Shown: positions 1 through 64,000 of the stretch, one piece after another
How positions within the stretch are numbered: position 1 is the stretch's first letter
How the letters are laid out: each line of letters begins with the position of its first letter
NCBI GenBank assembly: GCA_964568855.1
Contig: CAZMSD010000015.1
Location: 15,458-79,457 of the forward strand
Reading direction: 5' to 3'
DNA from: an uncultured Bacteroidaceae bacterium
GTDB lineage: Bacteria; CAIWAD01
Length of the DNA: 64,000 nucleotides
Notes under the pieces: model-generated
Seen by the model: only the letters and a program-made list of their open reading frames with translations
What the model was told of the DNA's origin: nothing
Databases searched by the model: none
Translations under genes and position numbers: made by a program

Positions 1-1
1 C

Positions 2-346
2 TTCCTCGACCAGCCGGGCCGCCTGCCCTGGGGACAGGAATTCCGGCCCTGGATGGAAGCTGAAATGCTGCGCGCACGCAGGCCCACTTTCACGATCCGC
101 CTGGGCGCGGCGGATTCGGGAGACGGCCCGCGCACGGTCATGCATGTGTCACGCAGCGACTGCCTTCCGCACGACCGGTTCTACATCCCGGTACTGTTGC
201 GGTCGTCGGAGGGGAAGCTGAGCCTGCTCACGCTGGTCAGCAGCTCGAATGCTCAGCAATTCGAACTTCCGGGGGATCCCGGGCGACTGGGCGGCATCCG
301 CTTCGGACCGGGATCTTCACTGGCGGCGCGGATCAGGCGGCTCTGA
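2..346 (+). CDS. C-terminal fragment of a gene that begins upstream of the window; hypothetical protein
   Basis: The frame is open from position 2 into ORF 53..346. The TGA stop overlaps the ATG at 347 (ctcTGAATGaaa). Confidence 0.4.
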   Translation, partial: FLDQPGRLPWGQEFRPWMEAEMLRARRPTFTIRLGAADSGDGPRTVMHVSRSDCLPHDRFYIPVLLRSSEGKLSLLTLVSSSNAQQFELPGDPGRLGGIRFGPGSSLAARIRRL

Positions 347-1123
347 ATGAAACCGAAGCGGATCACAGCCCTGCTCATCCTGGTTTTCGCCGCGGCCGGA
401 TACTCGGACGATCGGGCCGATGGAGCCTGCGGGGCCGATTCGGACAGCCTGGCGATAGAGGCCTTTTTCCGCGAGTACGCCGCGGCTGCGTGTTCCCTGC
501 GGGCCTCAGGCGGGTCGACACTCGCCTCCCTGGGCAGCCTGCTGCTCGGGCGGCCCTTCGCCGCGGGCACCATGGTCGGTTCGCCCACGCAAAGAGAAGC
601 GCTGGTTTGCCGGGCGGATTCCCTGGATTGCATGTGCGCCCTCGACCTGGTACTCGCCGGCCGTCGGCCGGAAAACCTGGCCGCCTCGCTCAGGCGGCAG
701 CGCTACCGCGATGGGGCGGTGTCCTACGAAGACCGGCACCACTTCTTCACGGACTGGATTGATTCCGGTCCCCGGCTGCGGGATGCGTCCGCGGAGTTTC
801 CCGGCGCGCTGAAAGTACGCAAGCGGATCAACTGCCGCGGCGACGGCGGCAGGTGGATCCCCGGCCTTCCCTGCGTCGAGCGGGTGCTGCACCGCGTGCC
901 GCCCGGCCCGTCCACGCTGAAAGAGTTGCGCTCCGGGGACCTGGTGGGCTTCTGGTCCGACGCCGATGGCCTGGACGTATCACACGTGGGACTGATCCGG
1001 ATCGACGGGGGCGAGGTCATGCTGCTGCACGCGTCCAGCGACTCGGGGCGGGTAGTCGATGAGGCCCTCGTGGAACACCCGCTGTGGCCGCGGGGGCTGA
1101 TCGTGCTGCGGGCGGATGAGTAG
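347..1123 (+). CDS. hypothetical secreted protein with an N-terminal signal peptide
   Basis: 258-aa ORF starting MKPKRITALLILVFAAAGYS (signal-like). Coupled to the upstream ORF. No recognisable catalytic motif. Confidence 0.5.
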   Translation: MKPKRITALLILVFAAAGYSDDRADGACGADSDSLAIEAFFREYAAAACSLRASGGSTLASLGSLLLGRPFAAGTMVGSPTQREALVCRADSLDCMCALDLVLAGRRPENLAASLRRQRYRDGAVSYEDRHHFFTDWIDSGPRLRDASAEFPGALKVRKRINCRGDGGRWIPGLPCVERVLHRVPPGPSTLKELRSGDLVGFWSDADGLDVSHVGLIRIDGGEVMLLHASSDSGRVVDEALVEHPLWPRGLIVLRADE

Positions 1124-1153
1124 ATAGAGCGGGGATTGGGCAAGGAGGTCGCG

Positions 1154-1621
1154 ATGCGGTACCTGGCGCTGTTGCGGCATGGTGACACCGAGGGCAGGGG
1201 ACTTTCGCACCACGGCCGCATGCAGGCCGAGACCCTGGGTCTGCAGCTGTTGCGGCTGGAGCTCTCCGCCGAACGGGTGAGCGTGGTTACTTCGCCGGCC
1301 TTGCGGGCGCGGCAGACCGCTGCGCTGGTGGGAAAACTGCTCGGGATTCATCGCTGCGCCCGGGATCCCCGCCTCTGGAGCGGCCCGGGAGGGCACGAGC
1401 GCAGCTACGATCTGGACAGCGGGGAGTTGCTCGAATCGCTGGACTCGCCGGACGGGAATCCGGAACTGCTCGTGCTTGTAACACACATGGAAATCTGCCA
1501 GGACCTACCGCCGCGGCTGGTGGAGCGCTATGGTTCCCAGGGTCCTGCGGTAACGTACATCGGCCGCGGTTGCGGAGTGCTCTACGACCTGAAGCGCGGG
1601 ACGCACGCGCTTATTGGATAG
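1154..1621 (+). CDS. sixA: histidine phosphatase family protein (SixA-like phosphohistidine phosphatase)
   Basis: RHG motif (LLRHGDTEG) near the N-terminus, about 155 aa. An AAGGAGG Shine-Dalgarno sits 6 nt before ATG 1154; the track ORF begins at 1136. Confidence 0.6.
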   Translation: MRYLALLRHGDTEGRGLSHHGRMQAETLGLQLLRLELSAERVSVVTSPALRARQTAALVGKLLGIHRCARDPRLWSGPGGHERSYDLDSGELLESLDSPDGNPELLVLVTHMEICQDLPPRLVERYGSQGPAVTYIGRGCGVLYDLKRGTHALIG

Positions 1622-3851
1622 TCTCCAGGGCCAGTCTGAAACCGACGTCGGCGGCGCGATACTCCAGTGGATAGGGCGCGGAACCGCCCGAACCGCGCAG
1701 CCAGGATGCGCCCGCGGCCAGCGGACCTGCGGGGCCGATCACCCATTCGCGGACTCCTCCCGTCGGGCGCTGCGCCCTGGGTCCGTTTCCCGATTTCTCG
1801 TCCATCACGACCAGGGCGGCTTGCGGCAGGATTCTCGAAGCTGTTACGGTCCCGGCGGGTGGGTTATCTCCGGCGCGGGCGCCGAGTGCTTTTTCCAGGT
1901 CCGCGAACTCTTCCTCCCGCAGCAGTCGATAGCAATCCCGGGCCTTCGTTTCCACGCCCAGATCGAGATCATATGCCGCGGATCTTCCCTCGCGCCGGTT
2001 CAGCCAGTCGCAGTAGGCCATCGCTTCCCGGGGACTCAGGTTGACCATCGGCAGTTCGGGACGCTCGAAATAATCCTCGAGCCCCTCGACGGGCAGCCGG
2101 GGGGGAAAGTCGCGCCCGCTGTCCCGGCAATACATCCGGTATTCCGCCACGCTGACTTCCCGTTGTGATACAGACAGGTTCTCCAGCGCGATCCAGGAGT
2201 CGTTGAGCCCGCTGACGGCGGCCCTGAGAGCGGGCGTCCAGCCGGAGCTGCGCCAGGTGCAGGCGCCGCGCGCGAAGTACTCCAGCAGAACCTGGGAAGG
2301 TGGACGGCGATCCACCAGTGCTCCCGCGCTCCAGTCCGCCCGAAGCAGCAGGCTGTCCCCGCCGGCCACGCGCAGCACCTCGACCCGGTCACGCAGCCAG
2401 GAATCCTCCGTGGCCCAGCTCAGGCGTACTCCCTTACCCGCCAGGTCGATCCTCAGATCGCCGGGCGGGCCCGGTTCGAGGCCCACGACCTTCCAGGGCG
2501 ACCATTCGCTCAGGCGATCCCCGTTCCGGGATCTCCAACGGCATTCGAATCTCCGGGTATCCGGCAGCGGCCGCAGCAGGTGGAACGCTGCAAAGACGCC
2601 GCGCGTCGCCCGTTCGGCCCGGCGGCAATCGATCTCCCAGGTCTCGGTCCATCCGCCGGGATCCGGCAACTCCGCCCGGATCAGCGTATCACCGGACGAA
2701 CTGAATACGAGCTCGAGGGGCGGCCGCCAGCGCAGGTCCACGCGGCCGGTCCAGACCGCCTTCCTCGCGCCTGCATCCCGGGCAAGCAGCTGGATCCACA
2801 AGGGTTTGAGCGGCAGGTCCCGCAACAGCACCGCGTTTCGGCTGAGAGAACCGCCTCCCGTGCTTCCTCGCCTGCCGAGCCACAGGATCTCGGTCTCCGC
2901 GGGAATCCGTCCTTCGGGGAAGACCAGCTCCAGTTCGCCGGGCGCCGGACGGTCCATCCGAGGCTCGAGAGATCGATCGCGGACTTCCCAGAGAATCGGC
3001 AAGGATCGGCTTCCCTGTTGGTCCCTGGAGGCCACGAGCAGCTCGCCGGGTGGTCCGAAAGCGACCATGTAGCGCGGTTGCTCGCCCCCCAGGGGCCGCA
3101 ACTCGGCCTCTCCGCGCAGCAGCAGCGGAACGCAGCCGGAGGGCAGTTCGAGCTCGATCCCTGAGGAATGGACGCTGAGCACTCGCGGCGGGGGTGGCAG
3201 GTCCGGAGCCTCGGGGAGCGCCAGTCCGGCGACACCCGCCGGCACTCCGGGCATCTCGCCGAGTTGATCCGCGGGAAGCGGATCCTCCCAGTCCCCCAGC
3301 CGAACCTCGCGGGCGCTTCCCGCCCACGAGACGGCAATCCGGTTCCAGTCCCCCGGCGGCAACTGGGCCCGGCCCTCCGCGGCGGGGAAGGTCAGCACCT
3401 CGCTCAGCCGGACGTCCCGATACAGGCTGACCCAAAGCCTGTCCAGCGGGCAGGCGGGCGGATCCCAATGCATCACATCGTCTTCCAGGCGCGGATTCAA
3501 TTCCGGCGGCCGGCGCGTCCAGATCCTCTCGGAACCGTAGACCGGCAGGCCGTTCTCAGGCTCGCGCCCGTGAAGCCGGAACCAGACCGTGCCCCCGGGC
3601 GGAGGTGCGGACCGGCGCAGCACGATTTCAGCGCCTGAATCTTCCAGGACCTGAACGGTGCGGAAACCCTCGCCCCGGTCCTCCTGCAGGGCGAAGAAGG
3701 AATCCGGGTCGATTCTGAGCAGCAGGCTGTCGCAGGAAACCGGTTCCACCCGGATCCGGCCGGTCCCGGGGGCTTCGTCGGCCGCGGCGGTCGTCGCGGC
3801 GAGCAGCAGGGCGCAGGCCAGGCCCGGGGCTCTCGGCGGGAGGGATTTCAT
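1611..3851 (-). CDS. secreted protein with a C-terminal FGE-sulfatase (SUMF1/GldJ-GldK-PorK family) domain
   Basis: 746 aa with signal peptide MKSLPPRAPGLACALLLAATTAAA. The C-terminus carries FGE-like motifs (PMVNLSPREAMAYCDWLN ... YRAADVGFRLA). The start overlaps the upstream gene stop by 4 nt. Confidence 0.6.
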   Translation of the reverse strand: MKSLPPRAPGLACALLLAATTAAADEAPGTGRIRVEPVSCDSLLLRIDPDSFFALQEDRGEGFRTVQVLEDSGAEIVLRRSAPPPGGTVWFRLHGREPENGLPVYGSERIWTRRPPELNPRLEDDVMHWDPPACPLDRLWVSLYRDVRLSEVLTFPAAEGRAQLPPGDWNRIAVSWAGSAREVRLGDWEDPLPADQLGEMPGVPAGVAGLALPEAPDLPPPPRVLSVHSSGIELELPSGCVPLLLRGEAELRPLGGEQPRYMVAFGPPGELLVASRDQQGSRSLPILWEVRDRSLEPRMDRPAPGELELVFPEGRIPAETEILWLGRRGSTGGGSLSRNAVLLRDLPLKPLWIQLLARDAGARKAVWTGRVDLRWRPPLELVFSSSGDTLIRAELPDPGGWTETWEIDCRRAERATRGVFAAFHLLRPLPDTRRFECRWRSRNGDRLSEWSPWKVVGLEPGPPGDLRIDLAGKGVRLSWATEDSWLRDRVEVLRVAGGDSLLLRADWSAGALVDRRPPSQVLLEYFARGACTWRSSGWTPALRAAVSGLNDSWIALENLSVSQREVSVAEYRMYCRDSGRDFPPRLPVEGLEDYFERPELPMVNLSPREAMAYCDWLNRREGRSAAYDLDLGVETKARDCYRLLREEEFADLEKALGARAGDNPPAGTVTASRILPQAALVVMDEKSGNGPRAQRPTGGVREWVIGPAGPLAAGASWLRGSGGSAPYPLEYRAADVGFRLALETIQ

Positions 3852-4570
3852 TTGCCCGGTGCGCCGACGTACACCGTGTCTACGACCTGGCTCTCGAGAA
3901 TCAGCAGGTCGTGCAGAACCTTATCGACGATGTAGGTGGTGTCCTGGCGCAACACTTCCACCACGTCCACCACGCGCCGTCTTTCCCTGACCGTTCCCAC
4001 GGGCAGGCCGCGGGCGTAGAGGCTGTCCGCCGTGTAATCCCAGACGCGGAAGAGCAGGCCCTCGCCGCCCATGTCGAGCGCCATCTCGAACTCGCCCTCG
4101 CCCAGGTTGTTGCGCGATGCTTCAAGCAGGTCGGCCAGCAGGGAAGCCACGGCGCGGTCGGCCTGCCGGAGCTCCCCCGCGGAGACGTCGCGCGGGGCGT
4201 GCAGTTCGCGGTTGGCCTCGAATTCCCAGTGGCGCATCCGCTCCTGCAGCTCCGCGCTCAGTGAGCGCAGCACGTGGATTCCGCCCTCCGGAAGAATGCG
4301 CAGGACGTCTCCCTCGCCGAATCCGTCGCCGCCCAGGTCGTGCAGCTCGAGTCTTTCGACGCCTGCCGGATCGACCGGAATCAATTGCTGGACCAGCAGT
4401 TCGCGTATTACACCCGGATCGGCGATGCCGGCCTCGAGATGCATCACGGGCCGGACAAGGGGCGCCTGCGCCTGCGCCGAACCGAAGCACAGCAGCGCCG
4501 CCAGGCAGGCGGCCCGGATCGCGCTTCGCCTGGCCGGGCCGAACCGCCCTGATCGGTTCGTTTCGCTCAT
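3848..4570 (-). CDS. hypothetical secreted protein
   Basis: An internal Met (MSETNRS..AACLAALLCFGSAQA) gives a signal peptide. ATGA overlap with the TPR gene stop at 4567. Confidence 0.5.
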   Translation of the reverse strand: MSETNRSGRFGPARRSAIRAACLAALLCFGSAQAQAPLVRPVMHLEAGIADPGVIRELLVQQLIPVDPAGVERLELHDLGGDGFGEGDVLRILPEGGIHVLRSLSAELQERMRHWEFEANRELHAPRDVSAGELRQADRAVASLLADLLEASRNNLGEGEFEMALDMGGEGLLFRVWDYTADSLYARGLPVGTVRERRRVVDVVEVLRQDTTYIVDKVLHDLLILESQVVDTVYVGAPGK

Positions 4571-6084
4571 CGCTTCAACTCCATGACCCGCTCCCATGAG
4601 CGCCGGGCTTCCGCGGCCCGATCCAGCCGCCGATAAACTTCGGTCAGCGCGGTGTGGATCTGGATCTGGTCGGCCCTGGTGCATTCGTGGTCCCTGTCAC
4701 AGCGATCCAGGGCGAGCTCCAGCCAGGTCAGTGCCTCCTTGGGACGGTTGATCAGCAGCGATCCGATTCGGGCCGCCAGCAGCGGGTAATAACGGTTGTC
4801 GCTGTCCACGGCCGCCAGGTACTGCTCGTAAGCCCGCAGAGGCTCCGCCGATTCGATCTCGGAGCCCAGGTTCAGCGTCATCAATCCTCGTGTGTCACGG
4901 ACCCGCCGGGCCAGGCTGTCGGGCAGCGACGCGGCGCGCGGATCCTCCAGCAGCTCGACCACACGGCCCAGGGCGAGTTCCTGCATCTCCAGCTTGTAGA
5001 ACTCCAGGTCCGCGAGGGCCAGCACGTTTCCGGCCAGCGCCTCGGACCGACGGCTGTTCTCGACGGCCTCCAGCAGGAGTTCGCGGGCCTCGATCTCGCG
5101 ACCCTGTTCGATCAGCTTCCAGGCCCGGTCGATGCGCAAGGCCTGGCTCAGGCTGCCGCCCGCGCGGTTGAGCCAGCGCCTGAGTTCGGCGATTTCCTTG
5201 AGTTCGCCCGCCGTCGCCAGGGGCTCCCACTCAGCCACGCTTTGCCTGAACACGTCCTCCCGGCCGGTGTCCATGGCCAGGCGCACGCGCTCCCTGAGGA
5301 TGAACACGAGGTGGCTGCGGCGACGCCCCACCGGACGTTCCGGACTGCCCCCCCGGTCCTCCCAGGCATAGGCGCGCAGGACGGACGCGGCCCTTCCGTA
5401 CTGCTCCAGCGCTTCGTCCTTTCTTCCCGTATCACGAAGCAGGTCCGCCAGATCCCAGTGCGCGAAATAGCTTGAAGGATCGAGCGCCAGCCGCTTGCGG
5501 ATCACCTCGATCGCCCGGTCGCGGTACTCGAGGCTGGCGTAGATCCGGCCCAGGTCCTCGAGCACGCCGCCCATGCTCTCGAGGACTCCGGCGTCCCATG
5601 GATTCGCCGCCAGGGCCTGCTCGAAGCGTCCCAGCGCCTCCACCAGCCGTCCGGCCACGCCGGTGCGGATTTCCTCGCGCAGGCCGGCGAGTTCGTCTAG
5701 ATCCATCTCGGAGGGATAGCGACCGCCCGTCAGGTCCAGCGCGTTCTGCATCTGCCTGAGCGCCTGCTCGTACAGGTCGAAGTAGGCCCGGGTGTCCGCG
5801 ACGGCCGAGCGGCGCAGCGAATCCAGCGCCAGCACGATCCAGGTCCGGTCCGCGATGGAGGCCCGGATCTCCTCGCCCTGGCGTTTCAATTCTTCGGCCA
5901 GCTCGCGCCGCTCGTCGTCCACCATGGCGCCCGACTCGCCGGCGGCGTCCCGCTCGGCCAGGATCCTGTCCGCGGTCCGCGTGATGCCCGGGGGGTCCCT
6001 GTCCTGGGCGTCCGCGGATGACGCGAGCAGGATCAGGACGGCCAGCAGCATCGCGGCCGGGCGAATCGTTCCGGTCCGGTTCAT
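4567..6084 (-). CDS. tetratricopeptide-repeat (TPR) protein, secreted
   Basis: Signal peptide MNRTGTIRPAAMLLAVLILLASSADA followed by repeated A/L/E/Y-rich TPR-like helices. Start codon overlaps the stop of the upstream gene (TAATG). Confidence 0.6.
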   Translation of the reverse strand: MNRTGTIRPAAMLLAVLILLASSADAQDRDPPGITRTADRILAERDAAGESGAMVDDERRELAEELKRQGEEIRASIADRTWIVLALDSLRRSAVADTRAYFDLYEQALRQMQNALDLTGGRYPSEMDLDELAGLREEIRTGVAGRLVEALGRFEQALAANPWDAGVLESMGGVLEDLGRIYASLEYRDRAIEVIRKRLALDPSSYFAHWDLADLLRDTGRKDEALEQYGRAASVLRAYAWEDRGGSPERPVGRRRSHLVFILRERVRLAMDTGREDVFRQSVAEWEPLATAGELKEIAELRRWLNRAGGSLSQALRIDRAWKLIEQGREIEARELLLEAVENSRRSEALAGNVLALADLEFYKLEMQELALGRVVELLEDPRAASLPDSLARRVRDTRGLMTLNLGSEIESAEPLRAYEQYLAAVDSDNRYYPLLAARIGSLLINRPKEALTWLELALDRCDRDHECTRADQIQIHTALTEVYRRLDRAAEARRSWERVMELKR

Positions 6085-6989
6085 TACAGACCCTCCAGGA
6101 ATTGCAGCAGCGTCGCGTGCAACGCTGCGGCGTCGTCCAGCCTGCTGTAACGCGCGATGATGGTCCGCGAGGCGCCTTCCCGGAACAGCTCGCCCCGCTT
6201 GAGCGACCTGAGCGCGCAGCCGTCGCCCGCCAGGACCATCACCAGCAGCTCGTCGCCCTTCTGCAGCAGCAGCGAAGCCTCTCCGGAGCCCTCCTCCAGG
6301 CAAAGGGTCGACTGCCAGCGATCGCGGCCCAGCATGATTTCCCCGCCCCTGGCCGGTTTCGCGCCGCAGCCCGCGAAGCGACGGAATTCGCCGCCGAGTT
6401 CCCGCACGGGCGATGCATGGTAATAGGCGACCAGCCGGTCCCAGTGGGTCGCCAGCTCGAGCCCCGGTTCTCCGCCCTCCCCAAGCGCCACGTCGCGCTC
6501 GGTGTCGAGCCGTCCGATCAGGGACCTGGAATCGCGCGTCCGGGTGTCCTCGGCCCGGGCCGGCAACTCGGGCAGGTCGGGCCGCTCGAACAGGCTCCGG
6601 TCGCCGAGTGTCACGCGGTTGTCGAAGCGCGAGCGATCTCTCCCGGGATCGCCTTCCAGGATGTCAAGCGCATCGCGGTCCCGGGCCAGACCCGGCAGGT
6701 AGCGCCGCTCCGGCGAATCGGCCGGCGACCTCTCCGTGACACGGGGCATGGCGCGCGGAATCCGCAGCTCCACGCGCTCGCGCATCCTTTCCCGCACGCG
6801 ATTCATGTGCGAAGGAGCCTGGTAGATCTGGCGGACCCAGGTCATCAATTCCGCGCCGGGGACTTCGACGCGCTGGGGGCGCTGGATCCTGAGCAGCGAG
6901 AGCGTCGAGTAGAACAGCAGCATCAGCAGCAGGCTGCCGCCCCATGCGATCTGCTGGATCCTGCCCCGGTTCAGTTCGAGACCGCTCAT
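6084..6989 (-). CDS. membrane-anchored protein, putative TonB-like energy transducer
   Basis: N-terminal transmembrane segment (IAWGGSLLLMLLFYSTLSLL), a charged Pro/Arg/Glu/Asp-rich linker and a C-terminal globular domain. Sits at the tonB position of the exbB-exbD-exbD-tonB-TPR arrangement. The start was verified as ATGA overlapping the exbD stop. Confidence 0.45.
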   Translation of the reverse strand: MSGLELNRGRIQQIAWGGSLLLMLLFYSTLSLLRIQRPQRVEVPGAELMTWVRQIYQAPSHMNRVRERMRERVELRIPRAMPRVTERSPADSPERRYLPGLARDRDALDILEGDPGRDRSRFDNRVTLGDRSLFERPDLPELPARAEDTRTRDSRSLIGRLDTERDVALGEGGEPGLELATHWDRLVAYYHASPVRELGGEFRRFAGCGAKPARGGEIMLGRDRWQSTLCLEEGSGEASLLLQKGDELLVMVLAGDGCALRSLKRGELFREGASRTIIARYSRLDDAAALHATLLQFLEGL

Positions 6990-7432
6990 GGCGACTCCGT
7001 CTCCCGCTCGGTATCCTTGATCCCGGCCTTGAATTCCAGGTTGCGATCGAGTTCGTAGAGCTCGCAGGCGTCCACCGCGTGAACAGCCGCCTGCACCGGC
7101 GCATCCGGCTCGACCTCTATATCCACGCCCGATAGTTCGTGCTGCTCCTTCAAGCGGCCCACCACAGCGGCCAGGGTGTCGGCTCCGGCGACTTCCCCGA
7201 GGCGCATCCGCAGTCCCAGCGAGCTCAACAGTTCCACCTGGAACTGCTCGCCGCCAGCCGCCGTGACCAGCAGTCGCCGCTCCTCCAGCCGCAGGGTGTC
7301 GAGAACGGCCTCCCACCCCGTGGGCAGCGGAATTCGCGTCCGCTCGTCGAGGTCGGCGATTCCCAGGAAGCCGATCAGGATGATCAGCACCACGTCGATC
7401 AGGCGTGTCACACTTCCCGCACGGACGTTCAT
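6986..7432 (-). CDS. exbD: biopolymer transport protein ExbD/TolR
   Basis: N-terminus RLIDVVLIILIGFLGIA is the typical ExbD/TolR transmembrane helix. 148 aa. Confidence 0.8.
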   Translation of the reverse strand: MNVRAGSVTRLIDVVLIILIGFLGIADLDERTRIPLPTGWEAVLDTLRLEERRLLVTAAGGEQFQVELLSSLGLRMRLGEVAGADTLAAVVGRLKEQHELSGVDIEVEPDAPVQAAVHAVDACELYELDRNLEFKAGIKDTERETESP

Positions 7433-7818
7433 GGGAACGCGATCTCCGTTTCCGGCCGCTCCAGCACTACTTCCAAGGCCACGGGCAGCTCCAGTCCGCG
7501 GCAGACGTTCAGCACCGCCGCAACTCCGGCGCCGGGCTGGTCCCGATCGACGCGCAGGCGCACGCGCTCGGAGCCCTGGGCCATGAATCCCGCCAGCACT
7601 TCCCGTAATCCCGCAGCATTGTCAGCCTCGACCCGGTCAGACCCGCAAATGAAGCCGCCCTCGGGCATGATTCCGACCACGATCCAGTCCTCGAAGTCGG
7701 GCGGCACGGCGGGCAGGTAAGCGGCCCGCGGCAGGTCGCGCTCGATGGAGCGGTCCACGTGGCTGATGGAAATGAAGCCGAAGAGCAGAATCAACACGAT
7801 GTCGATCAGCCTGATCAT
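7429..7818 (-). CDS. exbD: biopolymer transport protein ExbD/TolR (second copy)
   Basis: N-terminus MIRLIDIVLILLFGFISIS. 129 aa. 4-nt overlaps with both neighbouring genes. Confidence 0.8.
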   Translation of the reverse strand: MIRLIDIVLILLFGFISISHVDRSIERDLPRAAYLPAVPPDFEDWIVVGIMPEGGFICGSDRVEADNAAGLREVLAGFMAQGSERVRLRVDRDQPGAGVAAVLNVCRGLELPVALEVVLERPETEIAFP

Positions 7819-8624
7819 GCCTCGACCCTGTCACCGGCCCGCCGCTTGCGATCGATGTCCAGCGAGCCTTCCTGCAGCATGGCCTGCCTGATTTCAGTCA
7901 GCTTCTGGTATTGCCCGTCCAGCACGCCGTCGAAGTAATTGCGCACCAGGGTCAGTACGAGGTTCAGCAGCAGGCTGACGATGATGCCCACCAGGGTCGT
8001 GATCAGGGCCACTCCCATGCCGTGCAGGATCTTGTCCTTGTCCAGCGTGCCGCCGAAGAAGGTCTGAAACATGCCCAGGACGGTTCCCAGCAGGCCCAGC
8101 GCTCCGGCGCTGTCGGACAGGAAAGTCATCCAGTTCACGTAGGGCTTGAACCAGTCCTGGCGCACGGTCATGAAGCGCTCGATGTTCGCGCCCAGGCTGT
8201 CGTGGTTGCGCGAACTGATGAACTGGGCCAGCATGTCCCTGGCGCCCGCGGCCAGTTCGCTGGTGGGCTGCCCCTCCATGTCCGACAGCAGCTCGCGGGC
8301 GAGTTTGGCCCTGGCCGGCAGGCGGTGTATCACCTTGCTCCGACCGCGATCCACGTGCACCATCAGGACCCGCGCCACGCTGAGGGCGATTCCCACCAGT
8401 AGCAGTACGTAGATGGGATAGCAGATCCAGCCTCCCATCGCCAGAACATCCAGCACGGGGATGGACGCGGATTCCGCTCCCTGGGCCGCCGCCGCGGCCG
8501 GCAGGAGAGCGAGAACCAGCCCCGTTACAAGGCCCGGCGGAATTGGTGTGATTCCGGATCTCACGGCGGATCCTCCGTTCGTTTCGCAGGTCTCAGTCTT
8601 CATGTTAGCGCCCGTTGTTTGCAT
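7815..8624 (-). CDS. exbB: MotA/TolQ/ExbB proton-channel protein
   Basis: Transmembrane segments and the family motif LGLLGTVLGMFQTF. The N-terminal 40 aa resemble a signal peptide; an alternative start lies at 8603. Confidence 0.8.
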   Translation of the reverse strand: MQTTGANMKTETCETNGGSAVRSGITPIPPGLVTGLVLALLPAAAAAQGAESASIPVLDVLAMGGWICYPIYVLLLVGIALSVARVLMVHVDRGRSKVIHRLPARAKLARELLSDMEGQPTSELAAGARDMLAQFISSRNHDSLGANIERFMTVRQDWFKPYVNWMTFLSDSAGALGLLGTVLGMFQTFFGGTLDKDKILHGMGVALITTLVGIIVSLLLNLVLTLVRNYFDGVLDGQYQKLTEIRQAMLQEGSLDIDRKRRAGDRVEA

Positions 8625-8627
8625 CGC

Positions 8628-10346
8628 TTATTCCTGCATGATGATGTGGATCCCGTCCACTCCGGGAGGCAGCTCCTCCGCGGGATCCAGGGCCCGCAGG
8701 TGAACGTGTCTCACGCGGTGTACGACGTGGACCTCGGAATGCTCCTCCCCGACGGCGACGCCGGAGGAATCGAACAGCAGCAGGTCGACGCGGCCCGTCC
8801 CCGCATCCGGCAGCCCGCCGCGATCGTCGTACACGGGCAGCAGCAGCCGCTCCGGGGGAGCGCCCGCTCCCTCGACCCGGCTGGTGTGCCCGCCGGCGCC
8901 CCTGAACACCAGGCGCCAGGCGGAGACATGGCCCGCGAAGTCGTCGTCCAGCAGAACCCGCAATTCCAGGTTCTCCGGCACGGGAATCGTCGACCCGCTG
9001 GGGGGCAGCGCCCTCCGGGCGCCGACCCGCGCTTCGACCGGAGCGCCCGACAGCGCGGCCAGGTCCTCGATGCGCATGCTCCGCTCGCCGGCGTGGATCA
9101 CGGGAACCACGCCCCGCTCCCGCGCCATGGTTTCCAGTAGCGCAGTCAGCCGGTAGTACTCGCGAGAGTAGGTCTCGCGAACCACCTCGCCTCCCTGCGG
9201 TACCACGCGCTCTCCCTCGGGAAGCTGCGCGGCCAGCACGGACTCGAGCGGGATCTCGTCCGCCAGCTCCTGCGGCAGGTGCAGGTGCAGCTCCATCAGG
9301 TCCACCGTCGCCCGGGGCAGCGCCATCAGCACCGGGGCCCTGGCGGCGTCCCAGCGCCGTCCGAAGAGACCGCGCAGTCCCCCCCGGCCCAGGGAAGTCT
9401 CGCCGGGCGCGTACACGCCCGGACCGCCCGCCGGTCCGAACCTGCCGGGCGACAATCCACCGCCCAGGTCCAGCCTGTAGACCAGCCGGTGGCTGCTCCC
9501 GGCCCGGTCTGCGAAATCGCCGATGGGAAAAGTAAGCTCGTAAGAGCAGCTGTGGTGTTCCTCCCAGGCCGCGGACATGGACAGCGCGAATCCTTCCTCG
9601 CGCACCCTCCCGGCCAGCTCCACGCCGGGCAGCACCCGGTAACCGGCTTCCAGGCCCGGTCGCGGTTCCTCGATCAACTCATCGAGCAGACCGCCGTCGC
9701 TGCGATTGTAGGCCAGGTTGTCGAGCGTGAGACCCAGGCGCAAGGGGCCGCCGCTCCAGTGAAGCCCCAGGTACTCGCGCAGCGGGGCGCGCGGTTCGCT
9801 CCCTGAAAGCGCCAGGCTGGGCCGGTTGATGTGCTTCAGGCCCAGCCCCAGGCGCAGGCCGCCCAGGGGCGACCAGAACACTCCCGCGCCCAGCACGGGC
9901 TGGATCCGGTCGCTGCCGTTGCGGAACACGGGATCCTCCGTCACGCCCTCGCTGAAGCGCGAAGTGTTCCAGCCGAAATGCCGGAAGCCCAGCTCCAGGC
10001 CCAGCGACAGGTTGCCCAGCGGCCGGTAGGCCCAGTCTAGGGCGATTTCCGACTCGTTCATCAGGTCCGTGTCGCGGTGCAGCGCCAGCAGGGCCAAGTT
10101 CCAGCGAGGAATCGAGAAGCTGAATCCGCCCTGTCCGAAGGCGGCCGGGCTGTCGGCCAGTCCCGTGTGCAACAGCTTCCAGGTAACCTCGAAGGCCACC
10201 GGCTGCCAAACGGCGAGGGCCGGATTCACGCGCAGGCCGCTGTGGTCTTCCAGCACGGCGGGATTGCCATAGGCGGCCATTTCGGCGCGAGCGGTAATGG
10301 GAATCGCCAGCACCAGGGCGCAGGGGATCAGGCGGTCGAGTTTCAT
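8628..10346 (-). CDS. T9SS PorP/SprF-like outer-membrane protein fused to an additional C-terminal domain
   Basis: Signal peptide MKLDRLIPCALVLAIPITARA, then a region with beta-barrel-like alternating hydrophobic residues (LGLELGFRHF, YRLDLGGG). Lies immediately downstream of a type-B CTD protein, which is the established pairing. About 250 extra C-terminal residues of unknown function. Start verified as an ATGA overlap. Confidence 0.5.
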   Translation of the reverse strand: MKLDRLIPCALVLAIPITARAEMAAYGNPAVLEDHSGLRVNPALAVWQPVAFEVTWKLLHTGLADSPAAFGQGGFSFSIPRWNLALLALHRDTDLMNESEIALDWAYRPLGNLSLGLELGFRHFGWNTSRFSEGVTEDPVFRNGSDRIQPVLGAGVFWSPLGGLRLGLGLKHINRPSLALSGSEPRAPLREYLGLHWSGGPLRLGLTLDNLAYNRSDGGLLDELIEEPRPGLEAGYRVLPGVELAGRVREEGFALSMSAAWEEHHSCSYELTFPIGDFADRAGSSHRLVYRLDLGGGLSPGRFGPAGGPGVYAPGETSLGRGGLRGLFGRRWDAARAPVLMALPRATVDLMELHLHLPQELADEIPLESVLAAQLPEGERVVPQGGEVVRETYSREYYRLTALLETMARERGVVPVIHAGERSMRIEDLAALSGAPVEARVGARRALPPSGSTIPVPENLELRVLLDDDFAGHVSAWRLVFRGAGGHTSRVEGAGAPPERLLLPVYDDRGGLPDAGTGRVDLLLFDSSGVAVGEEHSEVHVVHRVRHVHLRALDPAEELPPGVDGIHIIMQE

Positions 10347-13300
10347 CTTGCCACCCCCACCTGGCCGCGTTGTATTACGCGGTTGCCGTCCAGCATCACG
10401 AAGGGATAGACTCCCGGCAGCAGCGGGTGCCCGCCTGGGGCGGCGTCCCACTCGTATCGCCTGTCGCCCGTGGGCAGGCTCCTCGCCAGAACGCGCCGCC
10501 CGTTGAGGTCGTAGATCTCCAGCCGGAAGCGCACGCTCGGCGGAAGATCGCCGAAATCGAATACGCAGCGGTCGTTGAAACCGTCGCCGTTGGGCGTGCA
10601 CACGTTGGGCGTCACGCCAACGGGCTGGACGAACAGGTCGACGCAGCCTTCGTGCTCGTTGTCGGCGGGGTCGTCCGCGGGATTGCCCGTGCTCAGCTCG
10701 ATCCGCCAGCAACTGCAGGCGCCCGCCAGGGGCAGTCCGACGGTCATGCTGGTGTCGAGTTCCACTCCCGCGGGCAGTTCCAGCCAGTCCCAGTCATGGC
10801 GCACTCGCTCCACTCCGTCCAGCTCGCCCGCCAGGGTCAGCGGTCCTGCATATCCCCAGCCGCCGGCGTCGATGCGCAGAACGAATTCCAGCGTATCTCC
10901 GTAATACATCCGCGTGGGCGGCGCATCCAGCAGCGACAGGCCGGGATCTCCCCCCGCCTGGCGCAACGTGAACACTCCCGTCACCTCGGTCGCCAGTTGC
11001 ATCGCGGTGGAAGTGTCGGCCGCGCTGAAGCGCCAGTGCAACTGCCCGCCGAAGCGCAGTGAGTCTCCCAACTGCGGCGCCAGCGAGATCGCGGCCGAGA
11101 GATGGCCCTCGTCGAAGGAGGCCTGCGCCAGCGGATCCTGGTGCTGGGCGTCGGGGCTGACGGTCAGGCTTCCCGAGAAGGCGTCGCCGTCCACTTCCTC
11201 CGCCACCCAGTTCAGGAGGTACTCCGCACCCTCGTGCAGCTCGGTCACGCCGGCGGGAGCCTCCACCAGCCGCGGCGGATCGTCCGCAGGCTCGATCTCG
11301 AGCGCCAGTGTGTCCAGGTGGCTGCCGCCCCCCGGATCGTCCAGGCGGAAACGCAACCCCAGGCCCGGGAAGAGGGCCGAGTTCACGTCCCCGGCCGGCT
11401 GCAGCAGCACCGCCAGGGGATCCGTCGCCGTAATCTGGATCACGCTGTCCGGGTCCTGGGCGCCGTGTCCGAGCAGCGCTTCGATCTCCGCCTGCCAGCC
11501 CTCGGTGTCCGCGCCCGGGTAGAAGGTCCAGTCCCGGAAGTCCAGCAGGTAGTCCTGGTCTTCGACCATCGGCACGGCGGGCGGCCTGGTGTAGAGCACC
11601 AGGCGACCCTCGGCCCGCGCCAGGTAACCCTCCGGCGTGCCCAGGTCCAGGATCGAGAAGCGCCACCACAGCTCACCGCTGTAGTCCGCCGAATCCCCCA
11701 CCTGGGGAGTCCAGCTCCAGGTCCAGCTGCCGCCTTCCGGCACGTCCACCGTCTGCACGGGCTGCGTGTGCTCCGCGTCCAGGCTGAGCAGGAACTCGCG
11801 CTCCGTGGAATCTCCGTCAACTTCGACCCAGTTGAATTCCAGCTCCAGCAGGGCCCCCTCGCGGGCACCGCCCTCCTCCGGCGGGAACAGCAGCACCACG
11901 GGCGGATCGTCCGCCGGCAGGATCGTCACGGTCAGTGTATCACGAGTCTCGTTGTGCGAAGAATCGGTGAGCAGCAGCGCCAGGCCCAGCTCGGGATACA
12001 GGTCGCTGTTGGCGTGGGACTGGGGCTCCAGATTCAGCTCGAAGCCCGCCTGCCAGCCGACCTGCAGCACGGAATCGGGCAGCTGTCCCTCCGTGCCGAC
12101 GACTCCTTCGACCGCCAGCAGGACCTGGTCCAGCGGGCCGTCCGGGTCCTCGATCAGCGGCCCCAGGTCCACCACCTGGGCCTGGTCCTCGTTCAGGGAA
12201 GGAAGCCCGCCCGTGAAGTAGGGCGGGTAGGGGCATTCCAGCAGCCCGGTCAGATCAACGTGAACAGTGTCGCCGAAATCCGCCGGCGCGTTGCCGGCGA
12301 GTCGCAGTATGGCCGATTGCAGCCAGGGCCAGGGCTCCTCCATCGGGGGGCAGAAGTACAGCGGCAGGGCCGCGCTGTCTCCCGGCTGGATGTTCAGCGT
12401 ATCGACGGTGACACAGAAGCTCTCGGGCGCGCTGGTGCTGTCGTCCCCGGATGGCAGGACCTCCGGCAGGCCCACCCGCAGCCAGGCATCGCCCTCGTTC
12501 GAAATCCACAGGGTATCCCCGGGACAGCCGTCCTCGCAGTCCTCGTGCCCGCCGCAACTCGTTCCCAGGAAGAGCGAGTCCCCGGAGGCGGTCATTTCGG
12601 AGAAGCCCGCCTGGGCGCACAGCGCCACCGCCTCGTTGTAGTGCTGTTGACAGCCCGGCACGTTCCAGGCCACGCTGAACTGGCCCGAACCGTAGCACGA
12701 ATCATCGACCGCCTCGGCGTGATACGTCACCTCCACCAGCAGGCTGTCGCCCGGAAACAGCGTCGTTACTCCGGGATTCGACCAGGAGAAGGGAAAACCT
12801 GGATCCACCGGCGGATCCGAGAGGGTCAGCTCGATTTCGGCGGCCACCGACCGATTGTGGAATTCGACCGTCCGGACAGGTTCCTCGCCCACCGGCACCT
12901 GCAGGTAATACAAGGTGTCGGGAACGGTCAACTGGTGCACTCCGACCACCTCGTCCAGATACAGGTTCAACCGGCCGTCCTGGTAAAGCACCGCCATGTC
13001 GTGATCACCGTCGGCGTTGGCGTCGAAAACGCGCAGGCGGCTGGGCGGAGCGGGAATCGCCCCGTCGGACAGGAGATCGACGCCCTCGGGGCTGCGCGGA
13101 TCCTCGTGCAGGCGGATGCCCGAATGCCCGGCGAAGAGCACGCCGCCGCCCGCGATGGATTCCACGTCGTGCAGCGGCTCGGGGTAGGTCCAGGTGGAAA
13201 CGTCGACCCGGTCCTCCACCGGATCGATGTTGCTGAAGACGACCACCCGGCCGTCCTCGCGCCAGGCGATAACGTCCGGCATGTACTGGGGATCGAAGTC

Positions 13301-14431
13301 GTTCCAGCGCTCCAGGTGTTGCAGTCCTTCGGCCACGGCGGTTTCCGCCGTCCATACGATATGCATCTGCTCGCCGTCCCAGCCGGCCATCTTCAACGGC
13401 TCGGGCGACGATTCGAGCAGCAGCAGGTAGTCCGTGTCGCCTTCCGCCGGGTACTGCTGGCCGTGCAGCATCAGCATGTCCAGCGGGTCGCCCAGGCCGC
13501 TGAGCAGTACCTCGGCCGAGTCGGGCAGCAATCCCGAGCAGTCGCCGGCGTTGGGATAGAGAATCAGCTCTCCTCCGCGGTTGGCCACCAGCAGGTCCTG
13601 GCACAGGTGATCCGGCCGGGCGCGATAGGCCAGCGCCAGCTTGGGCGATTCGGTGAAGATCTCCTCCTCGAGGACCATCTGCTCGAACTGGGGAACGTCG
13701 TCCGGGCCCGTGCGCAGGAACAGTGTGATCTGCTCCTCCTGGCCGCCCGTGTTGAGCACGAAACCTTGGCCCTGGTGCCCGCTGAGCGAGATTGTCGACA
13801 TGCGCCGGTCCACCGACCAGTTGGACAGCAGCTCCCCTCCCAGGCCCTGGGCCTGGGGCGTGCCGGCGCAGTCCACCAGGCCCAGCATCACGATCCGGTC
13901 GCGGGCCACCAGCGTCAGGTCCACCATCCCGTCGCGGTCGAGCTCCATCGGCAGCAGGTCCACCATCTCGCTGGCCTCGCCCTGCAGCTGGAGGGAGTAG
14001 GGCTGGCTTTCGCCGATCCACTCGCAGTCGGAACAGACGAAGGGCCACTCGGTGTGATACATCTCCAGGGTTACGGTGTCGGCGACGCTCGAGTCCGCCT
14101 TCAGCTCGATGCGCACGCGCGAGGCCGTGATCCAGGGATAATTGTCCACCAGCGGGATCAGGAAAACGGTTTCGTAGGGTGGCTGGCCCACGGGGGAGGG
14201 GTTCCAGTAGAGAAACCCGCGCTGCTCGTCGCGGATCTCGATCAACTGCCCGAGCTGCACGAACTCGTCGACGGACATGGGCGGCGAAAGCTGCAGCTGG
14301 ATGTTGTCCAGCGGGCCCAGCGGGTCGCCCGGCGCGGGGGTCACCTGCGAGATCCGCGCCTGCGCGACCTGCAGCACGCAGCAGAGCGAAAGCGCAGGCA
14401 CGAAGCGGAAAAACCTGGAACGATCAACCAT
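10343..14431 (-). CDS. giant cell-surface adhesin with T9SS type-B C-terminal domain (SprB-like)
   Basis: 1362 aa after the signal peptide MVDRSRFFRFVPALSLCCVLQVAQA. Repeated ...ADDPP... Ig-like modules. C-terminus CTPNGDGFNDRCVFDF...EIYDLNGRRV matches the gliding-motility-associated type-B CTD. Confidence 0.8.
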   Translation of the reverse strand: MVDRSRFFRFVPALSLCCVLQVAQARISQVTPAPGDPLGPLDNIQLQLSPPMSVDEFVQLGQLIEIRDEQRGFLYWNPSPVGQPPYETVFLIPLVDNYPWITASRVRIELKADSSVADTVTLEMYHTEWPFVCSDCEWIGESQPYSLQLQGEASEMVDLLPMELDRDGMVDLTLVARDRIVMLGLVDCAGTPQAQGLGGELLSNWSVDRRMSTISLSGHQGQGFVLNTGGQEEQITLFLRTGPDDVPQFEQMVLEEEIFTESPKLALAYRARPDHLCQDLLVANRGGELILYPNAGDCSGLLPDSAEVLLSGLGDPLDMLMLHGQQYPAEGDTDYLLLLESSPEPLKMAGWDGEQMHIVWTAETAVAEGLQHLERWNDFDPQYMPDVIAWREDGRVVVFSNIDPVEDRVDVSTWTYPEPLHDVESIAGGGVLFAGHSGIRLHEDPRSPEGVDLLSDGAIPAPPSRLRVFDANADGDHDMAVLYQDGRLNLYLDEVVGVHQLTVPDTLYYLQVPVGEEPVRTVEFHNRSVAAEIELTLSDPPVDPGFPFSWSNPGVTTLFPGDSLLVEVTYHAEAVDDSCYGSGQFSVAWNVPGCQQHYNEAVALCAQAGFSEMTASGDSLFLGTSCGGHEDCEDGCPGDTLWISNEGDAWLRVGLPEVLPSGDDSTSAPESFCVTVDTLNIQPGDSAALPLYFCPPMEEPWPWLQSAILRLAGNAPADFGDTVHVDLTGLLECPYPPYFTGGLPSLNEDQAQVVDLGPLIEDPDGPLDQVLLAVEGVVGTEGQLPDSVLQVGWQAGFELNLEPQSHANSDLYPELGLALLLTDSSHNETRDTLTVTILPADDPPVVLLFPPEEGGAREGALLELEFNWVEVDGDSTEREFLLSLDAEHTQPVQTVDVPEGGSWTWSWTPQVGDSADYSGELWWRFSILDLGTPEGYLARAEGRLVLYTRPPAVPMVEDQDYLLDFRDWTFYPGADTEGWQAEIEALLGHGAQDPDSVIQITATDPLAVLLQPAGDVNSALFPGLGLRFRLDDPGGGSHLDTLALEIEPADDPPRLVEAPAGVTELHEGAEYLLNWVAEEVDGDAFSGSLTVSPDAQHQDPLAQASFDEGHLSAAISLAPQLGDSLRFGGQLHWRFSAADTSTAMQLATEVTGVFTLRQAGGDPGLSLLDAPPTRMYYGDTLEFVLRIDAGGWGYAGPLTLAGELDGVERVRHDWDWLELPAGVELDTSMTVGLPLAGACSCWRIELSTGNPADDPADNEHEGCVDLFVQPVGVTPNVCTPNGDGFNDRCVFDFGDLPPSVRFRLEIYDLNGRRVLARSLPTGDRRYEWDAAPGGHPLLPGVYPFVMLDGNRVIQRGQVGVAR

Positions 14432-15305
14432 CGCTTCCACCTGTATCACCGGAATCTTTGAGCTTGTCGATGAAGCGCAGCCACAGGGCCGTATCGCGGT
14501 AACCGCGGGGTCGCAGGTCCTCGAAGGCGCCGCGGGCCTCGGCGTAACGGCCCGTGCGCGCCAGGGCGACGGCCCGCAGGTAGCGCTCGTCGCGCCCCCG
14601 GGGAGGCCGCCGGGTGAACTCGAGCAGCAGCCGGGACCAGGCACCGGCCGCACCCAGCGCTTCGAGGTCGCCGGTATCCAGATCGCCGACCGCCGTCCGG
14701 TATGCCTCGCAGATGTCGTTCGTCCGATCGGGATGCCTCAGCAGCAGGCGAACCAGGTCCCGATGATCCGGATCGGCTCCCGGGCGCCTGAGCAGCGCCA
14801 GGCAGGCCTCCGCGCCGCCGGCCCTCAGGGCCAGGTCCAGGCCTTCGCGGGGCAGCGAGGCGAAGCGCTCGAAGATGCTGTCGGGCGCCGTTTCCGGCGA
14901 CCTGCCCGTCTCCTCGGCTGCGGCCGCCAGGGCCCGCACCCAGCATTCGGCCATCGCGCGGCCGCCTCCCAGAGCGCGGTCCAGCAATCGGTAGATCGAA
15001 TCCCGTTCCGCCGGCGGGCGGGCGTCCGCCCAGCGGCAGAGATCCCGCCGCCAATCCGCCGGCAACCGGCCTTCCAGGGTTTCGGCCGCCGCCCGCAGGT
15101 CGCCGTCCTGCCAGCGCAGCCAGGCCAGCTGTCGCAATTCCTCGCTCGAGGGCCGGCCGCCGGCGGCGCGCAGCGATTCGAGCTGCTGCTCCAGCGCCTC
15201 TCTCGCGCGGGTCGTTTCCCCGGCGATCAGCAGGTCGCCCGGCGAGGGAGTCAGGTCGACGCAGGCGACGGTCCCTGCCAGGACAATCGGAACCAGCGCC
15301 CGCAT
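14424..15305 (-). CDS. alpha-helical (TPR-like) lipoprotein or secreted protein
   Basis: Signal/lipobox MRALVPIVLAGTVACVD. Ala/Arg/Leu-rich helices. 8-nt overlap with the adhesin gene start. Confidence 0.5.
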   Translation of the reverse strand: MRALVPIVLAGTVACVDLTPSPGDLLIAGETTRAREALEQQLESLRAAGGRPSSEELRQLAWLRWQDGDLRAAAETLEGRLPADWRRDLCRWADARPPAERDSIYRLLDRALGGGRAMAECWVRALAAAAEETGRSPETAPDSIFERFASLPREGLDLALRAGGAEACLALLRRPGADPDHRDLVRLLLRHPDRTNDICEAYRTAVGDLDTGDLEALGAAGAWSRLLLEFTRRPPRGRDERYLRAVALARTGRYAEARGAFEDLRPRGYRDTALWLRFIDKLKDSGDTGGSDG

Positions 15306-15345
15306 AATGTGGATCCGCCGGACTCTCATCCTTCCTACGAAATGC

Positions 15346-17262
15346 TCAATCCTTGAATACCCTGAAGTTACCGTTTCGCTCCGTGCTTCCCCGCCCGTCC
15401 AGGTATTCAAGAAAAGGTACGGAAAATCGACGCGCCGCCCCGTCCAGGGCCTTGCCCGCCTCGCTTACGGTGAAGCCATGTTCAGAATTATCGGACAGGC
15501 TCTTCAAGGTATTGAGCGCGCGTTTGAAGACGCCGCGGCTGAGGTGGATTTCGGGCGTGACCTGAACCACGCTGCCTTCGTTGCGGCACAAGGCCAGGAG
15601 GCGCTTGACCTCCGCCGTGCTCAGGTCGCGGCGGCTCGCGAGCTCGGCCGGGCGGGGAGCGCTGTAGGCGGCCTTCTCGAGCTCCGTCACCAGGCGGCGC
15701 ATCTGTTCGCGCAGTTCCTCGGGTACGCGCACTTCGTGCTCCCGAAGCGAGACGACTCCACCGTCGCGGGTCAGCGCGCCTGAGCCTTCCAGGGTTCCCA
15801 GCAGGTGCTCGAAGAAGGCCTGATCCCCGGAGGGCTGTCCCGTTCGCGGAAAGAGTTCGCTCCGCAACTGGGCGGAGGGCATCCCCGGCAGCTCGGGCCG
15901 CGATTCGTGATACTCCCTCAACTTATCGAGCAGCTTCGCCGAGATCCGCTCATGGATCTTCGTCGAGATGTAGACGGTGCGGCTGCCCAGCTCCAAGGCT
16001 GCCGCCGATCCCTCGTCCGCCAGCTTGCGGAGGGGTTGTCGCAGCTCCTCGAAGGTGGCGCCCGTCTTCTCCTGCAGCGCCTCCGCCGTCCACAGCGGGT
16101 CCTGCAGGCTGTGGAGGATTCCGTGCATTTGCCGGGCGAGGTCCTCGTCCGCGATGCGCTGCAGGCGCTCCACCACCTGCCCGGATCCCTGGCGGTGCTT
16201 GCGCGGCGTCGGATCGACCACTTCGCCGCCGCCGATGGTGACCTGGGGCGAATAGCGGCGTATCACGAACCGGTCGCCGGCCAGGGCGGTCACGAGGCTT
16301 TCCAGCCGCAGCTGCGCGTAGCAGGATTCGCCTCCCGCGAGTTCTTCACGGCCCAGCAGCACGGCCCTGGCCATCAGTTCGGAAGTTCCGACGTGTACCC
16401 GCAGGCGATCACGGTTGCGCAGGCGGAACGCCCCGGGCAGGATCTCCAGCCGGGCGTCGAGCATGTAACTCGGCTTCAGCACCCCGGGGCTCGCCAAGCA
16501 GTCGCCGCGCCGGACCTGGCCCAGCCCCACGCCCTGCAGGTTGACCGCCGCCCTGTCCCCCTGTTGCACCAGCTCTACCGCGTGCCCGTGGATCTGCAGG
16601 TTCCTGATCCGGGTGCGAGTGCCTCCGGGCAGGATTTCCACCTCGTCGCCGGCGGCGGCGGATCCGGAGATCACCGTGCCGGTCACCACGGTTCCATAGC
16701 CCTTGATGTTGAAAGCGCGGTCGACGAATTCGCGGAAGATACCGCGCCTGTCCGGCGGCGGCAGTTCCTCCAGCCGCGCGCGCAGGATTTCTCCAAGCTC
16801 GGGAATCCCCCTGCCGCTCAGCGAATCCACGCAGACAATCGGGCTGGATTCGAGAAAACTACCCGTGACGAAACTGCTCAACTCTTCGCGCACAAGCTCG
16901 AGCCATTCCTCCTCCACCGTGTCGACCTTGGTTATCACGGCCATGCCGTGTCGCACGCCCAGGAGGCGCAGGATGTCGAAGTGCTCGCGCGTCTGGGGCA
17001 TGATCCCGTCGTCGGCGGCCACCACCAGCAGGACGAAGTCCACGGTGGCCGCGCCGGTGACCATGTTCTTGATGAAGCGCTCGTGCCCGGGGACGTCGAT
17101 GACGGTGATGTTCTCGCCAAGGAAGGCGAATCCGAGGTCGATGGTAATCTGGCGCTGCTGTTCTTCCTTGAGCGTGTCGGTGTCCACGCCTGTGAGAGCC
17201 TTTACCAGGGCCGTCTTGCCGTGGTCGATGTGGCCGGCGGTTCCGATTACGATGTGAGACAT
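15346..17262 (-). CDS. selB: selenocysteine-specific translation elongation factor SelB
   Basis: N-terminus [25 protein letters not shown] with G1 to G4 GTPase motifs. 638 aa, with the C-terminal winged-helix extension typical of SelB. Confidence 0.9.
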
Positions 17263-17273
17263 TCCGTCCCCGT

Positions 17274-18053
17274 TCAGAGCTTGCGTTCCTTGCGGATCGC
17301 GGACCAGGCGTGCTGCAGGTTCTTGAACTTCTCTTCAGCGAAGGAGCGGTACTCGTCTCCAAGATGCGCGACGCGGTCGGGGTGGAATTTCTTGGCCAGT
17401 TCGCGGTAGGCCCTCTTCAGTTCCTCGTCGGCTGCCGAGGGATTCATGCCCAGAACCTCGTAGTGACTGCTCGCGGCGGCGGGCCCGCCGGCAGGCCGGC
17501 TGCTGCCGAAGACGGCCCGCAGGTCCTCTTCGCTGATCCCCAGCCTGCGGGCGATTTCCTGGACCGCGCGCGTCTCCTCCGGGTGCAGCTCGCCGTCGGC
17601 CATGGCGATGGTGAACAGGAAATGAAGGATTTCAAGCCGGTCGTGATACCCCATGTGGGCCGTGATCTGAGCGCAGATCTCGGAGACGTCGAACTCGCGC
17701 TCCAGGATCTGCCTGAGCATCTTGAGCATGTCCTGAGCGTTGTCCTGGCCAAATTGCGCCACCAGGAATTCTCGGACCTTGCGGACCTCGGAGGAAAGCA
17801 CGCGCCGGTCGGCGCGTATCACGTGCGCGCACAGCGCCAGCAGGGCCACCGCGAAGTTGCCGCCCAGATTCCGCTGGAAGCTTTCCTGGTGGCTGTTTAC
17901 GTATTCCGCGTTGCGGTAGTAGTTGTAGGGAATCTCCCGCGCTCGGCCGCGCTGGTCGAAGATGTTGCCGATCATTCCGCCGAAGAGCGCTCCCAGCGGG
18001 CCGAACATCGCCCACCCCAGACCGCCGCCGATCAGTTTGCCTGCCCAGGCCAT
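17274..18053 (-). CDS. djlA: co-chaperone DjlA (TerB domain plus C-terminal J domain)
   Basis: N-terminal Gly-rich transmembrane segment, a TerB-like central region, and a C-terminal J domain (YEVLGMNPSAADEELKRAYRELAKKFHPDR). Confidence 0.8.
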   Translation of the reverse strand: MAWAGKLIGGGLGWAMFGPLGALFGGMIGNIFDQRGRAREIPYNYYRNAEYVNSHQESFQRNLGGNFAVALLALCAHVIRADRRVLSSEVRKVREFLVAQFGQDNAQDMLKMLRQILEREFDVSEICAQITAHMGYHDRLEILHFLFTIAMADGELHPEETRAVQEIARRLGISEEDLRAVFGSSRPAGGPAAASSHYEVLGMNPSAADEELKRAYRELAKKFHPDRVAHLGDEYRSFAEEKFKNLQHAWSAIRKERKL

Positions 18054-18062
18054 TCCAGCTCC

Positions 18063-19577
18063 TTATCGTTTTGCAGCGTCGCCCAGGACCGCCGTCAGCG
18101 CGGCGGCCAGATCGGGCAGCTCGGATTCGTCCACCGTCTTCAGGTCCACCAGCAGAGCCTCGTCCCTGACCCTGCAAACCACCGCGGGTCGGCCCAGGCG
18201 CAACCGGCGGTGCAGCTGCTCGGCGGATCCGCCCGCGGCGCCGATGCGCAGCGCGGCGCTGGGCAGGTCCTGCTCCGGCAGCGCCCCTGATCCCGTCCGG
18301 GCTACGCTGTCGACCAGCCGGAGATTCTCCTCTTCCAGGCGATCCTCCAGCAACTCCGCCAGGCGGCGGGCGCGCTTTCTGACCGCCTCGCGCGGTTCCG
18401 TCAACATCCGGAACGCGGGCAGCTCGGCGGGCCGATCGCCCGCCTCGAGGTAGACCTGGAGCACCGCCTCGAGGGCGGCCAGGGACATCTTGTCGCAGCG
18501 CAACGCGCGCATCATGGGATTGCGGGCCAGTCGACGGACGAGTTCCCGCCGGCCGAGTACGATGCCGGCCTGCGGGCCGCCAAGCAGCTTGTCGCCGCTG
18601 AAACTGACCAGGTCGGCCCCCGCCTCGAGCGAGGCCGCGACCAGCGGCTCGGGTCGCTCGACGCCCGGGAAGTCAACCAGGGCGCCGCTGCCCAGGTCGT
18701 CCAGCAGCAGGACGCCGCGCTCGCGGGACAGCTCCGCCAACTCGGCCAACGGCACCTCGCTGGTGAAGCCGACGATCTTGAAGTTCGAGCTGTGCACCCT
18801 CAGCAGCGCCGCCGTCCCGGGCGTCAGGGCTTCCGCGTAGTCCCGCAGGTGGGTCCGGTTTGTAGTTCCCACCTCGACCAGTCGGCACCCGCTGCGGCGG
18901 ACCACGTCGGGGATCCTGAAGCCGCCGCCGATCTCCACCTGCTGCCCGCGTGATACAACGACACCGCGCCGGTTGCAGAGCGTGTTGAGCATCAGGTAGA
19001 CGGCCGCGGCGTTGTTGTTGCAGACCAGCGCGTCCTCCGCGCCGGTGAGGACCTTCAGCAGACCGCGGACCCGCTCTTCCCGTCGCCCGCGCCGTCCGGA
19101 ATCCAGCTCGTATTCCAGGTCGCAATAGCCGGCCAGGACCTCGTTCAACCTCGTGCGGACCCGCTCCGGCAGCGCGGCCCGACCGAGTCCCGTGTGCAGC
19201 ACGACGCCGGAGGCATTGATCACGCGCCTCATCCGCCCCGCCGACAGCGCCTCGACCCGCGAGCAGACCAGGGCCGCCAGCGCCTCGACGGCGGCCGGCC
19301 TGCGCACGCGCCCCGCCAGGATCCTCTCCCGCCGGCCCTCGATCACGTCGCGAACGATCCGTACGAGGTAGGACCGCGCGATGCGCTGCTCGAGCCCGCG
19401 CAGCCGCGGATGCCCCAGCAGTCGATCGACTCCGGGCAGGGAACGCAGCAGTTCCTCCCGGCCCGCGGACTCGTCCCGGTTGACGGACCCGACACTTGTA
19501 TCACTGTTGCACATGCTGCGATTGGTTCTGTCTGTTGAACGGCGGCGATGTAAGTTCTGGGCCCGTTTCCCGAGCAC
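18063..19577 (-). CDS. selA: L-seryl-tRNA(Sec) selenium transferase SelA
   Basis: PLP-enzyme motifs NNNAAAVYL and FSGDKLLGGPQAG. About 500 aa. Confidence 0.9.
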   Translation of the reverse strand: MLGKRAQNLHRRRSTDRTNRSMCNSDTSVGSVNRDESAGREELLRSLPGVDRLLGHPRLRGLEQRIARSYLVRIVRDVIEGRRERILAGRVRRPAAVEALAALVCSRVEALSAGRMRRVINASGVVLHTGLGRAALPERVRTRLNEVLAGYCDLEYELDSGRRGRREERVRGLLKVLTGAEDALVCNNNAAAVYLMLNTLCNRRGVVVSRGQQVEIGGGFRIPDVVRRSGCRLVEVGTTNRTHLRDYAEALTPGTAALLRVHSSNFKIVGFTSEVPLAELAELSRERGVLLLDDLGSGALVDFPGVERPEPLVAASLEAGADLVSFSGDKLLGGPQAGIVLGRRELVRRLARNPMMRALRCDKMSLAALEAVLQVYLEAGDRPAELPAFRMLTEPREAVRKRARRLAELLEDRLEEENLRLVDSVARTGSGALPEQDLPSAALRIGAAGGSAEQLHRRLRLGRPAVVCRVRDEALLVDLKTVDESELPDLAAALTAVLGDAAKR

Positions 19578-19601
19578 GCGCGCTCAGACGAGCGCGCGCA
19601 C

Positions 19602-21167
19602 TCAGAACTGCGTTCTGAGCGCGGCCTTTACGCCGTTGAAGGGCGGCACGTTGCGGCAGTTGCCGCTGCTGCACACCAGTCCGCCGCGCTGGCGTCCGGC
19701 GAACAGCGTGATGCTGTTCCTCAGATAATCTCCCAGGCGGAAATCCCAGCGCAGTTCCGTGGAGAACATCCAGTCGCGACCCGCGCCGCTGTGCTCTTCG
19801 TAATCGGCGGTCAGGTTGAGCGAGAAGTCCCGGACCGGAAACACGTCCGTCCAGACCAGGGCCGCCAGCCCCGTGCGGACCGGATTGCGGTCCCGCTTGA
19901 ACATCACTTCGCTGCTCCATTCCATGGAACGCAGCAGGGGAACCGGTGTCGACAGGGAGGCGCCCAGGCCGCCGCGCCGCGTCCACTCCCCCGGGTCGGG
20001 CTTGGCTTCCTCGGCGTAGGCCGCGGCGAGGACCAGGTGGCGGTCGTGCTCCCCCGCGTAGTCCCAGCCGGCCGTGTATTCCTGGTAGGCCGCGTAGCGC
20101 TGCTCCATCAGGGGCAGGTATGCGCCGTCGTCGATGTGCGAAGCCCAGGCGGCGCTGAAGCTCAACTCCGGGCCGTCCTCGAAATACCGTGATACATCCA
20201 GCTGCAGCCCAACCTCGTCCTCGAAGGTGTTCTGCCTGCGCTTGCGGGCGATCAGGCGCGTGGGAATCTCCCGCTGTACGATCGGCGGATTGTTGAAGCG
20301 CGGATCACCGCCGGCAAAGCGGTAATACTTGTGCTCGAGCTGCAGGAACCAGCCGAAGAGCGGTCCGCCGAGTGTGGAGTAGGTGGCCAGCCCGCCGGCG
20401 CCGGCGTTCCGGTCGAGTTGGTCGCGCTGGTGCTGGTCAAGGTGGTTGACCGAGAACTCCACCGGTCCGGCGGCTCCCGCTACGTAGATCTCGCGATTGT
20501 CGAGTTCCAGGCGGTCCGGGGTGTCCGACTGCACCACCGCGTCCGCGCTGACCCATGACGCGCCCATCGTGACGGGCGCGGTATATACTTCGGCGTTGGC
20601 CGCCTGCAGGTTCCCGTAGTAGTCCGAGCTGCCCGCCAGAGCTTTCAGGCCCCAGGACTCGCGCAGCACTTCGACGAAAAGGCCGTCGCAGGAATTGTCC
20701 CAGGTGGTGGGCGTCTCCACCCGCGCGGGATCCAGCAGCAGCGGATTGTCGAGGGTCTCGTCGCGGTAGAGCGAGAGCGCCAGGCCGTTGCCGAAGGTGG
20801 TCCAGGCGTTGCCCAGTCGAAGCGTCACGGGCCCCCGCCATTCCAGGTAGCGCCGGATCACGGCGTCACGGCTGACTCTCAGGGCCTCGTCCGTGCGGTC
20901 GGCTGGAAACTCGGCCGGGTGATACACGGCGGCGGCGACGTTCAGCACGATGTCGTTCCAGGCCGCGTCCACGTCGAGCACGTTCTCGCGGTACACCACG
21001 TGCGCGTCGTCCCCGAACTGGGTGCGCACGCTGCCCGTTCCCAGGTTGGCCGTGTTCACGCCCGACAGGCTGATGCCTGTCGCGTCTTCCTCGGCCGGCG
21101 CCAGGGCGGCGATCAGCAGGAGCGCCGTGAGACACACGAGCCAGGACCTTGATTCGGCCGGGCTCAC
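19602..21167 (-). CDS. outer-membrane beta-barrel protein
   Basis: Signal peptide MSPAESRSWLVCLTALLLIAALAPA. Alternating amphipathic strands. Ends in a C-terminal Phe (ALRTQF) with a CSSGNC motif. Confidence 0.6.
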   Translation of the reverse strand: MSPAESRSWLVCLTALLLIAALAPAEEDATGISLSGVNTANLGTGSVRTQFGDDAHVVYRENVLDVDAAWNDIVLNVAAAVYHPAEFPADRTDEALRVSRDAVIRRYLEWRGPVTLRLGNAWTTFGNGLALSLYRDETLDNPLLLDPARVETPTTWDNSCDGLFVEVLRESWGLKALAGSSDYYGNLQAANAEVYTAPVTMGASWVSADAVVQSDTPDRLELDNREIYVAGAAGPVEFSVNHLDQHQRDQLDRNAGAGGLATYSTLGGPLFGWFLQLEHKYYRFAGGDPRFNNPPIVQREIPTRLIARKRRQNTFEDEVGLQLDVSRYFEDGPELSFSAAWASHIDDGAYLPLMEQRYAAYQEYTAGWDYAGEHDRHLVLAAAYAEEAKPDPGEWTRRGGLGASLSTPVPLLRSMEWSSEVMFKRDRNPVRTGLAALVWTDVFPVRDFSLNLTADYEEHSGAGRDWMFSTELRWDFRLGDYLRNSITLFAGRQRGGLVCSSGNCRNVPPFNGVKAALRTQF

Positions 21168-21757
21168 CCTTCCTGCTCCGGCGATTCATGCTCGGGCCCG
21201 GGCGGCTCCTCCTCCACGGGCGGGTCCGCCGCTTCTTCCGGCGGCGCGTCCTGCGGGCCGGGCGCGGCGGCCAGCATGCCGGCGAGTTTCTGCTCGAGCT
21301 CCTTTTCGTCCCCGGGACGGTATCCGCTGTGCGCGTACAGCACTTCACCGTTCCGGCCAACCACCATGGTGTAGGGGGGATTGGAGCCCTTGAGCTGTTT
21401 CATGATCCTGCCGTTGGTATCCAGCAGCACCGGGCAGTCCCAGCCCTTGCCCCTCGCATAGGGTTTGACACGCTTCTGGCTGCGCGGGCTGTCCACGGAC
21501 ACCAGGACGAGCTGCAGGTCCCGTTCGCTGAGGCGTTCGACGATCTTGAACAGGTGCGGGATCTCCTTCTTGCAGGGTTCGCAGTAGGTGGCCCAGAAGC
21601 TGATCAGCACCGGGCCCTTGGCGCAGAGATCCGCCAGCTCCACCATTTTGCCGTCGAGCGCACGGAGCTTGAAGTCGGCCTTCTCGGCGACCGCGCCTCC
21701 GGCCAGGATCAGACTCAGCGTGATACAGAACAGGACTCGTGTCACTCGATCGGCCAT
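21164..21757 (-). CDS. thioredoxin-like thiol-disulfide oxidoreductase (TlpA/ResA family)
   Basis: The WATYCEPCKKEIP CxxC motif lies in a thioredoxin-fold context. N-terminal signal or membrane anchor. Confidence 0.8.
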   Translation of the reverse strand: MADRVTRVLFCITLSLILAGGAVAEKADFKLRALDGKMVELADLCAKGPVLISFWATYCEPCKKEIPHLFKIVERLSERDLQLVLVSVDSPRSQKRVKPYARGKGWDCPVLLDTNGRIMKQLKGSNPPYTMVVGRNGEVLYAHSGYRPGDEKELEQKLAGMLAAAPGPQDAPPEEAADPPVEEEPPGPEHESPEQEG

Positions 21758-21773
21758 AGATTACATTTCCGCC

Positions 21774-22889
21774 TTATCTCAGCAGCAGCATTTTTCCGGA
21801 ACGCTCGTACCAGGGGGTTTCCACTGTGTAGTAATAGGCGCCCGAGGGCAGGCCCGAAGCATCGAAGAGCTGCTCGTGCCGGCCGGCGGCGCGCGGCGCC
21901 GTTTCCGCCGGCAGGGCCACGGTCCTGCCGCCCAGGTCCAGGACCCTGATGGTCACGGGTCCGGGAGCGGGCATTAGGTAGGGTATGTGCGTCACGGGAT
22001 TGAAAGGATTGGGCCAGTTGTCCCGCAGCTCGAAATCCGCGGCAAGCGACGGTATGGCGCTCTCCGTGGTGGCGACGACGGCCAGTTCCTGGCTCAGCGT
22101 GTCCTCGGGACAGAACTCGCGGACGAAGGCCACTTCCAGCAGGGCGCTGCCGTGGCTGCGGGTGATGACTTCCACGTCGTAGTCGCACTCGGTCTCACTG
22201 ACCAGCAGGTCCTCGCCGGAGACCATGTCGCCGAAGAAAATCGGCAGGCAGAAGATGTCGCCGCGGCAGATCTGGTAGGTCCAGTCCTCGGGCCCCTCGA
22301 GCAGCCGCAGGATCAGGGTGATGGTCTCGTCCTGGAAGCCGGGGTTGGAGGCGTGATACCAGAAGTAGGCGCTGATTCCCTCGGGCGGGAACTCGTCGGC
22401 CTCGACGCTCACCTCGGTGCTGTCGCTGAGCGTGAATTCGCTGCACTGGGCCCGGGCGACGACGGCCAGTTCCTGGCTCAGCGTGTCCTCGGGACAGAAC
22501 TCGCGGACGAAGGCCACTTCCAGCAGGGCGCTGCCGTGGCTGCGGGTGATGACTTCCACGTCGTAGTCGCACTCGGTCTCACTGACCAGCAGGTCCTCGC
22601 CGGAGACCATGTCGCCGAAGAAAATCGGCAGGCAGAAGATGTCGCCGCGGCAGATCTGGTAGGTCCAGTCCTCGGGCCCCTCGAGCAGCCGCAGGATCAG
22701 GGTGATGGTCTCGTCCTGGAAGCCGGGGTTGGAGGCGTGATACCAGAAGTAGGCGCTGATTCCCTCGGGCGGGAACTCGTCGGCCTCGACGCTCACCTCG
22801 GTGCTGTCGCTGAGCGTGAATTCGCTGCACTGGGCCCGGGCGCCGGCGACCCAGGCCAGGGCGAGGATGAGCAGGATCCTGATCTTCAT
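21774..22889 (-). CDS. Cys-rich secreted protein with T9SS type-A C-terminal domain; contains a perfect tandem duplication of a 128-aa module
   Basis: Signal peptide MKIRILLILALAWVAGARA. Two identical 128-aa repeats (AQCSEFTLSDSTEVSVEADEF...ELAVVA). C-terminal PNPFNP...YYYTVE...KMLLLR Por sorting domain. Confidence 0.8.
   Translation of the reverse strand: MKIRILLILALAWVAGARAQCSEFTLSDSTEVSVEADEFPPEGISAYFWYHASNPGFQDETITLILRLLEGPEDWTYQICRGDIFCLPIFFGDMVSGEDLLVSETECDYDVEVITRSHGSALLEVAFVREFCPEDTLSQELAVVARAQCSEFTLSDSTEVSVEADEFPPEGISAYFWYHASNPGFQDETITLILRLLEGPEDWTYQICRGDIFCLPIFFGDMVSGEDLLVSETECDYDVEVITRSHGSALLEVAFVREFCPEDTLSQELAVVATTESAIPSLAADFELRDNWPNPFNPVTHIPYLMPAPGPVTIRVLDLGGRTVALPAETAPRAAGRHEQLFDASGLPSGAYYYTVETPWYERSGKMLLLR
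22073..22840. repeat. perfect 384-bp direct tandem duplication (2 copies) inside the T9SS cargo gene
   Basis: Nucleotides 22073-22456 are identical to 22457-22840 as read. The period is an in-frame multiple of 3. Confidence 0.85.
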
Positions 22890-22954
22890 CGTTCCTCCAG
22901 TACTGTTGGATGCCCCGCAGGTTCCGCTCCCGCCGGCACCGCGACGTCGCGAGC

Positions 22955-24217
22955 CTATTCGGCCAGCAGTTCCTCGACGATCGAAACCAGCGTCTCCTGC
23001 TCGAGCTGCCCGTGCACGGAGTGGATCACGCCGCGCCGGTCGAGGATGAAGTTCGTCGGGAAGACGCTCACGCCCGCAAGTTGCGCGACGGGGGGATCCA
23101 CCGAGTCCTCCAGGAAGCGGAAATCGTACCCGGGATTTTGCGCGATCCATTCATCCAGCACGCTCGGATCGCCGGTAATGTCCGCCTGCAGCGGGTCCAG
23201 GGCCAGGATACGGAAGCCTTCTCCGTGATACTCATCGAGCACCTCCTGCAGCATGGGAATCTCCTCCAGGCAGGGAGCGCAGGTGGTGAACCAGAAATTC
23301 ACCAGGACCACCCGGCCCCGGAACTGGCGCAGCGACAATTCCTGCGCGCCCGCCTCAGGCAGGGTGAAATCCTCGAAGAGACCGCCGGCCTGGTAACTCA
23401 GCTCCCCCGGTTCCCAGGCGAAGGACAGATCCGTGTCACAGATGCTGTCGAATAGAAACGCCGCCTCGCTCGAGACGACATGGGCCGGCAGGTAGGCGGA
23501 TACGAAGTGGGCGCCCATCAGGTTGATCAGGGCGGCGGCGTCGAGCAGGCCGGTGGCCTCCTCGTCGAGGATCAGCTCGGCCTCCGCGTCGCCGAGATCG
23601 ATGCTAAGCTGCGCGTCGTCGACCTCGATCAGCATGGCCGCCTGCTGAGGATCCTCGGCGAAGGAGAAAGTCGTGTCGCCGCGAACGCACTCCGCGTTGC
23701 CCACCGCGAGTTCATTTTCGACCAGGGGCGTAAACTGAACAAGGGCCGGAGTGAGGGTGGGCAGCGCCTCGCCGTTGAGCAGCAAGGGCAGGCCATCCAG
23801 CGTATCGCCGCCGGCCAGCATGGAAATCACGGTCATGGTGAACAGGGAATCCAGCCGCGGCAGGACCTCGATGGTCAGCGAGTCGACGTCCTGCTCATAG
23901 AAGAGGAAAGGCTGCTCGCCCGGTTCGAAATAGTTGTCAGTGTCGAAGGGCAGGAAACGCAGCACGTAGCTGCTGTCCAGGGGCAGCTCGTCGATCAGGT
24001 TCCACTGAGCGCCGTCCGGAGGGTAGAACCCTGCCGGCTCCCCGTTGAGATAGATCTGTCCATCCACGGGGCTCGAATCGTAGGCATCGATGGCGCGGAC
24101 ATAGAGCGCGCCGAGTTGTTCGACTTCGACCAGCTTGTCGATGCTGCAACCGGCGACCAGCATCAGGACCGAGAGGATCGACAGCGCGCTTTTGCATGTG
24201 AAACGAGGCATGGTCAA
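22955..24217 (-). CDS. lipoprotein with a C-terminal TlpA-like thioredoxin domain
   Basis: Lipobox LMLVAGCS. C-terminal FWFTTCAPCLEEIP CxxC thioredoxin fold. 420 aa. Confidence 0.75.
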   Translation of the reverse strand: MTMPRFTCKSALSILSVLMLVAGCSIDKLVEVEQLGALYVRAIDAYDSSPVDGQIYLNGEPAGFYPPDGAQWNLIDELPLDSSYVLRFLPFDTDNYFEPGEQPFLFYEQDVDSLTIEVLPRLDSLFTMTVISMLAGGDTLDGLPLLLNGEALPTLTPALVQFTPLVENELAVGNAECVRGDTTFSFAEDPQQAAMLIEVDDAQLSIDLGDAEAELILDEEATGLLDAAALINLMGAHFVSAYLPAHVVSSEAAFLFDSICDTDLSFAWEPGELSYQAGGLFEDFTLPEAGAQELSLRQFRGRVVLVNFWFTTCAPCLEEIPMLQEVLDEYHGEGFRILALDPLQADITGDPSVLDEWIAQNPGYDFRFLEDSVDPPVAQLAGVSVFPTNFILDRRGVIHSVHGQLEQETLVSIVEELLAE

Positions 24218-24327
24218 ATAAAGTAAGGAAGCCTCGGTGCGGCGGCAAGCACGCCCAGCTTGAAGGGATGTCCATCCAGCGGCGGCGGGCGGTTGGCGAC
24301 CTATTCAGAGTCGACCGTCTGTTGACG

Positions 24328-24360
24328 AGAGAAAAGCCCCGACCACACAAGGCCGGGGCC
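24328..24360 (-). terminator. Rho-independent terminator downstream of the lipoprotein gene
   Basis: On the minus strand, a GCCCCGGCC...GGTCGGGGC hairpin is followed by TTTTCTCTC. Confidence 0.6.
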
Positions 24361-24399
24361 CTCGATGCAAACGGCTTCAGCCGCCGTAGGAGAGGAGGA

Positions 24400-25236
24400 T
24401 TACTGGCTGATTTCGCCGGTCAGCGGATCCACGTTCCAGGTGTCTCCGTCGTCGAAGACCATCACGCCGCCGCCGTCGCCGAAGGTGATCGTCACTTCAC
24501 GCTCGATGGTGATGTTGCCGCGATGCGCCAGGTAGTAGATGTGGATCGTCCCCTCGATGGGAATCCGGCGCCCGTCGCGGCGGATCACGCGCAGGTCGGT
24601 TCCCGTGAGATCCAGGCTGAAGTCGTAGGGAATCGTCCGCTGGTTGCGGTAGACTTCACCTTCGCCGGCACGATGGTGCTCGCCGTTGACCATGGCGCCC
24701 GGCACCTCGTCGTGCAGCTCGCGGATCTCCCAGTCACCGGTGCCCGCCTTCTCGCCGCTGTGCCGGCGGTTCCAGCTGCTGCCGCTGAATTCGCGGGTGA
24801 AATCAACGGCCTTGACGCTGCCGTCGCCGGGAGGAACCACGATGCAGCCGCCTTCTTCATCCATGAAGTGCACGGTCCGCGTTTCCTCCCACTCGAAGCC
24901 CGACCAGGGGCCTTCGAAGGCATGATACCAATTCAGGGTCCAGGTGCAGGTGGTGCTGTCGAAGACCGCGTCGTCCGTTCTGTCGGACTTGTCCAGCCCG
25001 TCGGGCGTGTAGCTGTCGAAGCCTCCGCCGTCCACGTGCGTGTCGATGGTGTATTCGATGGCCTCCAGCGCTCCGCCCGACTCCAGCGCGATGCTCTCGC
25101 CGATGATGGATGCCGCTTCCTCGTTCTGTTCCGCCCGGGTCACAGTGTCCTGGTCGCCGAGTGAGTTGCTTTCCTGGCTGCAGCCGATCATCAGTCCCAC
25201 GCCGAGCAGGATAGCGGGAATCATTGCGCGTGTCAT
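24400..25236 (-). CDS. hypothetical lipoprotein
   Basis: Lipobox MIPAILLGVGLMIGCSQ. 278 aa. Carries its own AT-rich upstream region and its own terminator. Confidence 0.6.
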   Translation of the reverse strand: MTRAMIPAILLGVGLMIGCSQESNSLGDQDTVTRAEQNEEAASIIGESIALESGGALEAIEYTIDTHVDGGGFDSYTPDGLDKSDRTDDAVFDSTTCTWTLNWYHAFEGPWSGFEWEETRTVHFMDEEGGCIVVPPGDGSVKAVDFTREFSGSSWNRRHSGEKAGTGDWEIRELHDEVPGAMVNGEHHRAGEGEVYRNQRTIPYDFSLDLTGTDLRVIRRDGRRIPIEGTIHIYYLAHRGNITIEREVTITFGDGGGVMVFDDGDTWNVDPLTGEISQ

Positions 25237-25399
25237 CTTGAGCCTCCTTGGTTGTCCATCAATAGATACACGACTGGAACGGAGTCATCGGAAGATTATT
25301 GCTCGGGCTTGATCGAGATCGGAAGAAAGTCCCTCGGCCAGCAGGCTGGAAGCAGTATTTGAGAGTTGCGGGGGATGCGCAGGTTAAGGAATCGCTCGC

Positions 25400-25858
25400 T
25401 CAGGCTGATTCCCTGATGCTTGGCGGGATGCTGCTGGTGAAACCCAGTTCGTCGGCCACTTTCGTCAGCTGTTCCATCAACAGACCCTGTTCCGTCTCTG
25501 AACTGTCCTCCACCAGCCGGCGGATGCGATCGATTTCGTCGGCCATCATTTCCTGCAGGAAGCTATCGCCCTCGGAAGTGAGCTTGAGCAGGCTGTAACG
25601 CCGGTCTGATCCTTCATGGCGGCTGAGGAAGCCCCGCTGAACCAGGTGCTGCACCAGCGGGCTGATGCGACCCTTCTGCAGGCCGGTGCAATCTGTCAGG
25701 GTGCTCACACAAGTGAAAGGTGAATAGCTGGTCAGGATCAGGATTTTAAGCGCGGTGGCCGGCAGGTGTTCCTGCTTTGCCAGTCCGGTAATCCTGGAGG
25801 AAACCCCACAGGTCAGCTTGAGGACCTGTTCCAGTACTTTCCATTCACGGCTGCTCAT
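25400..25858 (-). CDS. MarR-family transcriptional regulator
   Basis: 152 aa with winged-helix core ...SPFTCVSTLTDCTGLQKGRISPLVQHLVQRGFLSRHEGSDRRYSLLKLTSEG. AT-rich promoter region upstream. Confidence 0.8.
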   Translation of the reverse strand: MSSREWKVLEQVLKLTCGVSSRITGLAKQEHLPATALKILILTSYSPFTCVSTLTDCTGLQKGRISPLVQHLVQRGFLSRHEGSDRRYSLLKLTSEGDSFLQEMMADEIDRIRRLVEDSSETEQGLLMEQLTKVADELGFTSSIPPSIRESA

Positions 25859-25977
25859 GGACGACCCCTCTCCCTTACCCTTATATGATGTAGATCAGTG
25901 ATGAAAATGGCAAGGAATACTGTTAAAAAATTGATTTTGTTTGCTATTTCAACTGGTTCCGTTATGAGGTAGAAAGC

Positions 25978-26050
25978 CCCCGCTCGCCGGATCGAGTATA
26001 AAGCCCCCACTCGCATGCACGAGCGGGCCCGCTCGCCGGATCGAGTATTA
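25978..26050. repeat. 23-nt direct repeat (x2) separated by 27 nt; a 16-nt perfect palindrome spans the junction
   Basis: cccgctcgccggatcgagtat(a/t)a occurs at 25978-26000 and 26028-26050. cgagcgggcccgctcg (26020-26035) is self-complementary and can pair with either repeat copy. Confidence 0.7.
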
Positions 26051-26182
26051 GGTGAAGTCCACGCCCGTGTCGTCGAGCTGCACATCTCCGGCGGTGAAAT
26101 CGTCGATCAGGATGTCGGCTGGTGCGGGACCAGCCAGGCCGGCCGCTAAGGCCATCAAGAGAAGGATTTTCAAACGAGCCAT
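26048..26182 (-). CDS. small secreted acidic peptide (44 aa), hypothetical
   Basis: Translates MARLKILLLMALAAGLAGPAPADILIDDFTAGDVQLDDTGVDFT*. AAAAGAGG Shine-Dalgarno lies 7 nt upstream. Below the ORF-track length cutoff. Confidence 0.4.
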   Translation of the reverse strand: MARLKILLLMALAAGLAGPAPADILIDDFTAGDVQLDDTGVDFT

Positions 26183-26242
26183 GGGGGTGCCTCTTTTCTA
26201 GGGGGTACGGTGGTTGTTTGATGTCGAGTCTATTCCTGAATT

Positions 26243-26280
26243 TGTCGGAATGAAAACCGCAAGGGTTGTGCCAGATTTGG
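26243..26280 (+). promoter_or_regulatory. degenerate copy of the TGTCGGAA...GCC(A/C)GAT(A/T)TTGG box
   Basis: tgtcggaatgaaaaccgcaagggttgtgccagatttgg. Related to the boxes at 30026 and 32195. Confidence 0.35.
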
Positions 26281-26463
26281 CCAGCTTTCCTCGTCTCCTC
26301 AGCCCTGAAAAACCAGGATGTTAGTGCAAATTATTGCACTACGCTACTCTGCCCATTGGCTGAATACGCCCGATTCTGGGCAATACTGCCAGTTCTTGCA
26401 CAGGTCTGGCTCGACAGCTCGATTCGACGCGTCAACCACCCCTTGCTCCCTCGGAAAGAGAAC

Positions 26464-26493
26464 GAGTCCCCCGATCGGTTGACCGGGGGACTC
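26464..26493 (-). terminator. Rho-independent terminator after T9SS cargo paralog C
   Basis: A gagtccccc...gggggactc hairpin; on the minus strand it is followed by a T-rich tract. Confidence 0.55.
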
Positions 26494-26524
26494 GGCGTGT
26501 TCGTCCGGATCCTGATCGTTGAAC

Positions 26525-28171
26525 CTACTTCACCAGCACCATTTTCCTCGTATCGGTCAAGCCGCCGGTCTCAAGCGTGTAGAAATAGACTCCGGCGGAC
26601 AACATGGATGCCTCGAATACTACGCTGTGAGCGCCGTGCTCCATCATGCCGTTCACCAGGACGGCCACTTCCGCACCGGTCACATTATAGACGCGCAGGC
26701 TGACCATGCCCGTCTCCGGCACGTGATACGCGATGGTGGTCGTCGGATTGAAGGGATTCGGATAATTCTGTACCAGCTCGAAGGCGGCGGTCTGCTCATC
26801 CGCGAAAACCGCGTCGCAGCAATCGCCCACCAGGCTGACCGCGTATGATCCGTAATCGCAGGCGTAACCGTTCACGCGCAGGTAGTAGCTGCCGGCGTCC
26901 AGCGCCACGTCGTCCAGGTAGGAGGTGAAACCCGTGCACCCCTGCGCCCATCCATCGTCGTTGTAGGCGATGTAAGTGCCCTCATCCCAGGCTGCGTCGC
27001 ATGGCGGCAGATCGTAGAGCCAGAGCTTGGTGTCGAAATCCGCCTGGTTGCAGGTGTAGATGTCCAGCACGCAGGGTTCGTCGACGCTGAAGCAGTACCA
27101 GTCCTCGGCGCACTCCTCGAGCAGCTCGCCGGAATAGTCGCCGCAGGCATCGTCCAGTTCCAGGTCGCAGACCCAGTCCTCGCAGGGATCGCCCTGTCCG
27201 CAGTCCCCCGACACGTCGACCCGCCAGGTGGTCTCGTCGGGTACGTGGTCGAAGCCGTCGGGCGCAATGATGAACATGTACTCGCCCGCATCCAACCCCA
27301 CCGTAAGGGAGAGTTCCTCGCTGCCGGCGAGGGTCTCGATCACATCAAGATCGTCGCAGTCGCCGGCGGCGATCCAGATGCGATAGTCGGCGATGCAGGA
27401 GAAGGCGTCGAAAGTAACCGTGCCGTCCGCGTCCAGCGTGAACAGGAACCAGTCCAGGTCCCGGGTGTTCAGGCCGGTGTCATCGTTGAGGAAGGTGAAC
27501 AGGGTGCCGCAGTAGGCCTCGCCGCACTCCATTTCGCCGTAGGTCTCCGGGTCGAAATTGCAGCCGCCGTTGGTCAGGTCCTCGTAGGGCGGGATGTTGC
27601 CGTAGTAGGGTTCATTCTCCGGGACGGCGTCCGTGCAGTCGGGGTCCTCGCAGGGCTCGTCGCCGCCACAGGATTCCGCGGTCACCCGGACGTGGCCGCC
27701 CACGTCGTTGTAGTCGGAGATCCAGATGTAGTACTCCTCGCCGCCGCTGAAGGTGAAATGTTCGCAGCCGAAGGAGGCATACCAGGCCGGCCACTGGCCC
27801 CCGCCGCCGTTACAGGGCTCGGTTCGGTCCCAGCCGGCCAGCCAGGAGAGGTTGGTGCAGGGGCCGAGGTAGATGTCCACGTTGGTATCGCCGTCCACCA
27901 CGCTTTCCTCGTGGCAGGTGGAGAACTCGAGCTGCGAATCCGTTGCGGGCGTGTAGCGCAGCCAGGCCCCCTCGGAGGTGATGTCGTATTCCGCTTCGAA
28001 GGGAAGCGTCAGGTCCACCGCCGACTCGCAGGTGGCGAAGCGCATGGCCGGGGCGCTGTGGGGCTGCCCGTCCTTGGTGACGGGCGGGCCTACCACGGCG
28101 AGGTCGGCGAAACCGGCGCCGGACAGCAGGCCCGTCAGCAGCGCCGCACTAAGAATCTTGATCCTGAACAT
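26525..28171 (-). CDS. Cys-rich secreted protein with T9SS type-A CTD (paralog C)
   Basis: Signal peptide MFRIKILSAALLTGLLSGAGFA. Many Cys and Asp residues. C-terminal QNYPNPFNPTTTIAYHVP...GVYFYTLE...KMVLVK. Confidence 0.8.
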   Translation of the reverse strand: MFRIKILSAALLTGLLSGAGFADLAVVGPPVTKDGQPHSAPAMRFATCESAVDLTLPFEAEYDITSEGAWLRYTPATDSQLEFSTCHEESVVDGDTNVDIYLGPCTNLSWLAGWDRTEPCNGGGGQWPAWYASFGCEHFTFSGGEEYYIWISDYNDVGGHVRVTAESCGGDEPCEDPDCTDAVPENEPYYGNIPPYEDLTNGGCNFDPETYGEMECGEAYCGTLFTFLNDDTGLNTRDLDWFLFTLDADGTVTFDAFSCIADYRIWIAAGDCDDLDVIETLAGSEELSLTVGLDAGEYMFIIAPDGFDHVPDETTWRVDVSGDCGQGDPCEDWVCDLELDDACGDYSGELLEECAEDWYCFSVDEPCVLDIYTCNQADFDTKLWLYDLPPCDAAWDEGTYIAYNDDGWAQGCTGFTSYLDDVALDAGSYYLRVNGYACDYGSYAVSLVGDCCDAVFADEQTAAFELVQNYPNPFNPTTTIAYHVPETGMVSLRVYNVTGAEVAVLVNGMMEHGAHSVVFEASMLSAGVYFYTLETGGLTDTRKMVLVK

Positions 28172-28500
28172 GGGGATCCTCCGTATTTCCATTCTGTGTC
28201 TGGTCGTTTCGTGATCCGATTCTGCCGGTTCCTCGTTGCGCAATTGTAATGCCAGTCACATCCGCGGGGGGCGGTTGTCTGCATGGTCAGCGTTTCCGAA
28301 GCTGAAATACTGGGATTACGAAGTGTGGAATTCAGAAAGGTATGGATTTCGGGCAGGACGCCGAATCAATCAAGCGGTAGTTCGGAAGGGCCAAAGTGGT
28401 TCATTTGGCTATTGACCGTGGAGATAACCCTCCAGCGGGCATGGTCGGCACCCCGATCGGTGAATAACACAACAAAAGGGCCCCGACCGCTTGGATGGGT

Positions 28501-28535
28501 AGAAAAAGCCCCCACCTGCAGGCGCAAGTGGGGGC
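28501..28535 (-). terminator. Rho-independent terminator after paralog B
   Basis: Minus strand reads GCCCCCACTTGCGCCTGCAGGTGGGGGC followed by TTTTTCT. Confidence 0.7.
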
Positions 28536-28590
28536 ATCGCAATCGCAACGTATGACGTTCTGCTTATTCAGCAGATGGGCAAGCCGTGGC

Positions 28591-29787
28591 TTACTTCAGA
28601 AGCACCATCTTCTTCGTGTTGCTGAAGTTCTCGGCTTCCAGCGTATAGAAATAGACGCCGGTGGCCAGGTCCGCAGCGTTGAAGGTGACCGTGTGCTCGC
28701 CCTGCTCGACCATTCCGCTCACCAGGGTGCTCACCAGGTCGCCGCTCAGGTTGTAGACCTGCAGGCTGACCTCGCCCGTCTGGGGCACGGAGAACTCGAT
28801 GGAGGTGGAGGGATTGAAGGGATTCGGGTAGTTCTGGCCCAGCGCGAAGTCCACGGGAACTTCCTCGGCCTCGCTGTAGGGGCAGTCCAGGACGCAGAGC
28901 AGGAAGTCTCCGCAGGCGGTATCGTAACCATCGACCGCGATGTAGGTGCGGCCGGCCGGCAGCCAGCAGCAGATCTCCGACTGCAGTCCGCAGCTGTCGT
29001 CGTTGCCGCCGATCTGCACGCCGTACTCATCGAAGAGCCCAACGCAGGTGTCGTAGGTGGATCCGCAGAGGTCGACCTGTACATGGGTAAGGTCCGCCAG
29101 GTCGACGTAATACCACATGTCCTTGCCCAGGCCGCTGCTGGCATAGAGCGTGTTCTTCCAGCAGAGACCGTACCCATACGGGCCCGTGGTGTCGGTGGCG
29201 TCGCAGGTGTTGCCCGCGATGCAGTCGCCGTTCAAGGTCACCGGCAGGGCTCCCGCCATGGTGTCGTTCTCGGGCGGCTCGGGCGGCGCGCCGCACTCGG
29301 TGAAGGACACTTCGAGAGTCATCGTGTCGGTCAGGTCGTCGCTGTAGTACTCATTGAACAGGATGTAGTGCATTACGCCGTCGGCGAAGATGAACTCATC
29401 GCAGTACAAGTAGGTCGCCCACGAAGCGTACTGGCAGTTGGAATCGCCGTCCCGGTAATAAACCTGGGTCAGGTTCTGGCAATCGCCCGTGTAGATCCAG
29501 AGCTGGGAGTCGAAGTTCGTGCCGGGCAGGCAGGTCTCGATTTCCAGTCCGTTGCCGTCTCCCATGTACGAGAACCACACCTGACCGGGACCAACCTCGT
29601 TGTAGGTGGTGCCCACGACCACCGGAATGGCCGTGTCGCAGTCGTTGGCCCGGGGCGTGTAGTCGCCCTGCGAAGCGGCGTAGATCTTGCGATCCAGTTC
29701 CGAGTCGGCGAAAGCCGTGGCGCAGGTTCCAGCCATCACGGCCATCGCAAGAATGTACCTCACATTCATCATCGTCTCTCCTTTCAC
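28591..29787 (-). CDS. Cys-rich secreted protein with T9SS type-A CTD (paralog B)
   Basis: Signal peptide MMNVRYILAMAVMAGTCATAFA. C-terminal GQNYPNPFNPSTSIEFSVP...GVYFYTLE...KMVLLK. Confidence 0.8.
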   Translation of the reverse strand: MKGETMMNVRYILAMAVMAGTCATAFADSELDRKIYAASQGDYTPRANDCDTAIPVVVGTTYNEVGPGQVWFSYMGDGNGLEIETCLPGTNFDSQLWIYTGDCQNLTQVYYRDGDSNCQYASWATYLYCDEFIFADGVMHYILFNEYYSDDLTDTMTLEVSFTECGAPPEPPENDTMAGALPVTLNGDCIAGNTCDATDTTGPYGYGLCWKNTLYASSGLGKDMWYYVDLADLTHVQVDLCGSTYDTCVGLFDEYGVQIGGNDDSCGLQSEICCWLPAGRTYIAVDGYDTACGDFLLCVLDCPYSEAEEVPVDFALGQNYPNPFNPSTSIEFSVPQTGEVSLQVYNLSGDLVSTLVSGMVEQGEHTVTFNAADLATGVYFYTLEAENFSNTKKMVLLK

Positions 29788-30025
29788 AGTCCTGAGTTAG
29801 GGGTATATCTGGATGTCTTTTCGTCAGACCATGGGAAACGCGCTGATGGTGCTGCGCATCAGCGAAGTTGACTGTTGTTCAAAGCTGTTTCCAGGCTTCA
29901 GGACAAGCTGCTAACCGCAAAATGCGCGCCATTCTCGGTTGAAAGCAGCATAACATTGAAATTGTTGTTTTTAATCGAATTCCAGCCTATCGCAGGAGTA
30001 CTGAATGTCCCTTCAGTTTGTAAGC

Positions 30026-30059
30026 TGTCGGAACTTGAACATGATTCGCCCGATATTGG
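30026..30059 (+). promoter_or_regulatory. conserved box TGTCGGAACTTGAACA-N6-GCCCGATATTGG, 239 nt upstream of paralog B
   Basis: A 16-nt core identical to the box at 32195, with the same downstream GCCCGATA element. Confidence 0.5.
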
Positions 30060-30230
30060 ACTCAATAACTCCACCGACGCGAAGCTGGGATCGATCGCGG
30101 CGCCGCATGCTGCAAGCAGCTGGAAGCTGATCGACCGGTCGATGCCACCTGCGCCCAAGTCGCCGGATGTCGTTACATGAAAATGCTCCTGGTTCACGTT
30201 CACACGACCGGCGCCCGACCGCTGGCATTT

Positions 30231-30271
30231 GGTTGAAAAAGAGGCCCCCGACCGCCACAGCGGCCGGGGGC
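30231..30271 (-). terminator. Rho-independent terminator after paralog A
   Basis: Minus strand reads GCCCCCGGCCGCTGTGGCGGTCGGGGGCC followed by TCTTTTTCAA. Confidence 0.7.
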
Positions 30272-30325
30272 AAGGGTGATGCTGTCGGTGCGCAGTACGC
30301 GGACAGCGGTCCTAAACGAAGCAGC

Positions 30326-31996
30326 TTACTTCGCCAGCACCATCTTCTTGGTGCTGCTCAGACCGGCCGTCTCGAGCGTGTAGAAGTACACACCGGAGCT
30401 CAAATTGCTGGCATCGAAGGTGACGCTCTGCTCGCCACGCTCCATCATCCCATTCACCAGGGTGGCCACCACTTCGCCGTTCAGGTTGTAGACCTTCAGG
30501 CTGGTCAGACCGGCCTCGGGCACCGTGAAGTCGATGGTGGTCGCCGGGTTGAAGGGATTCGGGTAGTTCTGGCCCAGCGTGAAGTCGGCCGCCAGCTCGT
30601 TCGCCTCGACGCAGTCGTCCTCGTACCACCAGCAGATGCTCACCTGGTCGCAAATGCTGATCGGCGAGTCTACCCAGAAGGTCTGGTAGTAGTCGGGCGC
30701 ACTGTCGTACTCGAAGAAGAACAGGCCGGTGCTGGAGTTGATGTCCGCGCAGGGTGGGTCACCGCCCGTCCACAGGTAGGTGCTGCCGTCGATGCAGGGG
30801 CCGCCCCAGGCCATGGGATCCACTGCGGGATCGCCGCCCGGCAGGAAGCAGTAGGCCAGGCCGATGCAGCCGTCGGAGGGCAGGAAGAACGAGAACCAGT
30901 ACTCGCCGGCGTCCATCGGGGTGGCGGGCACGCAGGGATAGGTTCCATGCCATCCGCTCACATCGGTGAAGTTGCACCAGTCGCAGAGGTTCAGGTTCAT
31001 CGAACCGGCATTGTCGTAACCCATGTAGTTCATGTAGTCCAGGTCGGTGGTCAGGACGTCCGGATTCGTGCAGTCGTTGTCCTCGTCACAGCAGATCTCG
31101 CAGTCCATGGCGATGATGTACGGACCGGGGGCCGACCAGTCGGTGCGAACCTCGACCATGTAGTAGCCTGGCTGCAGGCAGCACTCGAGGTGCGAGTCGT
31201 AGCCTTCGCCGCCGTCGTCGTCATAGCAACCCACGGGTACGCAGTTCATGTCGTAGATCTCGATCGCCGGATCCAGGCCGAAGCCGAAAGGCGGCATGCC
31301 AAAGGTGTCATCGCCGTAGACGTCGAAGATCACGTTGGTCTCTTCGTCAAGGGAGAACCAGAACCAGTCGCTGTCGCCGGAATCCAGGATCTCGCCGCAC
31401 TTGGCCTGATCGCAGTTGATGTCGTTCAGGTAGTCGCCGCAGTAGTCGCCCGGGGTCGGGTAGTCGTCCACGTGCCAGATCAAGCCATCGGGGCAGACGA
31501 ACTCTTCGGGAGCTTCGCAGCAGGTGAACTCGATCGTGAAATCGCCGGCGTTGCCGTAGTAGTCGGCGATCATGATGAAGTAGTCTTCACCCAGATCGAA
31601 GAGCATGTCGCTGCATTCCATGTAGGTCTGCCAGCCGTTGCCCCAGGCACAGTTGCCGTCGCCGTCGCGGTAGAACAAGAGGGTTCCGCCGCACTCGTCG
31701 TAGATGTAGAGATCCGTGTCAAGATCCGGAGTCGCCTCGAAACAGGTGGCGATCTCAAGACCAACACCTTCTCCCACGTACTCGAACCACTGCACGCCAC
31801 CCGCCGTCAGGGTGTAGACGGCCGGGCCGTAGTCGCAGTCGATAACGATAGCTTCTTCACAGGTGTTGTCACGATCGACGGGCACTTCAGGCCTGTCCCG
31901 CTTCTCGACGGTCACGCTCTGCATCTCCATCGTGGCAAAGCTTGTGCCGGCAAGCAGCCCAAGCAAGGCCATGCTACAGATGATTCGCTTCTTCAT
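30326..31996 (-). CDS. Cys-rich secreted protein with T9SS type-A CTD (paralog A)
   Basis: Signal peptide MKKRIICSMALLGLLAGTSFA. N-terminal region (CEEAIVIDCDYG...WFEYVGEG.GLEIATC) shared with paralogs B and C. C-terminal GQNYPNPFNPATTIDFTVP...GVYFYTLE...KMVLAK. Confidence 0.8.
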   Translation of the reverse strand: MKKRIICSMALLGLLAGTSFATMEMQSVTVEKRDRPEVPVDRDNTCEEAIVIDCDYGPAVYTLTAGGVQWFEYVGEGVGLEIATCFEATPDLDTDLYIYDECGGTLLFYRDGDGNCAWGNGWQTYMECSDMLFDLGEDYFIMIADYYGNAGDFTIEFTCCEAPEEFVCPDGLIWHVDDYPTPGDYCGDYLNDINCDQAKCGEILDSGDSDWFWFSLDEETNVIFDVYGDDTFGMPPFGFGLDPAIEIYDMNCVPVGCYDDDGGEGYDSHLECCLQPGYYMVEVRTDWSAPGPYIIAMDCEICCDEDNDCTNPDVLTTDLDYMNYMGYDNAGSMNLNLCDWCNFTDVSGWHGTYPCVPATPMDAGEYWFSFFLPSDGCIGLAYCFLPGGDPAVDPMAWGGPCIDGSTYLWTGGDPPCADINSSTGLFFFEYDSAPDYYQTFWVDSPISICDQVSICWWYEDDCVEANELAADFTLGQNYPNPFNPATTIDFTVPEAGLTSLKVYNLNGEVVATLVNGMMERGEQSVTFDASNLSSGVYFYTLETAGLSSTKKMVLAK

Positions 31997-32194
31997 AAGG
32001 GTCCTCCCACAAAGCTTTAGGGGTTGTGAAATGAGTTTATGTGGTTGTTTAGTGACGAATCGGCTTTAGGACGAGTCTTTTGGAGCAAGAGGCGTGCCAG
32101 AGTATTCAGACAATTATCCAAGATCAAAGAGCTTTGAAAATCAGGCACTTGAACTATCGCTGAATCCCACTCAGGTCTCAATCCCGGTACGAGA

Positions 32195-32227
32195 TGTCGG
32201 AACTTGAACAGCTCTTGCCCGATACTG
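32195..32227 (+). promoter_or_regulatory. conserved box TGTCGGAACTTGAACA-N6-GCCCGATACTG, 199 nt upstream of paralog A
   Basis: See the box at 30026. The flanking sequence is otherwise unrelated. Confidence 0.5.
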
Positions 32228-32594
32228 CACGAAGTCCCACACTATTATTTGGTCTGAAGTGGCCGTGAGAGTGTCTAAAGCTATTATATTTCTGAATGGT
32301 CAAGTTCGTCGACAATTATCTTCTGCTTGTGATTCCAAGGAAGGAAGTATACATAGAAACTGTATGCGAGTTGATCCGCATTCCCTCGTCGGAGAATTGA
32401 AGCTGCTCAGCCAAAGTCAGAATTCTCGGTAGCGAGAAAGCTTCGCAGCGTCCATCGGCGTACTCCTTTGTGCAGCGCAGTCGGTAAGGCCGGGAAAATG
32501 GGACTCTGAAGCCAGGCTGTTCTGTGCTCAACGGCGAACATGTGATAAATTCGAACACGTCGCATCAGCTGAATCCAGCGAGGAAAACCGCACG

Positions 32595-33788
32595 ATGAAA
32601 ATCATCCCCGCCCGCCGCACGGAGAACATCCGCTATGCCGTCCGGGACGTTATCCTGGTGGCGGATGAGGCGAAGCAACAGGGCCTGGAAATGCTGTACC
32701 TCAATATCGGGGACCCCAATCCCTACGGCTTCCGCACACCGCCCCACATTATAGAGGCGACCATCGAGGCCTTGCAGGCCAACCACAACGGCTACAGCCC
32801 TTCCTCGGGAATCGAAGAGGCGCTGGCGGCCATCCGGCGGGAGGCCGAACGCAAAGACATTCGCGAAGTCCGCGACGTCTTCATCGGCACTGGGGCATCG
32901 GAGGCCATCGAAATCGCGCTCAGCGCCCTTGTAAACCCGGGCGAGAATTTCCTCATTCCTTATCCGGGTTACCCTCTGTACAGCGCCCTGCTCTGCAAGC
33001 TGGACGCGGAAATCCGGCCCTATCACCTGGACGAGGACCATGGCTGGCAACCGGACCTCGCCGACATCGAAGCCAAGATCGACGACCGCAGCCGCGGAAT
33101 CGTGCTGATCAATCCCAACAATCCCACCGGTTCAAACTGCGGCGAAGACACACTGCGGCAGGTCGTGGAACTCTGCCGCCGCAACGGCATGGTCCTGTTC
33201 TCGGACGAGATCTACGACAAGCTGCTCTACGACGGCGGCCGGCACATCAGCACGGGCTCCCTCTGCGACGATGTCTGCGTGCTGACCTTCAACGGCCTCT
33301 CGAAAAACTACGTGGCGCCCGGCTTCAGGCTGGGCTGGTGCATCGTGTCGGGTCCCGAGGAAACCTGCACGGAATACCTGGACGCCATGCTCAAGCTGAC
33401 CCGGGCCAGGCTCTGCGCCAACCACCCGGAGCAGTACGCCATCCAGCCGGCCCTGGAAGGGGACCAGAGCCACCTTCGCGAAATGAACGAAACCCTGCGG
33501 CGCCGCGCCGAACTGACGGACCGGATGCTCAATTCCATCGAGGGCATTTCCTGCGTCCGGCCGGGGGGCGCCTTCTACGCCTACCCTCGACTGGAAATCG
33601 AAGAAGCGGACAGCGACTTCGTGCGCGCGCTGATCCTCGAAACGGGTGTGGTGGTGGTTCCCGGCGACGGTTTCGGCCAGCGTCCAGGTACGCGCCATTT
33701 CCGGGTGGTGACTCTTCCCGGAGACGAGATCCTGGAAAAGGCCTACGGACGTCTCGCGGAGTTCGCAGCGGCCCGGCTGCGCCGCTAA
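32595..33788 (+). CDS. pyridoxal-phosphate-dependent class I aminotransferase (AlaA/AspC-like)
   Basis: Motifs NPNNPTGS and SKNYVAPGFRLGW (PLP-binding lysine). 397 aa. GAGGAAAA Shine-Dalgarno. Confidence 0.85.
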   Translation: MKIIPARRTENIRYAVRDVILVADEAKQQGLEMLYLNIGDPNPYGFRTPPHIIEATIEALQANHNGYSPSSGIEEALAAIRREAERKDIREVRDVFIGTGASEAIEIALSALVNPGENFLIPYPGYPLYSALLCKLDAEIRPYHLDEDHGWQPDLADIEAKIDDRSRGIVLINPNNPTGSNCGEDTLRQVVELCRRNGMVLFSDEIYDKLLYDGGRHISTGSLCDDVCVLTFNGLSKNYVAPGFRLGWCIVSGPEETCTEYLDAMLKLTRARLCANHPEQYAIQPALEGDQSHLREMNETLRRRAELTDRMLNSIEGISCVRPGGAFYAYPRLEIEEADSDFVRALILETGVVVVPGDGFGQRPGTRHFRVVTLPGDEILEKAYGRLAEFAAARLRR

Positions 33789-34804
33789 CCCGTGTACAGA
33801 ATACGCTTGGAGCCGCTGCGTATCACAACGGAGCTATGTTTGAGTGCGACCATGAAGGCATGCCGCCATGTTGCGAGGATTGACTGTCCAATATCGAGCA
33901 CCTGCGGCGGGAATTGGACACTCTCAAGGCAGCCGGCCCGTCATGGGAAATTGCAAGCTGTTGAATAATTTGAACTAAGCGAACTCCCATCCGTTGGCAC
34001 ATCTCTTGCACAACGACCACCGGATCGGGTTCTTCAGAAAAGAATGATCCTGGGTGCTGAATGGACAAGATTTTTGAAGTTCACAACTTCACAATGGATG
34101 ACCTGCCCGCTGTTAGGCAGATGGCGCGCCGGGTTATCTTCCATTCAAACCTCCTAATCTCCTCACCCGTATTTCTGATTTTGCTATTGGTTCTGTGTCT
34201 TTTCGGCATGTAACCAGGATCAAAGCCGCTATCTTTTTCTGAAGAGCCCTTTCCATCTTTCAATCAGAAGCAATCTCAAAATAGAGTTGCATGTCCCGTC
34301 AAGGGACTGGTTCATCGAATGGAGGTTCGTCTCTCTCACAAGCATTTGTTGTCCGTCGACCCTGTTCAGCCTGTTCGATTATGGGCATGCGTAGCGGCTA
34401 CTGCCCATCTCCCACAAGCGTCTGAGTTATAAGGGGTTATAAACTGGATTCTGGAGTTAGATCGACGGCTGAGCCTTTTGAGGTGCTCGATTTAGGACAA
34501 CGCGGCAAAATCAGAATACAGTCCCTGTGAAGGAGCTGTAGACGCTAGTGCTTGTTTTCCTTATACCTGCAAGAAACCCGTTCGTGGAAGAAGCTATGGC
34601 ATAATGCTTGCTGTGCTTCTCGCCCGAATGGGTTTCTTGTTGAGAAGTGATTGGTAGGCAGGCACCCCCATTTCAGCGGGCTTTGTACCCCCCTTCACAA
34701 AGTCTGTTCTGAACCCCTTCTCGACACCACCGTTTGATTTTGCTAATTCACCGCCTGCCCGCCGATCGCGCCGCTATCAACCAGGAACCCATTTTTTCTC
34801 TCTC

Positions 34805-37800
34805 CTAGGGTCCCGCCTCAGCGCGCTCGAGCGCCTCGAAGTAATCCCGGATCAGTTCCTCGATGTCCGGCGAATAGCCCGCCTCCAGCGCCCGCAGCAG
34901 GTCCCGCTGCAGGTCCTCGGTACGCCTTTCCAGGTCCAGCGCCGGGGGTTCGGGCGCCTGGAGCACCCGGGCCGTGCGGCTTTCGCGCTTCCTGGACTGG
35001 TCCTGACGGCGGATTGAACGCTGCGCGTCCAGCAGGCGGGTCAGGATGCGCTCCTGCAGCCGCTGCGTACGCTCCGTATAGACCTGGTCCTCCAGGTCCT
35101 TTTCCACTTCGCGCATGTCGCCCGCGATCTTGCCCAGGTCGCCCGTCTGCGGTTGTCCCTCCTCGCCCAGCTTCTCGCCGATTGATTCCACTTCCTGCCG
35201 GATGCCGCTCTGCTGAGCCTGCGCTTCGCCGAATGAAATGGACATGGGCTTCTGGGCCTGGCCGGGTTTGTTGCAGAGCAACTTGTTGCACTGTCCGTTG
35301 AGGCATTCCTGCTTGCTCGAGGCCTGGGAGAGCTGTTCCATCAGCTCCTCGAATCCCGTTGACGAACACGAGTTCCGCATCTGCTGCTGCGCCTGTTTGA
35401 GCAGCAGGATGGTGCGGTTCACCTTGCCCATGACCTGCGGCCCGCGCCGGCCGAGTTCCCCCAGCCTGCGCTCGTGGTAGTGCTCCAGCATGCGGTCCAG
35501 GTTGGAGAGCGCGTCGCCCAGGCTGGTCATCGCCGATTTCGGAATATGGAAGCTTCGCCGTATCAGGTCCATCAGGGCGTCGGCGCTGGCACTGACGCCC
35601 AAGCGGTTCTCGACTGTGTGCTCCGCCAGTTCGGGAACGCGGGCGCTGCGCCGGGTCAGGGTTTTCACCTCGCCGTCCACCGCCTCCTGGCTGAGTGAGA
35701 TCACCAGCAGCTCCTGGCAGACCCGGTCGATATCGCGGCTAAGCTGTTCCATGGCCTGCTGCCGGGAGTTTCTCAAGGCCTGCTGCAGCATTTCCGCCAG
35801 CATGTTGAGGTCCTGGTCCAGCCGTTCGCCGCTCTCCTGCGAAGCACTGTCGCCCGCCTTGAGCTGCTGGGCCATGCGACCCATGTCGGGCGGAATCTCC
35901 TGTTCGTCCATGTGCCCGGCGGCGCGGTCCACCTGCTCCTGAGGGAAGCTCTCGCGGTCGCCGAATTCCTCCTCCAGCGAGTCCAGGTCCCGCCGCAGCT
36001 GCTCCGCGTCCTGCTCGAGCCGTCGCTCCTGGGCGGCCGCCCGGTTCCGCTCCCTTTCGGAAGGTCGGCCTTCACGCGCGGCTTCCTCGTCTTGCCGGTT
36101 GACCTCGCGCTGGCGTTCGAGCAGCTCCTCGGCCCGGTTCGCCAGTTCCTCCAGGCGCTGCTCCAGCCGCAACTGCTCCAGCACCGCCAGGAAGCGGTCG
36201 AGCTGCTCTTCCATCTGCCGCAGCAGCTCCTCCAGGTCGCGGGCCTGGGCGCGTCGATCCTGGTCGGCCGGCTTTTTCCGCGCCTCCTCCGCCGCCTTGC
36301 GCAGGCGCTCAAGCAGCTCGGGATCGATCACCTCGTTCAGCACTTCCTTGAGGTGCCGCAGCTTCTCCCGCAGCTCTTCGGAGAACAATTCGTTGCGCTC
36401 CATCTTGCGTTCGAGGCGCTCCAGCCGCTCCCCCACCTCGGCGGCCCGTTCGATCAGCTTCTCCTGCCGCTTGAGTACCTGCTTCATTTTCTGGCGGCGT
36501 TCCCAGTTCATCTCCGGGTCGCGCTTCAGTTCTTCCTGGAATTCTCGGATCCGTTCGCGGTTGCGGCGGGTTTCCTCGAGGATTTCCCCGGCTTCCTCCA
36601 TCAGCTCTGACTGGTCCTCCTCCACCTCGGCGAAGAGCTCCTCTACGCCGGGCACTTTCACCCGGTAAAGCGCCGTGCGGACCGCCTTGGGTCCGTGCCA
36701 GCCGTCGTTATCGAAGAGCTCGAGGTAGAAGTAGAGTTCGTCGTCGGGCAGCAGGCCTTCCTCGGCCAGGTTCCATTCCCACTCGAGGGCCGCGCGCCGG
36801 GGCGAGCCCAGCGACTGCAGCTCGAGGTCGCGCTGCGCCCAGTCCGCGGGGGGCTCGCTCAGTGCCGCGGGATCGGGTGCTTCGAAAAGCGAGCGCAGGA
36901 CGCTGGAGACGGTCTTGTGAACCATGCGCAGGCTGCTGAAACCGTAATCGTCCTCCGCCAGGGCCACGATCTGCAGGCGCAGGTCGCGCTCCAGCCGGCT
37001 CTCCAGGCTTTCGGGGCTGAGCATTCTCAGGTTCGGGGGCCGGTCGGGAATCACCTTGAGGCTGTGCTTCACGGGCGAGCGGTTGTCCAGGCCCTCCGGA
37101 TCGCTCAGCTCGATCCACCAGGCACCGTCGCGGCGTGCCCTGAATTCCGCAAGGAATTCAGGCCTGGATTCCGGCGGCGGTTCAGTGGCCAGAAGTCCGG
37201 GATTGTCTTCCAGGAGGTCCGTGCGCCGGATTCCGCGAGGACCCTGGATCAGCAGTTCGGCCCGGGCCAGGGTTTCCGAGACGCGCCCCCCCACCTGGAT
37301 CAGGCTGCCCACGGGACAGACGAGATCGCCCGTACCGGGTTCCAGTTCGCGCCGCGGCAGGTTCGTGTAGTAGGGCGGACGGACTCCCACGTGAAAGTCC
37401 TCGAGCCGGGGAGGATCCAGCACTTCGACGACCAGCGTATCCGAGTGAATGTCACGGGTCCTGCCCAGGGTGGTGACGCCGGCCTGGGCCCAGAAGCGGG
37501 TGGGACCCTGGATCTTCAGCCCGCTCAGCTCCGCCCGGCCCCGTCGCACCAGCAGGGGCCAGCTTCTCCGCGGCCCATCCGGCGCAGTGACCGCCGATGG
37601 CTCCGTCCGCTCCGGGAGCCTTTCGGAGAACAGCCTCAGCTCGCCGGGGATGCGGTTGCCCACCGGTCGCACGCAGAAGTTCAGCTCCTCGCCGCGCACA
37701 ACAACCGTGCTGTCGGCGCTGAGTTCCAGCGTGAAGGGCGGCGCAGGCCGGAAATCCCGCAGGGGATCCACCAGGCGCTGGGCGGCCAGGCGGCTGTCCG

Positions 37801-38341
37801 CACCGCCGGCCAGGAACAGCGCCAGACAGGCGGCGCACAGGCCGCCGCCCCAGGCCAGCCCTCGGCGCAGCATGCGGAAGGGCAGGACTTTGCGCGTTTC
37901 CACTCCCTCGAGCGAGGGCAGTATCTGGTCCAGGCTGGCGGCGATCAGCTCCGGGTCGTAGCCCTCGACGTTCGAGCGGCCGGCTTCGACCACCTGGACC
38001 CCGTTCAGCAGCCGGTCCCTGAGATCCTCGCCGCCCCAGCCGATGAGCCGCGCAACCTGGTAGACGCCGGGCCGGCGACGCAGGGGAAGCAGCTCTACGA
38101 AAGGAGGCAGCAGCATCAGCAGGCACCAGGCCGGGAATCCCAGCAGCAGCCACTGGCGCAGCGCCAGCCGGAATGCCGGCTCGTGGCTGCCCAGGTGCTC
38201 GATCGCCAGGACCAGCAGCAGCCCCAGCGGCAGCAGGCCCAGCAGCACGCTCCACCAGGACAGGATCCGGAGCCACTTGATTCTTCGCCGCGTGGCGAGG
38301 ATCAGGCGCAGGACCCGGCTGTGTGCGCTTAGATTCTTCAT
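34805..38341 (-). CDS. large membrane-anchored coiled-coil protein (DUF4175-like)
   Basis: N-terminal transmembrane segments (ILSWWSVLLGLLPLGLLLVLAI). About 500 C-terminal residues of Glu/Arg/Leu-rich heptads (ERLERLERKMERNELFSEELREKL...). 1178 aa. Confidence 0.6.
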   Translation of the reverse strand: MKNLSAHSRVLRLILATRRRIKWLRILSWWSVLLGLLPLGLLLVLAIEHLGSHEPAFRLALRQWLLLGFPAWCLLMLLPPFVELLPLRRRPGVYQVARLIGWGGEDLRDRLLNGVQVVEAGRSNVEGYDPELIAASLDQILPSLEGVETRKVLPFRMLRRGLAWGGGLCAACLALFLAGGADSRLAAQRLVDPLRDFRPAPPFTLELSADSTVVVRGEELNFCVRPVGNRIPGELRLFSERLPERTEPSAVTAPDGPRRSWPLLVRRGRAELSGLKIQGPTRFWAQAGVTTLGRTRDIHSDTLVVEVLDPPRLEDFHVGVRPPYYTNLPRRELEPGTGDLVCPVGSLIQVGGRVSETLARAELLIQGPRGIRRTDLLEDNPGLLATEPPPESRPEFLAEFRARRDGAWWIELSDPEGLDNRSPVKHSLKVIPDRPPNLRMLSPESLESRLERDLRLQIVALAEDDYGFSSLRMVHKTVSSVLRSLFEAPDPAALSEPPADWAQRDLELQSLGSPRRAALEWEWNLAEEGLLPDDELYFYLELFDNDGWHGPKAVRTALYRVKVPGVEELFAEVEEDQSELMEEAGEILEETRRNRERIREFQEELKRDPEMNWERRQKMKQVLKRQEKLIERAAEVGERLERLERKMERNELFSEELREKLRHLKEVLNEVIDPELLERLRKAAEEARKKPADQDRRAQARDLEELLRQMEEQLDRFLAVLEQLRLEQRLEELANRAEELLERQREVNRQDEEAAREGRPSERERNRAAAQERRLEQDAEQLRRDLDSLEEEFGDRESFPQEQVDRAAGHMDEQEIPPDMGRMAQQLKAGDSASQESGERLDQDLNMLAEMLQQALRNSRQQAMEQLSRDIDRVCQELLVISLSQEAVDGEVKTLTRRSARVPELAEHTVENRLGVSASADALMDLIRRSFHIPKSAMTSLGDALSNLDRMLEHYHERRLGELGRRGPQVMGKVNRTILLLKQAQQQMRNSCSSTGFEELMEQLSQASSKQECLNGQCNKLLCNKPGQAQKPMSISFGEAQAQQSGIRQEVESIGEKLGEEGQPQTGDLGKIAGDMREVEKDLEDQVYTERTQRLQERILTRLLDAQRSIRRQDQSRKRESRTARVLQAPEPPALDLERRTEDLQRDLLRALEAGYSPDIEELIRDYFEALERAEAGP

Positions 38342-38374
38342 AGCGTCGAAAGGCTAGCAGTGCCGGTCGCGGAT

Positions 38375-39028
38375 CTATCCGCCGAGGGCCCAGATCACGA
38401 TGTTGGCGCCCATTTCAAGGGCCATGCGACGGACTTCCGGCGGATCGCGGTGCACCTGGGGATCTTCCCAGCCGTCGCCCAGGTCGCATTCCCAGGTATA
38501 GAACAGAACCAGGCGACCCTCGTGAAAGATCCCGTAGCCGCGGGGGGGCTTGTCGTCGTGCTCGTGGATCTTGGGCAGGCCGCTCGAGTAATCGAACAGC
38601 GAGTTGTACACGGGATGCTCGAAGGGCACTTCCACCAGCTCGTTCCCGGGAAAGACCTTGCGGATCTCGCGGCGGAAGTGCTCGTCCAGTCCGTAGTTGT
38701 CGTCCACGTGCATGAATCCGCCGTGACTCAGGTAGAGCCGCAGCCGTTCCGCCTGCAGCTCGCTGAATTCCACCCGGCCGTGCCCGGTCATGTAGAGGTA
38801 GGGATAGTGGAACAGCCGCGGATCGTCCGCCTCCACCACTACTTCCTCCGCGGCGGTTTCCAGGCCCGCTTCGCGGGCGAGGAACTCGAGCAGGTTGGGC
38901 AGGCTGCTGGGATCGGAATACCAGTCCCCGCCGCCGTCGTACTTCAGCCGGGCGATGGTGAAGGGCTCACCCGGTGCCCGCGCGGGCGCCAGGAGCGTCA
39001 GCAGACCGGCGCAAACCAACAGGGCCAT
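38375..39028 (-). CDS. DUF4159-family protein
   Basis: Motifs YPYLYMTGHG and a conserved HVDDNYGLDE...GDGWED. Start moved to the internal Met before the signal-like MALLVCAGLLTLLAPARA. Confidence 0.55.
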   Translation of the reverse strand: MALLVCAGLLTLLAPARAPGEPFTIARLKYDGGGDWYSDPSSLPNLLEFLAREAGLETAAEEVVVEADDPRLFHYPYLYMTGHGRVEFSELQAERLRLYLSHGGFMHVDDNYGLDEHFRREIRKVFPGNELVEVPFEHPVYNSLFDYSSGLPKIHEHDDKPPRGYGIFHEGRLVLFYTWECDLGDGWEDPQVHRDPPEVRRMALEMGANIVIWALGG

Positions 39029-39191
39029 GCCCCGGTGCAACACGCCGTATCGGCGGCCGGCTCTCCCCTCCTCGCCGGCCACAACCGGATGCGTGTGACA
39101 CGCGATCCCGGTCCCTGGCCGGTGAGGTTTCCATTGACTGTTTATCGATGATCTCATAGCGGGATCCAGGGGACGGCGCGGAAAGCGAGAC

Positions 39192-40493
39192 TCAATCCAC
39201 CACCCGGATGTACACATCGGCGCGCAACTCGGCGACCCACTCCTGCATCACGAGCTGCTTCTTGTGATTCAGCGCCAGGGCGCGGATCTGCTCCCAGTCT
39301 TCCTCCAGGCTGGGCCGGCGCGCCGGGCGGTGATCCAGCAGCTTGAAGATCTGCACGCCCGACTTGCCTTCCAGTTCGCCGCGGATCGGCCGCGTGAATT
39401 CTCCGGACTCCAGATCGCGTACCCGCGAACGCACCAGGGGCCGGAGCTGCTCCAGCTCGATCCAACCCAGGTCTCCGCCCGCTTCGCGGCTCAACGCGTG
39501 ATCGGTGCGGCGGCGGGCCGCTTCCGCGAAATCCTCGCCAGCCTGCAGCAGGGCGTGCAGGGAATCCGCCTCGCGGTCGATCACCGCCATGTCCTCGGCG
39601 GTGGGCTCCAGCTTGAACAGGATGTGGCTGCTTTCGATGTACTCGCCCGTGCGCCCGTCCAGGCGGATCAGGTGCCAGCCGTAGTCGCTGCGCACGGGTT
39701 CCGAGATCTCTTCCGCGGCCATCCGGTAAGCCGCTTCTTCGTAAGGCCGCACCAGCATGCCTCGCTTGGTGCGGCCGATGCCTCCCCCGCCAGGCGCGCT
39801 GGCAGGGTCCTGGCTGAACAGACGGGCCAACTCGGCGAAATCAGTCGCTTCCGCGTTCTCGCCTGCAAAGAGCAGTGCGCGCACGCTGTCGGCCCGGACG
39901 CGAGCCCGCCGTTCGCTTTCCTCAGTCACCTTGTATTCGAGAAAGACCTGGGCGAGACGCACGGATTCACCCACGTCGGGGATCGAGTCCTGCCAGGCGG
40001 CGTAGAAGCTTTCCACTTCCTGGCGGGTGATGTCCACTCCGAAAATCTTGCGCCGCTGGAGCTCCTCCACGTAGAGCCGGTCGCGCATGTCGCGGCGCAG
40101 GTCGCGGCGGATCTCCTTCATGGTCTGGCTCATCATCTCCTCGAGCCGGCGCTGCGTGCCCACGCGGCGGATGATCTCGTCCAGGCGGTTCTCCACCTGG
40201 CGATCCACGTCCCGATCGTCCACCACGATCGTGGTGTCCCGTCGCGCCGCGGCCAGGAGCACCTTGTTGTCGATCATGGCTTCCACAAGCTGGAACTTCA
40301 GCTCGTCCAGGCGCCCTTCGAGTTCCGCGGGTTCGATCCCGCTCTCCATCGCGTAGCGCTGGAGTTCCTGTGATACCTCGCTCTCGAGAATGATCTCCTC
40401 GTCCACCACCACCAGCACCCGGTCGAGGGTCTCCTGGCCCCGGGCGTTCAGCCCCAGCAGCAACACGGACAGGAGGATGAGCGTGACTCGCAT
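39192..40493 (-). CDS. SurA-like periplasmic chaperone / parvulin-type peptidyl-prolyl isomerase
   Basis: Signal peptide MRVTLILLSVLLLGLNARG. SurA N-domain followed by PpiC parvulin segments (GGIGRTKRGMLVRPYEEAAY..., GGDLGWIELEQL). Start verified. Confidence 0.7.
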   Translation of the reverse strand: MRVTLILLSVLLLGLNARGQETLDRVLVVVDEEIILESEVSQELQRYAMESGIEPAELEGRLDELKFQLVEAMIDNKVLLAAARRDTTIVVDDRDVDRQVENRLDEIIRRVGTQRRLEEMMSQTMKEIRRDLRRDMRDRLYVEELQRRKIFGVDITRQEVESFYAAWQDSIPDVGESVRLAQVFLEYKVTEESERRARVRADSVRALLFAGENAEATDFAELARLFSQDPASAPGGGGIGRTKRGMLVRPYEEAAYRMAAEEISEPVRSDYGWHLIRLDGRTGEYIESSHILFKLEPTAEDMAVIDREADSLHALLQAGEDFAEAARRRTDHALSREAGGDLGWIELEQLRPLVRSRVRDLESGEFTRPIRGELEGKSGVQIFKLLDHRPARRPSLEEDWEQIRALALNHKKQLVMQEWVAELRADVYIRVVD

Positions 40494-40578
40494 CGTTGAT
40501 CCCGTGGTTTCTTGTTCGAAGCTTTTGAAGGTAGCAATCCCGCGGTTCGAGGGATCGCCGGGCCGCTTCGCGCGGTTC

Positions 40579-41433
40579 TCAGGGAGTGTCCGGGGCGGCG
40601 GGCTCCTCCGGCCGGGAGTACAGGGGCGCCAGGTCCAGTTCGTACTGCAGGTCTTCCAGCAGCAGCCGCTCGAAGTCGCGCTGCCGTTCCAGGCGGATCT
40701 GTTCCTCCATCTTCTGCCGGATCTCGCCCTCGGCGCTTTCCAGCGAGAGCACGAAACCGGCGGGCCGCTGTCCCACGACGTGGAAGAAGATCCAGCCACC
40801 GGGCTGCTCGTAGAGCGGACTCAGGTCCAGGTAGCCGAGGCTAAACACGTCCTCGGCCCAGCGGGGATCCATCTCGCGCCGGTGCTGGAAAGACGTCTTG
40901 CCGTGCCGCACGCCTTCCCTGGCCAGCTGGTCCGCGCGCAGGCGGTTGGCGGCCACCGCGCGATGCAGCTCGGCGGCCAGCGTGGAATCCTGCGCGCTGT
41001 ACCAGGCCAGCTTGAGCTGCCGCTCGCTGAGGGTCGCCCGGTCCTGGTGCCGCCTGTACCAGCGACGCAGGTCCGCCTCGTCGATCACCACTTCCTCGGC
41101 CAGCAATTGCTCCACCAGCACTCCCCGCAGGAGCCTCAGGCGCACTTCGGCCATGCGCTCGAGCACCAGCGGATCCGTCGCGATCCCGCGCCGCGCGGCC
41201 TCCTGGGCGTAGGCCTGGGCCTCCACCCAGTCCAGCAGGTGCCTCTCGATGGCGTCACGGGAGAGCGTTTCCGGGTGGGCTTCCAGGAATGCGCCCAGAC
41301 GCTTCAGAGTATACGCGCTGTCGCCCACCGACGCCACCGCGGGCGAGGGCGCTTGCTCCGGGGACTGCTCAGGCAGACCGCCGCAGCCGGCGAGCAGCAA
41401 GACCAGAAGCCAAGGCAGAAACCAATCCTTCAT
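40579..41433 (-). CDS. lipoprotein with SurA-N/PpiD-like chaperone domain
   Basis: Lipobox MKDWFLPWLLVLLLAGCGG. Helical SurA-N-like region. Confidence 0.5.
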   Translation of the reverse strand: MKDWFLPWLLVLLLAGCGGLPEQSPEQAPSPAVASVGDSAYTLKRLGAFLEAHPETLSRDAIERHLLDWVEAQAYAQEAARRGIATDPLVLERMAEVRLRLLRGVLVEQLLAEEVVIDEADLRRWYRRHQDRATLSERQLKLAWYSAQDSTLAAELHRAVAANRLRADQLAREGVRHGKTSFQHRREMDPRWAEDVFSLGYLDLSPLYEQPGGWIFFHVVGQRPAGFVLSLESAEGEIRQKMEEQIRLERQRDFERLLLEDLQYELDLAPLYSRPEEPAAPDTP

Positions 41434-41585
41434 CCGAGAATTCCCTGTAACACAACGCGCCGGGTCGCGGACATGGCTGCAATATACTTCCCCGCGGCAA
41501 GTCCCCTCGCGAAACAGCTTCGCATCCACGGCCCCCGGGACTCGCCCGGCTGAGCTTCGCTCGCCCGGTCTCTTCCGTCCGCGCC

Positions 41586-42914
41586 CTAAGCGGCCCGTTC
41601 CCGTGATACGGCCGTCTTGGTTTTTCTCCAGAGGATGTCGAGGCTCTCGACCAGTTCAGAACGCGTGAGTCGAAGGTCCCTCCACCAGCTGCCCTCGATC
41701 TCGCGCAGGAAGCGGCGATTGAGATACAACTTTGCCAGAACCGCCGAACCCGCCGTGGCCAGCGCCGCGCCCAGGATGCCCAGGCGGGGGATCAGCAGCA
41801 GGTTGAGGACGATGTTGGCCCCGAGACCCATCAGGTGCATGTATACCGGCACCTTTGGATCGCTGGAGGATGTAAAGTACAGCGAGATGGCCCCGGAATT
41901 GCTGCGCACGATGATCACGCCCACGGTCAGTACGGCCAGGGCCGGATAGGCCGCAGGGTACTCGGGTCCGAAGAGCAGCAGCACGGGATAACCCAGCGCG
42001 AGGATTCCCAGCCCCAGAAGGAAGTAGATCGGGAAGCTGAGGCGATAGACGCGGGCGGCCAGGGATCGGGCCTCGGCGATTTCCATCTCCGCCACCGCCG
42101 GGAAAAAGGCGGTCTGTACGGAGGCCTGCAGATCCATGACACGGGAGATGGTCAGCACGCAGATGGTGTATAGCCCCAGATCGGCGGGACTCACGCCCAT
42201 GCTCAGCCCGACGAACCAGGAGACCATGATGGCGTCCAGGCGCAGGTTGAGCAGGGAGAGCAGGTTGGCCAGCCAAGGGTTGTGGCAGTAGCCAATTACC
42301 TCGCGAAGACCGCTGAAGGTCCAGGAAAGCAGGGGCAGATGCAAGTACCTCAGGGCCACCAGCAGCGCGATGAATCGACTGAGGCAGTAAGCCCCCAGCA
42401 CCGGCGCCATCGACTTTCCGAACAGCAGAATCGCTGAAGCCATAAATAGCAGGGTGAGTGCAGACCTGAACAGATCGATGCGATTGTAACCACTCACCTG
42501 GTCACGAACCAGCAGGATCTGCCTGAATACACGAGTGAAGATCTCCAGGGGAAAGATCAGGCCCACCAGGATCCTGAGCAGGCGGGGGTACTGTTCGAAG
42601 TAGCTTATCAGCCAGAATTCCGCAACCACATGGAAGGCGAGGTTTAGGATGATGGAGTTGATCAGCAGCAGGGGCATGGCCCGGCGAAGGTATTCAACGT
42701 CTGGCATCGCCCGACGGCGGGGAAAGAAAATCGCGCCGGCTTCCAATCCGAATGCGGAGATCGTGAAGAACAGACCACAGAGCACGATCATGTAACTGAT
42801 CACACCCTGGAGCTCCGCGCCGAAGGCCCTGGCGATCAGGACGGCCAGGGCGAAATTGAACACCCGGACCAGCAGCCGGGTGCGGAAAATCAGGACAACA
42901 TTACGAAGCATCAA
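41586..42914 (-). CDS. wzx: polysaccharide biosynthesis protein / Wzx-type flippase (MOP superfamily)
   Basis: 12 or more predicted transmembrane helices. Family-typical N-terminus MMLRNVVLIFRTRLLVRVFNFALAVLIAR. Confidence 0.7.
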   Translation of the reverse strand: MMLRNVVLIFRTRLLVRVFNFALAVLIARAFGAELQGVISYMIVLCGLFFTISAFGLEAGAIFFPRRRAMPDVEYLRRAMPLLLINSIILNLAFHVVAEFWLISYFEQYPRLLRILVGLIFPLEIFTRVFRQILLVRDQVSGYNRIDLFRSALTLLFMASAILLFGKSMAPVLGAYCLSRFIALLVALRYLHLPLLSWTFSGLREVIGYCHNPWLANLLSLLNLRLDAIMVSWFVGLSMGVSPADLGLYTICVLTISRVMDLQASVQTAFFPAVAEMEIAEARSLAARVYRLSFPIYFLLGLGILALGYPVLLLFGPEYPAAYPALAVLTVGVIIVRSNSGAISLYFTSSSDPKVPVYMHLMGLGANIVLNLLLIPRLGILGAALATAGSAVLAKLYLNRRFLREIEGSWWRDLRLTRSELVESLDILWRKTKTAVSRERAA

Positions 42915-43124
42915 CTCTCGGCGCTTTCACAGCAACTATCTCGCAGAATATGCCATATGCGCCGCGAAACGAAGGCGGGTATCGAAGGCGCGGTCGCGGA
43001 CCGCCATTCGCCTCGCGATGCCCGGCCCTGACTGTCGGCGGATAGGCGGCTGTGGTTATATTGTCCGACCGGACCAGGGGCGCCTGGTCCGCTTCAGGAA
43101 CGCGGGATCAACTGGAATCCGATA

Positions 43125-43916
43125 ATGAACCAAGCATCGGAAATCGTCAAGACAATTCTGACTCGTTGCCGGGAGGTCGTCGGTTACCTGTCGTACTTCG
43201 TGCTCCCCAGGCCGTCCAACCAGCGGCGGGCTGTGATCTTCGCCCAAGGCCGGACGGGAAGCACCCTGCTGGAAAGCCTGCTCAGTTCCACCGGATCCCT
43301 GCGCAAGAACGGGGAACTGTTGAGCACCAAGAGATGCGAGATATGGTTCCCGAAGCAGTTCATCAGCGGCCTGTCCAAGCTGTTCCCGGGCAACTTCATC
43401 TTCCATGTCAAGATCTACCAGCTGACCAAGTACCGGAAACGGCCCGTCGATCCGACGGCATTCCTGACCATGTTGCAGGAGCGGGGCTGGAAGATCATCT
43501 ACCTGAGGCGTGAAAACCGGCTCAGGCAAAGCATATCGAACCTGGTCGCCGAGCATCGTGGCGCATATCATAAACTGAGTGGATCCTCAGAAAAGATCCG
43601 TATCAACGTTGACTGCGAGGTCTTTGTTGAAAAAGTGAAAGAGCTTCTCATGTTCGAAGAGCACGAACGAGAAGTTCTTGCCGATCTTGAGTATCACGAG
43701 GTCGTCTACGAGGATGACCTTGAGAAGCCGGAGATGCATCAGGAAGTAGCTGACAGGGTTTTCGAATACCTCGGCCTGGAACAAGGTACCATCCGCACGA
43801 ACTTGAGAAAAATCACCACGATGTCCTTGCGGGAGCTGATCATCAACTACGACGAATTCGAATCCACCGTGCTCCAGAACGGGTGGGGGCACCTGCTGGA
43901 CAACCGTTCTAAGTGA
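43125..43916 (+). CDS. PAPS-dependent sulfotransferase (Stf0-like family)
   Basis: 5'-PSB motif FAQGRTGSTLLESLL, with an RxxxS 3'-PB-like region downstream. 263 aa. Confidence 0.7.
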   Translation: MNQASEIVKTILTRCREVVGYLSYFVLPRPSNQRRAVIFAQGRTGSTLLESLLSSTGSLRKNGELLSTKRCEIWFPKQFISGLSKLFPGNFIFHVKIYQLTKYRKRPVDPTAFLTMLQERGWKIIYLRRENRLRQSISNLVAEHRGAYHKLSGSSEKIRINVDCEVFVEKVKELLMFEEHEREVLADLEYHEVVYEDDLEKPEMHQEVADRVFEYLGLEQGTIRTNLRKITTMSLRELIINYDEFESTVLQNGWGHLLDNRSK

Positions 43917-43920
43917 GCAG

Positions 43921-46242
43921 ATGCGGCGCTCGCAGGAAGGAAACAGTGGCGCGGCACACGATTCCCGTTCGTCCCGGTCAGGGACATCTCGAGAGAGCGA
44001 GGGCGCCTGTGGAGACCTGTCGGGAGCCGGGGTGAACGCGAACCGCACGCATACCCCGAGTGGGATGTCCGCTGCGCCTCCTTCGGTTCTCAGGCTCTAC
44101 ATTGATCTCGTATCACAGACTTCCCTTGCGCAACTCTCCCGGCGCGCCCGGCGGATCGTGAAGAACAAGGTCTTTCCCGGGCTGCGCGCCTTTCTTCGAT
44201 CCGCCGCCGATTCCGAACGCAGACTCTACCGCAGGCTGGCAGCATCGAGCCATCTTGAGCGGGCCGCCCGCTTGTACTTCGAGTCGGGAAGCCGGGCCGC
44301 AAGCGAGGAACTGGCGCGGGTTCTGGAAGCCTCCGAGACGGAAGCCTGGCCGGTGAACGCCACCTTCTGGTCCGCCGCGATCAAGGCGCTGCGAGAGACT
44401 CACGCCGAATTAGCGGAGAGTATCACGGTACGGGCGCGGGAATCGTTGAAGCGCGAATTCACCTCGGAGGGTTCGCCGAAGCTGGCGTTGGGCCAAGTGA
44501 TCGACTGGCAGCCCGGGGAATTCGATCATTGCGAGAAGACCTACGCGCTGAATCGCCTGTATCACCTGCCCCTCCTGGCGATCGCAGCGCGGCTCAACGA
44601 TGATGGCCGCTGCCTGGAAGAGTTCGAGGACCTGCTTCACCAATGGGTGAATTCGAATACGGACCGGCGGGGGAAACCCTGGAACGAACTGACGACCGCG
44701 CTGCGCCTGAATTCGATTCTGCTGGCCTACGGATGTCTGCGGGGCACGGGCCGACTCGGCGCCCGGGCGCATCTCGACGTCATGCTCGCACTGACCAGCC
44801 ATGCCGACTACCTGGCCGCCAACCTGGAGTACGACATCCTCAACAATCACCTGGTCTTCGAGGGGCGCAGCCTGATCGAAGCCGCCTGCGCCTTTCCCCG
44901 GCTGCCCGGCGCGAAGCGGTGGCTGAAACGGGGGATGGCAGCCCTGGACCGGGAGCTGGCGCACCAGGTCCGACACGACGGCTGCCACGCCGAGCAGTCA
45001 ACGGGCTACCACATGCAGGTGCTCCAGGAGTACCTGACGGCCGTCGCGATCCTGCGATCCGGCGGATCCGCGGTGCCCGCCCAGTGGGAGCCCGCGCTGC
45101 AGCGGATGACGGACTTCCTGGTCGAAATCACCAGGCCCGACGGAACTCCGCCGATGCAGGGCGACACGGCCCTGCACGACCCGCAGACGCCATACGTCGA
45201 GGAGGTCCTGTGCTGCGCGGCCTCGATCCTGGGGTGTTCCGGGCTGTACGCCGGAGAGCGACCGATGCTGAGGGCTTTCTGCCTGCTGGGCGATAAACTC
45301 CCGTCCCCGACGGCGGAAGTCTTCCGCACGAAGGCTTCGGGCAGCAGGCTTTTCCCGGACGGCGGCTGCTGCATCCTTCGCGGTGATACAGGCGACGCGC
45401 GTGCGATGGTCAGTTTCGACTGCGGGCCCTTCGCCCTGGAGGACAGCCCGGCCCACGGACACGCGGACGCCCTGAGTTTCGAGTTTTCGGCCTTCGGCCG
45501 GAATCTGGTGGTCGACCCCGGTGTGTTCACCTACCAGGCCGGCCGGTGGCGCGATTTCTTCCGGGGAACCAGGGCCCACAACACCATAGGCGTGGACGGG
45601 ACGGACCAGGTTCACTTGTGGGGCGCTTTCCGCGCCTACAGGCCCAACGGGGCGCGGCTGCTGTCGTGGGGGGACGAGGGCGGACTGGCCTGGGCGGACG
45701 CCGAGTACCTGCATCGCGCGAGCGGAGTGGTCCACAGGAGACGCCTGGTCCTGCTGGAGAGCCGGCTGCTGCTGATAGCCGACCGGCTGTGGCGGACTCG
45801 GGCGCACGATTTCTGCTGGCGCCTGCACTTCCCGCTTTACGCGGCGGAATTCAGGGCGAACCAGTGCGGACACCTGCTGATCGTGCGGGCGGCGCGGGGC
45901 GGGGACTCGGCCTGCGGACTCGCAGTGCTGTGTCACAGTGCGGAGGGCGACCTCCTTGAGATCGTCGAAGGATCCGAGGACCCCCCGCAGGGCTGGATCT
46001 CGTACGCCAAGGGCGTGAAGGAAGCCGCCCCCGTTCTCGAGTGGACGCGCCGCGCGGAGAGAGAAGCGACGTTTTTCAGCGCGCTTTTTCCGTTCCAAGG
46101 TGATACACTGCTGGATGAATTCAGCCTTCACGTCGCCGGCGACCCCGCCGGGGAACCGATCCTCGGCGTCAGGGTCGGACCGAAGGAATACGAACTGCGA
46201 CTGGAAGAGAACCGACCCGTATGGTTGAAGCCCTCGCGCTAA
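43921..46242 (+). CDS. heparinase II/III-family protein (alginate-lyase-like N-domain plus heparinase II/III C-domain)
   Basis: Conserved ...NHLVFEGRSLIEAACAFP...GYHMQVLQEYL...DCGPFAL..HGHADALSFE... region typical of the family. Could start at the internal Met at 44065. Confidence 0.65.
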   Translation: MRRSQEGNSGAAHDSRSSRSGTSRESEGACGDLSGAGVNANRTHTPSGMSAAPPSVLRLYIDLVSQTSLAQLSRRARRIVKNKVFPGLRAFLRSAADSERRLYRRLAASSHLERAARLYFESGSRAASEELARVLEASETEAWPVNATFWSAAIKALRETHAELAESITVRARESLKREFTSEGSPKLALGQVIDWQPGEFDHCEKTYALNRLYHLPLLAIAARLNDDGRCLEEFEDLLHQWVNSNTDRRGKPWNELTTALRLNSILLAYGCLRGTGRLGARAHLDVMLALTSHADYLAANLEYDILNNHLVFEGRSLIEAACAFPRLPGAKRWLKRGMAALDRELAHQVRHDGCHAEQSTGYHMQVLQEYLTAVAILRSGGSAVPAQWEPALQRMTDFLVEITRPDGTPPMQGDTALHDPQTPYVEEVLCCAASILGCSGLYAGERPMLRAFCLLGDKLPSPTAEVFRTKASGSRLFPDGGCCILRGDTGDARAMVSFDCGPFALEDSPAHGHADALSFEFSAFGRNLVVDPGVFTYQAGRWRDFFRGTRAHNTIGVDGTDQVHLWGAFRAYRPNGARLLSWGDEGGLAWADAEYLHRASGVVHRRRLVLLESRLLLIADRLWRTRAHDFCWRLHFPLYAAEFRANQCGHLLIVRAARGGDSACGLAVLCHSAEGDLLEIVEGSEDPPQGWISYAKGVKEAAPVLEWTRRAEREATFFSALFPFQGDTLLDEFSLHVAGDPAGEPILGVRVGPKEYELRLEENRPVWLKPSR

Positions 46243-47384
46243 GCGTTTTCTGGCTGAGCCTCGCGGCGATAGCCTACATCTACCTGGGATACCCCCTGGT
46301 CCTGATGCTTTGCGATCGGGGCGACACTGCCGAAAATCCGGAAACGCCAGGAGACTGGCCCTCCATCAGCCTGATCATCGCCGCGCACAACGAAGAGGGC
46401 GTGATCGCCGAGAAACTGCGGAACACCCTGCGGATCGACTATCCCGCGGACAGGCTCGAGGTCGTGGTCGCTTCGGATGCTTCCGACGATCGCACGGACC
46501 GGATCGTCCGGGGCTTCGCCGGAAGCGGCATGCGCCTGGTCCGTGTGGAGGGCCGCCGCGGCAAGACCAGCGCCCAGAACGCGGCCGTGAAGGAGACCAC
46601 CAACGAGATCATCGTTTTCTCCGACGCCAACGCCATGTACGACAAGGACGCGCTGAAGAAGCTGGCCAAGCATTTCTCCGACGAGGGCGTCGGCTGCGTC
46701 GAAGGCCGGCGGCTGGATTTCGACGCCGAGTGCGCGGCTACGGCGCGTCACGAACTGACCTACCGCGACTACGAATCATGGATCAAGCGGCTGGAGAGCC
46801 GCGTGGCGTCGTGCACCGGCGCTACGGGCCCGATCTACGGGGTGCGGAGATCCTGCTACATCGAGCTGCCCGCGGAAGCCATCAGCGACCTGATGGAACC
46901 GATCATGATCATGCACGTCCATGGGAAGAGGCAGGTCTTCGAGCCGGGAGCGATCTCGCGGGAAACGGTCCTGGCGGAGATGTCCAACGAATTCCAGCGC
47001 AAGGTCAGAATCATCACCCGCTGCCTGAACAGCATCACCAGCGTGCCCGGCCTGCTCAACCCTTTCAGCGGCGGCGTTTTCGCCCTGCAGATCTGGAGCC
47101 ACCGCCTGCTGCGCTGGATGCTGCCCCTGTTTGCACTGCTGGTCCTGGCCGGCACTTTGACGCTGTCGCACCGGCCGCTCTTCCTGCTGGCACTGCAGGC
47201 GCAGCTGGCCTTCCTGCTGGCGGTGCTCCTGGGATTCCTGCTCGACTGCCGGAACCTGGGACCGTCGATTCTGCGCCTGCCCTACTACGTGTTCACGGTG
47301 AACGCGGCGGCCCTGCTGGGCCTGCTCAACTGGGTCCGCGGGAAGAACATCCTGGTCTGGGACCCGGACCGGGGCAATTCGTGA
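46221..47384 (+). CDS. family 2 glycosyltransferase (membrane-bound, processive-type)
   Basis: ISLIIAAHNEE...DASDDRT...FSDANA (DxD) motifs with C-terminal transmembrane helices. Confidence 0.75.
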   Translation: MVEALALSVFWLSLAAIAYIYLGYPLVLMLCDRGDTAENPETPGDWPSISLIIAAHNEEGVIAEKLRNTLRIDYPADRLEVVVASDASDDRTDRIVRGFAGSGMRLVRVEGRRGKTSAQNAAVKETTNEIIVFSDANAMYDKDALKKLAKHFSDEGVGCVEGRRLDFDAECAATARHELTYRDYESWIKRLESRVASCTGATGPIYGVRRSCYIELPAEAISDLMEPIMIMHVHGKRQVFEPGAISRETVLAEMSNEFQRKVRIITRCLNSITSVPGLLNPFSGGVFALQIWSHRLLRWMLPLFALLVLAGTLTLSHRPLFLLALQAQLAFLLAVLLGFLLDCRNLGPSILRLPYYVFTVNAAALLGLLNWVRGKNILVWDPDRGNS

Positions 47385-47414
47385 TACAAGATCGGCGGCC
47401 GACGGGCCGGCGGA

Positions 47415-48539
47415 TCACCTTCCGCCCAGCACCTCCACAAGCCGCTTGACCAGCTCCGCGTGCTCGTCGGTGTAGGTATAGTGCTCCGCGGGCAGGGCAA
47501 TCATGTTCTCCCGCCACTCGCGAATCAAGGAATGCGGCAGGTCGAGCAGCCGTCGCACGCTGCTCGCGTCCCGGATATCGACGCTGGTTCCGATCCCAAG
47601 ACTCTCCACAACTTCCGCCTCGTCCGTGCCCACCTGCGAAACCAGGGGCACCTTGAAGCAACAGGCGTTGTAATACCGGCAATGCCTGGACCAGAGATAG
47701 CTGTCTTTACCGTCGAAACCGGCTGTCCAGACCAGGTCGACCTGCGAGTAGATCTCTCCAAGGTCCTCCGGATCCTTGTATGGACCGCCGTAGATGATTT
47801 CCGGGCACCGCTCAACGTCGGTATGAAAGGACTCGATATCCTTGGGCGCCCCCCGTACGTACAACTGTACTCTACCTTCCGCCTCCTCAACCAGGCTCAC
47901 GAGCGCCGCCCAGGCCACTGGACAGCGGATCGAACCGAAATACCCGATCCTGATCCTGCCGTCCGGCGGAGGCGATTGCTGGATCCGCGCGGGTACTTCT
48001 TCGGGATGAAGCTTGTTTTCGATCACCTGGAAAGGAGGATCGACCATTTTCAGCAGGCCCTCGAAGTAGTTCCTTACATAGGATGGGGAGGTGACCACAA
48101 GGTGATCTGAGCGGCCAGCCAGGCGCCTGTCGACGCCGCGCAGGATCGATGAGACCAGGCCGCGTCTCGTGAGAATCCCCCGGATGTCCTGCACCTCGTA
48201 GACGATGGCCGGCTTCCTCGACTTGAACAGCAGGGAGATGAAGCAGAGCAGGAGCGCATCCAGGCCGAAGCAATGTGCGACATCGGCCTTGTCCATCGCC
48301 GCCCTGACCTTTGGAATTCCTCGCAGCAGGTCCATCAGCCGCGAGAAATAACGGCCATGGCGGTTCGTGCCGAGCGAACAACAGGCAAAGGGATAGGCCA
48401 AGGATGGATAATTCAGCTCGCGGTCAAAGCCGATGGCCTCCACGGGAACCTCGAGCTCGTGTACGGCGAGCATGCGCTTTCCATGAAACGGATAGTTGAG
48501 CATTGAGCTGAGGAAGAGGTACTTCGGTTTCTCTTTCAT
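47415..48539 (-). CDS. glycosyltransferase (GT-B fold, GT1/GT4-like)
   Basis: Start placed at MKEKPKYLFLSS (ATG 48539), avoiding overlap with the divergent GT4 gene. Rossmann-like halves. Confidence 0.55.
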   Translation of the reverse strand: MKEKPKYLFLSSMLNYPFHGKRMLAVHELEVPVEAIGFDRELNYPSLAYPFACCSLGTNRHGRYFSRLMDLLRGIPKVRAAMDKADVAHCFGLDALLLCFISLLFKSRKPAIVYEVQDIRGILTRRGLVSSILRGVDRRLAGRSDHLVVTSPSYVRNYFEGLLKMVDPPFQVIENKLHPEEVPARIQQSPPPDGRIRIGYFGSIRCPVAWAALVSLVEEAEGRVQLYVRGAPKDIESFHTDVERCPEIIYGGPYKDPEDLGEIYSQVDLVWTAGFDGKDSYLWSRHCRYYNACCFKVPLVSQVGTDEAEVVESLGIGTSVDIRDASSVRRLLDLPHSLIREWRENMIALPAEHYTYTDEHAELVKRLVEVLGGR

Positions 48540-48709
48540 GCGCAAAGCGGCGGATTCGAAATTCAGCAGATCTGAACCATGTGTCACAGGACATGAACCG
48601 GACGGCCCGGTTCCTGAATCTACGGATCCCAGGTCGTTTTCCTTGGACCGGGAGGGCACAATACACTTATTTCCGAGGTTTTTCGTAGCCTGTACGGGTT
48701 CCAAATCCA

Positions 48710-49906
48710 TTGGAACATGCAAGTTGGGAGTGGCTCTTGCGCATTGCTCATCTCATGCTGGGGGTCGAGGCGGGCGGCGCCACGGTGATGATGCTGAGAT
48801 TCGCGCTCGAGAGCCGGCGACGGGGGCATGAGGTACACGTCTGCGCATTCCGCGACGGAAGCGTGGCCCGCGATGTGGCTCCGCATGGACTGCCCTACCA
48901 TCTTGCTCGGCGCCTGCCCGGCGGAAATATGTGGAACCGGATCAACGCGATCCGGCGGATGACAGAACTCCTGCGCGACTTGAAGCCGGACGTGGTCCAC
49001 TCGCACACCTACTTTCCCGATATCATGGCCCGGCCGGCGGCTAAGCGCGCGGGAGTGCCCGTGATCGTGACCTCGGCTCACACGGACATGACCGGGGGTG
49101 CGGGTCTGGCCGGCGGGGGTTGGCCGGGAAGGAACTGGGTGATACCGAAACTGGTGGAAGCCACGGATCACATCGCCCATAGAATCTACGCGACTTCCAG
49201 TGAAATTAAACAGTCCCTGATCCGCCAGGGCGTCGAAGCCCGGAAGATCATCTGCGTGTTCAACGAGATCGACTATTCGCGGTACGCCGACTCTTCGAAC
49301 CGGGAACCCATAAGACAAGCCGCTCGCGAGGAACTGGATCTAGGGAGCTCCGATTTCGTCATCGGCACCACCGGCCGGCTGGTCCAAGTGAAACAGATCG
49401 ACCTGATCATCCAGGCCGTGGCGCGCCTGAAGAAGGACCTGTCCGACATCAAGCTGGTCATCATGGGTGACGGCAGCGAGCGATCCGCCCTGGAAGCGCT
49501 CTGCGAACGCCTGCAGCTTCGGAACGAGGTGCGCTTCACCGGCTGGCGGGACGACGTTCCCAGGCTGTTGAAGGCGCTGGACGTCTTCGTCATCGCTTCC
49601 CGGATGGAATCCACCTGCCTGTCCCTGCTCGAAGCTATGGCCAGCGGCTGCGCCTGCGTCGCCTCGCGCGTGGGAGGCATCCCGGACATTCTCCAGCACG
49701 AGGGCCTGGGTCTGATGTTCAGGAAGGGCAGCGTGGACGAACTAGCGTTACAGCTCCAACGCCTGCACCAGGACGTGGACCTGCGCGCCCGGATTATCAC
49801 CCAGGGGGGGGAGCATGTGAAGAAACACCACAACCTGGCCCGGGGTAGGGCGGTTGACCTGATTCTGAACGACTACCGCCTGCTGCTGGAAAACGCACAG
49901 AAGTAG
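48710..49906 (+). CDS. family 4 glycosyltransferase
   Basis: GT4 signature ...RMESTCLSLLEAMASGCACVASRVGGIPDIL.... N-terminus RIAHLMLGVEAGGA. Confidence 0.8.
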   Translation: MEHASWEWLLRIAHLMLGVEAGGATVMMLRFALESRRRGHEVHVCAFRDGSVARDVAPHGLPYHLARRLPGGNMWNRINAIRRMTELLRDLKPDVVHSHTYFPDIMARPAAKRAGVPVIVTSAHTDMTGGAGLAGGGWPGRNWVIPKLVEATDHIAHRIYATSSEIKQSLIRQGVEARKIICVFNEIDYSRYADSSNREPIRQAAREELDLGSSDFVIGTTGRLVQVKQIDLIIQAVARLKKDLSDIKLVIMGDGSERSALEALCERLQLRNEVRFTGWRDDVPRLLKALDVFVIASRMESTCLSLLEAMASGCACVASRVGGIPDILQHEGLGLMFRKGSVDELALQLQRLHQDVDLRARIITQGGEHVKKHHNLARGRAVDLILNDYRLLLENAQK

Positions 49907-49952
49907 CAGGAGTGAACCGTTAGCAGGAAGATCCCGTAAATCCGAAACATCT

Positions 49953-51368
49953 TTGCGACGCCTCGCCATGTGGAGTGATCGTTTCGTCGACAGCCTCCAG
50001 AGTCTGCCGGGCAGAAACCCCCGGCTCGAAGCGATTTTCGTCGCCGCCTGTGCCTTTCCAGCCGTTCTATCGACGTGGATAATCTTCGAGGGACTGGGTC
50101 AAAGCAAGCCGATGATCGCCCTTACGGGCGTCTGCGCCCTGGTCGTGCTGATGATCCTGATGCTCGGTATCCGCGAGCCCCTGAGTCTCGCCCTGGTTGT
50201 ATTCCCCCTCAGCCTGATCAAGGCTTCCGAGAACTTCGACCTTTTGTACGGAATCGTGATCTGGTTGCTGTTTCTGCTCTACCTGGGCCTGGACAGGTTC
50301 AGCGAGGGGCGACTCAACAGCCGCGAGTTCTGGATTCTGCTGCTGGTGATGATCGCCCCCGCCTCCGGCATCATCAATGCCATGGACACGATGAAGGGAG
50401 CGCTGCAGTACGCCGGCACCATCCTGCTCCCTTTCGGGCTGTACCTGGCCATCCTCAGGCATTCGAAAGGCCCGGAGCTGATCGACCGCATCATCCGGGT
50501 TACCATCTGGGTCTTCGCCGCGATCGGCTGCTCCAGCATGCTGATGAAGATCCTGGATCCTTCGATTCCCCGGCTGGGCGGCCCCTTCACGTTGTATTAC
50601 ACGTCCCTGGGCTACGCCGCCGCGGCGATTCTGCCGCTGTGTTACTACCGGGTGGAGCATTCCAGGCACAGAACCCTCGAACTGGTTCTGCTGGCCCTGG
50701 TCTTCACCGGAATGCTGCTGACCAACACGCGGATGGCCCTGATAACCACTTTCATCGGCGCAATGTTCTTCTTTCGGCGGATGAAGTTCCTGTTCCTGCT
50801 CGGCGGAATCACCATTGCGATGCTACTGCTCGGCGAGCAGCTCGACGTGTTCGGAAGGATCCAGGAGATGTCCCAATCGGACGTCGACATCAGCATTCTA
50901 TCGCGAATCATGGGCTGGATCGCGGGCATCAAGATGCTGGGATTGGAACCCCTGCTGGGCATCGGTTACCACACCTACGAGTTCGAATACGTTCAATTCA
51001 TCAAGGTCCCGATAATCCGTCTGTTTCATGCGCACAACCTGTTTCTCAACAAGTTCCTGGAAATTGGCTTCCCGGCGGCGATCCTCTTCCTCGGATATAT
51101 CCACTACACGGTAATTTCCAACCTGTTTCGCACCGCCCGCCGATCCAGCCCTTTCGGCGACTTGAGATATTCCCTCGCCGTCGCCTGTCTCTGCTACCTC
51201 CTTGCCGGCATGACGGACGAGGTCCTGCGCCAGACGGGCTGGTGCATGTGGTTCTTCATGATGCTGGGTTGTTTGCGAAGGGCGGAACTGGAAGATCGCC
51301 GTGCTTCAATCCAAGTACACACGTCTCACGGCGCGGATCGACTTGAAACAGGCGATCGCCGCCAGTAG
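49953..51368 (+). CDS. wzy: O-antigen ligase / Wzy-like polysaccharide polymerase
   Basis: About 12 transmembrane helices with a periplasmic-loop motif (TNTRMALITTF) typical of O-antigen ligase/polymerase families. Confidence 0.6.
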   Translation: MRRLAMWSDRFVDSLQSLPGRNPRLEAIFVAACAFPAVLSTWIIFEGLGQSKPMIALTGVCALVVLMILMLGIREPLSLALVVFPLSLIKASENFDLLYGIVIWLLFLLYLGLDRFSEGRLNSREFWILLLVMIAPASGIINAMDTMKGALQYAGTILLPFGLYLAILRHSKGPELIDRIIRVTIWVFAAIGCSSMLMKILDPSIPRLGGPFTLYYTSLGYAAAAILPLCYYRVEHSRHRTLELVLLALVFTGMLLTNTRMALITTFIGAMFFFRRMKFLFLLGGITIAMLLLGEQLDVFGRIQEMSQSDVDISILSRIMGWIAGIKMLGLEPLLGIGYHTYEFEYVQFIKVPIIRLFHAHNLFLNKFLEIGFPAAILFLGYIHYTVISNLFRTARRSSPFGDLRYSLAVACLCYLLAGMTDEVLRQTGWCMWFFMMLGCLRRAELEDRRASIQVHTSHGADRLETGDRRQ

Positions 51369-52154
51369 TAAGCCCCCCGCCAGAGGATAGAGGCCGGGCG
51401 GACCCCAGGAGGCAAGGTTCAGATCCATCCTGAAGGCCAGCCAACGTTCCAGGCCGGTCACCGCGTCCACCAGCAGCAGAGGCATCGCTCCCTCCAGAAA
51501 GGCCGCCAGGCAGATCGGCAGGCGCAGCTTCCAGGGTTCCGCGCCCAGGAGGGCCAGCAGGCGCAGCTCCGGTTTGTAGCACAGGACCTGCGAGCGGAGG
51601 ACGCGCAGGGCGATCAGGACCACCCCGGCCAGGGCCAGGACGGCCGCCCCCAGCAGGGACCAGCCCAGCCGGCGCAGCGAGCGCCCGATGCCGCCGAAGA
51701 GCTGCGGATCGTAGGCCGCATCGGCCACCTCGGGCTGCTGCAGCAGGAAATCCAGCTCGCGCTCCATGACTTCCCGCCGTCCGCCCAGGCGCATGGCCAG
51801 TTCGATGGTGTGCGGGAATGGATTCTCGCCCAGCAGTTCGGTCACGTCGTGGCCGAAGGCCCGCTCGAACTCCTCGGCCGCCTCCCCCGGGCTGAGCACC
51901 TCGAGCGTCTCAAGCTCCTCCAGGCTGTCCACCAGCTGCAGCAGGCGTGGCGGGACCTCCTGCCCGGCCGGAACCGATAGGTAGACGTCCACCGGGATGC
52001 GGCTGAACCAGGTGCTGAGAATGATCTCGCTGTTGGCCGCGATGAGCAGCAGGTGAGACAGGATCAGTCCGGCCACGGCCAGGCCGCAGGCCAGCAGCAG
52101 CGCGCGGTAACGCGATCGCCGCAGGATCCTCCAGGCTTCCCCCGCGGCCCTCAT
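51306..52154 (-). CDS. ftsX: cell-division permease FtsX-like
   Basis: N-terminal transmembrane segment, periplasmic domain, three C-terminal transmembrane segments. 4-nt overlap with ftsE. Confidence 0.65.
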   Translation of the reverse strand: MRAAGEAWRILRRSRYRALLLACGLAVAGLILSHLLLIAANSEIILSTWFSRIPVDVYLSVPAGQEVPPRLLQLVDSLEELETLEVLSPGEAAEEFERAFGHDVTELLGENPFPHTIELAMRLGGRREVMERELDFLLQQPEVADAAYDPQLFGGIGRSLRRLGWSLLGAAVLALAGVVLIALRVLRSQVLCYKPELRLLALLGAEPWKLRLPICLAAFLEGAMPLLLVDAVTGLERWLAFRMDLNLASWGPPGLYPLAGGLLLAAIACFKSIRAVRRVYLD

Positions 52155-52930
52155 CGCCCAATCCCCTGCGCGGCGCCCCCCGCGCCGCCGGCGCTCGAAA
52201 GAGCATTCCCGGAGGCGTCCTGCAATCGGCCCTCGTCGATCCGCAGCGCGCGTCCCGCCCCCCGGGTCGTGCAGGATTCGTCGTGCGTGGCCATGATCAT
52301 CGCCGCCCCGCCGCGGACGGCCTCCAGCAGCGCATCGTAGATGCGGCCGCGCATCTCGGCGGGCAGGTGGTTCAGCGGCTCGTCGAGCAGCACCAGCCCC
52401 GGCTTCCCGCTCAGGGCCAAAGAGAGCTGGACCAGCCGTCTCTGCCCCGTGGAAAGCGTATCACAGCGCGTCTCCGCCAAAGGGAGCAGCTCGAAGGCCA
52501 GCATGAGCTCCATGGCCTCCCAGCGCAGCCGGTTTCCGCGGACGCCTCGGGCGCCGAGCGCGGCGTAGATGTTCCCCCGCACGCTGCGGTCGCCCAGGAC
52601 CTCGACCTCCTGGTCCGTGACGCCGATCCGTCGCCGGTAGGCGGCGATCTCGGCCGGTTTCCAGCCCTGCAGTTCGCCCTGCCGGAAGACCAGAGTCCCG
52701 CCCGAGGGCGCCAGGCGGCGGGCCAGCAGCTTCAACAGGGTGGTCTTGCCCGAACCGGGCGGGCCGAAGAGCAGCAGGTGCTCGCCGGGGTGGATGCGCA
52801 GGTCGAAGGGCGGGATGGTAAATCCCCCGGGGTAGCGGAAGGCGATTCCCCGCGCTTCGAGGACGGGCAGGGCGGGGCCGCACCGTTCGCCCGCTGTTCC
52901 CTCGACTCGATCGTGCTGCGTTTCGCTCAC
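52151..52930 (-). CDS. ftsE: cell-division ATP-binding protein FtsE (ABC ATPase)
   Basis: Walker A GPPGSGKTTLL, ABC signature LSTGQRRLVQLSLAL, Walker B LVLLDEP. Confidence 0.8.
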   Translation of the reverse strand: MSETQHDRVEGTAGERCGPALPVLEARGIAFRYPGGFTIPPFDLRIHPGEHLLLFGPPGSGKTTLLKLLARRLAPSGGTLVFRQGELQGWKPAEIAAYRRRIGVTDQEVEVLGDRSVRGNIYAALGARGVRGNRLRWEAMELMLAFELLPLAETRCDTLSTGQRRLVQLSLALSGKPGLVLLDEPLNHLPAEMRGRIYDALLEAVRGGAAMIMATHDESCTTRGAGRALRIDEGRLQDASGNALSSAGGAGGAAQGIGR

Positions 52931-52953
52931 CGGAATCGCCCGTTCATTGTGAT

Positions 52954-53787
52954 TCAGCGGTTCGAGCCGCCGGGGAGCCGTGCAACGTAATGCACGCGGT
53001 CGGCGGATTCGCCGCCCCGCCGGAAAGTGAACTCGGCGTAGCGGTTGACCAGCGCCAGGCCGGCCTCGCGCACGGCGCGGTCCATCTCCCGGACGCGGTA
53101 GATCCGCTGCCGGTGGAACTCCCGCCGCCGTCCGCCGCCCGACAGTTTCCGGACCTCGAAATCGTTGTGGTGGATCCGCGTATTCCGGTCGTACCAGCTG
53201 TGACGCTTGTACTCCCAGCCTTCCAGCTTCCGCTCCTCGCGGTAGTCCAGGAAATGCTCCAGGCTGTTGCGCTCGGTGCAGATGTCGAAGACCAGCAGTC
53301 CGTTCCGCTCCAGGCAGCCGGCCAGGTTGCGCAGGGCGGCCACCAACTCGCCCATGCTCAGCAGGTAGTTGACGCTGTCGTACAGGCAGGTCACCAGCTC
53401 GAAACGCCGCGGCGGCCGGAAGTCCCGCAGGTCGGCCCGGAAGAGCACGGGCTCGCCCGGGGCAGGGGATTCGCCGCTTCCCAGCCTGCTGCGCGCCAGT
53501 TCCAGCATTTTCTCCGATACGTCCATTCCCCAGAGTTCCACTCCCTGCTCGCGGAGGATCTCCAGGAACCTCCCCGTGCCGCAGGCGGCGTCGAGGCAGC
53601 TCCTGAACCTTCCCGCGGCGTGGCGCTCCCAGATGTTGCGCACGTGCTCGGCCCAGTCACCATAAGCCACGTGGGACATCATCCGATCGTAGATCTCTGC
53701 GATCACGGTGTAGTCCGGGGAGACGCGCTCGACGCTCTCAGGCGACCCGGGCGGCGCGTTTCCCTTTCTTTCGACGCTACGTGACAA
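52954..53787 (-). CDS. class I SAM-dependent methyltransferase
   Basis: Motif I LDAACGTGRFLEIL and motif II LVFDI. Putative TTG start at 53787 with AGGGGA 4 nt upstream; alternatively ATG M83. Confidence 0.6.
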   Translation of the reverse strand: MSRSVERKGNAPPGSPESVERVSPDYTVIAEIYDRMMSHVAYGDWAEHVRNIWERHAAGRFRSCLDAACGTGRFLEILREQGVELWGMDVSEKMLELARSRLGSGESPAPGEPVLFRADLRDFRPPRRFELVTCLYDSVNYLLSMGELVAALRNLAGCLERNGLLVFDICTERNSLEHFLDYREERKLEGWEYKRHSWYDRNTRIHHNDFEVRKLSGGGRRREFHRQRIYRVREMDRAVREAGLALVNRYAEFTFRRGGESADRVHYVARLPGGSNR

Positions 53788-55099
53788 AGTTCCCCTGGAG
53801 GTGCTGCCGCAGAGCGGCGGCGATGGCGGAGAGCATGCTGCCGGGATCCGCCGTTCCGCCGCCGGCGATATCGAAGGCTGTGCCGTGGTCCGGCGACACG
53901 CGGACCAGGCCCAGGCCCAAGGTAACATTCACTCCCGCGCGCCCGGCGGCGAGCTTGAAGGCGCCAAGCCCCTGGTCGTGATACATGGCCAGGAAGCGCC
54001 CCCGGCCCCGGCGCAGCGCCCCGTCGGCGGAGGCGGGTCCGCGGATCGGTTCGCCGGCCCCGCGCAGCCGCCGCACCAGGGGCGCCAGGATCTCGGTCTC
54101 CTCCGTCCCCTGCAGCCCGTCGTCCCCGGCATGGGGATTGAGCCCCAGCAGCACCAGCTCTTCCCCGGGAGCCTGGCGCTCGATAAAGCGCAGCATCAGC
54201 AGTGCCTTGTGCTTCACGCGCTCAGCCGTGATCCAGCGCGGGACGTCCCTCAAGGGCACGTGGTTGCAGACCAGCCCCACCGAAAGAGGACCGGCGTGCA
54301 TCAGCATCAGCGCTTCCGCGCGTCCGGCACGCCAGGCCAGGTACTCGGTGTGACCGGGCCAGCGGAATCCCGCCTCCCGCATGGCGGACTTCGAGATCGG
54401 GGGCGTGATCAGCGCCCTCGTCCCGGGGTCCGCCAGCACCAGGTCGACGGCCGACTTCAGGCTGCGCCAGGCCAGGCCGCTGTGCCCCCGGCAGGCTCGG
54501 TGTACTCCGGGGAGCAACAGCTCCGCGGGCGCCTGTTCGCGGAGTTCGATGAAGGCGGGTTCCCGATCCTCGCTTCGAGGTTCCGCCTCTCCTTCCTCCT
54601 CCGCGGTCCCGGAGATTGCATCCCGGTCCCCCGCAGGCTGAGTTCCGCCGCCGGAGCCTCCGCCGGGCCGTGCGTCCCAGCCCGCCGCGTAGAGTCGATC
54701 CGCGGGGAGTTCGCCCGGCTCTTCCAGGCCCCCCGCCGGCAGCTCCTCGATCGCCAGACCGACCGACAGCGCGCCGGCCGTTTCCCTTAGAAACCCTGCA
54801 TCCGCGCAGACGACCATCGGCGGTTTCACGCCGGCCAGGGTCTCCTCGCCGACCGCGCCCCGTTCCAGCACGCGGCGGCAGGCTTTCAGCAGGACCTCGG
54901 GTCCCACGCCGCCGGGATCGCCGGTGGAAAAGACGAGCACCGGCGGCCCCTGCGCGCCTGCTGATCCCGCGCTCCCGGGCCCCGTCGCCGGACCCGGCGA
55001 CCACCCCCTCTCCGGGTACCGGCCGCCCTCCGGGGCGCCGCTCCCGCCAGCCTCGCCGGGACCCATATCGCCGGGCAGCGTTTCCCGGTATCCGCTCAT
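53777..55099 (-). CDS. pdxA: 4-hydroxythreonine-4-phosphate dehydrogenase PdxA, with a low-complexity insertion
   Basis: Motifs GDPGGVGPEV, NPHAGD, YHDQGL and SPDHGTAFDIAG. A roughly 70-aa Gly/Glu/Pro-rich insert. ATGA overlap with dus. Confidence 0.8.
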   Translation of the reverse strand: MSGYRETLPGDMGPGEAGGSGAPEGGRYPERGWSPGPATGPGSAGSAGAQGPPVLVFSTGDPGGVGPEVLLKACRRVLERGAVGEETLAGVKPPMVVCADAGFLRETAGALSVGLAIEELPAGGLEEPGELPADRLYAAGWDARPGGGSGGGTQPAGDRDAISGTAEEEGEAEPRSEDREPAFIELREQAPAELLLPGVHRACRGHSGLAWRSLKSAVDLVLADPGTRALITPPISKSAMREAGFRWPGHTEYLAWRAGRAEALMLMHAGPLSVGLVCNHVPLRDVPRWITAERVKHKALLMLRFIERQAPGEELVLLGLNPHAGDDGLQGTEETEILAPLVRRLRGAGEPIRGPASADGALRRGRGRFLAMYHDQGLGAFKLAAGRAGVNVTLGLGLVRVSPDHGTAFDIAGGGTADPGSMLSAIAAALRQHLQGNFVT

Positions 55100-56082
55100 T
55101 GCAGCTCCTCGCGCAAGGCAAGCAGGCGATCACGGATGTCCTGCGCCTCTTCCACCCGCACCAGCACGGCGCGCAGGCTCTTGATCCCGTGATACTCGCG
55201 CAGGTAGGCGCCGTACATCTTGCGCATCTCGAGCACCGCCTTGAACTCGCCCTTGTGTATCACGGCCAGGTCGAGGTGCTCCAACAGCAGGTCGACCCGT
55301 TCGACCAGGGCGGGCGGATCGGTCAGGACGCCGCGATCGAGCCAGGAGCGGGCCTCCCGGAACAGCCAGGGGTTCCGCATGGCTCCGCGACCGATCATCA
55401 CCCCGTCCGCGCCGGTGGCCTCGAACATCTGCTGTGCGCCCCGGGCGTCCCGCACGTCGCCGTTGCCGATCACCGGCACGTCAAGGGCCTGCTTGACCCT
55501 GGCGATCCAGTCGAGGTCGGCCCGGCCCTCGAACTTCTGGCAGCGCGTGCGCCCGTGGACTGTCACCGCTCGGACGCCCAGGTCCTGCAGGCGCAGGCAG
55601 ACCTCCACCACGTTGATGCTCTCCTGGTTCCAGCCCAGGCGCAGCTTGGCGGTCACGGGCAGGTCCACGGCGTCAACAACCCGGCGGGCGATTTCGTAGA
55701 GCAGCTCGGGTTCGCGCATCAGCTGGCTGCCGGCGCCGCCGCCCACCACCTTGCGGGCGGGACAGCCGAAATTGATGTCCACCAGGTCCGGCCGGTTCCG
55801 CGCCACCTTCCGGGCCGCATCCGCCATGCGTCCCGGATCGCGGCCGTAGATCTGGATGCCCACCGGGCGCTCTTCGTCGGCAATGGCGATCTTGCGGGCC
55901 GTCTTCCCCGCCATGCGCACCAGGCCCTCGCTGCTGGTGAACTCGGTGTAGACGAGGTCCGCCCCCAGCCGGCGGCAGATCAGGCGGAAGGGCTGGTCGC
56001 TGTAGCCCTCCATCGGGGCCAGCAGCAGGGCGTTCTCGATCCGCAGGGGACCTATCTTCAGTACGCGTTTCTTCGCCAGCAT
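55096..56082 (-). CDS. dus: tRNA-dihydrouridine synthase (DusB-like)
   Basis: Motifs LAPMEGYSD, DINFGCP, VTVHGRT and the catalytic Cys region. Confidence 0.85.
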   Translation of the reverse strand: MLAKKRVLKIGPLRIENALLLAPMEGYSDQPFRLICRRLGADLVYTEFTSSEGLVRMAGKTARKIAIADEERPVGIQIYGRDPGRMADAARKVARNRPDLVDINFGCPARKVVGGGAGSQLMREPELLYEIARRVVDAVDLPVTAKLRLGWNQESINVVEVCLRLQDLGVRAVTVHGRTRCQKFEGRADLDWIARVKQALDVPVIGNGDVRDARGAQQMFEATGADGVMIGRGAMRNPWLFREARSWLDRGVLTDPPALVERVDLLLEHLDLAVIHKGEFKAVLEMRKMYGAYLREYHGIKSLRAVLVRVEEAQDIRDRLLALREELQ

Positions 56083-56124
56083 GGTCGTGTTACAAATTCC
56101 GACCCTGTCGATTTCGTCGCATGC

Positions 56125-59013
56125 TCAGAAATCGAAGCCCAGTTCCGCCCAGAGCCGCCAATGGCCCGCATCGCGCCAGCCGTGGCTCTCGGTCAGCAGG
56201 GCCGCGCCGGCACTCAACCCGCCCAGCACGCTGTCCAGGCTCAGGCGGGCGCCGACCTCCTGCAGCACGGATTTCCGGCTGAGCGTCCGGCTGCCGGGAA
56301 AGCTGATTCCCAGGGCGCTCCAGCGCAGACCGAGGTGCAGCGCTCCGCGCGGCGTTTCCAGCAGCCGGGGACGGTACTCGAGGCGCAGCCCCATGGCGTG
56401 CCGCCCGGCCGCCTCCCTCGGACCCAGCGACCGCAGCCAGCGGTCACCGCCGAATTCGAAGAGTTCGCGGCGGTGGGGCGCGTCGCTCAGGGCCCAGAGC
56501 ACGGTGCTGTGGCCGGTGTGCCTGCCGGACAGAGTCCGCCAGGAATCGAAGGCGGCCATGGTGCGGAAGAAACCGCGTCCGGGATCCTCCGCGGCAACGA
56601 CGTTTTCGTAATACACCACGTGGTACTCGCCGTTCTCGGTGAAGACCGTCCGGTCCCGCGAATCCACCAGACTCAGGGCCCGCAGCCTGATATGCCGCTC
56701 CCAGTCCGGCGTGTCGCCTCCGCGCTCCCTGGCCGACTCCAGGGCCCCGGTGAGGTAGACGCCGCCCAGCCTCTGGATCTGCTGGCCGGCACGGAATTCC
56801 AGCGCCAGCCGCTCCCGCTCCAGGCGTTCGCCGGTACCCGCGGCGGCGGCGACTTCCGGTTCCAGGTGAATGATCTCGCGGTCGCGCTCCAGGCTCAGGC
56901 GGCTGGTGAGCAGGGTCTTCCAGATCCGGTCGCTTTCCAGCACGATTCCGCCGTGTTCCTGGTGCGCTCCGTAGACCATGATCAATTCCGCGCGCAGGGC
57001 GCCGCCGGCCAGGTTCTCCCAGAGGACCTCGAGGAAGCCCTTGCCCTCCCAGACGCTTGAATAGCGCAGGCCCGCGCGCAGTACCGGGAATTCCTTCTCC
57101 ACGAGGCGCAGTTCGGCGATGTTGAGACCGCCCTCGCGGAGCAGCCGCAGATAGACCTGGCTGTAGAGGCCCGTGGCGTAGATCCGCTTCACCGAGCGCT
57201 CGGCGAGATCTAGCTGAAAGACTTCGCCGCGGCGCGGTCTGAACTCGCGCAGCACGAGCTTCGGGTTCAGGCTCCGCAGACCCGCGACCCGCACCTCGTC
57301 CAGGCGACCGGGCCGCAGGCGAAGCTCCAGTGTATCACCGAAAACAACCAGGCTGTCCAGCTCGCAGAGGGAATACCCCTGGCGGCGCAGGGTTTTCAAC
57401 AGCTCGTCGATCTCCCGGGACAGAGCATGGCGATCAATCCTGCCGTCTTTTACGGGGGCTGCGAGTTCCTCGAGGGGCTGGTGCTTCATGTCTTCCAGGC
57501 CGCTCAGCCTGAGTCCGCGAATCCCGGGAGTCGGCCGCAGCGTCAGAGCCAGCAGGTTGCCGTTTTCGCCCTCCAGCAGCTCGACCCGGATCGATTCGCA
57601 GGTTCCACACCGGTCGAGCTCTGCGAATAGCCCATGCAAACATGCCTCGGAGATCTCCCCGGGAGCGCCGCCCAGCGGGCTCGCGTGAATCTGAGTCATG
57701 ATTCCCCGGTGCAGCGGCAGGTCGCCACTCCGGGTGCTCAGCACCACCGGATCGCCTTCCCGTGCCCCTTCGCCCGCTGAAAGTCCGCCTTCCGGTGGAA
57801 GCAGCTCCACGCGCAGGGAATCCCAGCGGATTACACCGGCCGCCCGGGCCCGACTGACACTCAGGCGGGCCTGCAGCTCGGGCAGCAGGGCCCTGATGCT
57901 GGCCGCGCCGGCCTCGATCATTTCGTCGCGCCGGGAGAAGTCCGCCAGCAGCATGTGACCCAGGCGCGGCCGGGCCACGAAATCGGCGTCCTCCAGGCTG
58001 CGACTGTTCTTCTCGGCCTGCATCAGGGTGATCACCTGGTCGGCCACTTCCCAGGCTTCCTGTATCTCCTCCCGGTTCCGGAAGGGACTGGTGGTGTCCA
58101 CGACCAGGACCTGGTCCGCGCCCAGGCACCGGGCGCTGGCCACCGGAATGTTGCTGACGATTCCGCCGTCGATCAGAATCAGTCCGTCCTGTTCCACCGG
58201 CTGAAAGAGAATCGGCACGGACATGGAGGCCCGCATGGCCTCCGCGAGGTCGCCGACGCCCAGCTCGACCAGCGATCCGTCTTCCAGGTCGGTGGCCACC
58301 GCACGAAAACAGGGCCGCAGCTTGTCGAAGTCGCCGAAGGCCTGGAGCGGAGCCCTGCGGACCATGTGCGAAAAGTACTCGCTGACCCGCTGCCCGGAGG
58401 AAATGCTGCGCGCGTAGACGGGAGTGAGGCCCCGAAGGCGCACCTGCAGCAGGTGCCGGCCCGTGATCTCCTTGCGGCCGGTGTACATGGACTGCCGGTC
58501 CGGACGGTCACCGAAGAGGTCGTTCCAGTCGTACTGCCTGAGCAGGCTGTCGATCTCGCCGGGGGAATAGCCCGAGGCGTAGAGGCCGCCCACCACGGCC
58601 CCCATCGAAGTGCCCACGATGCAGTGCAGGGGGATGCCCGCGCGCTCCAGTTCGGCCAGGGCGCCGATCTGGGCGATTCCGCGGCCCCCGCCGCCGCTGA
58701 GGACCAGGCCGAGGCGCGGCGCTTCCCAGTGCTTTTCCGGCCGGGGGAGGTTCCGCGTCGCTTCCAGCAGCGAACCGGAATCCCAGCTCCAGCTCCTGCG
58801 TAAAGGATCCCGGGAGGCAGCGGAGTCGGGTTCCGCCGATTGCGCCACGTCCAAAGCCCCCGCAGCGCCAGCCTGCGGATCCACTCCGCCGAGGCAGACG
58901 GGGAGGTCTTCCCGGCAAAGCATGAACAGCATGGCCAGGGCGCAGGCCGCCGCGCGCCGGTCGACGGACCATCGATGGAACGTGATACACTTCACTATCC
59001 GAAAGCATATCAC
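56125..59013 (-). CDS. patatin-like phospholipase fused to POTRA/Omp85 beta-barrel (PlpD-type, type Vd autotransporter)
   Basis: Patatin GGGGRG ... GTSMGA (GxSxG) ... DGG. C-terminal Omp85-like barrel ending in a terminal Phe (ELGFDF). The real start is probably an internal Met (for example MLFML, 58932). Confidence 0.75.
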   Translation of the reverse strand: MICFRIVKCITFHRWSVDRRAAACALAMLFMLCREDLPVCLGGVDPQAGAAGALDVAQSAEPDSAASRDPLRRSWSWDSGSLLEATRNLPRPEKHWEAPRLGLVLSGGGGRGIAQIGALAELERAGIPLHCIVGTSMGAVVGGLYASGYSPGEIDSLLRQYDWNDLFGDRPDRQSMYTGRKEITGRHLLQVRLRGLTPVYARSISSGQRVSEYFSHMVRRAPLQAFGDFDKLRPCFRAVATDLEDGSLVELGVGDLAEAMRASMSVPILFQPVEQDGLILIDGGIVSNIPVASARCLGADQVLVVDTTSPFRNREEIQEAWEVADQVITLMQAEKNSRSLEDADFVARPRLGHMLLADFSRRDEMIEAGAASIRALLPELQARLSVSRARAAGVIRWDSLRVELLPPEGGLSAGEGAREGDPVVLSTRSGDLPLHRGIMTQIHASPLGGAPGEISEACLHGLFAELDRCGTCESIRVELLEGENGNLLALTLRPTPGIRGLRLSGLEDMKHQPLEELAAPVKDGRIDRHALSREIDELLKTLRRQGYSLCELDSLVVFGDTLELRLRPGRLDEVRVAGLRSLNPKLVLREFRPRRGEVFQLDLAERSVKRIYATGLYSQVYLRLLREGGLNIAELRLVEKEFPVLRAGLRYSSVWEGKGFLEVLWENLAGGALRAELIMVYGAHQEHGGIVLESDRIWKTLLTSRLSLERDREIIHLEPEVAAAAGTGERLERERLALEFRAGQQIQRLGGVYLTGALESARERGGDTPDWERHIRLRALSLVDSRDRTVFTENGEYHVVYYENVVAAEDPGRGFFRTMAAFDSWRTLSGRHTGHSTVLWALSDAPHRRELFEFGGDRWLRSLGPREAAGRHAMGLRLEYRPRLLETPRGALHLGLRWSALGISFPGSRTLSRKSVLQEVGARLSLDSVLGGLSAGAALLTESHGWRDAGHWRLWAELGFDF

Positions 59014-59234
59014 ATTCGCTCAGCAGTGGCAAGCGGGCCTTTTCGAGCGAAGCGAATGCACCCGGGAGGCTCTCGCACCGCGGTACAGGCTTCGAACGGA
59101 GGAACCAATCGAGGATCATAGCGCCGCGATTCCCGGTGTTCCCCCGAAACGAAGGAACGCTGCAGGAATCGCGGCGGTCAGGCGCTGGAAGACCGATCCG
59201 ACTCAATCGGTCCACCGGCGGTGTTCCGACGGCT

Positions 59235-60353
59235 TTACTTCAACAACAGGAGCTTCATCACGCTCCGGCTGCTTCCCGTTTCCAGCGCCAGGAAGTATGG
59301 ACCGCCGGGCGCCTCGGCCAGCTCGAGCCTCCGGTCATGGATCCCGGCACTCAGCTCTCCCTCGTGAACCACCTTGACCTCCCGGCCGGTCAGATCGTAC
59401 AGCACCAGCCGGGCGCTTCCCGGGCCGGGCATCTCGAAACGCAGGTTGCAGTCCGGATTGAAGGGGTTGGGCCAGGCTTCCAGCAGCCGCGGGCTCTCCG
59501 GGAGGCGGCCCTCGTCGATTCCGGCGGCCGGCTGCAGGGGTCCGGCGAGCAATTCCTCGCCGCCGCCCGGCCGGTGCAGGTAAAGGAAGTACACGGATCC
59601 CGGCAGCGGCCGGGAGTCCACGTATTCGTAGACCGTCGATTCCGGGTGGACCAGGACCTCGCCCAGCAGCAACTCGGGTCCCTCTCCGACCCGGCGGCGC
59701 ACGCTGAAGCGTTCGACCCGCCCGGTGAATTCCCATTCCAGCCGGACGACGCTGTCCTGCACCAGCAGGCGGATAGAGGTCAGTTCGAGCACCGCGGTTG
59801 TTTCGTCGCCCGGAACGGGATTCTCCTCCACGTCCCAGAATTCGGGCCCGAATCCCTCGCCTGTCAATACGAGCGACATGCCGGTCTCCACGTCGCCGAC
59901 GAAGCCGCCCTCGACCCAGACCCCGGCTTCAACGGCCTGCGACTCCCAACTATGGCCGGGCTGGCCGTATTCCATGTAGTCCCGCATGAATTCGACGCTC
60001 TGTTGCTCGGCTTCCCACAAGCCGACGAAACCGTGGGTATTGCCCAGATTCTGTCCCGCCACGAACCAGAGTTCAAGGCCCGAGGGCGGCTGCGGAGCAT
60101 CGGCGTTGCTGTGGATCAGCACCGTCGCCCCCGAGGGAACCTCCAGCGGAGGCAGCACGAAGTTCGGTCCGGAGAGATCCAGCAGCCACCCGCCGATGTT
60201 GACCGCCGCGGCCCCCTGGTTCACCAGTTCCACCCATTCCTGGCCCCCGTCCGATCCCACCGGATCGTAGAAGACCTCGGATATCCTGATCTGCGCCAGC
60301 AGGACGCCCGGCAGCAGCACCGCCGCCAGCGCCATGCGCTTCCAACTCGTCAT
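59235..60353 (-). CDS. lamin-tail-domain (LTD) protein with T9SS type-A CTD
   Basis: Signal peptide, then LTD signature IRISEVFYDPVGSDGGQEWVELVNQG...GWLLDL. C-terminal AWPNPFNPDC...YFLALE...KLLLLK. Confidence 0.75.
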   Translation of the reverse strand: MTSWKRMALAAVLLPGVLLAQIRISEVFYDPVGSDGGQEWVELVNQGAAAVNIGGWLLDLSGPNFVLPPLEVPSGATVLIHSNADAPQPPSGLELWFVAGQNLGNTHGFVGLWEAEQQSVEFMRDYMEYGQPGHSWESQAVEAGVWVEGGFVGDVETGMSLVLTGEGFGPEFWDVEENPVPGDETTAVLELTSIRLLVQDSVVRLEWEFTGRVERFSVRRRVGEGPELLLGEVLVHPESTVYEYVDSRPLPGSVYFLYLHRPGGGEELLAGPLQPAAGIDEGRLPESPRLLEAWPNPFNPDCNLRFEMPGPGSARLVLYDLTGREVKVVHEGELSAGIHDRRLELAEAPGGPYFLALETGSSRSVMKLLLLK

Positions 60354-60855
60354 GATTGATCTCCTCTGATTGATTCGAGCGGCGCCGCAGCGCCGCCCTG
60401 TTCCATTCCTGATCCCGCCTTCCGGCTCGCTAGGGCGGGTGCTGATACGGATTCGCCATTGCGCGGGTTTCCAACGGTTGTGTTACAGAAACATATGGCG
60501 GGGGTTCGCCGCCGAAGCGGGAACCCCCTGGGCCGTTCTCCCGAACAGCTCCAACCTCGGCCCCCACAGGGCAAGCGGGATGCCAGGAAATCCCCTCCGG
60601 AAAACAGGCACTTGGCGCCGGCGGGCGCGGGAATCTTTCTGAATTCGGCGAATCAAGAACGCCGTAAGCGGGAAGTCGGCGGGAGCGGAAATTCCGTGAG
60701 GCGACTTGGAATATTTCCGGAAAAACGATAGAGTCTTTGTTCGCGTCTATCGGTAGCTCCCCGGCAGCCGTGGAAGCGGTTTGGGCGAGGCGGATCGGAA
60801 GGGCCGATCGCCGCCGTGGGCCGGGGCTCCAGTGCCATCACATCGGAGGAGCGAG

Positions 60856-61476
60856 ATGTCTCGTTACCGCGGTCCCAAGGACCGGCTTTCCCGCAGATTC
60901 GGCGTCAACCTCTACGGCGCCAAGCGCAACCCGCTGGACCGCAAGGGCTATCCGCCGGGCCAGCACGGACAGAACCGGAGATTCAAGGAGAAGGAATTCG
61001 GACTGCATCTGAAGGAGAAGCAGAAGTTCCGCGCCTTCTACGGCATGATCTCCGAAAAGCAGTTCAGAAGGACCTTCGAAAAGGCCCGCGGCATGCGCGC
61101 CGGCGTGACCGGCGAGGTCTTCGTGGGCCTGCTGGAAACCCGCCTGGACATGATGTGCGTGCGGATGAACTTCGCGCCCACAATCTGGGCCTCCCGGCAG
61201 GTGGTGAACCATGGCCACATCCTGGTGAACGGCAAGCGCTGTAACATTCCCAGCGCGCGCGTGAAGCCAGGCGACGTGGTCAGCGTGCGCGAGAAGAGCC
61301 GCAAGATCCCCATGATCCTGCATCAGTTCTTCGGCAGCAAGATCACCCCGCCACCCTACGTGGAACTGGACGCCGACAATTTCACCGGCAAGCTCGAGCA
61401 CTTCCCCGAGCGCCACGAGGTCCCCTTCCCCGGGGAATTCCAGGAACAGCTCGTGGTGGAGTACTACTCGAGGTAG
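60856..61476 (+). CDS. rpsD: 30S ribosomal protein S4
   Basis: N-terminus MSRYRGPKDRLSRRFGVNLYG with an S4 domain. GGAGGA Shine-Dalgarno 5 nt upstream of ATG 60856. Confidence 0.9.
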   Translation: MSRYRGPKDRLSRRFGVNLYGAKRNPLDRKGYPPGQHGQNRRFKEKEFGLHLKEKQKFRAFYGMISEKQFRRTFEKARGMRAGVTGEVFVGLLETRLDMMCVRMNFAPTIWASRQVVNHGHILVNGKRCNIPSARVKPGDVVSVREKSRKIPMILHQFFGSKITPPPYVELDADNFTGKLEHFPERHEVPFPGEFQEQLVVEYYSR

Positions 61477-61485
61477 TGTGAAGCG

Positions 61486-61515
61486 CGGGCGAAGGCGCGC
61501 GCGCATTTCTTCCCA
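61486..61515 (+). terminator. Rho-independent terminator after rpsD
   Basis: A GCGCGGGCGAAGGCGCGCGC hairpin followed by ATTTCTTCC. Confidence 0.55.
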
Positions 61516-61733
61516 ACAATCCCAAGAGCTCGTCTCCGGACGGGCTCTTTCGTGTTAACTGCGTCACACCCCGCGGATTGCCCGCATCACTCACTCAGCG
61601 GTATTGCGATTGCATCTTAGCCGTGGATCAAGGACCGGCCCGCTACACCGCGATTCCACCTTGTCGGTGCCCCCGGTCCCAGCGCACAAGCGAACACTAC
61701 GTCACACACTGCCAAGAACCGTGAGGAGGAATC

Positions 61734-63545
61734 ATGAAGCAGCGAATCTGGATTGTACAATTGATTGTACTGTCCACCGTATTATGCATGACGGCACTGT
61801 CGTTGGAACGTGAACCACGTTCCGCTACCCCGCGCACTCCGCTGAACAAGTCCTGGCTTCTGGGTTCTCGCGCCCCTGACTCCATGAACGCGGAACAGAC
61901 GCAGAATGTCCAGAACGCCATCAACGCCATCAAGGACGGCCCGCCCACTTCCATCACCTACGTGGATTCCGCGGGTAACGTGGACACGGTACAGGCGGCC
62001 GATATCGCCGCGGTCCTGCAGCAGCAGCTCGACGACGGGCGCATCCGCGTGGACAGCTCGCTTGCCGCCAATGACTACGCCGTCACCACACAGGACGGCA
62101 GCACCTCCACGAACGGAGACCAGGTGGATTTCAAACCCTCGGTTCTGTCCGGCGACTCGGCCTTTCTGCAGGAAGTGCTGGTTCATGAAGAACGGCACAA
62201 GCACCAGGCCAATTCGTCCGAGGCGGCCGATGAAACCGAAGCATACAGCCTGGAAAAGGCCTACAAGGATTCAATCGGCGTGGATTCCACGAACAGGCAC
62301 TACGATGAATGCGAGAACAACCTCGCTTACTATCAGGCTCTCGTGGACAGCGCGGCCCAGGACACCACCGAGGAACGGCGCCGCGTCTCGGACGTGCTGC
62401 AACGGGGAAATCAGCTCTACCAGGTGGTCTGCGGCGATATGGAAACCGGCGATGTCGGGTACCTGCGCGTCGGGGAGCTGAATCAGCCGGACTGGCATAC
62501 CCAGCACTGGTTCTATGAAGGGCTATTCTATCCCAACGACCTGCTGAGCAGCCGGGACAGCGACGACTTTCCTCTTCTGCCGCCCGACGTGCTGCTGGTC
62601 AGCGGGCAGACCTGGTTCGGCGAGGGCATGATCATGGCCGCCCACATCGACATCATGACCGGCGACGTACTCTGGGAGGAAGTGCTCTACGCCCAGCCCT
62701 TTGCGAACTATCACTGCATGAGTCCATGGCCTTTCGCGCCTGGAATCATCCAGGTCCTGGACACTCAGAACTGGATGGTGATCAACCTGGAGGACACCGA
62801 CGGCGACGGCCTGCCCGACAGCTTCTTCGATATCTTCTACATGTATGAACCGTTCATCGCCAAATACCAGCGCATGGACTGGGCCGAGCATCCCACCAAT
62901 GGTTACGGGATCCTGCTCAGCGAGCGCGACAAGCTCTTCAGCGGTGTTCCGCGTTTAATGGAGGAGATGACGCTTGTACAGGACCTGGACTGGAACCTGG
63001 TGGGCGATGTAACACTGCCCGTGCACTGGTTCGAATTCCTCGACCTGGTGCCCGTGATCCAGGCTCCGATTCCCGAGCCGGGCGACGACTGGGCGACCAT
63101 CTTCGGCACCTGGAACCACGAGATACAGATCTGGGGCACCAACATGGACGGCGATCCCATCGAACTGCTCAGCGTCGGGCTGATGAGTTGGGTGGAAATG
63201 GACATGGCCCTGAGCCGTCCACTTGAGAACGGCGAGTACATCCGTCCCTACGACGCCACCAGCGATACCTGGCAGGGGGTGCCCACGCTGATCGGCGAGG
63301 ATCTGGGTCAGCTTGATCCGCCGCAGAACCTCGAGATCGGGTACTCCTACGACAACCTGAACAGGCTGGTTACGCTGACCTGGGAGCTCGTGGCGGGCGC
63401 CGAGTATTACAACGTCTACCAGGGGCAGGGTTACGAGGGCTGGGAACTCATTCTGACGACCACGGACACCATGGCTGTATTCGTCATTCCTGAGATCCTG
63501 CCGCCGGGAACGGCCATTACATATCGAGTGACAGCCGGCAATTGA
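61734..63545 (+). CDS. secreted protein with an HExxH zinc-binding motif and a C-terminal FN3-like domain
   Basis: Signal or transmembrane N-terminus MKQRIWIVQLIVLSTVLCMTALS. Motif VLVHEERHKH. C-terminus ...LTWELVAGAEYYNVYQG.... GC is clearly lower than in neighbouring genes. GAGGAGGA Shine-Dalgarno. Confidence 0.6.
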   Translation: MKQRIWIVQLIVLSTVLCMTALSLEREPRSATPRTPLNKSWLLGSRAPDSMNAEQTQNVQNAINAIKDGPPTSITYVDSAGNVDTVQAADIAAVLQQQLDDGRIRVDSSLAANDYAVTTQDGSTSTNGDQVDFKPSVLSGDSAFLQEVLVHEERHKHQANSSEAADETEAYSLEKAYKDSIGVDSTNRHYDECENNLAYYQALVDSAAQDTTEERRRVSDVLQRGNQLYQVVCGDMETGDVGYLRVGELNQPDWHTQHWFYEGLFYPNDLLSSRDSDDFPLLPPDVLLVSGQTWFGEGMIMAAHIDIMTGDVLWEEVLYAQPFANYHCMSPWPFAPGIIQVLDTQNWMVINLEDTDGDGLPDSFFDIFYMYEPFIAKYQRMDWAEHPTNGYGILLSERDKLFSGVPRLMEEMTLVQDLDWNLVGDVTLPVHWFEFLDLVPVIQAPIPEPGDDWATIFGTWNHEIQIWGTNMDGDPIELLSVGLMSWVEMDMALSRPLENGEYIRPYDATSDTWQGVPTLIGEDLGQLDPPQNLEIGYSYDNLNRLVTLTWELVAGAEYYNVYQGQGYEGWELILTTTDTMAVFVIPEILPPGTAITYRVTAGN

Positions 63546-63617
63546 TCGCGATCTTCCGCACACCCCGGAATGCGGCTGCAGCCGGCGAGGAAGCCCACCA
63601 GCAGGTGGGCTTCCTTT

Positions 63618-64000
63618 TTATTCATCACTCAGCACACGTCTCACGCTGTCGATCAGCGTACCGTCGCGGTACTCGATCACGGCCACCACTTCCTCACCGT
63701 TCTTCGCGCGGGTCATGTGACCTTCGGTGAGTTCCAGCGCCTTGCGATGCAGGGCCTCGATGCTGTAAATGGGCAGGTCGCTGTCCTTCAGACGGTCCAG
63801 CAGGTCCTGCCGGCGGGGATTGATCGCCATGCCGTGATCCGTCACCAGCACGTCGATGGTCTCTCCCGGGGCGGTCACCGTGTGCACTCGCGGCACCACC
63901 ACGGGGTGGATCTTGCGAGCCAGGGGCGCAGTGATAATGGTCATCCAGGCGTCGGCCGCGTCCGTGAATCCGCCGATGCCGTGCAGCAGCCAGCCGTCGC
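63618..64000 (-). CDS. C-terminal fragment of a CoA-transferase family protein (citrate lyase alpha / acetyl-CoA hydrolase-like); runs off the window
   Basis: The frame stays open upstream of the annotated Met to the window end (...DGWLLHGIGGFTDAADAWMTIITAP...). The family assignment is tentative. Confidence 0.35.
   Translation of the reverse strand, partial: DGWLLHGIGGFTDAADAWMTIITAPLARKIHPVVVPRVHTVTAPGETIDVLVTDHGMAINPRRQDLLDRLKDSDLPIYSIEALHRKALELTEGHMTRAKNGEEVVAVIEYRDGTLIDSVRRVLSDE

Follow-up and report, generated by a model that had tools for sequence, protein, structure and literature searches.

A cluster of ten genes in the 64,000-nucleotide stretch of DNA analyzed here (the window) appears to encode an envelope-spanning module for which we found no precedent, in that the searchable literature holds no description of an operon combining a proton motor, a PorP/SprF barrel and an adhesin. 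Our preferred reading, which we hold to be somewhat better than an even bet, is that a 5:2 proton motor acts through an anchored protein (X), a secreted TPR protein and a second secreted protein (Y) on the periplasmic tail of a barrel that holds the adhesin. The output would be movement, activation or export of the adhesin. The genes are listed in Table 1.

Table 1. Genes of the cluster, from first to last, with positions in the window
Feature	Position	Strand	Basis
Putative TPR-like lipoprotein, 293 aa, first gene	14424..15305	-	Weak TPR matches; signal peptide with Cys from sequence
Secreted adhesin, 1362 aa, T9SS type-B (CHU_C) C-terminal domain	10343..14431	-	Sub-cut-off CHU_C match and CTD similarity
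PorP/SprF-family outer-membrane beta-barrel with C-terminal extension	8628..10346	-	HMM matches, AF2 model, Foldseek
MotA/TolQ/ExbB-superfamily A subunit of 5:2 proton motor	7815..8624	-	PF01618 MotA_ExbB
ExbD/TolR-type B subunit, paralogue 1, 129 aa	7429..7818	-	PF02472
ExbD/TolR-type B subunit, paralogue 2, 148 aa	6986..7432	-	PF02472
Protein X, 301 aa, candidate force transducer	6084..6989	-	Three-part layout
Secreted TPR protein, 505 aa	4567..6084	-	TPR_12, TPR_2; signal peptide from sequence
Protein Y, 240 aa, secreted	3848..4570	-	Conserved D-x3-(N/D)GFG-x2-D motif
Secreted 746 aa protein, degenerate C-terminal FGE-sulfatase-like domain	1611..3851	-	PF03781

An earlier, sequence-only reading of this DNA had described ten minus-strand genes overlapping at every junction. 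All ten ORFs are present on that strand, each with an ATG start and a single stop, and eight of the nine junctions do overlap, by 1–8 nt; in gene order the values are 8, 4, gap, 4, 4, 4, 1, 4 and 4 nt. The exception is the PorP/ExbB junction, which reads TAA-GCG-ATG and thus has a 3 nt spacer. This becomes 24 nt under the second-Met ExbB start chosen by one gene caller (262 aa member P0055), and is 20–96 nt in orthologues. No promoter-like or terminator-like excess that might separate the genes was detected between them, in a scan whose promoter types exclude those of the Fibrobacteres-Chlorobi-Bacteroidetes (FCB) group. Since collinearity across Candidatus Delongbacteria takes in the entire region, with selA, selB and the genes downstream, synteny within that lineage is silent on function and gene overlap is weak evidence for a shared one. 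For example, selB and the first gene of the cluster share 4 nt in L004, an orthologous locus, so tight overlap is not specific to the adhesin and motor genes.

More informative are distant loci. Relatives of the ExbB-like protein numbered 151 in a metagenome scan, and the neighborhoods of 80 loci were analyzed. Upstream counts are based on 60 loci, duplicates excluded, whose upstream sequence is 1.5 kb or longer, and downstream counts on 35 loci with 6.5 kb or more on that side. The survey was anchored on ExbB relatives; the reverse case, a long PorP without the motor, was examined inside Delongbacteria only. The distant relatives are 30–40% identical to the window protein, have GC contents of 34–73% and lie between differing flanks. 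A long PorP/SprF-family barrel gene is directly upstream of exbB in 44 of the 60 loci, usually preceded by an adhesin with a type-B CTD. For example, in all five distant relatives looked at individually (L008–L012, 34–40% identity) the genes directly upstream encode PorP_SprF and a CHU_C adhesin, with different flanks. The PorP partner of the motor is always long-tailed, with ORFs of ~1.7–2.0 kb. In 13 loci, genes for type-B-CTD cargo separate exbB from exbD1; among the five such loci that were scanned, these genes encode mostly VWA-domain proteins (CHU_C 34–49 bits, cut-off 27). Adjacency in unrelated contexts, together with cargo inside the motor operon, supports a tie between the adhesin/PorP pair and the motor genes beyond mere adjacency, as judged from gene order.

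The tie is not universal, and part of the pattern that the sequence-only reading had named as counting against a dedicated module is seen. In the remaining 16 of the 60 loci the motor core has no adjacent PorP or adhesin gene, and the genes upstream were unrelated in the six scanned, so the core can exist alone, at least genetically. These loci make up a few nested clades on a rough NJ tree with midpoint rooting, which reads as loss or relocation and not as the ancestral state. The core itself, ExbB-ExbD-ExbD-X-TPR-Y, is nearly always intact in distant relatives (ExbD1 in 35, ExbD2 in 34, X in 35, TPR in 27 and Y in 33 of the 35 loci) and shows higher conservation than the genes for PorP and the adhesin. 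The module is known here from its genes alone, in many uncultured bacteria with unrelated neighboring genes.

The genes at either end of the cluster are outside this core. The sequence-only reading had seen the FGE-family gene as hard-wired to the adhesin and motor, and this was not sustained: among loci with enough downstream sequence it is present in 4 of 35, all in Delongbacteria (L001, L002, L004 and L007, plus their duplicates). The encoded protein, a Delongbacteria-specific accessory outside the conserved module, matches PF03781 partially (profile positions 34–119 of 255) at 23.3 bits, which equals the cut-off, and its profile retrieved only FGE-fold matches from the PDB, all weak (ToxD, 1.5e-3; SUMF1, PvdO and FGE, 0.14–0.17). 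Given its confinement to Delongbacteria, the analogy to GldJ/GldK carries little weight. The first-gene lipoprotein is likewise a lineage-variable accessory. It is optional even within Delongbacteria, where L004 has it and L001 and L002 do not, and in distant loci its position is usually taken by a TPR protein of 312–333 aa. Matches to the "lipo" HMM are found upstream of the adhesin in L009–L011, L023, L024, L039, L054, L059, L076 and L082, and the L010 homologue has strong TPR matches.

The A subunit is a clear match to PF01618 (44.4 bits, cut-off 22.9), yet it is far under every NCBIfam equivalog cut-off. Its subfamily has the signature FLSDSAGALGLLGTV, with GLLGTV and ALxTT invariant in the alignment, and the subfamily profile scores PDB sequences of MotA, TolQ, PomA and ExbB at 33, 26, 25 and 23 bits. 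These scores are roughly equal, and the subfamily is a distinct one. The B subunits are close to or below the PF02472 cut-off of 25.4 bits, at 25.3 for ExbD1 (TolR, 19 bits) and 23.1 for ExbD2. The ExbD1 motif RLIDIVLILLFGF, with the Asp of the transmembrane helix, is kept in all orthologues, and the ExbD2 motif RLIDVVLIILIGF, also with an Asp in the transmembrane helix, is conserved.

Protein X has a transmembrane helix at its N-terminus, a linker of ~145 residues that is charged and disordered, and at its C-terminus a globular domain of 120 aa. The last was modeled confidently and has no good fold match among solved structures; the protein has no Pfam or NCBIfam match and lacks the SHLS/His motif, through which TonB and TolA attach to their motors. 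We therefore rejected X as a TonB homologue, there being no TonB_C domain, SHLS motif or TonB fold. Its earlier description as TonB-like holds for the domain layout, but not for fold and motif. The TPR protein downstream (TPR_12, 51.9 bits; TPR_2, 45.9 bits) is encoded by a gene triplicated in one clade of loci. Protein Y has no match in Pfam, NCBIfam or the PDB; in an alignment of 15 homologues D78, G83, F84, D88, W115 and W177 are invariant.

The assignment of the barrel to the PorP/SprF family, also made in the sequence-only reading, is carried by its relatives. The window protein itself gives partial, sub-cut-off matches to PF11751 (19.3 bits, cut-off 22.3) and TIGR03519 (25.6 bits), but homologues in L008, L009, L010, L012 and L039 exceed the PF11751 cut-off at 26–47 bits and have a weak FlgD_ig match at the C-terminus. 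In the AF2 model, a barrel (residues ~30–295) is followed by ~270 aa of C-terminal extension, the last part of which is an Ig-like beta-sandwich (459–549), with pLDDT 80–90 in barrel and sandwich. The best Foldseek matches of the barrel in the PDB are to the T9SS protein PorV (8gl6_F, E 3.5e-9; 6h3i_F), with FadL and OmpG next. Ordinary PorP/SprF proteins are ~300 aa. In a barrel with an even number of strands the two termini lie on the periplasmic side, and this would place the ~270-residue tail there.

The adhesin upstream is under the CHU_C cut-off of 27, at 21.4 bits. Over the C-terminal domain it shares 36% identity (E 4e-12) with the L010 adhesin, which matches CHU_C with no below-cut-off mark, and the adhesins of L024 and L059 reach 27.5 and 35.5 bits and also carry FG-GAP, ASH, CARDB and cadherin domains. 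Relatives of the adhesin combine an integrin-like FG-GAP propeller with ASH/HYDIN Ig, cadherin-like and CARDB domains, and FG-GAP-like DxDxDG motifs, e.g. FDANADGDHDMAV, are visible in the window sequence. The label SprB-like is thus apt for the type-B CTD, but beyond the CTD nothing else is common with SprB.

In the machine that we propose, an ExbB-like pentamer and a heterodimer of the two ExbD/TolR paralogues would form a proton-driven 5:2 motor in the inner membrane; proton use is assigned from family membership and conserved channel residues, and the stoichiometry from solved relatives. Protein X, anchored beside the motor by its single transmembrane helix, would cross the periplasm by its disordered linker and end in a globular domain of neither TonB nor TolA fold. 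A transducer role is suggested by its layout, gene order and the precedent of non-TonB transducers beside tolQ, two tolR and TPR genes (PMC12204202). In the outer membrane, the barrel would hold on to the type-B C-terminal domain of the integrin-like adhesin, in the manner of SprF with SprB and of PorP with PG1035 (PMC9143113). By way of X and the two secreted proteins, TPR and Y, the motor might then pull or turn the barrel tail, and this might move, expose or load the surface adhesin, giving gliding-type motility or force-dependent adhesion. The missing SHLS/His motif of X speaks against the model, as do the sub-cut-off PorP and CHU_C matches of the window proteins.

The same PorP/adhesin linkage would equally fit a dedicated export or assembly energizer, in which the motor powers either the crossing of the outer membrane by the type-B cargo or the loading of this cargo onto the PorP barrel, paralleling or replacing GldLM/PorLM for one substrate instead of moving the adhesin afterwards. 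The embedding of cargo genes inside the motor operon is in its favor, as is the requirement of T9SS secretion for a proton motor (PMC8986121). However, the module has no SprA, PorV, GldK, GldL, GldM or GldN homologue, so the translocon must come from elsewhere. At least five type-A CTD cargo proteins are encoded in the window; the organism therefore uses a T9SS, and such cargo implies an ordinary one with its own motor. We regard the export reading as unlikely, and give about the same low credence to the motor core being an independent envelope system, for example for Tol-Pal-like outer-membrane tethering or uptake, that merely tends to adjoin the adhesin and PorP genes, a wider version of the ordinary alternative in the sequence-only reading. 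The latter can draw on the 16 loci with other genes upstream, on the higher conservation of the core and on the overlap of functionally unrelated genes in this lineage, seen in L004 between selB and the first gene. Against it are the 44 loci with PorP adjacency across such a range of GC content and flanks, the 13 with cargo between exbB and exbD, the invariably long tail of the PorP partner, the distinctness of X from both TonB and TolA, and the absence of any TonB-dependent receptor, TolB or Pal gene from the module.

Bacteroidota Ton operons have an order like ExbB-ExbD-ExbD-anchored protein-TPR, and the sequence-only reading had offered, as the ordinary alternative, a housekeeping Ton system beside adhesin genes by chance. 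The results for X contradict this alternative, since TonB_C domain, SHLS motif and TonB fold are all missing from it. Also against it, the A subunit reaches 23.9 bits against the TIGR02805 cut-off of 135, its subfamily profile scores MotA above ExbB, and the conserved partners are PorP and cargo instead of TonB-dependent receptors. We consider it very improbable. Overall, the earlier observation is partly confirmed and its interpretation, a motor module dedicated to the adhesin, partly supported.

Our preferred reading, a motor acting on an adhesin-holding barrel, can be placed among known systems. Ton (ExbB-ExbD-TonB) and Tol-Pal (TolQ-TolR-TolA-TolB-Pal-CpoB) share with the cluster the superfamily of the A and B subunits and the three-part transducer layout, and the operon TPR protein is reminiscent of CpoB. 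The cluster differs from them in having two ExbD paralogues, a transducer with neither the SHLS motif nor the TonB/TolA C-terminal fold, and no TonB-dependent receptor, TolB or Pal. The pairing of a type-B CTD protein with its own PorP/SprF-family barrel is that of SprB-SprF and PorP-PorE-PG1035, where the PorP barrel binds the periplasmic, TPR-containing PorE (PMC9143113). In the Bacteroidota T9SS, adhesin movement is driven by the 5:2 proton motor GldLM/PorLM (PMC8986121), whereas the motor of the cluster is of the PF01618 (MotA/TolQ/ExbB) type with ExbD-type partners, shares one operon with the barrel, which has an extra ~270 aa tail. Transducers of the vWA type, encoded beside one tolQ, two different tolR and a TPR gene and with gliding suggested as function, resemble X in their transmembrane helix, disordered linker and non-TonB-like C-terminal domain (PMC12204202). 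The C-terminal domain of X is not a vWA fold, X has no SHLS/His motif, and VWA domains belong to the secreted cargo in relatives of the cluster but to the transducer itself in those systems, for which that work reports no linkage to PorP/SprF or type-B cargo.

Parallels are also seen with the Agl-Glt focal-adhesion gliding machine of Myxococcus xanthus, whose core complex comprises AglR, AglQ, AglS, GltG and the TPR proteins GltC, GltD and GltE (PMC3169522). Both have one TolQ-like and two different TolR-like subunits, a membrane-anchored, periplasm-spanning partner, several TPR proteins, outer-membrane barrels and a core found as one operon in unrelated bacteria. GltG has FHA and TonB_C domains, neither of which is found in X, and no counterpart of Y was identified in Agl-Glt. 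In the cluster a barrel of the PorP/SprF family is the outer-membrane partner, and T9SS type-B cargo takes the place of lipoproteins as adhesins. The adhesins are of the same two kinds, VWA and integrin-like: two reports give CglB and CglD as adhesins of this TolQR-type gliding machine (PMC9946355; bioRxiv 10.1101/2023.10.19.562135), and the loci of the cluster encode VWA proteins and FG-GAP propellers.

Ten ORFs, each with an ATG start and a single stop, lie on the minus strand between positions 1611 and 15305, at the coordinates that the sequence-only reading had assigned to them, and their third-position GC is high, as is usual for coding sequence (the window has 68% GC). In gene order they encode a TPR-like lipoprotein, an adhesin, a PorP-like protein, an ExbB-like protein, two ExbD-like proteins, a protein designated X (301 aa), a TPR protein, a protein designated Y (240 aa) and an FGE-like protein. 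The same reading held that every junction overlaps; eight of the nine do, but the PorP and ExbB genes are separated by a 3-nt spacer (in order, 8 and 4 nt, the spacer, then 4, 4, 4, 1, 4 and 4 nt). Among orthologues this spacer is 20–96 nt. The cluster is bordered upstream by selB, on the same strand and 40 nt away, and downstream by a convergent histidine phosphatase gene. A consensus scan of the cluster, with FCB-group promoter types outside its consensus set, found no excess of promoter-like or terminator-like sequences beyond chance.

Positions of the module genes and of other features in the window
Feature	Position	Strand	Remark
FGE-like protein	1611-3851	minus	
Y	3848-4570	minus	
X	6084-6989	minus	
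ExbB-like protein	7815-8624	minus	
PorP-like protein	8628-10346	minus	
Adhesin	10343-14431	minus	
selB	15346-17262	minus	
DjlA_TM/TerB/DnaJ-like gene	17274-18053	minus	splits selA and selB
selA	18063-19577	minus	
Weaker T9SS type-A CTD protein	21774-23150	minus	
Repeat inside the preceding gene	22071-22754	minus	two 300-nt copies, 100% identical, 384 nt apart
T9SS type-A CTD proteins, three consecutive genes	26525-28243, 28591-29787, 30326-31996	minus	Por_Secre_tail 33-49 bits
DUF4175 and DUF4159 genes	34805-39217	minus	DUF4175 protein 1178 aa
Surface-polysaccharide block	43125-51368	plus	sulfotransferase-like, heparinase II/III-like, GT2, GT4, Wzy_C (O-antigen ligase/polymerase-like)
Weaker T9SS type-A CTD protein	59235-60353	minus	with lamin-tail domain

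Judged by profile scores from the window alone, most of the labels proposed for these genes are unproven, since the ExbD matches are at threshold, the PorP_SprF and CHU_C matches are below it, the FGE match is partial, and X and Y have no match. The ExbB-like protein is a clear member of the MotA/TolQ/ExbB family (PF01618, 44.4 bits against a cut-off of 22.9), but it scores only 23.9 bits against the Ton-system ExbB equivalog (TIGR02805, cut-off 135.35) and falls equally far under the cut-offs of the MotA, PomA and MotP equivalog models. When its profile was compared with PDB sequences, MotA reached 33, TolQ 26, PomA 25 and ExbB 23 bits, so that "ExbB" is a nominal label only. The subfamily has the signature FLSDSAGALGLLGTV (also given as SDSAGALGLLGTV), and an alignment of 16 members has invariant GLLGTV and ALxTT motifs; in TolQ and ExbB, these Thr residues line the proton path. 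The two ExbD-like proteins score 25.3 and 23.1 bits against PF02472 (cut-off 25.4), unmarked matches to this family occur in distant ExbD homologues, and both paralogues retain the transmembrane Asp in RLID(I/V)VLI at all loci examined. The proton-path residues of the motor are intact.

Many distant ExbB-like proteins are longer, at 400–530 aa (ORFs of about 1.5 kb in, e.g., the homologous loci L016, L018 and L024). Their C-terminal extension of 150–280 aa past the last transmembrane helix should be cytoplasmic, and might serve as the place where a cytoplasmic partner docks. Two homologues, P0043 (L009, 10001-11221) and P0044 (L011, 10001-11203), have an extension with the look of an Ig/carboxypeptidase-regulatory-type beta domain.

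The PorP-like protein gave partial matches to PF11751 (19.3 bits, cut-off 22.3) and TIGR03519 (25.6 bits, cut-off 90.55), while full-length homologues at five loci (L008, L009, L010, L012 and L039) score 26–47 bits, over the Pfam cut-off. A word-indexed search returned 13 homologues, two of them labelled Candidatus Delongbacteria or "bacterium"; precomputed PF11751 matches exist for 3 of 13 close homologues, and the protein was found at three loci among GTDB species representatives. An AF2 model built from 14 sequences has a confident beta-barrel at residues ~30–295 (pLDDT mostly 80–90), a poor middle, and a confident Ig-like sandwich at 459–549; the C-terminus of distant family members has weak FlgD_ig similarity. 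Foldseek against solved structures in the PDB ranked PorV, the T9SS shuttle barrel, as the best match (8gl6_F, E 3.5e-9), with FadL and OmpG next. By model and comparison, the PorP-like protein is an outer-membrane beta-barrel of the FadL/PorV type. Since an even-stranded outer-membrane barrel has both termini on the periplasmic side, its 270-residue tail should be periplasmic.

The adhesin stop codon overlaps the PorP start by 4 nt, and a type-B cargo gene likewise adjoins the PorP gene in L001–L012. The window adhesin itself scores below the cut-offs for both CHU_C (PF13585, 21.4 against 27, at residues 1274–1346 of 1362) and TIGR04131 (13.8 against 35). In the CTD it shares 36% identity (E 4e-12) with the adhesin in L010, and its relatives and other cargo score 27.5–49 bits against CHU_C. 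Domains found in these relatives include Big_5, FG-GAP propeller, ASH/HYDIN Ig, cadherin-like and CARDB.

X was described in the sequence-only reading as TonB-like, a likeness that proved to be one of layout alone. Its gene directly follows exbD2 with a 4-nt overlap. An AF2 model from 8 sequences, together with the alignment, gives the layout of a transducer: an N-terminal transmembrane helix (residues 3–32), a linker disordered up to residue 177, and, at the C-terminus, a globular domain (pLDDT >90) composed of two helices, six strands in antiparallel arrangement and a last helix. TonB and TolA force transducers have an SHLS motif with a His in the transmembrane helix. The helix has neither this motif nor any His in 9 of 9 homologues, and it can therefore be concluded that X has the layout of TonB without homology to TonB or TolA; neither a TonB_C domain (PF03544) nor the TolA domain III fold was found at its C-terminus. 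A word-indexed search with X returned X alone, and an exhaustive search of representatives added 7 homologues, all with E <1e-9, which are presumably orthologues from the same clade. Y is secreted and carries a conserved DxxxNGFGxxD motif. Neither protein has a Pfam or NCBIfam match, PDB profile searches with the two gave nothing meaningful, and for Y they detected no relative of known structure.

Close relatives are no help in deciding whether these genes belong together; the distant ones are decisive. The Delongbacteria loci are collinear throughout: upstream of the cluster they share DUF6029, selA, DjlA/TerB/DnaJ and selB, and downstream of it His_Phos and AmiA-like genes. In the Delongbacteria locus L004, selB also runs 4 nt into the first cluster gene, and in two others (L001 and L002) that first gene, the TPR-like lipoprotein, is missing. 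Because the whole neighbourhood is collinear and even selB can overlap the cluster, conserved order and overlap within this clade say nothing about function, and translational coupling was rejected as proof of a functional link. Every Delongbacteria locus has the selA-DjlA_TM/TerB/DnaJ-selB trio immediately upstream of the module. The window contains no tRNA gene, tRNA-Sec included.

The distant ExbB tier has 30–40% identity, with E values of 1e-17 to 1e-43 compared with 1e-7 for generic ExbB proteins. Five such relatives were looked up (L008–L012); their flanks differ, their GC is 43–59%, and one cluster is labelled as a Rhodothermaceae MAG. All five have a PorP_SprF protein of 552–677 aa directly upstream of ExbB and a CHU_C adhesin upstream of PorP (~1,070–1,160 aa where complete). 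L012 ends inside exbB, leaving the downstream order readable in the other four. In L009–L011 it runs TPR, adhesin (~1,070–1,090 aa; FG-GAP, ASH, CARDB, CHU_C), PorP_SprF, ExbB, ExbD, ExbD, X (354–374 aa), TPR (517–530 aa) and Y (245–277 aa). L008, which starts within the adhesin gene, has only a single called ExbD; after it come X (343 aa), TPR (534 aa) and Y (230 aa).

A metagenome scan with the ExbB subfamily alignment gave 151 relatives, from which 80 loci were examined, all of their ORFs being scored with family HMMs built from L001–L012. The sequence reaches 6.5 kb or more downstream in 35 loci; X and ExbD1 are present in all 35, ExbD2 in 34, Y in 33 and TPR in 27, and no gene downstream of Y is conserved across clades. 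Of the non-duplicate loci, 60 have 1.5 kb or more of upstream sequence, and in 44 of these a long PorP gene lies immediately upstream of exbB. Thirteen PorP-positive loci, forming one clade (L030, L034, L043, L045, L046, L048, L049, L052, L055, L062, L069, L075 and L080), carry one to three type-B-CTD genes between exbB and exbD1. In the five of the 13 loci that were scanned, VWA-domain proteins make up most of these inserted cargoes, and the cargoes score 34–49 bits against CHU_C, over the cut-off. The inserts include VWA-domain proteins of small size, and behind some of them lies a larger type-A-CTD protein such as SdrD_B/DUF3344 or VWA-cohesin-dockerin.

PorP is absent upstream in the remaining 16 of the 60 loci. 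Among the upstream ORFs scanned at six of them are those for S46 peptidases, a response regulator, PP2C, FHA/FG-GAP, PEGA and NHL-repeat proteins, with two lacking a Pfam match. On a rough neighbour-joining ExbB tree of uncertain rooting, the PorP-less loci form a few clades nested among PorP-positive ones, a pattern that fits loss or relocation of the linkage. The claim that a Ton-type motor is hard-wired to the adhesin/PorP pair thus gains support from synteny, with PorP adjoining exbB at 44 loci and cargo inside the operon at 13; it does not extend to the 16 loci without PorP, nor to the FGE gene beyond Delongbacteria. One PorP-less clade (L050, L065 and L067) has the module TPR gene as three tandem paralogues, with FHA/FG-GAP and PP2C among the upstream genes in L050 and PEGA/CarboxypepD_reg and NHL-repeat genes among those in L067. 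A PorP-positive clade (L031, L042, L056, L057, L060 and L083) has no detectable module TPR gene and instead shares four conserved genes past Y, of ~700, 408, 160 and 135–150 aa.

The FGE-sulfatase domain is carried by GldJ, GldK and PorK, lipoproteins that are encoded with gldL, gldM and gldN. No gldLMN-like genes occur in the module, and the N-terminal 550 aa of the FGE-like protein contain no GldK-like match. Its C-terminus is a degenerate FGE-type domain, shorter still in L001 and L002: it scores 23.3 bits against PF03781, the cut-off itself, over profile positions 34–119 of 255 only, and the profile of the protein matched only FGE-fold proteins in the PDB, all weakly. The gene is present in 4 of the 35 loci that extend 6.5 kb or more downstream, all Delongbacteria, and absent from all non-Delongbacteria loci. 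Membership of an FGE-family protein in the adhesin/motor module was therefore not borne out, and a role as the GldJ/GldK counterpart of a conserved machine was rejected for a gene that is clade-specific.

To judge from the type-A CTD proteins in the window, the organism clearly uses a T9SS. The 300-nt repeat doubles a ~128-aa block of a secreted protein whose type-A CTD is weak; its copies stem either from very recent duplication or from an artefact of the assembly. At the distant loci L009 and L011, a DUF4159-MoxR-DUF58-BatA block directly follows the motor module. The proximity of DUF4159 and Bat genes may be fortuitous, or may reflect a loose tie to genes of the Bat type.

The conserved operon encodes proteins predicted for every layer of the envelope, with a transducer-like layout in X, a long tail on the PorP-family barrel, and genes for type-B cargo next to those of the motor or within its operon. 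We tentatively propose, as possible rather than probable, a third engine of surface motility or adhesion, in which a TolQR-type proton motor with X, a transducer of a new class, would mechanically drive the PorP/SprF shuttle barrel by its periplasmic tail and so move or tension T9SS-delivered, integrin-like (FG-GAP, VWA) adhesins. It would be a hybrid of Bacteroidota GldLM/SprB and myxobacterial Agl-Glt gliding, shared by several uncultured lineages (Candidatus Delongbacteria and a Rhodothermaceae MAG are among the source names of member proteins). In the scheme of its working that we consider most likely, the motor would act on X, a step suggested by the precedent of non-TonB transducers that adjoin tolQ, two tolR genes and a TPR gene (PMC12204202). 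X, together with the TPR protein and Y, may engage the PorP tail. The barrel would hold the adhesin via its CTD, as SprF holds SprB and as PorP, which also binds the TPR-containing PorE, holds PG1035 (PMC9143113). The outcome would be an adhesin that is moved, tensioned or exposed.

Other explanations can be considered. The motor could be a dedicated energiser of cargo export, which these data do not distinguish from the scheme above but which we think less likely. The genes might also be an independent envelope system that merely neighbours the adhesin genes, as the 16 unlinked loci would suggest, but the 44 linked loci, the cargo genes embedded in the operon and the unvarying long tail of PorP make this similarly improbable. 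That they form a housekeeping Ton operon is hardly credible, and this explanation was rejected because X is not TonB and the ExbB-like protein is, by score, no ExbB equivalog.

The conserved gene module points to a likely chain from the proton channel to a surface adhesin, running from the motor through a transducer with a new C-terminal domain to a tailed PorP barrel and its cargo. If that chain is real, it would provide a compact, testable model of a mechanically driven shuttle barrel and a functional context for the X, Y and PorP tail families, and would tie T9SS type-B cargo handling to TolQR-type motors, which bears on the evolution of gliding machines. To genome annotators the module also offers a set of markers for what may be a motility or adhesion trait of uncultured bacteria from sediments, soda lakes and digesters.

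Proton-driven 5:2 motors power flagella, TonB uptake, Tol-Pal, the T9SS and Bacteroidota gliding, and the gliding of myxobacteria. Every further coupling partner reveals another way in which cells energise the outer membrane, which has no energy of its own. The module belongs with these proton-motor-driven envelope machines, and what is new is the transducer family X, the PorP subfamily and family Y. We found no description of a linkage of PorP/SprF with ExbB, TolQ or ExbD in open-access papers and preprints, and none is mentioned in recent surveys devoted to force transducers and to MotAB homologues. The ExbBD operon of Fibrobacter is an ordinary TonB operon (PMC6851124). The Agl-Glt core complex resembles the module in that both combine, in one operon, one TolQ-like gene with a pair of dissimilar TolR-like genes, an anchored transducer and TPR proteins; however, the GltG-type transducer has FHA and TonB_C domains, and X has neither. 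The module cargo, with its integrin-like propeller and VWA domains, echoes CglD and CglB, which belong to the Agl-Glt machine with its TolQR-type drive (PMC3169522).

What the first reader, a model, noticed from the sequence alone, without database searches (positions are those of the whole stretch)
8628..10346. PorP/SprF-like outer-membrane protein with an unexplained 250-aa C-terminal domain
PorP/SprF proteins are normally about 300-aa beta-barrels. This one has a barrel-like N-terminal half and then a further 250 aa or so (...VIHAGERSMRIEDLAALSGAPVEARVG...RVDLLLFDSSGVAVGEEHSEVHVVHRV...) with no motif I can recognise. Its stop is 4 nt from the exbB start. The extra domain could be the adaptor that links the barrel to the Ton-like motor downstream.
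Basis: inference. Interest (0 to 1): 0.55.

Follow-up and report, generated by a model that had tools for sequence, protein, structure and literature searches.

The report
Long PorP/SprF barrel beside ExbBD motor
This is a real outer-membrane carrier protein of the type IX secretion family that carries an unusual 280-residue tail on its periplasmic side and always sits between a giant surface protein and a Ton-like proton motor, which suggests, but does not prove, a new way of powering a surface adhesin.

Summary
Window 8628..10346 (minus strand) is one intact 572-aa gene, identical in two independent public assemblies. Residues 1-293 are a signal peptide, an NPA plug motif and a predicted 14-strand barrel distantly related to PorP/SprF. 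Residues 294-572 are a conserved extension: a disordered linker, an unassigned alpha/beta region, an Ig-like beta-sandwich and a conserved terminal strand motif (VDGIHIIMQE).

The extension is not OmpA-like, TonB-like or ExbD-like, and it lacks the twin cysteines that tie SprF to GldK.

The main new result concerns gene context. In all 12 examined contexts of this ExbB subfamily (ExbB identity down to 34%, GC 43-72%), a long PorP/SprF (552-677 aa) lies directly upstream of exbB. In the 11 where the upstream region is visible, a giant CHU_C (type B T9SS signal) protein precedes it.

Best reading: the barrel is the carrier and anchor of the upstream type B cargo, and its periplasmic module is the coupling site for the dedicated ExbB/ExbD-type motor. 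The gene linkage is shown. Physical coupling is inferred. I rate it a new variant of a known kind, of moderate to high interest.

The parts
14424..15305 (-). First gene of the conserved cluster: a ~293-aa protein with weak TPR matches.
   Evidence: Weak TPR hits. Called as 293 aa in L013. A ~290-330-aa TPR gene holds the same position in L001, L008, L015 and L016, and a longer 729-aa TPR gene does in L010.
10343..14431 (-). 1362-aa secreted giant protein, the putative type B T9SS cargo or adhesin. Its stop overlaps the start of the barrel gene (ATGA).
   Evidence: The CHU_C hit is E=2.8e-4, 21.4 bits, below the cutoff of 27, and there is an ASH-like hit. Equivalents in L008 and L010 carry FG-GAP, ASH and CARDB domains and score 35-39 bits on CHU_C, above the cutoff.
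10394..10612 (-). CHU_C-like (type B) C-terminal sorting domain of the upstream protein, residues 1274-1346.
   Evidence: The motifs TPNGDGFND ... LEIYDLNGRRV ... WDAA..PLLPGVYPFVM are visible in the translation.
8628..10346 (-). The gene in question: a 572-aa long PorP/SprF-type outer-membrane protein.
10284..10346 (-). Sec signal peptide, residues 1-21 (MKLDRLIPCALVLAIPITARA|E).
   Evidence: Read directly from the sequence. The hydrophobic N-terminus is conserved in all orthologues.
10197..10283 (-). N-terminal segment with the invariant RxNPALAxWxP motif, residues 22-50. This is the NPA-type plug segment typical of FadL and PorP/SprF barrels.
   Evidence: R39, N41, P42, A43, L44, A45, W47 and P49 are invariant. 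N41 and P42 remain invariant when the distant relatives are added. The plug role is inferred from established knowledge of FadL and PorP.
9468..10196 (-). 14-strand beta-barrel, residues 51-293.
   Evidence: The AF2 model has 14 strands, with 10-residue block mean pLDDT mostly 80-91 in the strands. The best Foldseek PDB matches are PorV (8gl6_F, 6h3i_F), FadL and OmpG. The PF11751 match covers residues 110-182.
9333..9467 (-). Gly/Pro/Arg-rich disordered linker, residues 294-338.
   Evidence: pLDDT is below 50 over residues 297-322. The region varies in length and has gaps among orthologues.
8979..9332 (-). Unassigned alpha/beta region, residues 339-456: a hairpin (ELH motif), a helix (TYSxxY..L..LE), then a beta-alpha unit (PVIHxGE..R.EDLA.L.G).
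   Evidence: E352, L353, H354, T392, S394, P415, V416, H418 and G420 are invariant. Model confidence is low to moderate. No Pfam, PDB-sequence or Foldseek match covers this region. It is colinear with the distant relatives.
8700..8978 (-). Ig-like/FN3-like beta-sandwich, residues 457-549.
   Evidence: 10-residue block mean pLDDT is 79-91 over most of the domain in the full-length model and up to 94 in the C-terminal-only model. Foldseek gives only generic FN3, PKD and CBM sandwiches, about 90 aligned residues at E~4e-4. The profile weakly matches tandem He_PIG Ig repeats of giant proteins. The equivalent domain in L010 hits FlgD_ig at E=1.2e-3. W477 and G516 are invariant across all lineages.
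8631..8699 (-). C-terminal tail, residues 550-572: a variable spacer followed by the conserved terminal strand motif VDGIHIIMQE (8631..8660).
   Evidence: The tail is unstructured in both models, pLDDT 30-40. Even so, D564 is invariant and H567 nearly so. Similar termini occur in distant relatives: ADKIGLILSK, AQRIELLLDQ, AKRLEIHLDQ, PDEVQLLIKN and IEDFRLILNRKRY.
7815..8624 (-). MotA/TolQ/ExbB-family proton-channel protein, 269 aa, starting 3 nt after the barrel gene's stop.
   Evidence: PF01618 at E=1.7e-11. This subfamily is always preceded by a long PorP.
7429..7818 (-). ExbD/TolR-like protein 1, 129 aa.
   Evidence: PF02472 at E=1.7e-5, 25.3 bits against a cutoff of 25.4.
6986..7432 (-). 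ExbD/TolR-like protein 2, 148 aa.
   Evidence: PF02472 at E=8.5e-5.
6084..6989 (-). 301-aa protein with an N-terminal membrane anchor, a charged Arg/Pro/Glu-rich linker and a C-terminal globular part. It has TonB/TolA-like architecture only.
   Evidence: No Pfam, NCBIfam or PDB-profile hit. The alignment with orthologues shows a conserved anchor and C-terminal part. A 343-374-aa gene holds the same position in L008, L009, L011, L012, L015 and L016.
4567..6084 (-). 505-aa secreted TPR protein.
   Evidence: TPR_12 at E=8.9e-14. It holds a conserved position in all clusters.
3848..4570 (-). 240-aa protein of unknown function with a hydrophobic N-terminal segment (possible signal peptide). It holds a conserved position in the cluster.
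   Evidence: No family hit. A 219-277-aa gene holds the same position in L001-L003, L008, L009, L015 and L016.
1611..3851 (-). 746-aa secreted protein with a C-terminal FGE-sulfatase-like domain. It is the last gene of the cluster in the Delongbacteria-type loci only.
   Evidence: PF03781 at E=5.8e-5, exactly at the cutoff of 23.3 bits. The profile hits FGE-fold PDB entries weakly: 7spq at E=1.1e-3 and FGE at E~0.25. It is not conserved in the distant clusters.

Best explanation
The gene encodes an outer-membrane protein built from two parts. The first is a PorP/SprF-type 14-strand barrel with an N-terminal NPA plug segment. The second is a ~280-residue periplasmic C-terminal module: a flexible linker, a lineage-specific alpha/beta region, an Ig-like beta-sandwich and a conserved terminal strand motif.

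As for SprB/SprF and PG1035/PorP, the barrel is most likely the dedicated carrier and surface anchor of the giant CHU_C (type B T9SS signal) protein encoded immediately upstream with overlapping stop and start codons.

Canonical SprF uses a short Cys-X-Cys tail to bind the GldK track. This protein instead carries a folded periplasmic module. I propose that this module is the handle through which the dedicated ExbB/ExbD(/ExbD) proton motor encoded directly downstream transmits force to the barrel-cargo complex. Transmission would run through the membrane-anchored ~300-aa protein and/or the TPR proteins. The conserved terminal strand would dock by beta-strand addition, as a TonB box docks on TonB. 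The force could eject the carrier from the translocon, move the adhesin, or change its conformation.

Shown: the gene is real and single, its domain layout, the conservation of the extension, and the invariant gene linkage across divergent lineages. Inferred: the periplasmic location (an even strand number, by analogy with SprF), the carrier role, and all physical coupling to the motor.
For: The gene is single and intact. The identical 1719 nt are called as 572 aa in two independent assemblies, and GC3 is 0.85-0.88 throughout.

The extension is conserved. There are 13 full-length orthologues at 37-48% identity, 559-586 aa, all with the extension.

The barrel is PorP/SprF-type. The model has 14 strands and its best PDB match is PorV. 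PF11751 is hit by 8 of 14 orthologues and scores 32-47.5 bits, above the cutoff, in the distant colinear relatives. NCBI names one of those relatives PorP/SprF.

The upstream protein has a CHU_C-like end, and its equivalents score above the cutoff in L008 and L010. The organism also has at least one type A CTD cargo, so a T9SS is present.

The gene linkage is invariant. All 12 contexts examined for this ExbB subfamily (identity down to 34%, GC 43-72%) have a long PorP (552-677 aa) immediately 5' of exbB-exbD. These are the window itself (=L013/L014), L001, L002, L003/L004, L007 (barrel gene only, contig ends there), L008, L009, L010, L011, L012, L015 and L016.

The extensions align colinearly to the very C-terminus: hhalign covers 235 columns at E=2.8e-4. 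The terminal motif recurs although AF2 leaves it unstructured.

Liu et al. [quoted passage not shown] Gorasia et al. 2022 (PMC9143113) show that PorP-like barrels anchor type B cargo.
Against: The 301-aa membrane-anchored protein shows no detectable similarity to TonB or TolA, so the TonB-box analogy rests on architecture alone.

The window protein and its upstream partner both score below the curated Pfam and NCBIfam cutoffs.

Within the Delongbacteria-type genomes the unrelated selA-djlA-selB genes are syntenic too, so synteny there is weak evidence. Only the distant loci carry weight.

The hhalign probability for homology of the extensions is modest (41%). One distant relative (L010) lacks the terminal motif. 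The middle region is poorly modelled (pLDDT 30-65).
Confidence: 0.5

Rival explanations
1. The extension is a static periplasmic anchoring or scaffolding module. It would act as a fused functional equivalent of PorE-like partners, holding the barrel-cargo complex in place against the cell wall, the TPR proteins or other envelope structures. The neighbouring ExbBD genes would then serve a different task, such as uptake or envelope maintenance.
For: Many porP-like genes sit next to porE-like genes whose products tether PorP to peptidoglycan (PMC9143113). Ig-like sandwiches very similar in sequence pattern occur next to OmpA domains in P0022. No TonB-like domain was detected in the cluster.
Against: The extension has no OmpA_C, LysM, SPOR, TPR or WD40 signal. 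This reading does not explain why this ExbB subfamily is never seen without the long PorP in 12 of 12 contexts across divergent lineages, often with gaps of only 3-30 nt.
Confidence: 0.25
2. The whole cluster is a Ton-like import system. The long barrel would be its outer-membrane gate, energised like a TonB-dependent transporter. The giant upstream protein would be a surface substrate-capture protein rather than a mobile adhesin.
For: The barrel resembles FadL/PorV-type barrels, which conduct or gate ligands, and it has an NPA plug motif. ExbB/ExbD with TPR proteins are classically associated with uptake. The terminal strand motif resembles a TonB box in character.
Against: A 14-strand barrel is small. 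TonB boxes lie at the N-terminus of 22-strand transporters. The barrel belongs to PorP/SprF, whose known role is as a carrier and anchor of type B cargo (PMC9143113, PMC12635249). No substrate-binding or inner-membrane transporter genes are in the cluster.
Confidence: 0.1
3. The extension has no dedicated function. It would be a lineage-specific decoration, or an annotation or assembly artefact such as a fusion of two genes.
For: Model confidence is low for about 40% of the extension, and no known domain is found.
Against: The same sequence occurs in independent assemblies, one coding frame runs throughout, there are 28 invariant columns in the extension, and the extension is conserved at 17-20% overall identity in other lineages.
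Confidence: 0.03

Closest known systems
SprF (Flavobacterium johnsoniae) and PorP (Porphyromonas gingivalis), Pfam PF11751 / TIGR03519
   Same: A 14-strand outer-membrane barrel with an N-terminal NPA-type segment. It is encoded directly downstream of a protein with a type B (CHU_C) T9SS signal. Its C-terminus faces the periplasm, where SprF is attached to the force-transmitting track. porP itself lies directly upstream of the motor genes porKLMN.
   Different: It is about twice as long. It has a folded ~280-aa C-terminal module instead of a short tail, and no conserved cysteine: four orthologues have none at all. The neighbouring motor genes are ExbB/ExbD-type, not GldL/GldM. Sequence similarity is marginal and below the curated cutoffs for the window protein.
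PorV / FadL-family 14-strand barrels (PDB 8gl6_F, 6h3i_F, 1t16)
   Same: These are the best structural matches of the predicted barrel. PorV is likewise a T9SS carrier protein.
   Different: TM-scores are only 0.33-0.35 on the query, identity is 10-13%, and there is no equivalent of the C-terminal module.
TonB-dependent transporter / TonB / ExbB-ExbD energy transduction
   Same: An outer-membrane barrel is encoded with an ExbB/ExbD-family proton motor and a membrane-anchored protein with a long charged linker. A short conserved strand-like motif lies on a flexible periplasmic segment of the barrel protein, which is how a TonB box behaves.
   Different: The barrel has 14 strands, not 22. The motif is at the extreme C-terminus, not the N-terminus. 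No TonB_C domain is detectable. The likely output is handling of a surface protein rather than import.
PorE-type periplasmic partners of PorP-like barrels
   Same: A periplasmic module containing a beta-sandwich that is associated with a PorP-like barrel.
   Different: PorE is a separate lipoprotein with TPR, beta-propeller, CRD and OmpA_C domains. None of these is detectable in the extension.
Myxococcus Agl-Glt gliding machinery (from my own knowledge, not tested here)
   Same: A TolQ/TolR/ExbBD-type motor, TonB/TolA-like linker proteins, several TPR proteins and outer-membrane barrels cooperate to act on a surface adhesin.
   Different: No sequence relationship was shown. The phylum is different, and the adhesin there is not a T9SS type B cargo.

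Membership tests
PorP/SprF (PF11751, TIGR03519) | The sequence matches the family model above the curated cutoff. | tested here: inconclusive
   Window protein: PF11751 scores 19.3 bits against a cutoff of 22.3 (E=9e-4), and TIGR03519 scores 25.6 against 90.55. Of the 14 orthologues, 8 hit PF11751 at E<=0.01, best 1.3e-6. Distant relatives that are colinear and share the same gene context score 32, 37.5 and 47.5 bits, above the cutoff.
PorP/SprF (PF11751, TIGR03519) | A 14-strand outer-membrane beta-barrel with an N-terminal NPA-type segment. | tested here: met
   The AF2 model has 14 strands between residues 51 and 293. Foldseek's best match is PorV, followed by FadL. The RxNPALAxW motif is invariant. 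This rests on a prediction, not a solved structure.
PorP/SprF (PF11751, TIGR03519) | Encoded next to, and usually just downstream of, a protein with a type B (CHU_C/TIGR04131) C-terminal sorting domain. | tested here: met
   The upstream 1362-aa gene overlaps by 4 nt. Its CHU_C hit is 21.4 bits, below the cutoff of 27. The equivalents in L008 and L010 score 35.2 and 39.3 bits, and there are weak or faint hits in L002, L003, L015 and L016.
PorP/SprF (PF11751, TIGR03519) | A single-domain protein of about 300 aa. | tested here: not met
   This protein is 572 aa and relatives are 552-677 aa. The extension spans residues 294-572.
SprF subgroup (track-attached carriers, Liu et al. 2025) | A conserved Cys-X-Cys motif in a short periplasmic C-tail that disulfide-bonds to GldK. 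| tested here: not met
   There is no conserved cysteine anywhere in the extension, and P0006, P0007, P0009 and P0012 contain no cysteine at all. The motif is defined in PMC12635249.
OmpA-like / peptidoglycan-binding C-terminal domains | A match to OmpA_C (PF00691) or similar models. | tested here: not met
   There is no Pfam hit for any of the 14 C-terminal segments even at E<=10, and none in the distant relatives. hhalign against an OmpA_C domain gives E=0.47 over 14 columns.
TonB-dependent energy transduction (TonB box / TonB_C) | A TonB_C domain protein is present in the system, and a TonB box binds it. | tested here: not met
   The membrane-anchored ~300-370-aa proteins of the clusters give no Pfam, NCBIfam or PDB-profile hit. 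Binding of the terminal motif cannot be tested with these tools.
MotA/TolQ/ExbB - ExbD/TolR motor (downstream genes) | Matches to PF01618 and PF02472. | tested here: met
   PF01618 scores 44.4 bits, above the cutoff. PF02472 scores 25.3 and 23.1 bits, just under the cutoff of 25.4. There are clear ExbD hits in L008, L011, L015 and L016.

The most novel reading that the evidence does not exclude
These uncultured lineages (Delongbacteria and several others) possess a previously undescribed envelope machine. In it, an ExbB/ExbD-type 5:2 motor, rather than GldL/GldM with a GldK/GldJ track, is mechanically coupled to a T9SS type B carrier barrel through the barrel's own periplasmic C-terminal module. 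The machine would move, tension or eject a giant FG-GAP/ASH surface adhesin. It would be either an independent solution to, or an evolutionary relative of, the Bacteroidota gliding and T9SS energy chain.
Probability: 0.25. Interest if true: 0.8.

Novelty: new variant of a known kind. Interest (0 to 1): 0.6.

Why it matters
How mechanical energy reaches T9SS carrier proteins and gliding adhesins was clarified only in 2025, for Bacteroidota: a disulfide link from the SprF tail to the GldK track. This cluster is a second, different arrangement. The carrier's periplasmic end has grown into a folded module, and the genes beside it encode a Ton/Tol-type motor. If the coupling is real, three things follow:
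- T9SS carriers would be shown to plug into different motors.
- A compact 9-10-gene system would be available for studying force transmission across the periplasm.
- It would bear on the origin of the T9SS/gliding energy chain outside Bacteroidota.

If the coupling is not real, the result is still a defined new subfamily of PorP/SprF with a conserved, unassigned periplasmic domain.

Tried and rejected
Ideas tested and rejected:
- Frameshift or two genes. Rejected: identical sequence in independent assemblies, a single coding frame, and colinear orthologues.
- OmpA-like or other common periplasmic domain. Rejected.
- The beta-alpha unit 'PVIHAGE..R.EDLA' is ExbD/TolR-like. hhalign against both ExbDs of the window gave nothing.
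- SprF-type twin-cysteine attachment. Rejected: there are no conserved cysteines.
- The 301-aa downstream protein is TonB or TolA. No evidence beyond its architecture.
- The 746-aa FGE-sulfatase-like protein is a GldK/GldJ/PorK equivalent. It gives only a borderline FGE-fold signal, no GldJ/GldK NCBIfam hit, and is not conserved in the distant clusters. I do not rely on it.

Searches that were uninformative or unavailable:
- A profile search with the barrel alone (A3) returned nothing, not even the orthologues.
- Literature searches for PorP together with ExbD, and for Delongbacteria, found no description of this cluster.
Full report
**1. The observation**

The feature is a minus-strand gene at window 8628..10346. 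Its ATG at 10346 overlaps the stop of the upstream 1362-aa gene (ATGA). Its TAA stop at 8630-8628 is followed by GCG and then the ATG of a MotA/ExbB gene at 8624.

The mechanical ORF extends to an upstream TTG (694 aa), but three lines of evidence favour the 572-aa product:
- It begins with a typical signal peptide (MKLDRLIPCALVLAIPITARA|E).
- It is the product called on two independent public assemblies that carry the identical 1719 nt (L013 from ENA and L014 from Logan).
- It matches the length of 13 orthologues (559-586 aa, 37-48% identity, 94-99% coverage).

GC at third codon positions is 0.85-0.88 in one frame over the barrel, the linker and the extension. The 'two genes separated by a frameshift' alternative is therefore excluded. 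The protein's own entry was not returned only because its 90% cluster is represented by a 46-aa fragment.

**2. Anatomy**

The AF2 model built on the 14-sequence alignment (mean pLDDT 67, pTM 0.58) shows four parts:
- 14 beta-strands between residues 51 and 293, with 10-residue block mean pLDDT mostly 80-91 in the strands.
- A disordered Gly/Pro/Arg-rich linker (residues 297-322).
- A poorly defined alpha/beta region (residues 339-456).
- A confident beta-sandwich (residues 459-549).

A second model of residues 296-572 alone gave the same picture.

Foldseek against PDB matched the barrel best to PorV, the T9SS carrier (8gl6_F at E=3.5e-9, and 6h3i_F), then to FadL and OmpG. The sandwich matched only generic FN3, PKD and CBM-type domains at E~4e-4 over about 90 residues. 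Nothing matched the middle region.

An even number of strands puts both termini on the same side of the membrane. By analogy with SprF, whose C-tail is periplasmic (PMC12635249), the extension should be periplasmic. This is an inference.

The segment before the barrel carries an invariant RxNPALAxWxP motif, the NPA-type plug signature of FadL and PorP/SprF barrels (established knowledge).

**3. Is it PorP/SprF?**

For the window protein alone the answer is marginal. PF11751 gives E=9e-4 and 19.3 bits against a cutoff of 22.3. TIGR03519 gives 25.6 bits against 90.55.

At family level the case is better. Eight of 14 orthologues hit PF11751 (best 1.3e-6). Distant relatives that are colinear with it and sit in the same gene context score 32-47.5 bits, above the cutoff. 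NCBI names one of them PorP/SprF.

The upstream 1362-aa protein ends in a CHU_C-like (type B) sorting domain. The hit is weak in the window (21.4 bits against 27), with the motifs TPNGDGFND, LEIYDLNGRRV and WDAA..LLPGVYPFVM visible. It is above the cutoff in L008 and L010 (35.2 and 39.3 bits), where the protein also carries FG-GAP, ASH/HYDIN-type Ig and CARDB domains.

The pairing of type B cargo with a dedicated PorP-like barrel is the known rule (PMC9143113; PMC12635249). The organism also has type A cargo. Window 26525..28243 scores 33 bits on Por_Secre_tail and 41 bits on TIGR04183, both above their cutoffs. A second candidate lies at 21774..23150.

**4. The extension**

It is conserved in every homologue, with 28 invariant columns and 30-47% identity to the window sequence.

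A profile of the extension was searched against 1.84 billion representative proteins. The whole module was found only in six clusters, all of them orthologues, one a fragment. Positions 160-250 gave additive weak matches to tandem He_PIG-type Ig repeats of giant proteins.

There is no Pfam hit for any of the 14 extensions at E<=10, and no PDB sequence hit.

Specific ideas were tested and failed:
- ExbD/TolR-like: hhalign E~0.45.
- OmpA_C-like: E=0.47.
- SprF-type twin cysteines: no conserved Cys, and four orthologues have no Cys at all.

The last ~23 residues are unstructured in both models, yet they end in a strongly conserved motif with D564 invariant and H567 nearly so: V-D-G-I-H-I-I-M-Q-E in the window and D-R-I-H-I-H-L-D-E in orthologues.

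**5. The decisive context result**

Within the Delongbacteria-type genomes the gene order is: selA, djlA, selB, [TPR], giant protein, long PorP, exbB, exbD, exbD, ~290 aa, TPR ~500 aa, ~230 aa, ~670-746 aa. This order is conserved. Because unrelated genes (selA, djlA, selB) are syntenic as well, it says little on its own.

I therefore searched with the ExbB protein and looked at its most distant relatives (34-41% identity). Every locus examined shows the same core:
- L008, from a hydrothermal vent (GC 43%).
- L009.
- L010.
- L011.
- L015, from a 789-kb contig.
- L016.
- L012, from the metagenome scan.

That core is: a ~300-aa TPR protein (729 aa in L010), a ~1070-1160-aa FG-GAP/ASH/CARDB/CHU_C protein, a long PorP_SprF protein of 552-677 aa, MotA/ExbB, one or two ExbD, a membrane-anchored protein of 343-374 aa, a TPR protein of ~520 aa, and a protein of 230-277 aa. 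In L011 the upstream ORF runs off the contig, but it is visibly the C-terminal end of such a long PorP.

Counting the window and its orthologous loci, 12 of 12 contexts have the long barrel immediately 5' of exbB.

The distant long PorPs share only 17-20% identity with the window protein, but they align colinearly through the extension. The shared elements are the hairpin, the 'TYSxxY' helix, the beta-alpha unit, the Ig-like sandwich with invariant Trp and Gly (weak FlgD_ig hit in L010, E=1.2e-3), and the terminal motif. That motif reads ADKIGLILSK, AQRIELLLDQ, AKRLEIHLDQ, PDEVQLLIKN and IEDFRLILNRKRY, and only L010 lacks it.

Profile-profile comparison of the two sets of extensions aligns 235 columns end to end at E=2.8e-4, with a probability of 41%. 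This is modest statistically but consistent with homology given the identical position and context.

In GTDB species representatives the close family was found in only three genomes: a Candidatus Delongbacteria chromosome and two MAGs with doubtful labels. Candidatus Delongiibacteriota is a candidate phylum.

**6. Mechanism proposed**

Shown:
- A single gene and its domain layout.
- Conservation of the extension.
- Invariant linkage of [type B cargo]-[long PorP]-[ExbB-ExbD...].

Inferred, in three steps:
- (a) The barrel is the carrier and anchor of the upstream giant protein. This rests on the well-documented SprB/SprF and PG1035/PorP precedents.
- (b) The extension is periplasmic.
- (c) The extension is the site where the dedicated ExbB/ExbD-type motor acts on the barrel-cargo complex, through the membrane-anchored ~300-aa protein and/or the TPR proteins. 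The flexible, conserved terminal strand would dock by beta-strand addition, as a TonB box does on TonB.

Liu et al. 2025 showed that the short periplasmic tail of SprF is exactly the point of attachment to the moving GldK track, and that carrier ejection from the translocon is the energy-requiring step. Here the twin cysteines are absent and a folded module plus a Ton-like motor are present instead. This is what one would expect of an alternative coupling solution.

I put the overall confidence at about 0.5. The gene and its layout are about 0.9, the carrier role about 0.7, and the motor coupling about 0.45.

**7. Rivals**

- A static anchoring or scaffolding module, functionally like a fused PorE partner, with the ExbBD genes doing something else (0.25). 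This reading explains the Ig-like domain but not the invariant linkage.
- A Ton-like import system with the barrel as its gate (0.1).
- A functionless decoration or an artefact (0.03). This is contradicted by the conservation.

**8. Comparison and novelty**

The protein works like SprF or PorP as far as the barrel and the cargo pairing go. It fails two features of the canonical family: the single-domain ~300-aa format, and the twin-Cys tail of the SprF subgroup. On its own it also scores below the curated cutoffs.

The gene order recalls porP-porK-porL-porM-porN, with ExbB/ExbD in the place of PorL/PorM. The only FGE-fold (PorK-like) candidate is the 746-aa last gene. It is borderline, gave no GldJ/GldK hit, and is not conserved in the distant clusters, so I do not build on it.

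Literature searches found no description of a long PorP/SprF linked to ExbBD. These cover open-access papers only.

I classify the finding as a new variant of a known kind. It is a real, conserved feature whose proposed function is interesting but untested.

**9. Limits**

- No complex prediction was possible.
- One profile search was uninformative.
- The taxonomic identity of the distant loci is unknown.
- Whether these genomes carry gldKLMN and sprA could not be checked.

Noticed in passing
window 26525..28243 (-): A 572-aa protein with a T9SS type A C-terminal sorting domain. Por_Secre_tail scores 33.1 bits against a cutoff of 27, and TIGR04183 scores 41 against 23. The organism therefore has classical T9SS cargo as well.
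   Followed up: partly
window 21774..23150 (-): The C-terminal ~70 residues of this 458-aa ORF match the CTD part of the T9SS-dependent M6-like model (E=3e-8). It is probably a second type A cargo.
   Followed up: no
window 1611..3851 (-): The 746-aa last gene of the cluster has a borderline FGE-sulfatase-like C-terminal domain, the fold family of GldJ, GldK and PorK. It is conserved in the Delongbacteria-type loci only, and gave no GldJ/GldK NCBIfam hit.
   Followed up: partly
window 15346..19577 (-) and 19602..21167 (-): The selenocysteine genes selB (15346..17262), a DjlA-like J-protein gene (17274..18053) and selA (18063..19577), plus a DUF6029 protein, lie directly upstream of the cluster. 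They are syntenic with it in all Delongbacteria-type loci. Within that group, gene order is therefore conserved regardless of function.
   Followed up: partly
window ~24000..36000 and ~42000..44000: GC content drops from about 0.67-0.69 to 0.58-0.61, and to 0.577 at 42-44 kb, with a strong AT-skew swing at 34-38 kb and 42-44 kb. These may be islands or differently composed genes.
   Followed up: no
window 34805..38341 (-), 43921..46242 (+), 56125..59013 (-): An 1178-aa DUF4175 protein, a heparinase II/III-like protein and a 962-aa patatin-like phospholipase. None is related to the finding.
   Followed up: no
L015 170..2314 and 14985..19221; L016 406..2559 and 14721..19203: In two distant clusters the conserved core is flanked upstream by a VIT-VWA-FlgD_ig protein. 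Downstream lie an 870-aa TPR/Peptidase_MA_2 protein, DUF4159 and a MoxR-type AAA ATPase, which are Bat/aerotolerance-like genes.
   Followed up: no
L009 and L012: These two distant clusters have a single ExbD gene instead of two, and their long PorP proteins are close relatives of each other. The number of ExbD genes therefore varies within the system.
   Followed up: no
P0022 (916 aa): An OmpA-family protein with VWA domains carries repeated Ig-like segments whose sequence pattern (W.L.V..ADG.V....G.G.P..L.VPL) closely resembles the terminal sandwich of the extension. This type of sandwich therefore also occurs next to peptidoglycan-binding domains.
   Followed up: partly

What the first reader, a model, noticed from the sequence alone, without database searches (positions are those of the whole stretch)
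21164..24217. Cys-rich T9SS cargo bracketed by two TlpA-like thiol-disulfide oxidoreductases
The duplicated Cys-rich T9SS substrate (21774-22889) lies between two genes that encode CxxC thioredoxin-fold proteins. One is a lipoprotein with an extra N-terminal domain (22955-24217, CAPC). The other is membrane-anchored (21164-21757, CEPC). A beta-barrel OMP follows. This suggests a dedicated periplasmic redox relay that forms or isomerises disulfides in cargo before T9SS export. The same may apply to the three Cys-rich paralogs at 26525-31996.
Basis: inference. Interest (0 to 1): 0.55.

Follow-up and report, generated by a model that had tools for sequence, protein, structure and literature searches.

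The report
Thioredoxin-type reductase paired with outer-membrane barrel
The two thioredoxin-like genes around the small secreted protein are real. However, they belong to a widespread, undescribed gene cassette whose constant core is a periplasmic TlpA-type reductase coupled to a large outer-membrane barrel with an invariant cysteine pair, and the secreted "cargo" is a lineage-specific add-on.

Summary
On the minus strand lie a lipoprotein with a C-terminal TlpA-type domain (CAPC), a small type IX secretion (T9SS) tail protein, a ResA-like TlpA (CEPCKKE), and a DUF6029 beta-barrel that overlaps it by 4 nt. selA, a djlA-like gene and selB follow with no terminator, so this is probably one operon.

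The cargo-centred reading is only partly supported:
- In 71 of 74 related loci, a TlpA gene sits directly upstream of the DUF6029 barrel. These fall into 15 clusters at 50% TlpA identity. Most lack the cargo.
- All 127 full-length barrel representatives carry a C-x4-C motif near the C-terminus. In the model it lies in the last outward-facing loop of a ~24-strand barrel.
- The cargo and the long TlpA occur only in Delongbacteria-like lineages.
- The cargo has four invariant Cys. The 384-nt duplication is a strain polymorphism.
- The three Cys-rich paralogs are separate, variable transcription units.
- No ccm or res genes are linked.

The second thioredoxin-fold lipoprotein is often a selenoprotein (UxxC) in relatives.

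The most likely function is a reductive envelope thiol relay centred on the barrel. That mechanism is inferred, not shown.

The parts
22955..24217 (-). Long TlpA: a lipoprotein with a ~270-aa beta-rich N-terminal region and a C-terminal TlpA-type thioredoxin domain (CAPC at 23270-23281). The more likely start is the ATG at 24211.
   Evidence: Pfam AhpC-TSA 2.1e-13 and Redoxin 4.5e-12 over residues 276-405. Lipobox and acidic stretch after Cys24 are conserved in 13 orthologues. The orthologous N-region gives a weak PEGA hit. Orthologues in L019 and L105/L106 read TGA at the first Cys.
21774..22889 (-). Small secreted protein: signal peptide, two identical 128-aa Ig-like modules, and a T9SS type-A C-terminal tail (the 'cargo').
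   Evidence: Alignments A3 and A5 show invariant Gln-Cys at the mature N-terminus and invariant C65, C71 and C117. The AlphaFold model of one module plus tail has pLDDT 82.8 and shows two beta-sandwiches. PDB fold matches are only generic Ig-like folds, including the PorA N-domain 6kjk.
22071..22842 (.). Exact tandem duplication (2 x 384 nt plus 4 nt) inside the cargo gene. It is polymorphic in the population.
   Evidence: The gene is single-copy (243 aa) in L001, L002, L005, L007 and L008. The junction is also present in L003. Contigs L004 and L006 end inside the repeat.
21164..21757 (-). Short TlpA: a ResA-like periplasmic thiol-disulfide oxidoreductase (CEPC at 21572-21583) with the subfamily motif SGYRPGDE and an acidic, Pro-rich tail.
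   Evidence: Pfam. Best solved relatives are 2m72_A (1e-23) and ResA 1st9 (3e-16), with an identical CEPCKKE motif. The GY[KR]PGDE motif recurs in the barrel-linked TlpAs.
19602..21167 (-). DUF6029-family outer-membrane beta-barrel of about 24 strands. Its start overlaps the short TlpA stop codon by 4 nt.
   Evidence: Pfam DUF6029 37.2 bits. AlphaFold pLDDT 81.5, pTM 0.76. Foldseek top hits are the 24-strand ushers FimD and PapC, TonB-dependent transporters and MtrB, with TM about 0.45-0.5. No relative of solved structure by sequence.
19656..19673 (-). Codons for the invariant C499-S-S-G-N-C504 hairpin of the barrel.
   Evidence: Invariant in alignments A1 and A2. C-x4-C is present in 127 of 127 full-length family representatives. 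The model places it on a mini-hairpin (496-500 and 503-507) between the last two barrel strands. By the alternation of short turns and long loops this is the last extracellular loop (inference).
15346..19577 (-). selA (18063-19577), a djlA-like TerB+DnaJ gene (17274-18053) and selB (15346-17262). They are co-directional, 9-24 nt apart, and probably share the operon.
   Evidence: No terminator-like site lies between 24217 and 15346 on this strand, except one inside a coding region. The same order is kept in all Delongbacteria-like loci.
24335..24354 (-). Terminator-like hairpin after the upstream lipoprotein gene. It is the probable upstream boundary of the cassette's transcription unit.

Best explanation
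The locus is one copy of a conserved cell-envelope thiol-redox cassette.

Shown:
- The invariant core is a ResA/TlpA-type periplasmic oxidoreductase, translationally coupled to a ~24-strand DUF6029 outer-membrane barrel.
- Every member of that barrel family has a C-x4-C mini-hairpin just before the last strand.
- A second thioredoxin-fold lipoprotein is recruited next to this core again and again. In the Delongbacteria-like lineages it is the long TlpA. Elsewhere it is an Omp28-like protein. Both types switch between Cys and selenocysteine at the first active-site position.
- In the Delongbacteria-like lineages only, a small Ig-like T9SS-tail protein with four invariant Cys lies between the two oxidoreductases, and selA, a djlA-like gene and selB follow in what looks like the same operon.

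Inferred:
- The short TlpA is a reductant, like ResA. It would be recharged from the cytoplasm by a membrane partner that is not in this window.
- It would pass reducing equivalents to outer-membrane clients: the barrel's Cys hairpin, the lipoprotein oxidoreductase, and in this lineage the small T9SS protein.
- The flow would therefore be reductive or isomerising, and centred on the barrel rather than on the cargo.
- The cargo is a lineage-specific client or partner. Its duplication is a recent strain variant.
For: - Core pairing: a TlpA-like ORF lies directly upstream of the barrel, on the same strand, in 71 of 74 loci with enough upstream sequence. These TlpAs form 65, 27 and 15 clusters at 95%, 70% and 50% identity. 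The median distance from TlpA stop to barrel start is -4 nt. The pairing also holds in 'Deltaproteobacteria' genome bins, where no cargo, long-TlpA, selA or selB homologue was detected.
- Barrel Cys pair: invariant in A1 and A2 and present in 127 of 127 full-length representatives from an exhaustive profile search, which gave 554 family representatives.
- Barrel fold.
- Reductase character: CEPCKKE is identical to ResA.
- Second thioredoxin-fold lipoprotein: the long TlpA is present in all Delongbacteria-like loci. An Omp28-like gene lies directly upstream of the TlpA-barrel pair in 19 loci. It reads TGA in 15 distinct versions and Cys in 2. A covarying hairpin begins 13 nt after the TGA. The long TlpA reads TGA in L019 and in L105/L106.
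- A possible electron source in other lineages: NapH-type and GltD-like genes lie just downstream of the barrel in about 30 loci.
- Operon structure in the window.
- Cargo restricted to one clade and always single-module elsewhere.
Against: - No experiment or expression data were available. The direction of electron flow is inferred from motif similarity alone.
- By the model's topology the Cys hairpin faces outward. A periplasmic TlpA could reach it only before the barrel is inserted, or through the pore.
- No CcdA, DsbD or NapH-type recharging partner lies in this window.
- The metagenome loci were selected with a pattern containing the Cys motif, so they cannot themselves show that the motif is conserved. 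address that separately.
- Within the Delongbacteria-like clade, synteny extends well beyond the block. Conserved order there could therefore reflect common descent rather than function.
Confidence: 0.5

Rival explanations
1. The two TlpA-like proteins form a dedicated periplasmic relay that makes or isomerises the disulfides of the small T9SS protein, and perhaps of the three Cys-rich paralogs, before export. The barrel would be a bystander.
For: The cargo always lies between the two oxidoreductase genes in Delongbacteria-like loci, down to 31% barrel identity. It has four invariant Cys. Two of them (C61, C67) lie on adjacent strands of the model, so the spacing is compatible with two disulfides. 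That pairing is inference, because no coordinates were available.
Against: The TlpA-barrel pair is conserved in about 55 further loci without this cargo. The ResA-type motif points to a reductant, not an oxidant. The three paralogs have their own terminator-like hairpins, are separated from the block by other genes, and are absent in L009/L013, L019 and L020, which keep the block. The barrel overlaps the short TlpA gene and has its own invariant Cys pair.
Confidence: 0.2
2. A barrel-biogenesis factor only. The short TlpA exists solely to keep the barrel's C-x4-C pair in the right state during periplasmic transit, as DsbA and DsbC do for LptD. The long TlpA, the cargo and the selenium genes would be unrelated neighbours.
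For: The pairing is near-universal and translationally coupled. The Cys pair is invariant. In 'Deltaproteobacteria'-type loci the pair stands alone.
Against: A second thioredoxin-fold lipoprotein has been recruited next to the pair repeatedly and independently, from two different families. NapH-type and GltD-like redox genes follow the barrel in about 30 loci. That suggests a sustained electron flow rather than a one-off folding step.
Confidence: 0.15
3. Handling of selenium or other chalcogens. The barrel's Cys pair and the TlpA proteins would take up or process selenium (for example as a selenotrisulfide) to feed the adjacent selA/selB machinery.
For: The block abuts selA, a TerB-domain djlA-like gene and selB in all Delongbacteria-like loci. 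The partner lipoproteins are frequently selenoproteins.
Against: No selA or selB hits appear in the other roughly 55 loci with the pair. Selenoprotein genes are often encoded near selAB for reasons unrelated to selenium uptake. This is general knowledge, not a tool result. No selenium-binding or transport family was detected.
Confidence: 0.08
4. Generic cytochrome c maturation: ResA or CcmG homologues that merely happen to lie here.
For: The best named hits by sequence are ResA, StoA, TlpA and DsbE. The CEPC motif matches ResA.
Against: Scores are far below the family cut-offs (ResA 72 against 170; DsbE 39 against 123). No ResB, ResC, Ccm or CcdA genes are in the window or recurrent in related loci. 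The constant neighbour is the barrel.
Confidence: 0.02

Closest known systems
ResA / TlpA / CcmG family of extracytoplasmic thiol-disulfide reductases (cd02966)
   Same: Thioredoxin fold with a W-x-x-x-C-x-x-C motif, exported to the envelope. The short TlpA has the ResA motif CEPCKKE. The family works by dedicated reduction of particular clients. This last point is established knowledge of the family, not a tool result.
   Different: Scores are below every NCBIfam cut-off for named members. The genes are not linked to cytochrome or copper-oxidase assembly genes. They are linked instead to an outer-membrane barrel. The subfamily has its own GY[KR]PGDE motif and, in some lineages, Cys-rich C-terminal tails.
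DUF6029 (PF19494), an uncharacterised beta-barrel family. One paper suggests a polysaccharide-export role, based on HHpred similarity to the Wzi barrel (PMC9603273).
   Same: Length of about 500-550 aa and the C-terminal G-G-L-x-C-x-x-G-x-C-R motif, which matches the end of the Pfam profile.
   Different: Only the last ~36 residues align to the Pfam model. The model here has about 24 strands, not 18, and most resembles ushers, TonB-dependent transporters and MtrB. The constant partner is a TlpA, not a polysaccharide-export gene. Polysaccharide genes do exist elsewhere in the window (43921-51368) but are not adjacent.
T9SS type-A cargo; small Ig-like T9SS proteins such as P. gingivalis PorA
   Same: Signal peptide, N-terminal Gln, an Ig-like domain and a C-terminal sorting domain. 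The model's N-domain superposes on the PorA N-domain 6kjk (TM 0.55 relative to the target).
   Different: There is no detectable sequence similarity to PorA, and the fold match is generic. The family is tiny: about 11 clusters in 5.8 billion proteins. It is always embedded between two TlpA genes.
Thioredoxin-fold selenoproteins: 'thiol-disulfide isomerase-like, cd02966, UxxC' (review PMC13188914) and the Omp28-related selenoprotein (NCBIfam NF045500)
   Same: Relatives of the long TlpA read U-P-[HF]-C. The Omp28-like neighbours in other lineages read U-x-x-C and are followed by a hairpin that looks like a selenocysteine insertion element.
   Different: The window's own protein is the Cys form (TGC). 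The Omp28-like genes score far below the NF045500 cut-off (22 against 200). The link of these selenoproteins to a TlpA-barrel pair was not found in the literature searched.
Porin-cytochrome conduits (MtrAB/MtrC). This is an analogy only.
   Same: A large plug-less outer-membrane barrel is encoded next to a periplasmic redox protein and a redox lipoprotein. MtrB appears among the fold matches.
   Different: There are no haems, the chemistry is thiol or selenol rather than electron hopping, and there is no sequence relationship. No complex has been shown.

Membership tests
TlpA/ResA-type thioredoxin-fold oxidoreductase (Pfam Redoxin / AhpC-TSA) | Domain score above the curated cut-off, with a C-x-x-C active site after a conserved Trp | tested here: met
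   Short TlpA: 69.8 and 60.2 bits (cut-offs 26 and 26.6), motif WATYCEPC. Long TlpA: 50.7 and 46.4 bits, motif WFTTCAPC.
TlpA/ResA-type thioredoxin-fold oxidoreductase | Export to the envelope via a signal peptide, membrane anchor or lipobox | tested here: met
   The long TlpA lipobox is conserved in 13 orthologues. The short TlpA has a hydrophobic N-terminus with an AxA-type end in its orthologues. This was read from the sequence; no predictor tool was available.
ResA / CcmG(DsbE) cytochrome c maturation reductases | Score above the NCBIfam cut-off for ResA (170) or DsbE (123) | tested here: not met
   Short TlpA scores 72.1 and 39.2 bits. Long TlpA scores 61.9 and 28.8 bits.
ResA / CcmG(DsbE) cytochrome c maturation reductases | Genomic linkage to resBC, ccm or ccdA genes | tested here: not met
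   None found among the window's genes. None appears among the recurrent neighbour families of about 90 loci. The rest of the genome could not be examined.
T9SS type-A cargo | C-terminal sorting domain (PF18962 / TIGR04183) above the cut-off | tested here: inconclusive
   The window protein scores 21.2 against 27 and 17.4 against 23. Orthologues carry recorded PF18962 hits. The PNPFNP and GxY motifs are invariant, and the tail models as a beta-sandwich.
T9SS type-A cargo | N-terminal Sec signal peptide, and T9SS machinery present in the genome | not testable with these tools
   The signal peptide is evident from the sequence (A-R-A then Q-C). The window also holds several other proteins with a T9SS tail. 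The machinery genes are not in the window.
DUF6029 (PF19494) | Pfam score above the gathering cut-off | tested here: met
   37.2 bits against 27, but only profile positions 503-538 align. More distant relatives score 41-65 bits.
DUF6029 (PF19494) | Outer-membrane beta-barrel architecture with an aromatic C-terminal residue | tested here: met
   The AlphaFold model is a barrel and the protein ends in Phe. 93 of 127 representatives end in an aromatic residue.
Bacterial selenoprotein (thioredoxin-fold, UxxC) | In-frame TGA at the redox position, followed by a selenocysteine-insertion hairpin | tested here: not met
   The window's long TlpA has TGC at 23279-23281. The feature is met in relatives L019 and L105/L106. 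It is also met in the Omp28-like neighbours of other loci.

The most novel reading that the evidence does not exclude
The cassette encodes a thiol (or selenol)-disulfide relay that crosses the outer membrane. The periplasmic short TlpA, perhaps using its flexible C-terminal tail (Cys-rich in some lineages), would deliver reducing equivalents through the wide 24-strand barrel. They would reach the barrel's outward-facing C-x4-C hairpin. From there they would pass to a surface-exposed thioredoxin-fold lipoprotein (Cys or Sec form) or to a T9SS-anchored partner. The cell would thereby gain redox chemistry at its surface. This would be a protein-thiol counterpart of the porin-cytochrome conduits.
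Probability: 0.15. Interest if true: 0.9.

Novelty: new variant of a known kind. Interest (0 to 1): 0.6.

Why it matters
TlpA-type reductases are known to serve inner-membrane or periplasmic clients such as cytochromes c and copper centres. A subfamily that is almost always translationally coupled to an outer-membrane barrel carrying an invariant cysteine pair points to a different kind of client.

That subfamily is also repeatedly joined by a lipoprotein oxidoreductase that switches between cysteine and selenocysteine. Together these features suggest envelope redox chemistry at or across the outer membrane that has not been described.

The finding gives DUF6029, a family of 554 cluster representatives with no known role, a concrete and testable partner and a candidate active site. 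It also offers a context for several thioredoxin-fold selenoproteins of unknown function.

For this particular window, it corrects a cargo-centred reading and shows that the striking gene duplication is only a strain polymorphism.

Tried and rejected
- Cytochrome-maturation reading: rejected. Scores are below cut-offs and there are no ccm, res or ccdA neighbours.
- Duplication as a pure assembly artefact: not favoured, because a second sample carries the junction. It is also not fixed, since five assemblies are single-copy.
The 11-sequence alignment A5 was used instead.
- Cys-Cys distances in the models could not be measured, because no coordinates are returned. Disulfide pairing is therefore inferred from strand positions only.
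- PDB sequence searches with the barrel profile and with the long TlpA N-region: no hits. Pfam finds nothing in the window's long TlpA N-region.
- Search of the window for NapH-type, GltD-like or Omp28-like homologues: none.
- tRNA-Sec in the window: no tRNA genes at all.
- Single-sequence folding of the L019 hairpin is not significant on its own (z = -1.4). The case for selenocysteine rests on the Cys alignment, on conservation of the hairpin in L105, and on the covarying hairpin in the Omp28-like genes.
- I recalled that PDB 2m72 is P. gingivalis PG_2175, lying beside Omp28 (PG2173). The papers searched did not confirm this, so it remains a lead only.
- Literature searches for DUF6029, for TlpA with T9SS, and for Omp28 with selenoprotein found no description of this cassette.

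Full report
**What is in the window.** The region is about 65% G+C, and the relevant genes all lie on the minus strand. In transcription order they are:
- a lipoprotein gene (24400-25236), followed by a terminator-like hairpin (24354-24335);
- the long TlpA (24217/24211-22955);
- the 'cargo' (22889-21774);
- the short TlpA (21757-21164);
- a 521-aa outer-membrane protein (21167-19602);
- selA (19577-18063), a djlA-like TerB+DnaJ gene (18053-17274) and selB (17262-15346).

The gaps between these genes are 65, 16, -4, 24, 9 and 11 nt. No terminator-like site lies between 24217 and 15346 on this strand, apart from one inside a coding region. I therefore treat long TlpA through selB as one probable operon; this is inference.

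Both TlpA-like proteins pass the Pfam Redoxin and AhpC-TSA cut-offs. Both fall far below the NCBIfam cut-offs for ResA, StoA, TlpA and DsbE. The short one carries WATYCEPCKKE, identical to the ResA active-site stretch in 1st9. Its best solved relative is 2m72_A, E = 1e-23. The long one is a lipoprotein with CAPC. Its ~270-aa N-terminal region has no Pfam or PDB sequence match. An orthologue's N-region gives a weak PEGA hit.

**The cargo and its duplication.** The 371-aa protein has three parts: a signal peptide ending A-R-A before Q-C, two 128-aa modules that are identical at the nucleotide level (period 384, exact over 22071-22842), and a T9SS-type tail. The tail scores just under the family cut-offs here.

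Eight contigs from other assemblies encode a short TlpA identical in protein sequence and are 99.5-100% identical to the window at the DNA level. In five of them the gene is 243 aa, with a single module. L003, from another sample, contains the module-to-module junction. Two contigs end inside the repeat. The duplication is therefore a real but unfixed strain variant.

The family is tiny. About 11 clusters turned up in 5.8 billion proteins, all 231-252 aa with a single module. Alignment shows an invariant N-terminal Gln-Cys and three further invariant Cys. The fifth Cys in each of this window's modules is not conserved.

AlphaFold gives two beta-sandwiches: the N-domain with pLDDT about 83-95, and the tail. 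PDB matches are generic Ig-like folds, including the PorA N-domain. C61 and C67 sit on adjacent hairpin strands. C2 and C113 lie at the N-terminus and at the start of the last strand. Two disulfides are therefore plausible, but they were not measured because no coordinates are returned.

**The outer-membrane protein.** It hits DUF6029 only through its last 36 residues. Twenty-three homologues at 44-53% identity were found. In the 21-sequence alignment built from them, G495-G-L-V-C-S-S-G-N-C-R is invariant or nearly so.

The AlphaFold model (pLDDT 81.5, pTM 0.76) is a large barrel. If residues 135-140 are read as part of a loop, the strand list gives 24 strands. Turns of 2-5 residues then alternate with longer loops, which is the classical periplasmic-turn and extracellular-loop pattern. 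This places the C499/C504 mini-hairpin in the last extracellular loop (inference).

Foldseek's best matches are the 24-strand ushers FimD and PapC, then TonB-dependent transporters, with MtrB also listed. TM-scores are about 0.45-0.5. An exhaustive profile search finds 554 representatives at 50% clustering. All 127 listed full-length ones carry C-x4-C within the last 40 residues.

**Neighbourhood conservation.** Homologous barrels in Candidatus Delongbacteria (OY760505.1, a 3.7-Mb chromosome) and related genome bins keep the order long TlpA, cargo, short TlpA, barrel, selA, djlA-like, selB. The order also holds in a sister clade where the barrel is only 31% identical (L019, L020, L103-L107).

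The upstream MarR-like gene, the lipoprotein gene and the Cys-rich T9SS paralogs are variable. They are absent in L009/L013, L019 and L020.

A metagenome scan seeded with the barrel alignment returned 80 further loci. Of the 74 loci in total with enough upstream sequence, 71 have a TlpA-like ORF directly upstream on the same strand. One of the three exceptions has a TlpA that matched the long-TlpA query instead. These TlpAs fall into 15 clusters at 50% identity and share a GY[KR]PGDE motif. The median stop-to-start distance is -4 nt. 'Deltaproteobacteria' bins (L021, L022) have only the pair.

The barrel motif was used to select these loci, but the neighbour was not. The adjacency is therefore an unbiased observation.

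**A recurrent second thioredoxin-fold lipoprotein, often a selenoprotein.** In about 19 low-GC loci, the gene just upstream of the TlpA-barrel pair is a lipoprotein weakly related to Omp28 and to NCBIfam's 'Omp28-related selenoprotein'. It reads ...AELFTEDG-TGA-x-x-C... in 15 distinct versions and has Cys at that position in 2. Thirteen nucleotides after the TGA lies a 7-bp hairpin, with compensatory changes in 4 of its 7 pairs.

Other loci carry Cys-form Omp28-like genes, or extra TlpA-like lipoprotein genes, beside the pair.

In the Delongbacteria-like clade the analogous position is held by the long TlpA. Its orthologues in L019 and L105/L106 read FWFYN-TGA-P-[HF]-C, followed by a conserved hairpin. 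L020, L103 and this window have Cys. A selenoprotein ancestry of the long TlpA is a reasonable explanation for the block's fixed position next to selA and selB; this is inference.

In about 30 loci the barrel is followed by a NapH/MauN-type membrane ferredoxin gene. In eight of these a GltD-like flavoprotein gene follows it. These are a possible electron source. The window has no such genes.

**Interpretation.** The refutation test it proposed (ccm or res linkage) comes out negative, so that test does not refute it.

However, the evidence moves the centre of the system from the cargo to the TlpA-barrel pair. The cargo and the long TlpA are a clade-specific elaboration. The three Cys-rich paralogs (4.5-5.6% Cys) are separate, terminator-bounded and dispensable units.

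The ResA-like motif argues for a reductive or isomerising role rather than disulfide formation. My best model is a reductive envelope relay serving outer-membrane clients, with confidence 0.5. Only the gene architecture, conservation, motifs and predicted folds are shown. Electron flow, client identity and localisation are inferred.

The rivals are:
- a cargo-dedicated relay (0.2);
- a pure barrel-biogenesis factor (0.15);
- selenium or other chalcogen handling (0.08);
- cytochrome maturation (0.02).

The most novel reading not excluded is a thiol/selenol relay across the outer membrane through the barrel (probability 0.15).

**Novelty.** TlpA-type reductases, T9SS cargo, DUF6029 and thioredoxin-fold selenoproteins are each known. 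I found no description of their conserved association. I rate this a new variant of a known kind, with interest 0.6.

Noticed in passing
window 15346-19577; also L009-L020, L023-L025, L103-L107: selA and selB are always separated by a djlA-like gene encoding a TM segment, a TerB domain and a DnaJ domain. The trio directly follows the barrel gene in every Delongbacteria-like locus. A TerB/J-domain protein embedded in the selenocysteine operon is unusual and unexplained.
   Followed up: partly
L019 8383-8385; L105/L106 5665-5667: Orthologues of the long TlpA read TGA at the first active-site Cys (FWFYN-U-P-[HF]-C), followed by a conserved hairpin (CUGUAUCUCGG-AGUUG-CCGGG...AUACAG). Sister sequences L020 and L103 have Cys. 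The family switches between Sec and Cys forms.
   Followed up: yes
L055-L096 (for example L084 5340-5342); 19 loci in all: An Omp28-like thioredoxin-fold lipoprotein gene lies directly upstream of the TlpA-barrel pair. It has an in-frame TGA (UxxC) in 15 distinct versions, against 2 Cys forms. A covarying 7-bp hairpin begins 13 nt downstream of the TGA. It scores far below NCBIfam's Omp28-related selenoprotein cut-off, so it may be an undescribed subfamily.
   Followed up: yes
L036, L044, L061, L065, L075, L084 and others, at positions +1 and +2 after the barrel: In about 30 loci the barrel gene is followed by a NapH/MauN-type polyferredoxin membrane protein gene. In eight of these a GltD-like FAD/NAD(P) oxidoreductase gene with an Fe-S domain follows it. 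Together they could supply electrons to the periplasmic TlpA in place of CcdA or DsbD.
   Followed up: partly
L061, L083, L084, L087, L089, L090, L093, L095, L096 (C-termini of the barrel-linked TlpA): Several barrel-linked TlpAs end in short Cys-rich tails such as KKCQGDCKGKCHE or KSCKECGKCETGK. The window's protein instead has an acidic, Pro-rich tail. The role of these tails is unknown; they could bind metal or act as a relay arm.
   Followed up: no
window 26463-26494, 28508-28535, 30244-30271: Each of the three Cys-rich T9SS paralogs (26, 18 and 31 Cys) is followed by a strong GC-rich hairpin and a T-run. This marks them as separate monocistronic units. Their number varies from 0 to 3 among relatives.
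   Followed up: partly
window 22886-22830 and all cargo orthologues (A3): The signal peptide always ends A-x-A and is followed by an invariant Gln-Cys. This fits the Bacteroidetes 'Q-rule' of N-terminal pyroglutamate after signal peptidase I cleavage. That rule is recalled from the literature and was not tested here.
   Followed up: no
window 24400-25858; L010-L012, L014-L018, L023-L025: A 278-aa lipoprotein with no family match, and (except in L018) a MarR-like regulator, are conserved just upstream of the cassette in most Delongbacteria-like loci. Both are missing in the complete genome OY760505.1 and in the sister clade.
   Followed up: partly
window 23687-23689 and 23438-23440 (C177 and C260 of the long TlpA): Two extra Cys in the N-terminal region of the long TlpA are both present in 11 of the 13 aligned sequences, the window included. 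Both are absent in the two sister-clade sequences (L019, L020). This suggests a structural disulfide.
   Followed up: no
L021 6589-8147: In a 'Deltaproteobacteria' genome bin, the TlpA-barrel pair is preceded by a Cys-rich lipoprotein with PVDTT repeats. Its reading frame changes inside the repeats, which could be an assembly error or a real frameshift. Whether it is related to the module is unknown.
   Followed up: no
window 7429-14653 and 43921-51368: Other envelope genes in the window: ExbB- and ExbD-like genes; a 1436-aa protein with a weak CHU_C-type (type-B) T9SS tail; and, further away, a polysaccharide cluster (heparinase II/III-like, GT2, GT4, Wzy-like). The polysaccharide cluster bears on the published DUF6029-polysaccharide idea, but it is not adjacent to the barrel.
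   Followed up: no
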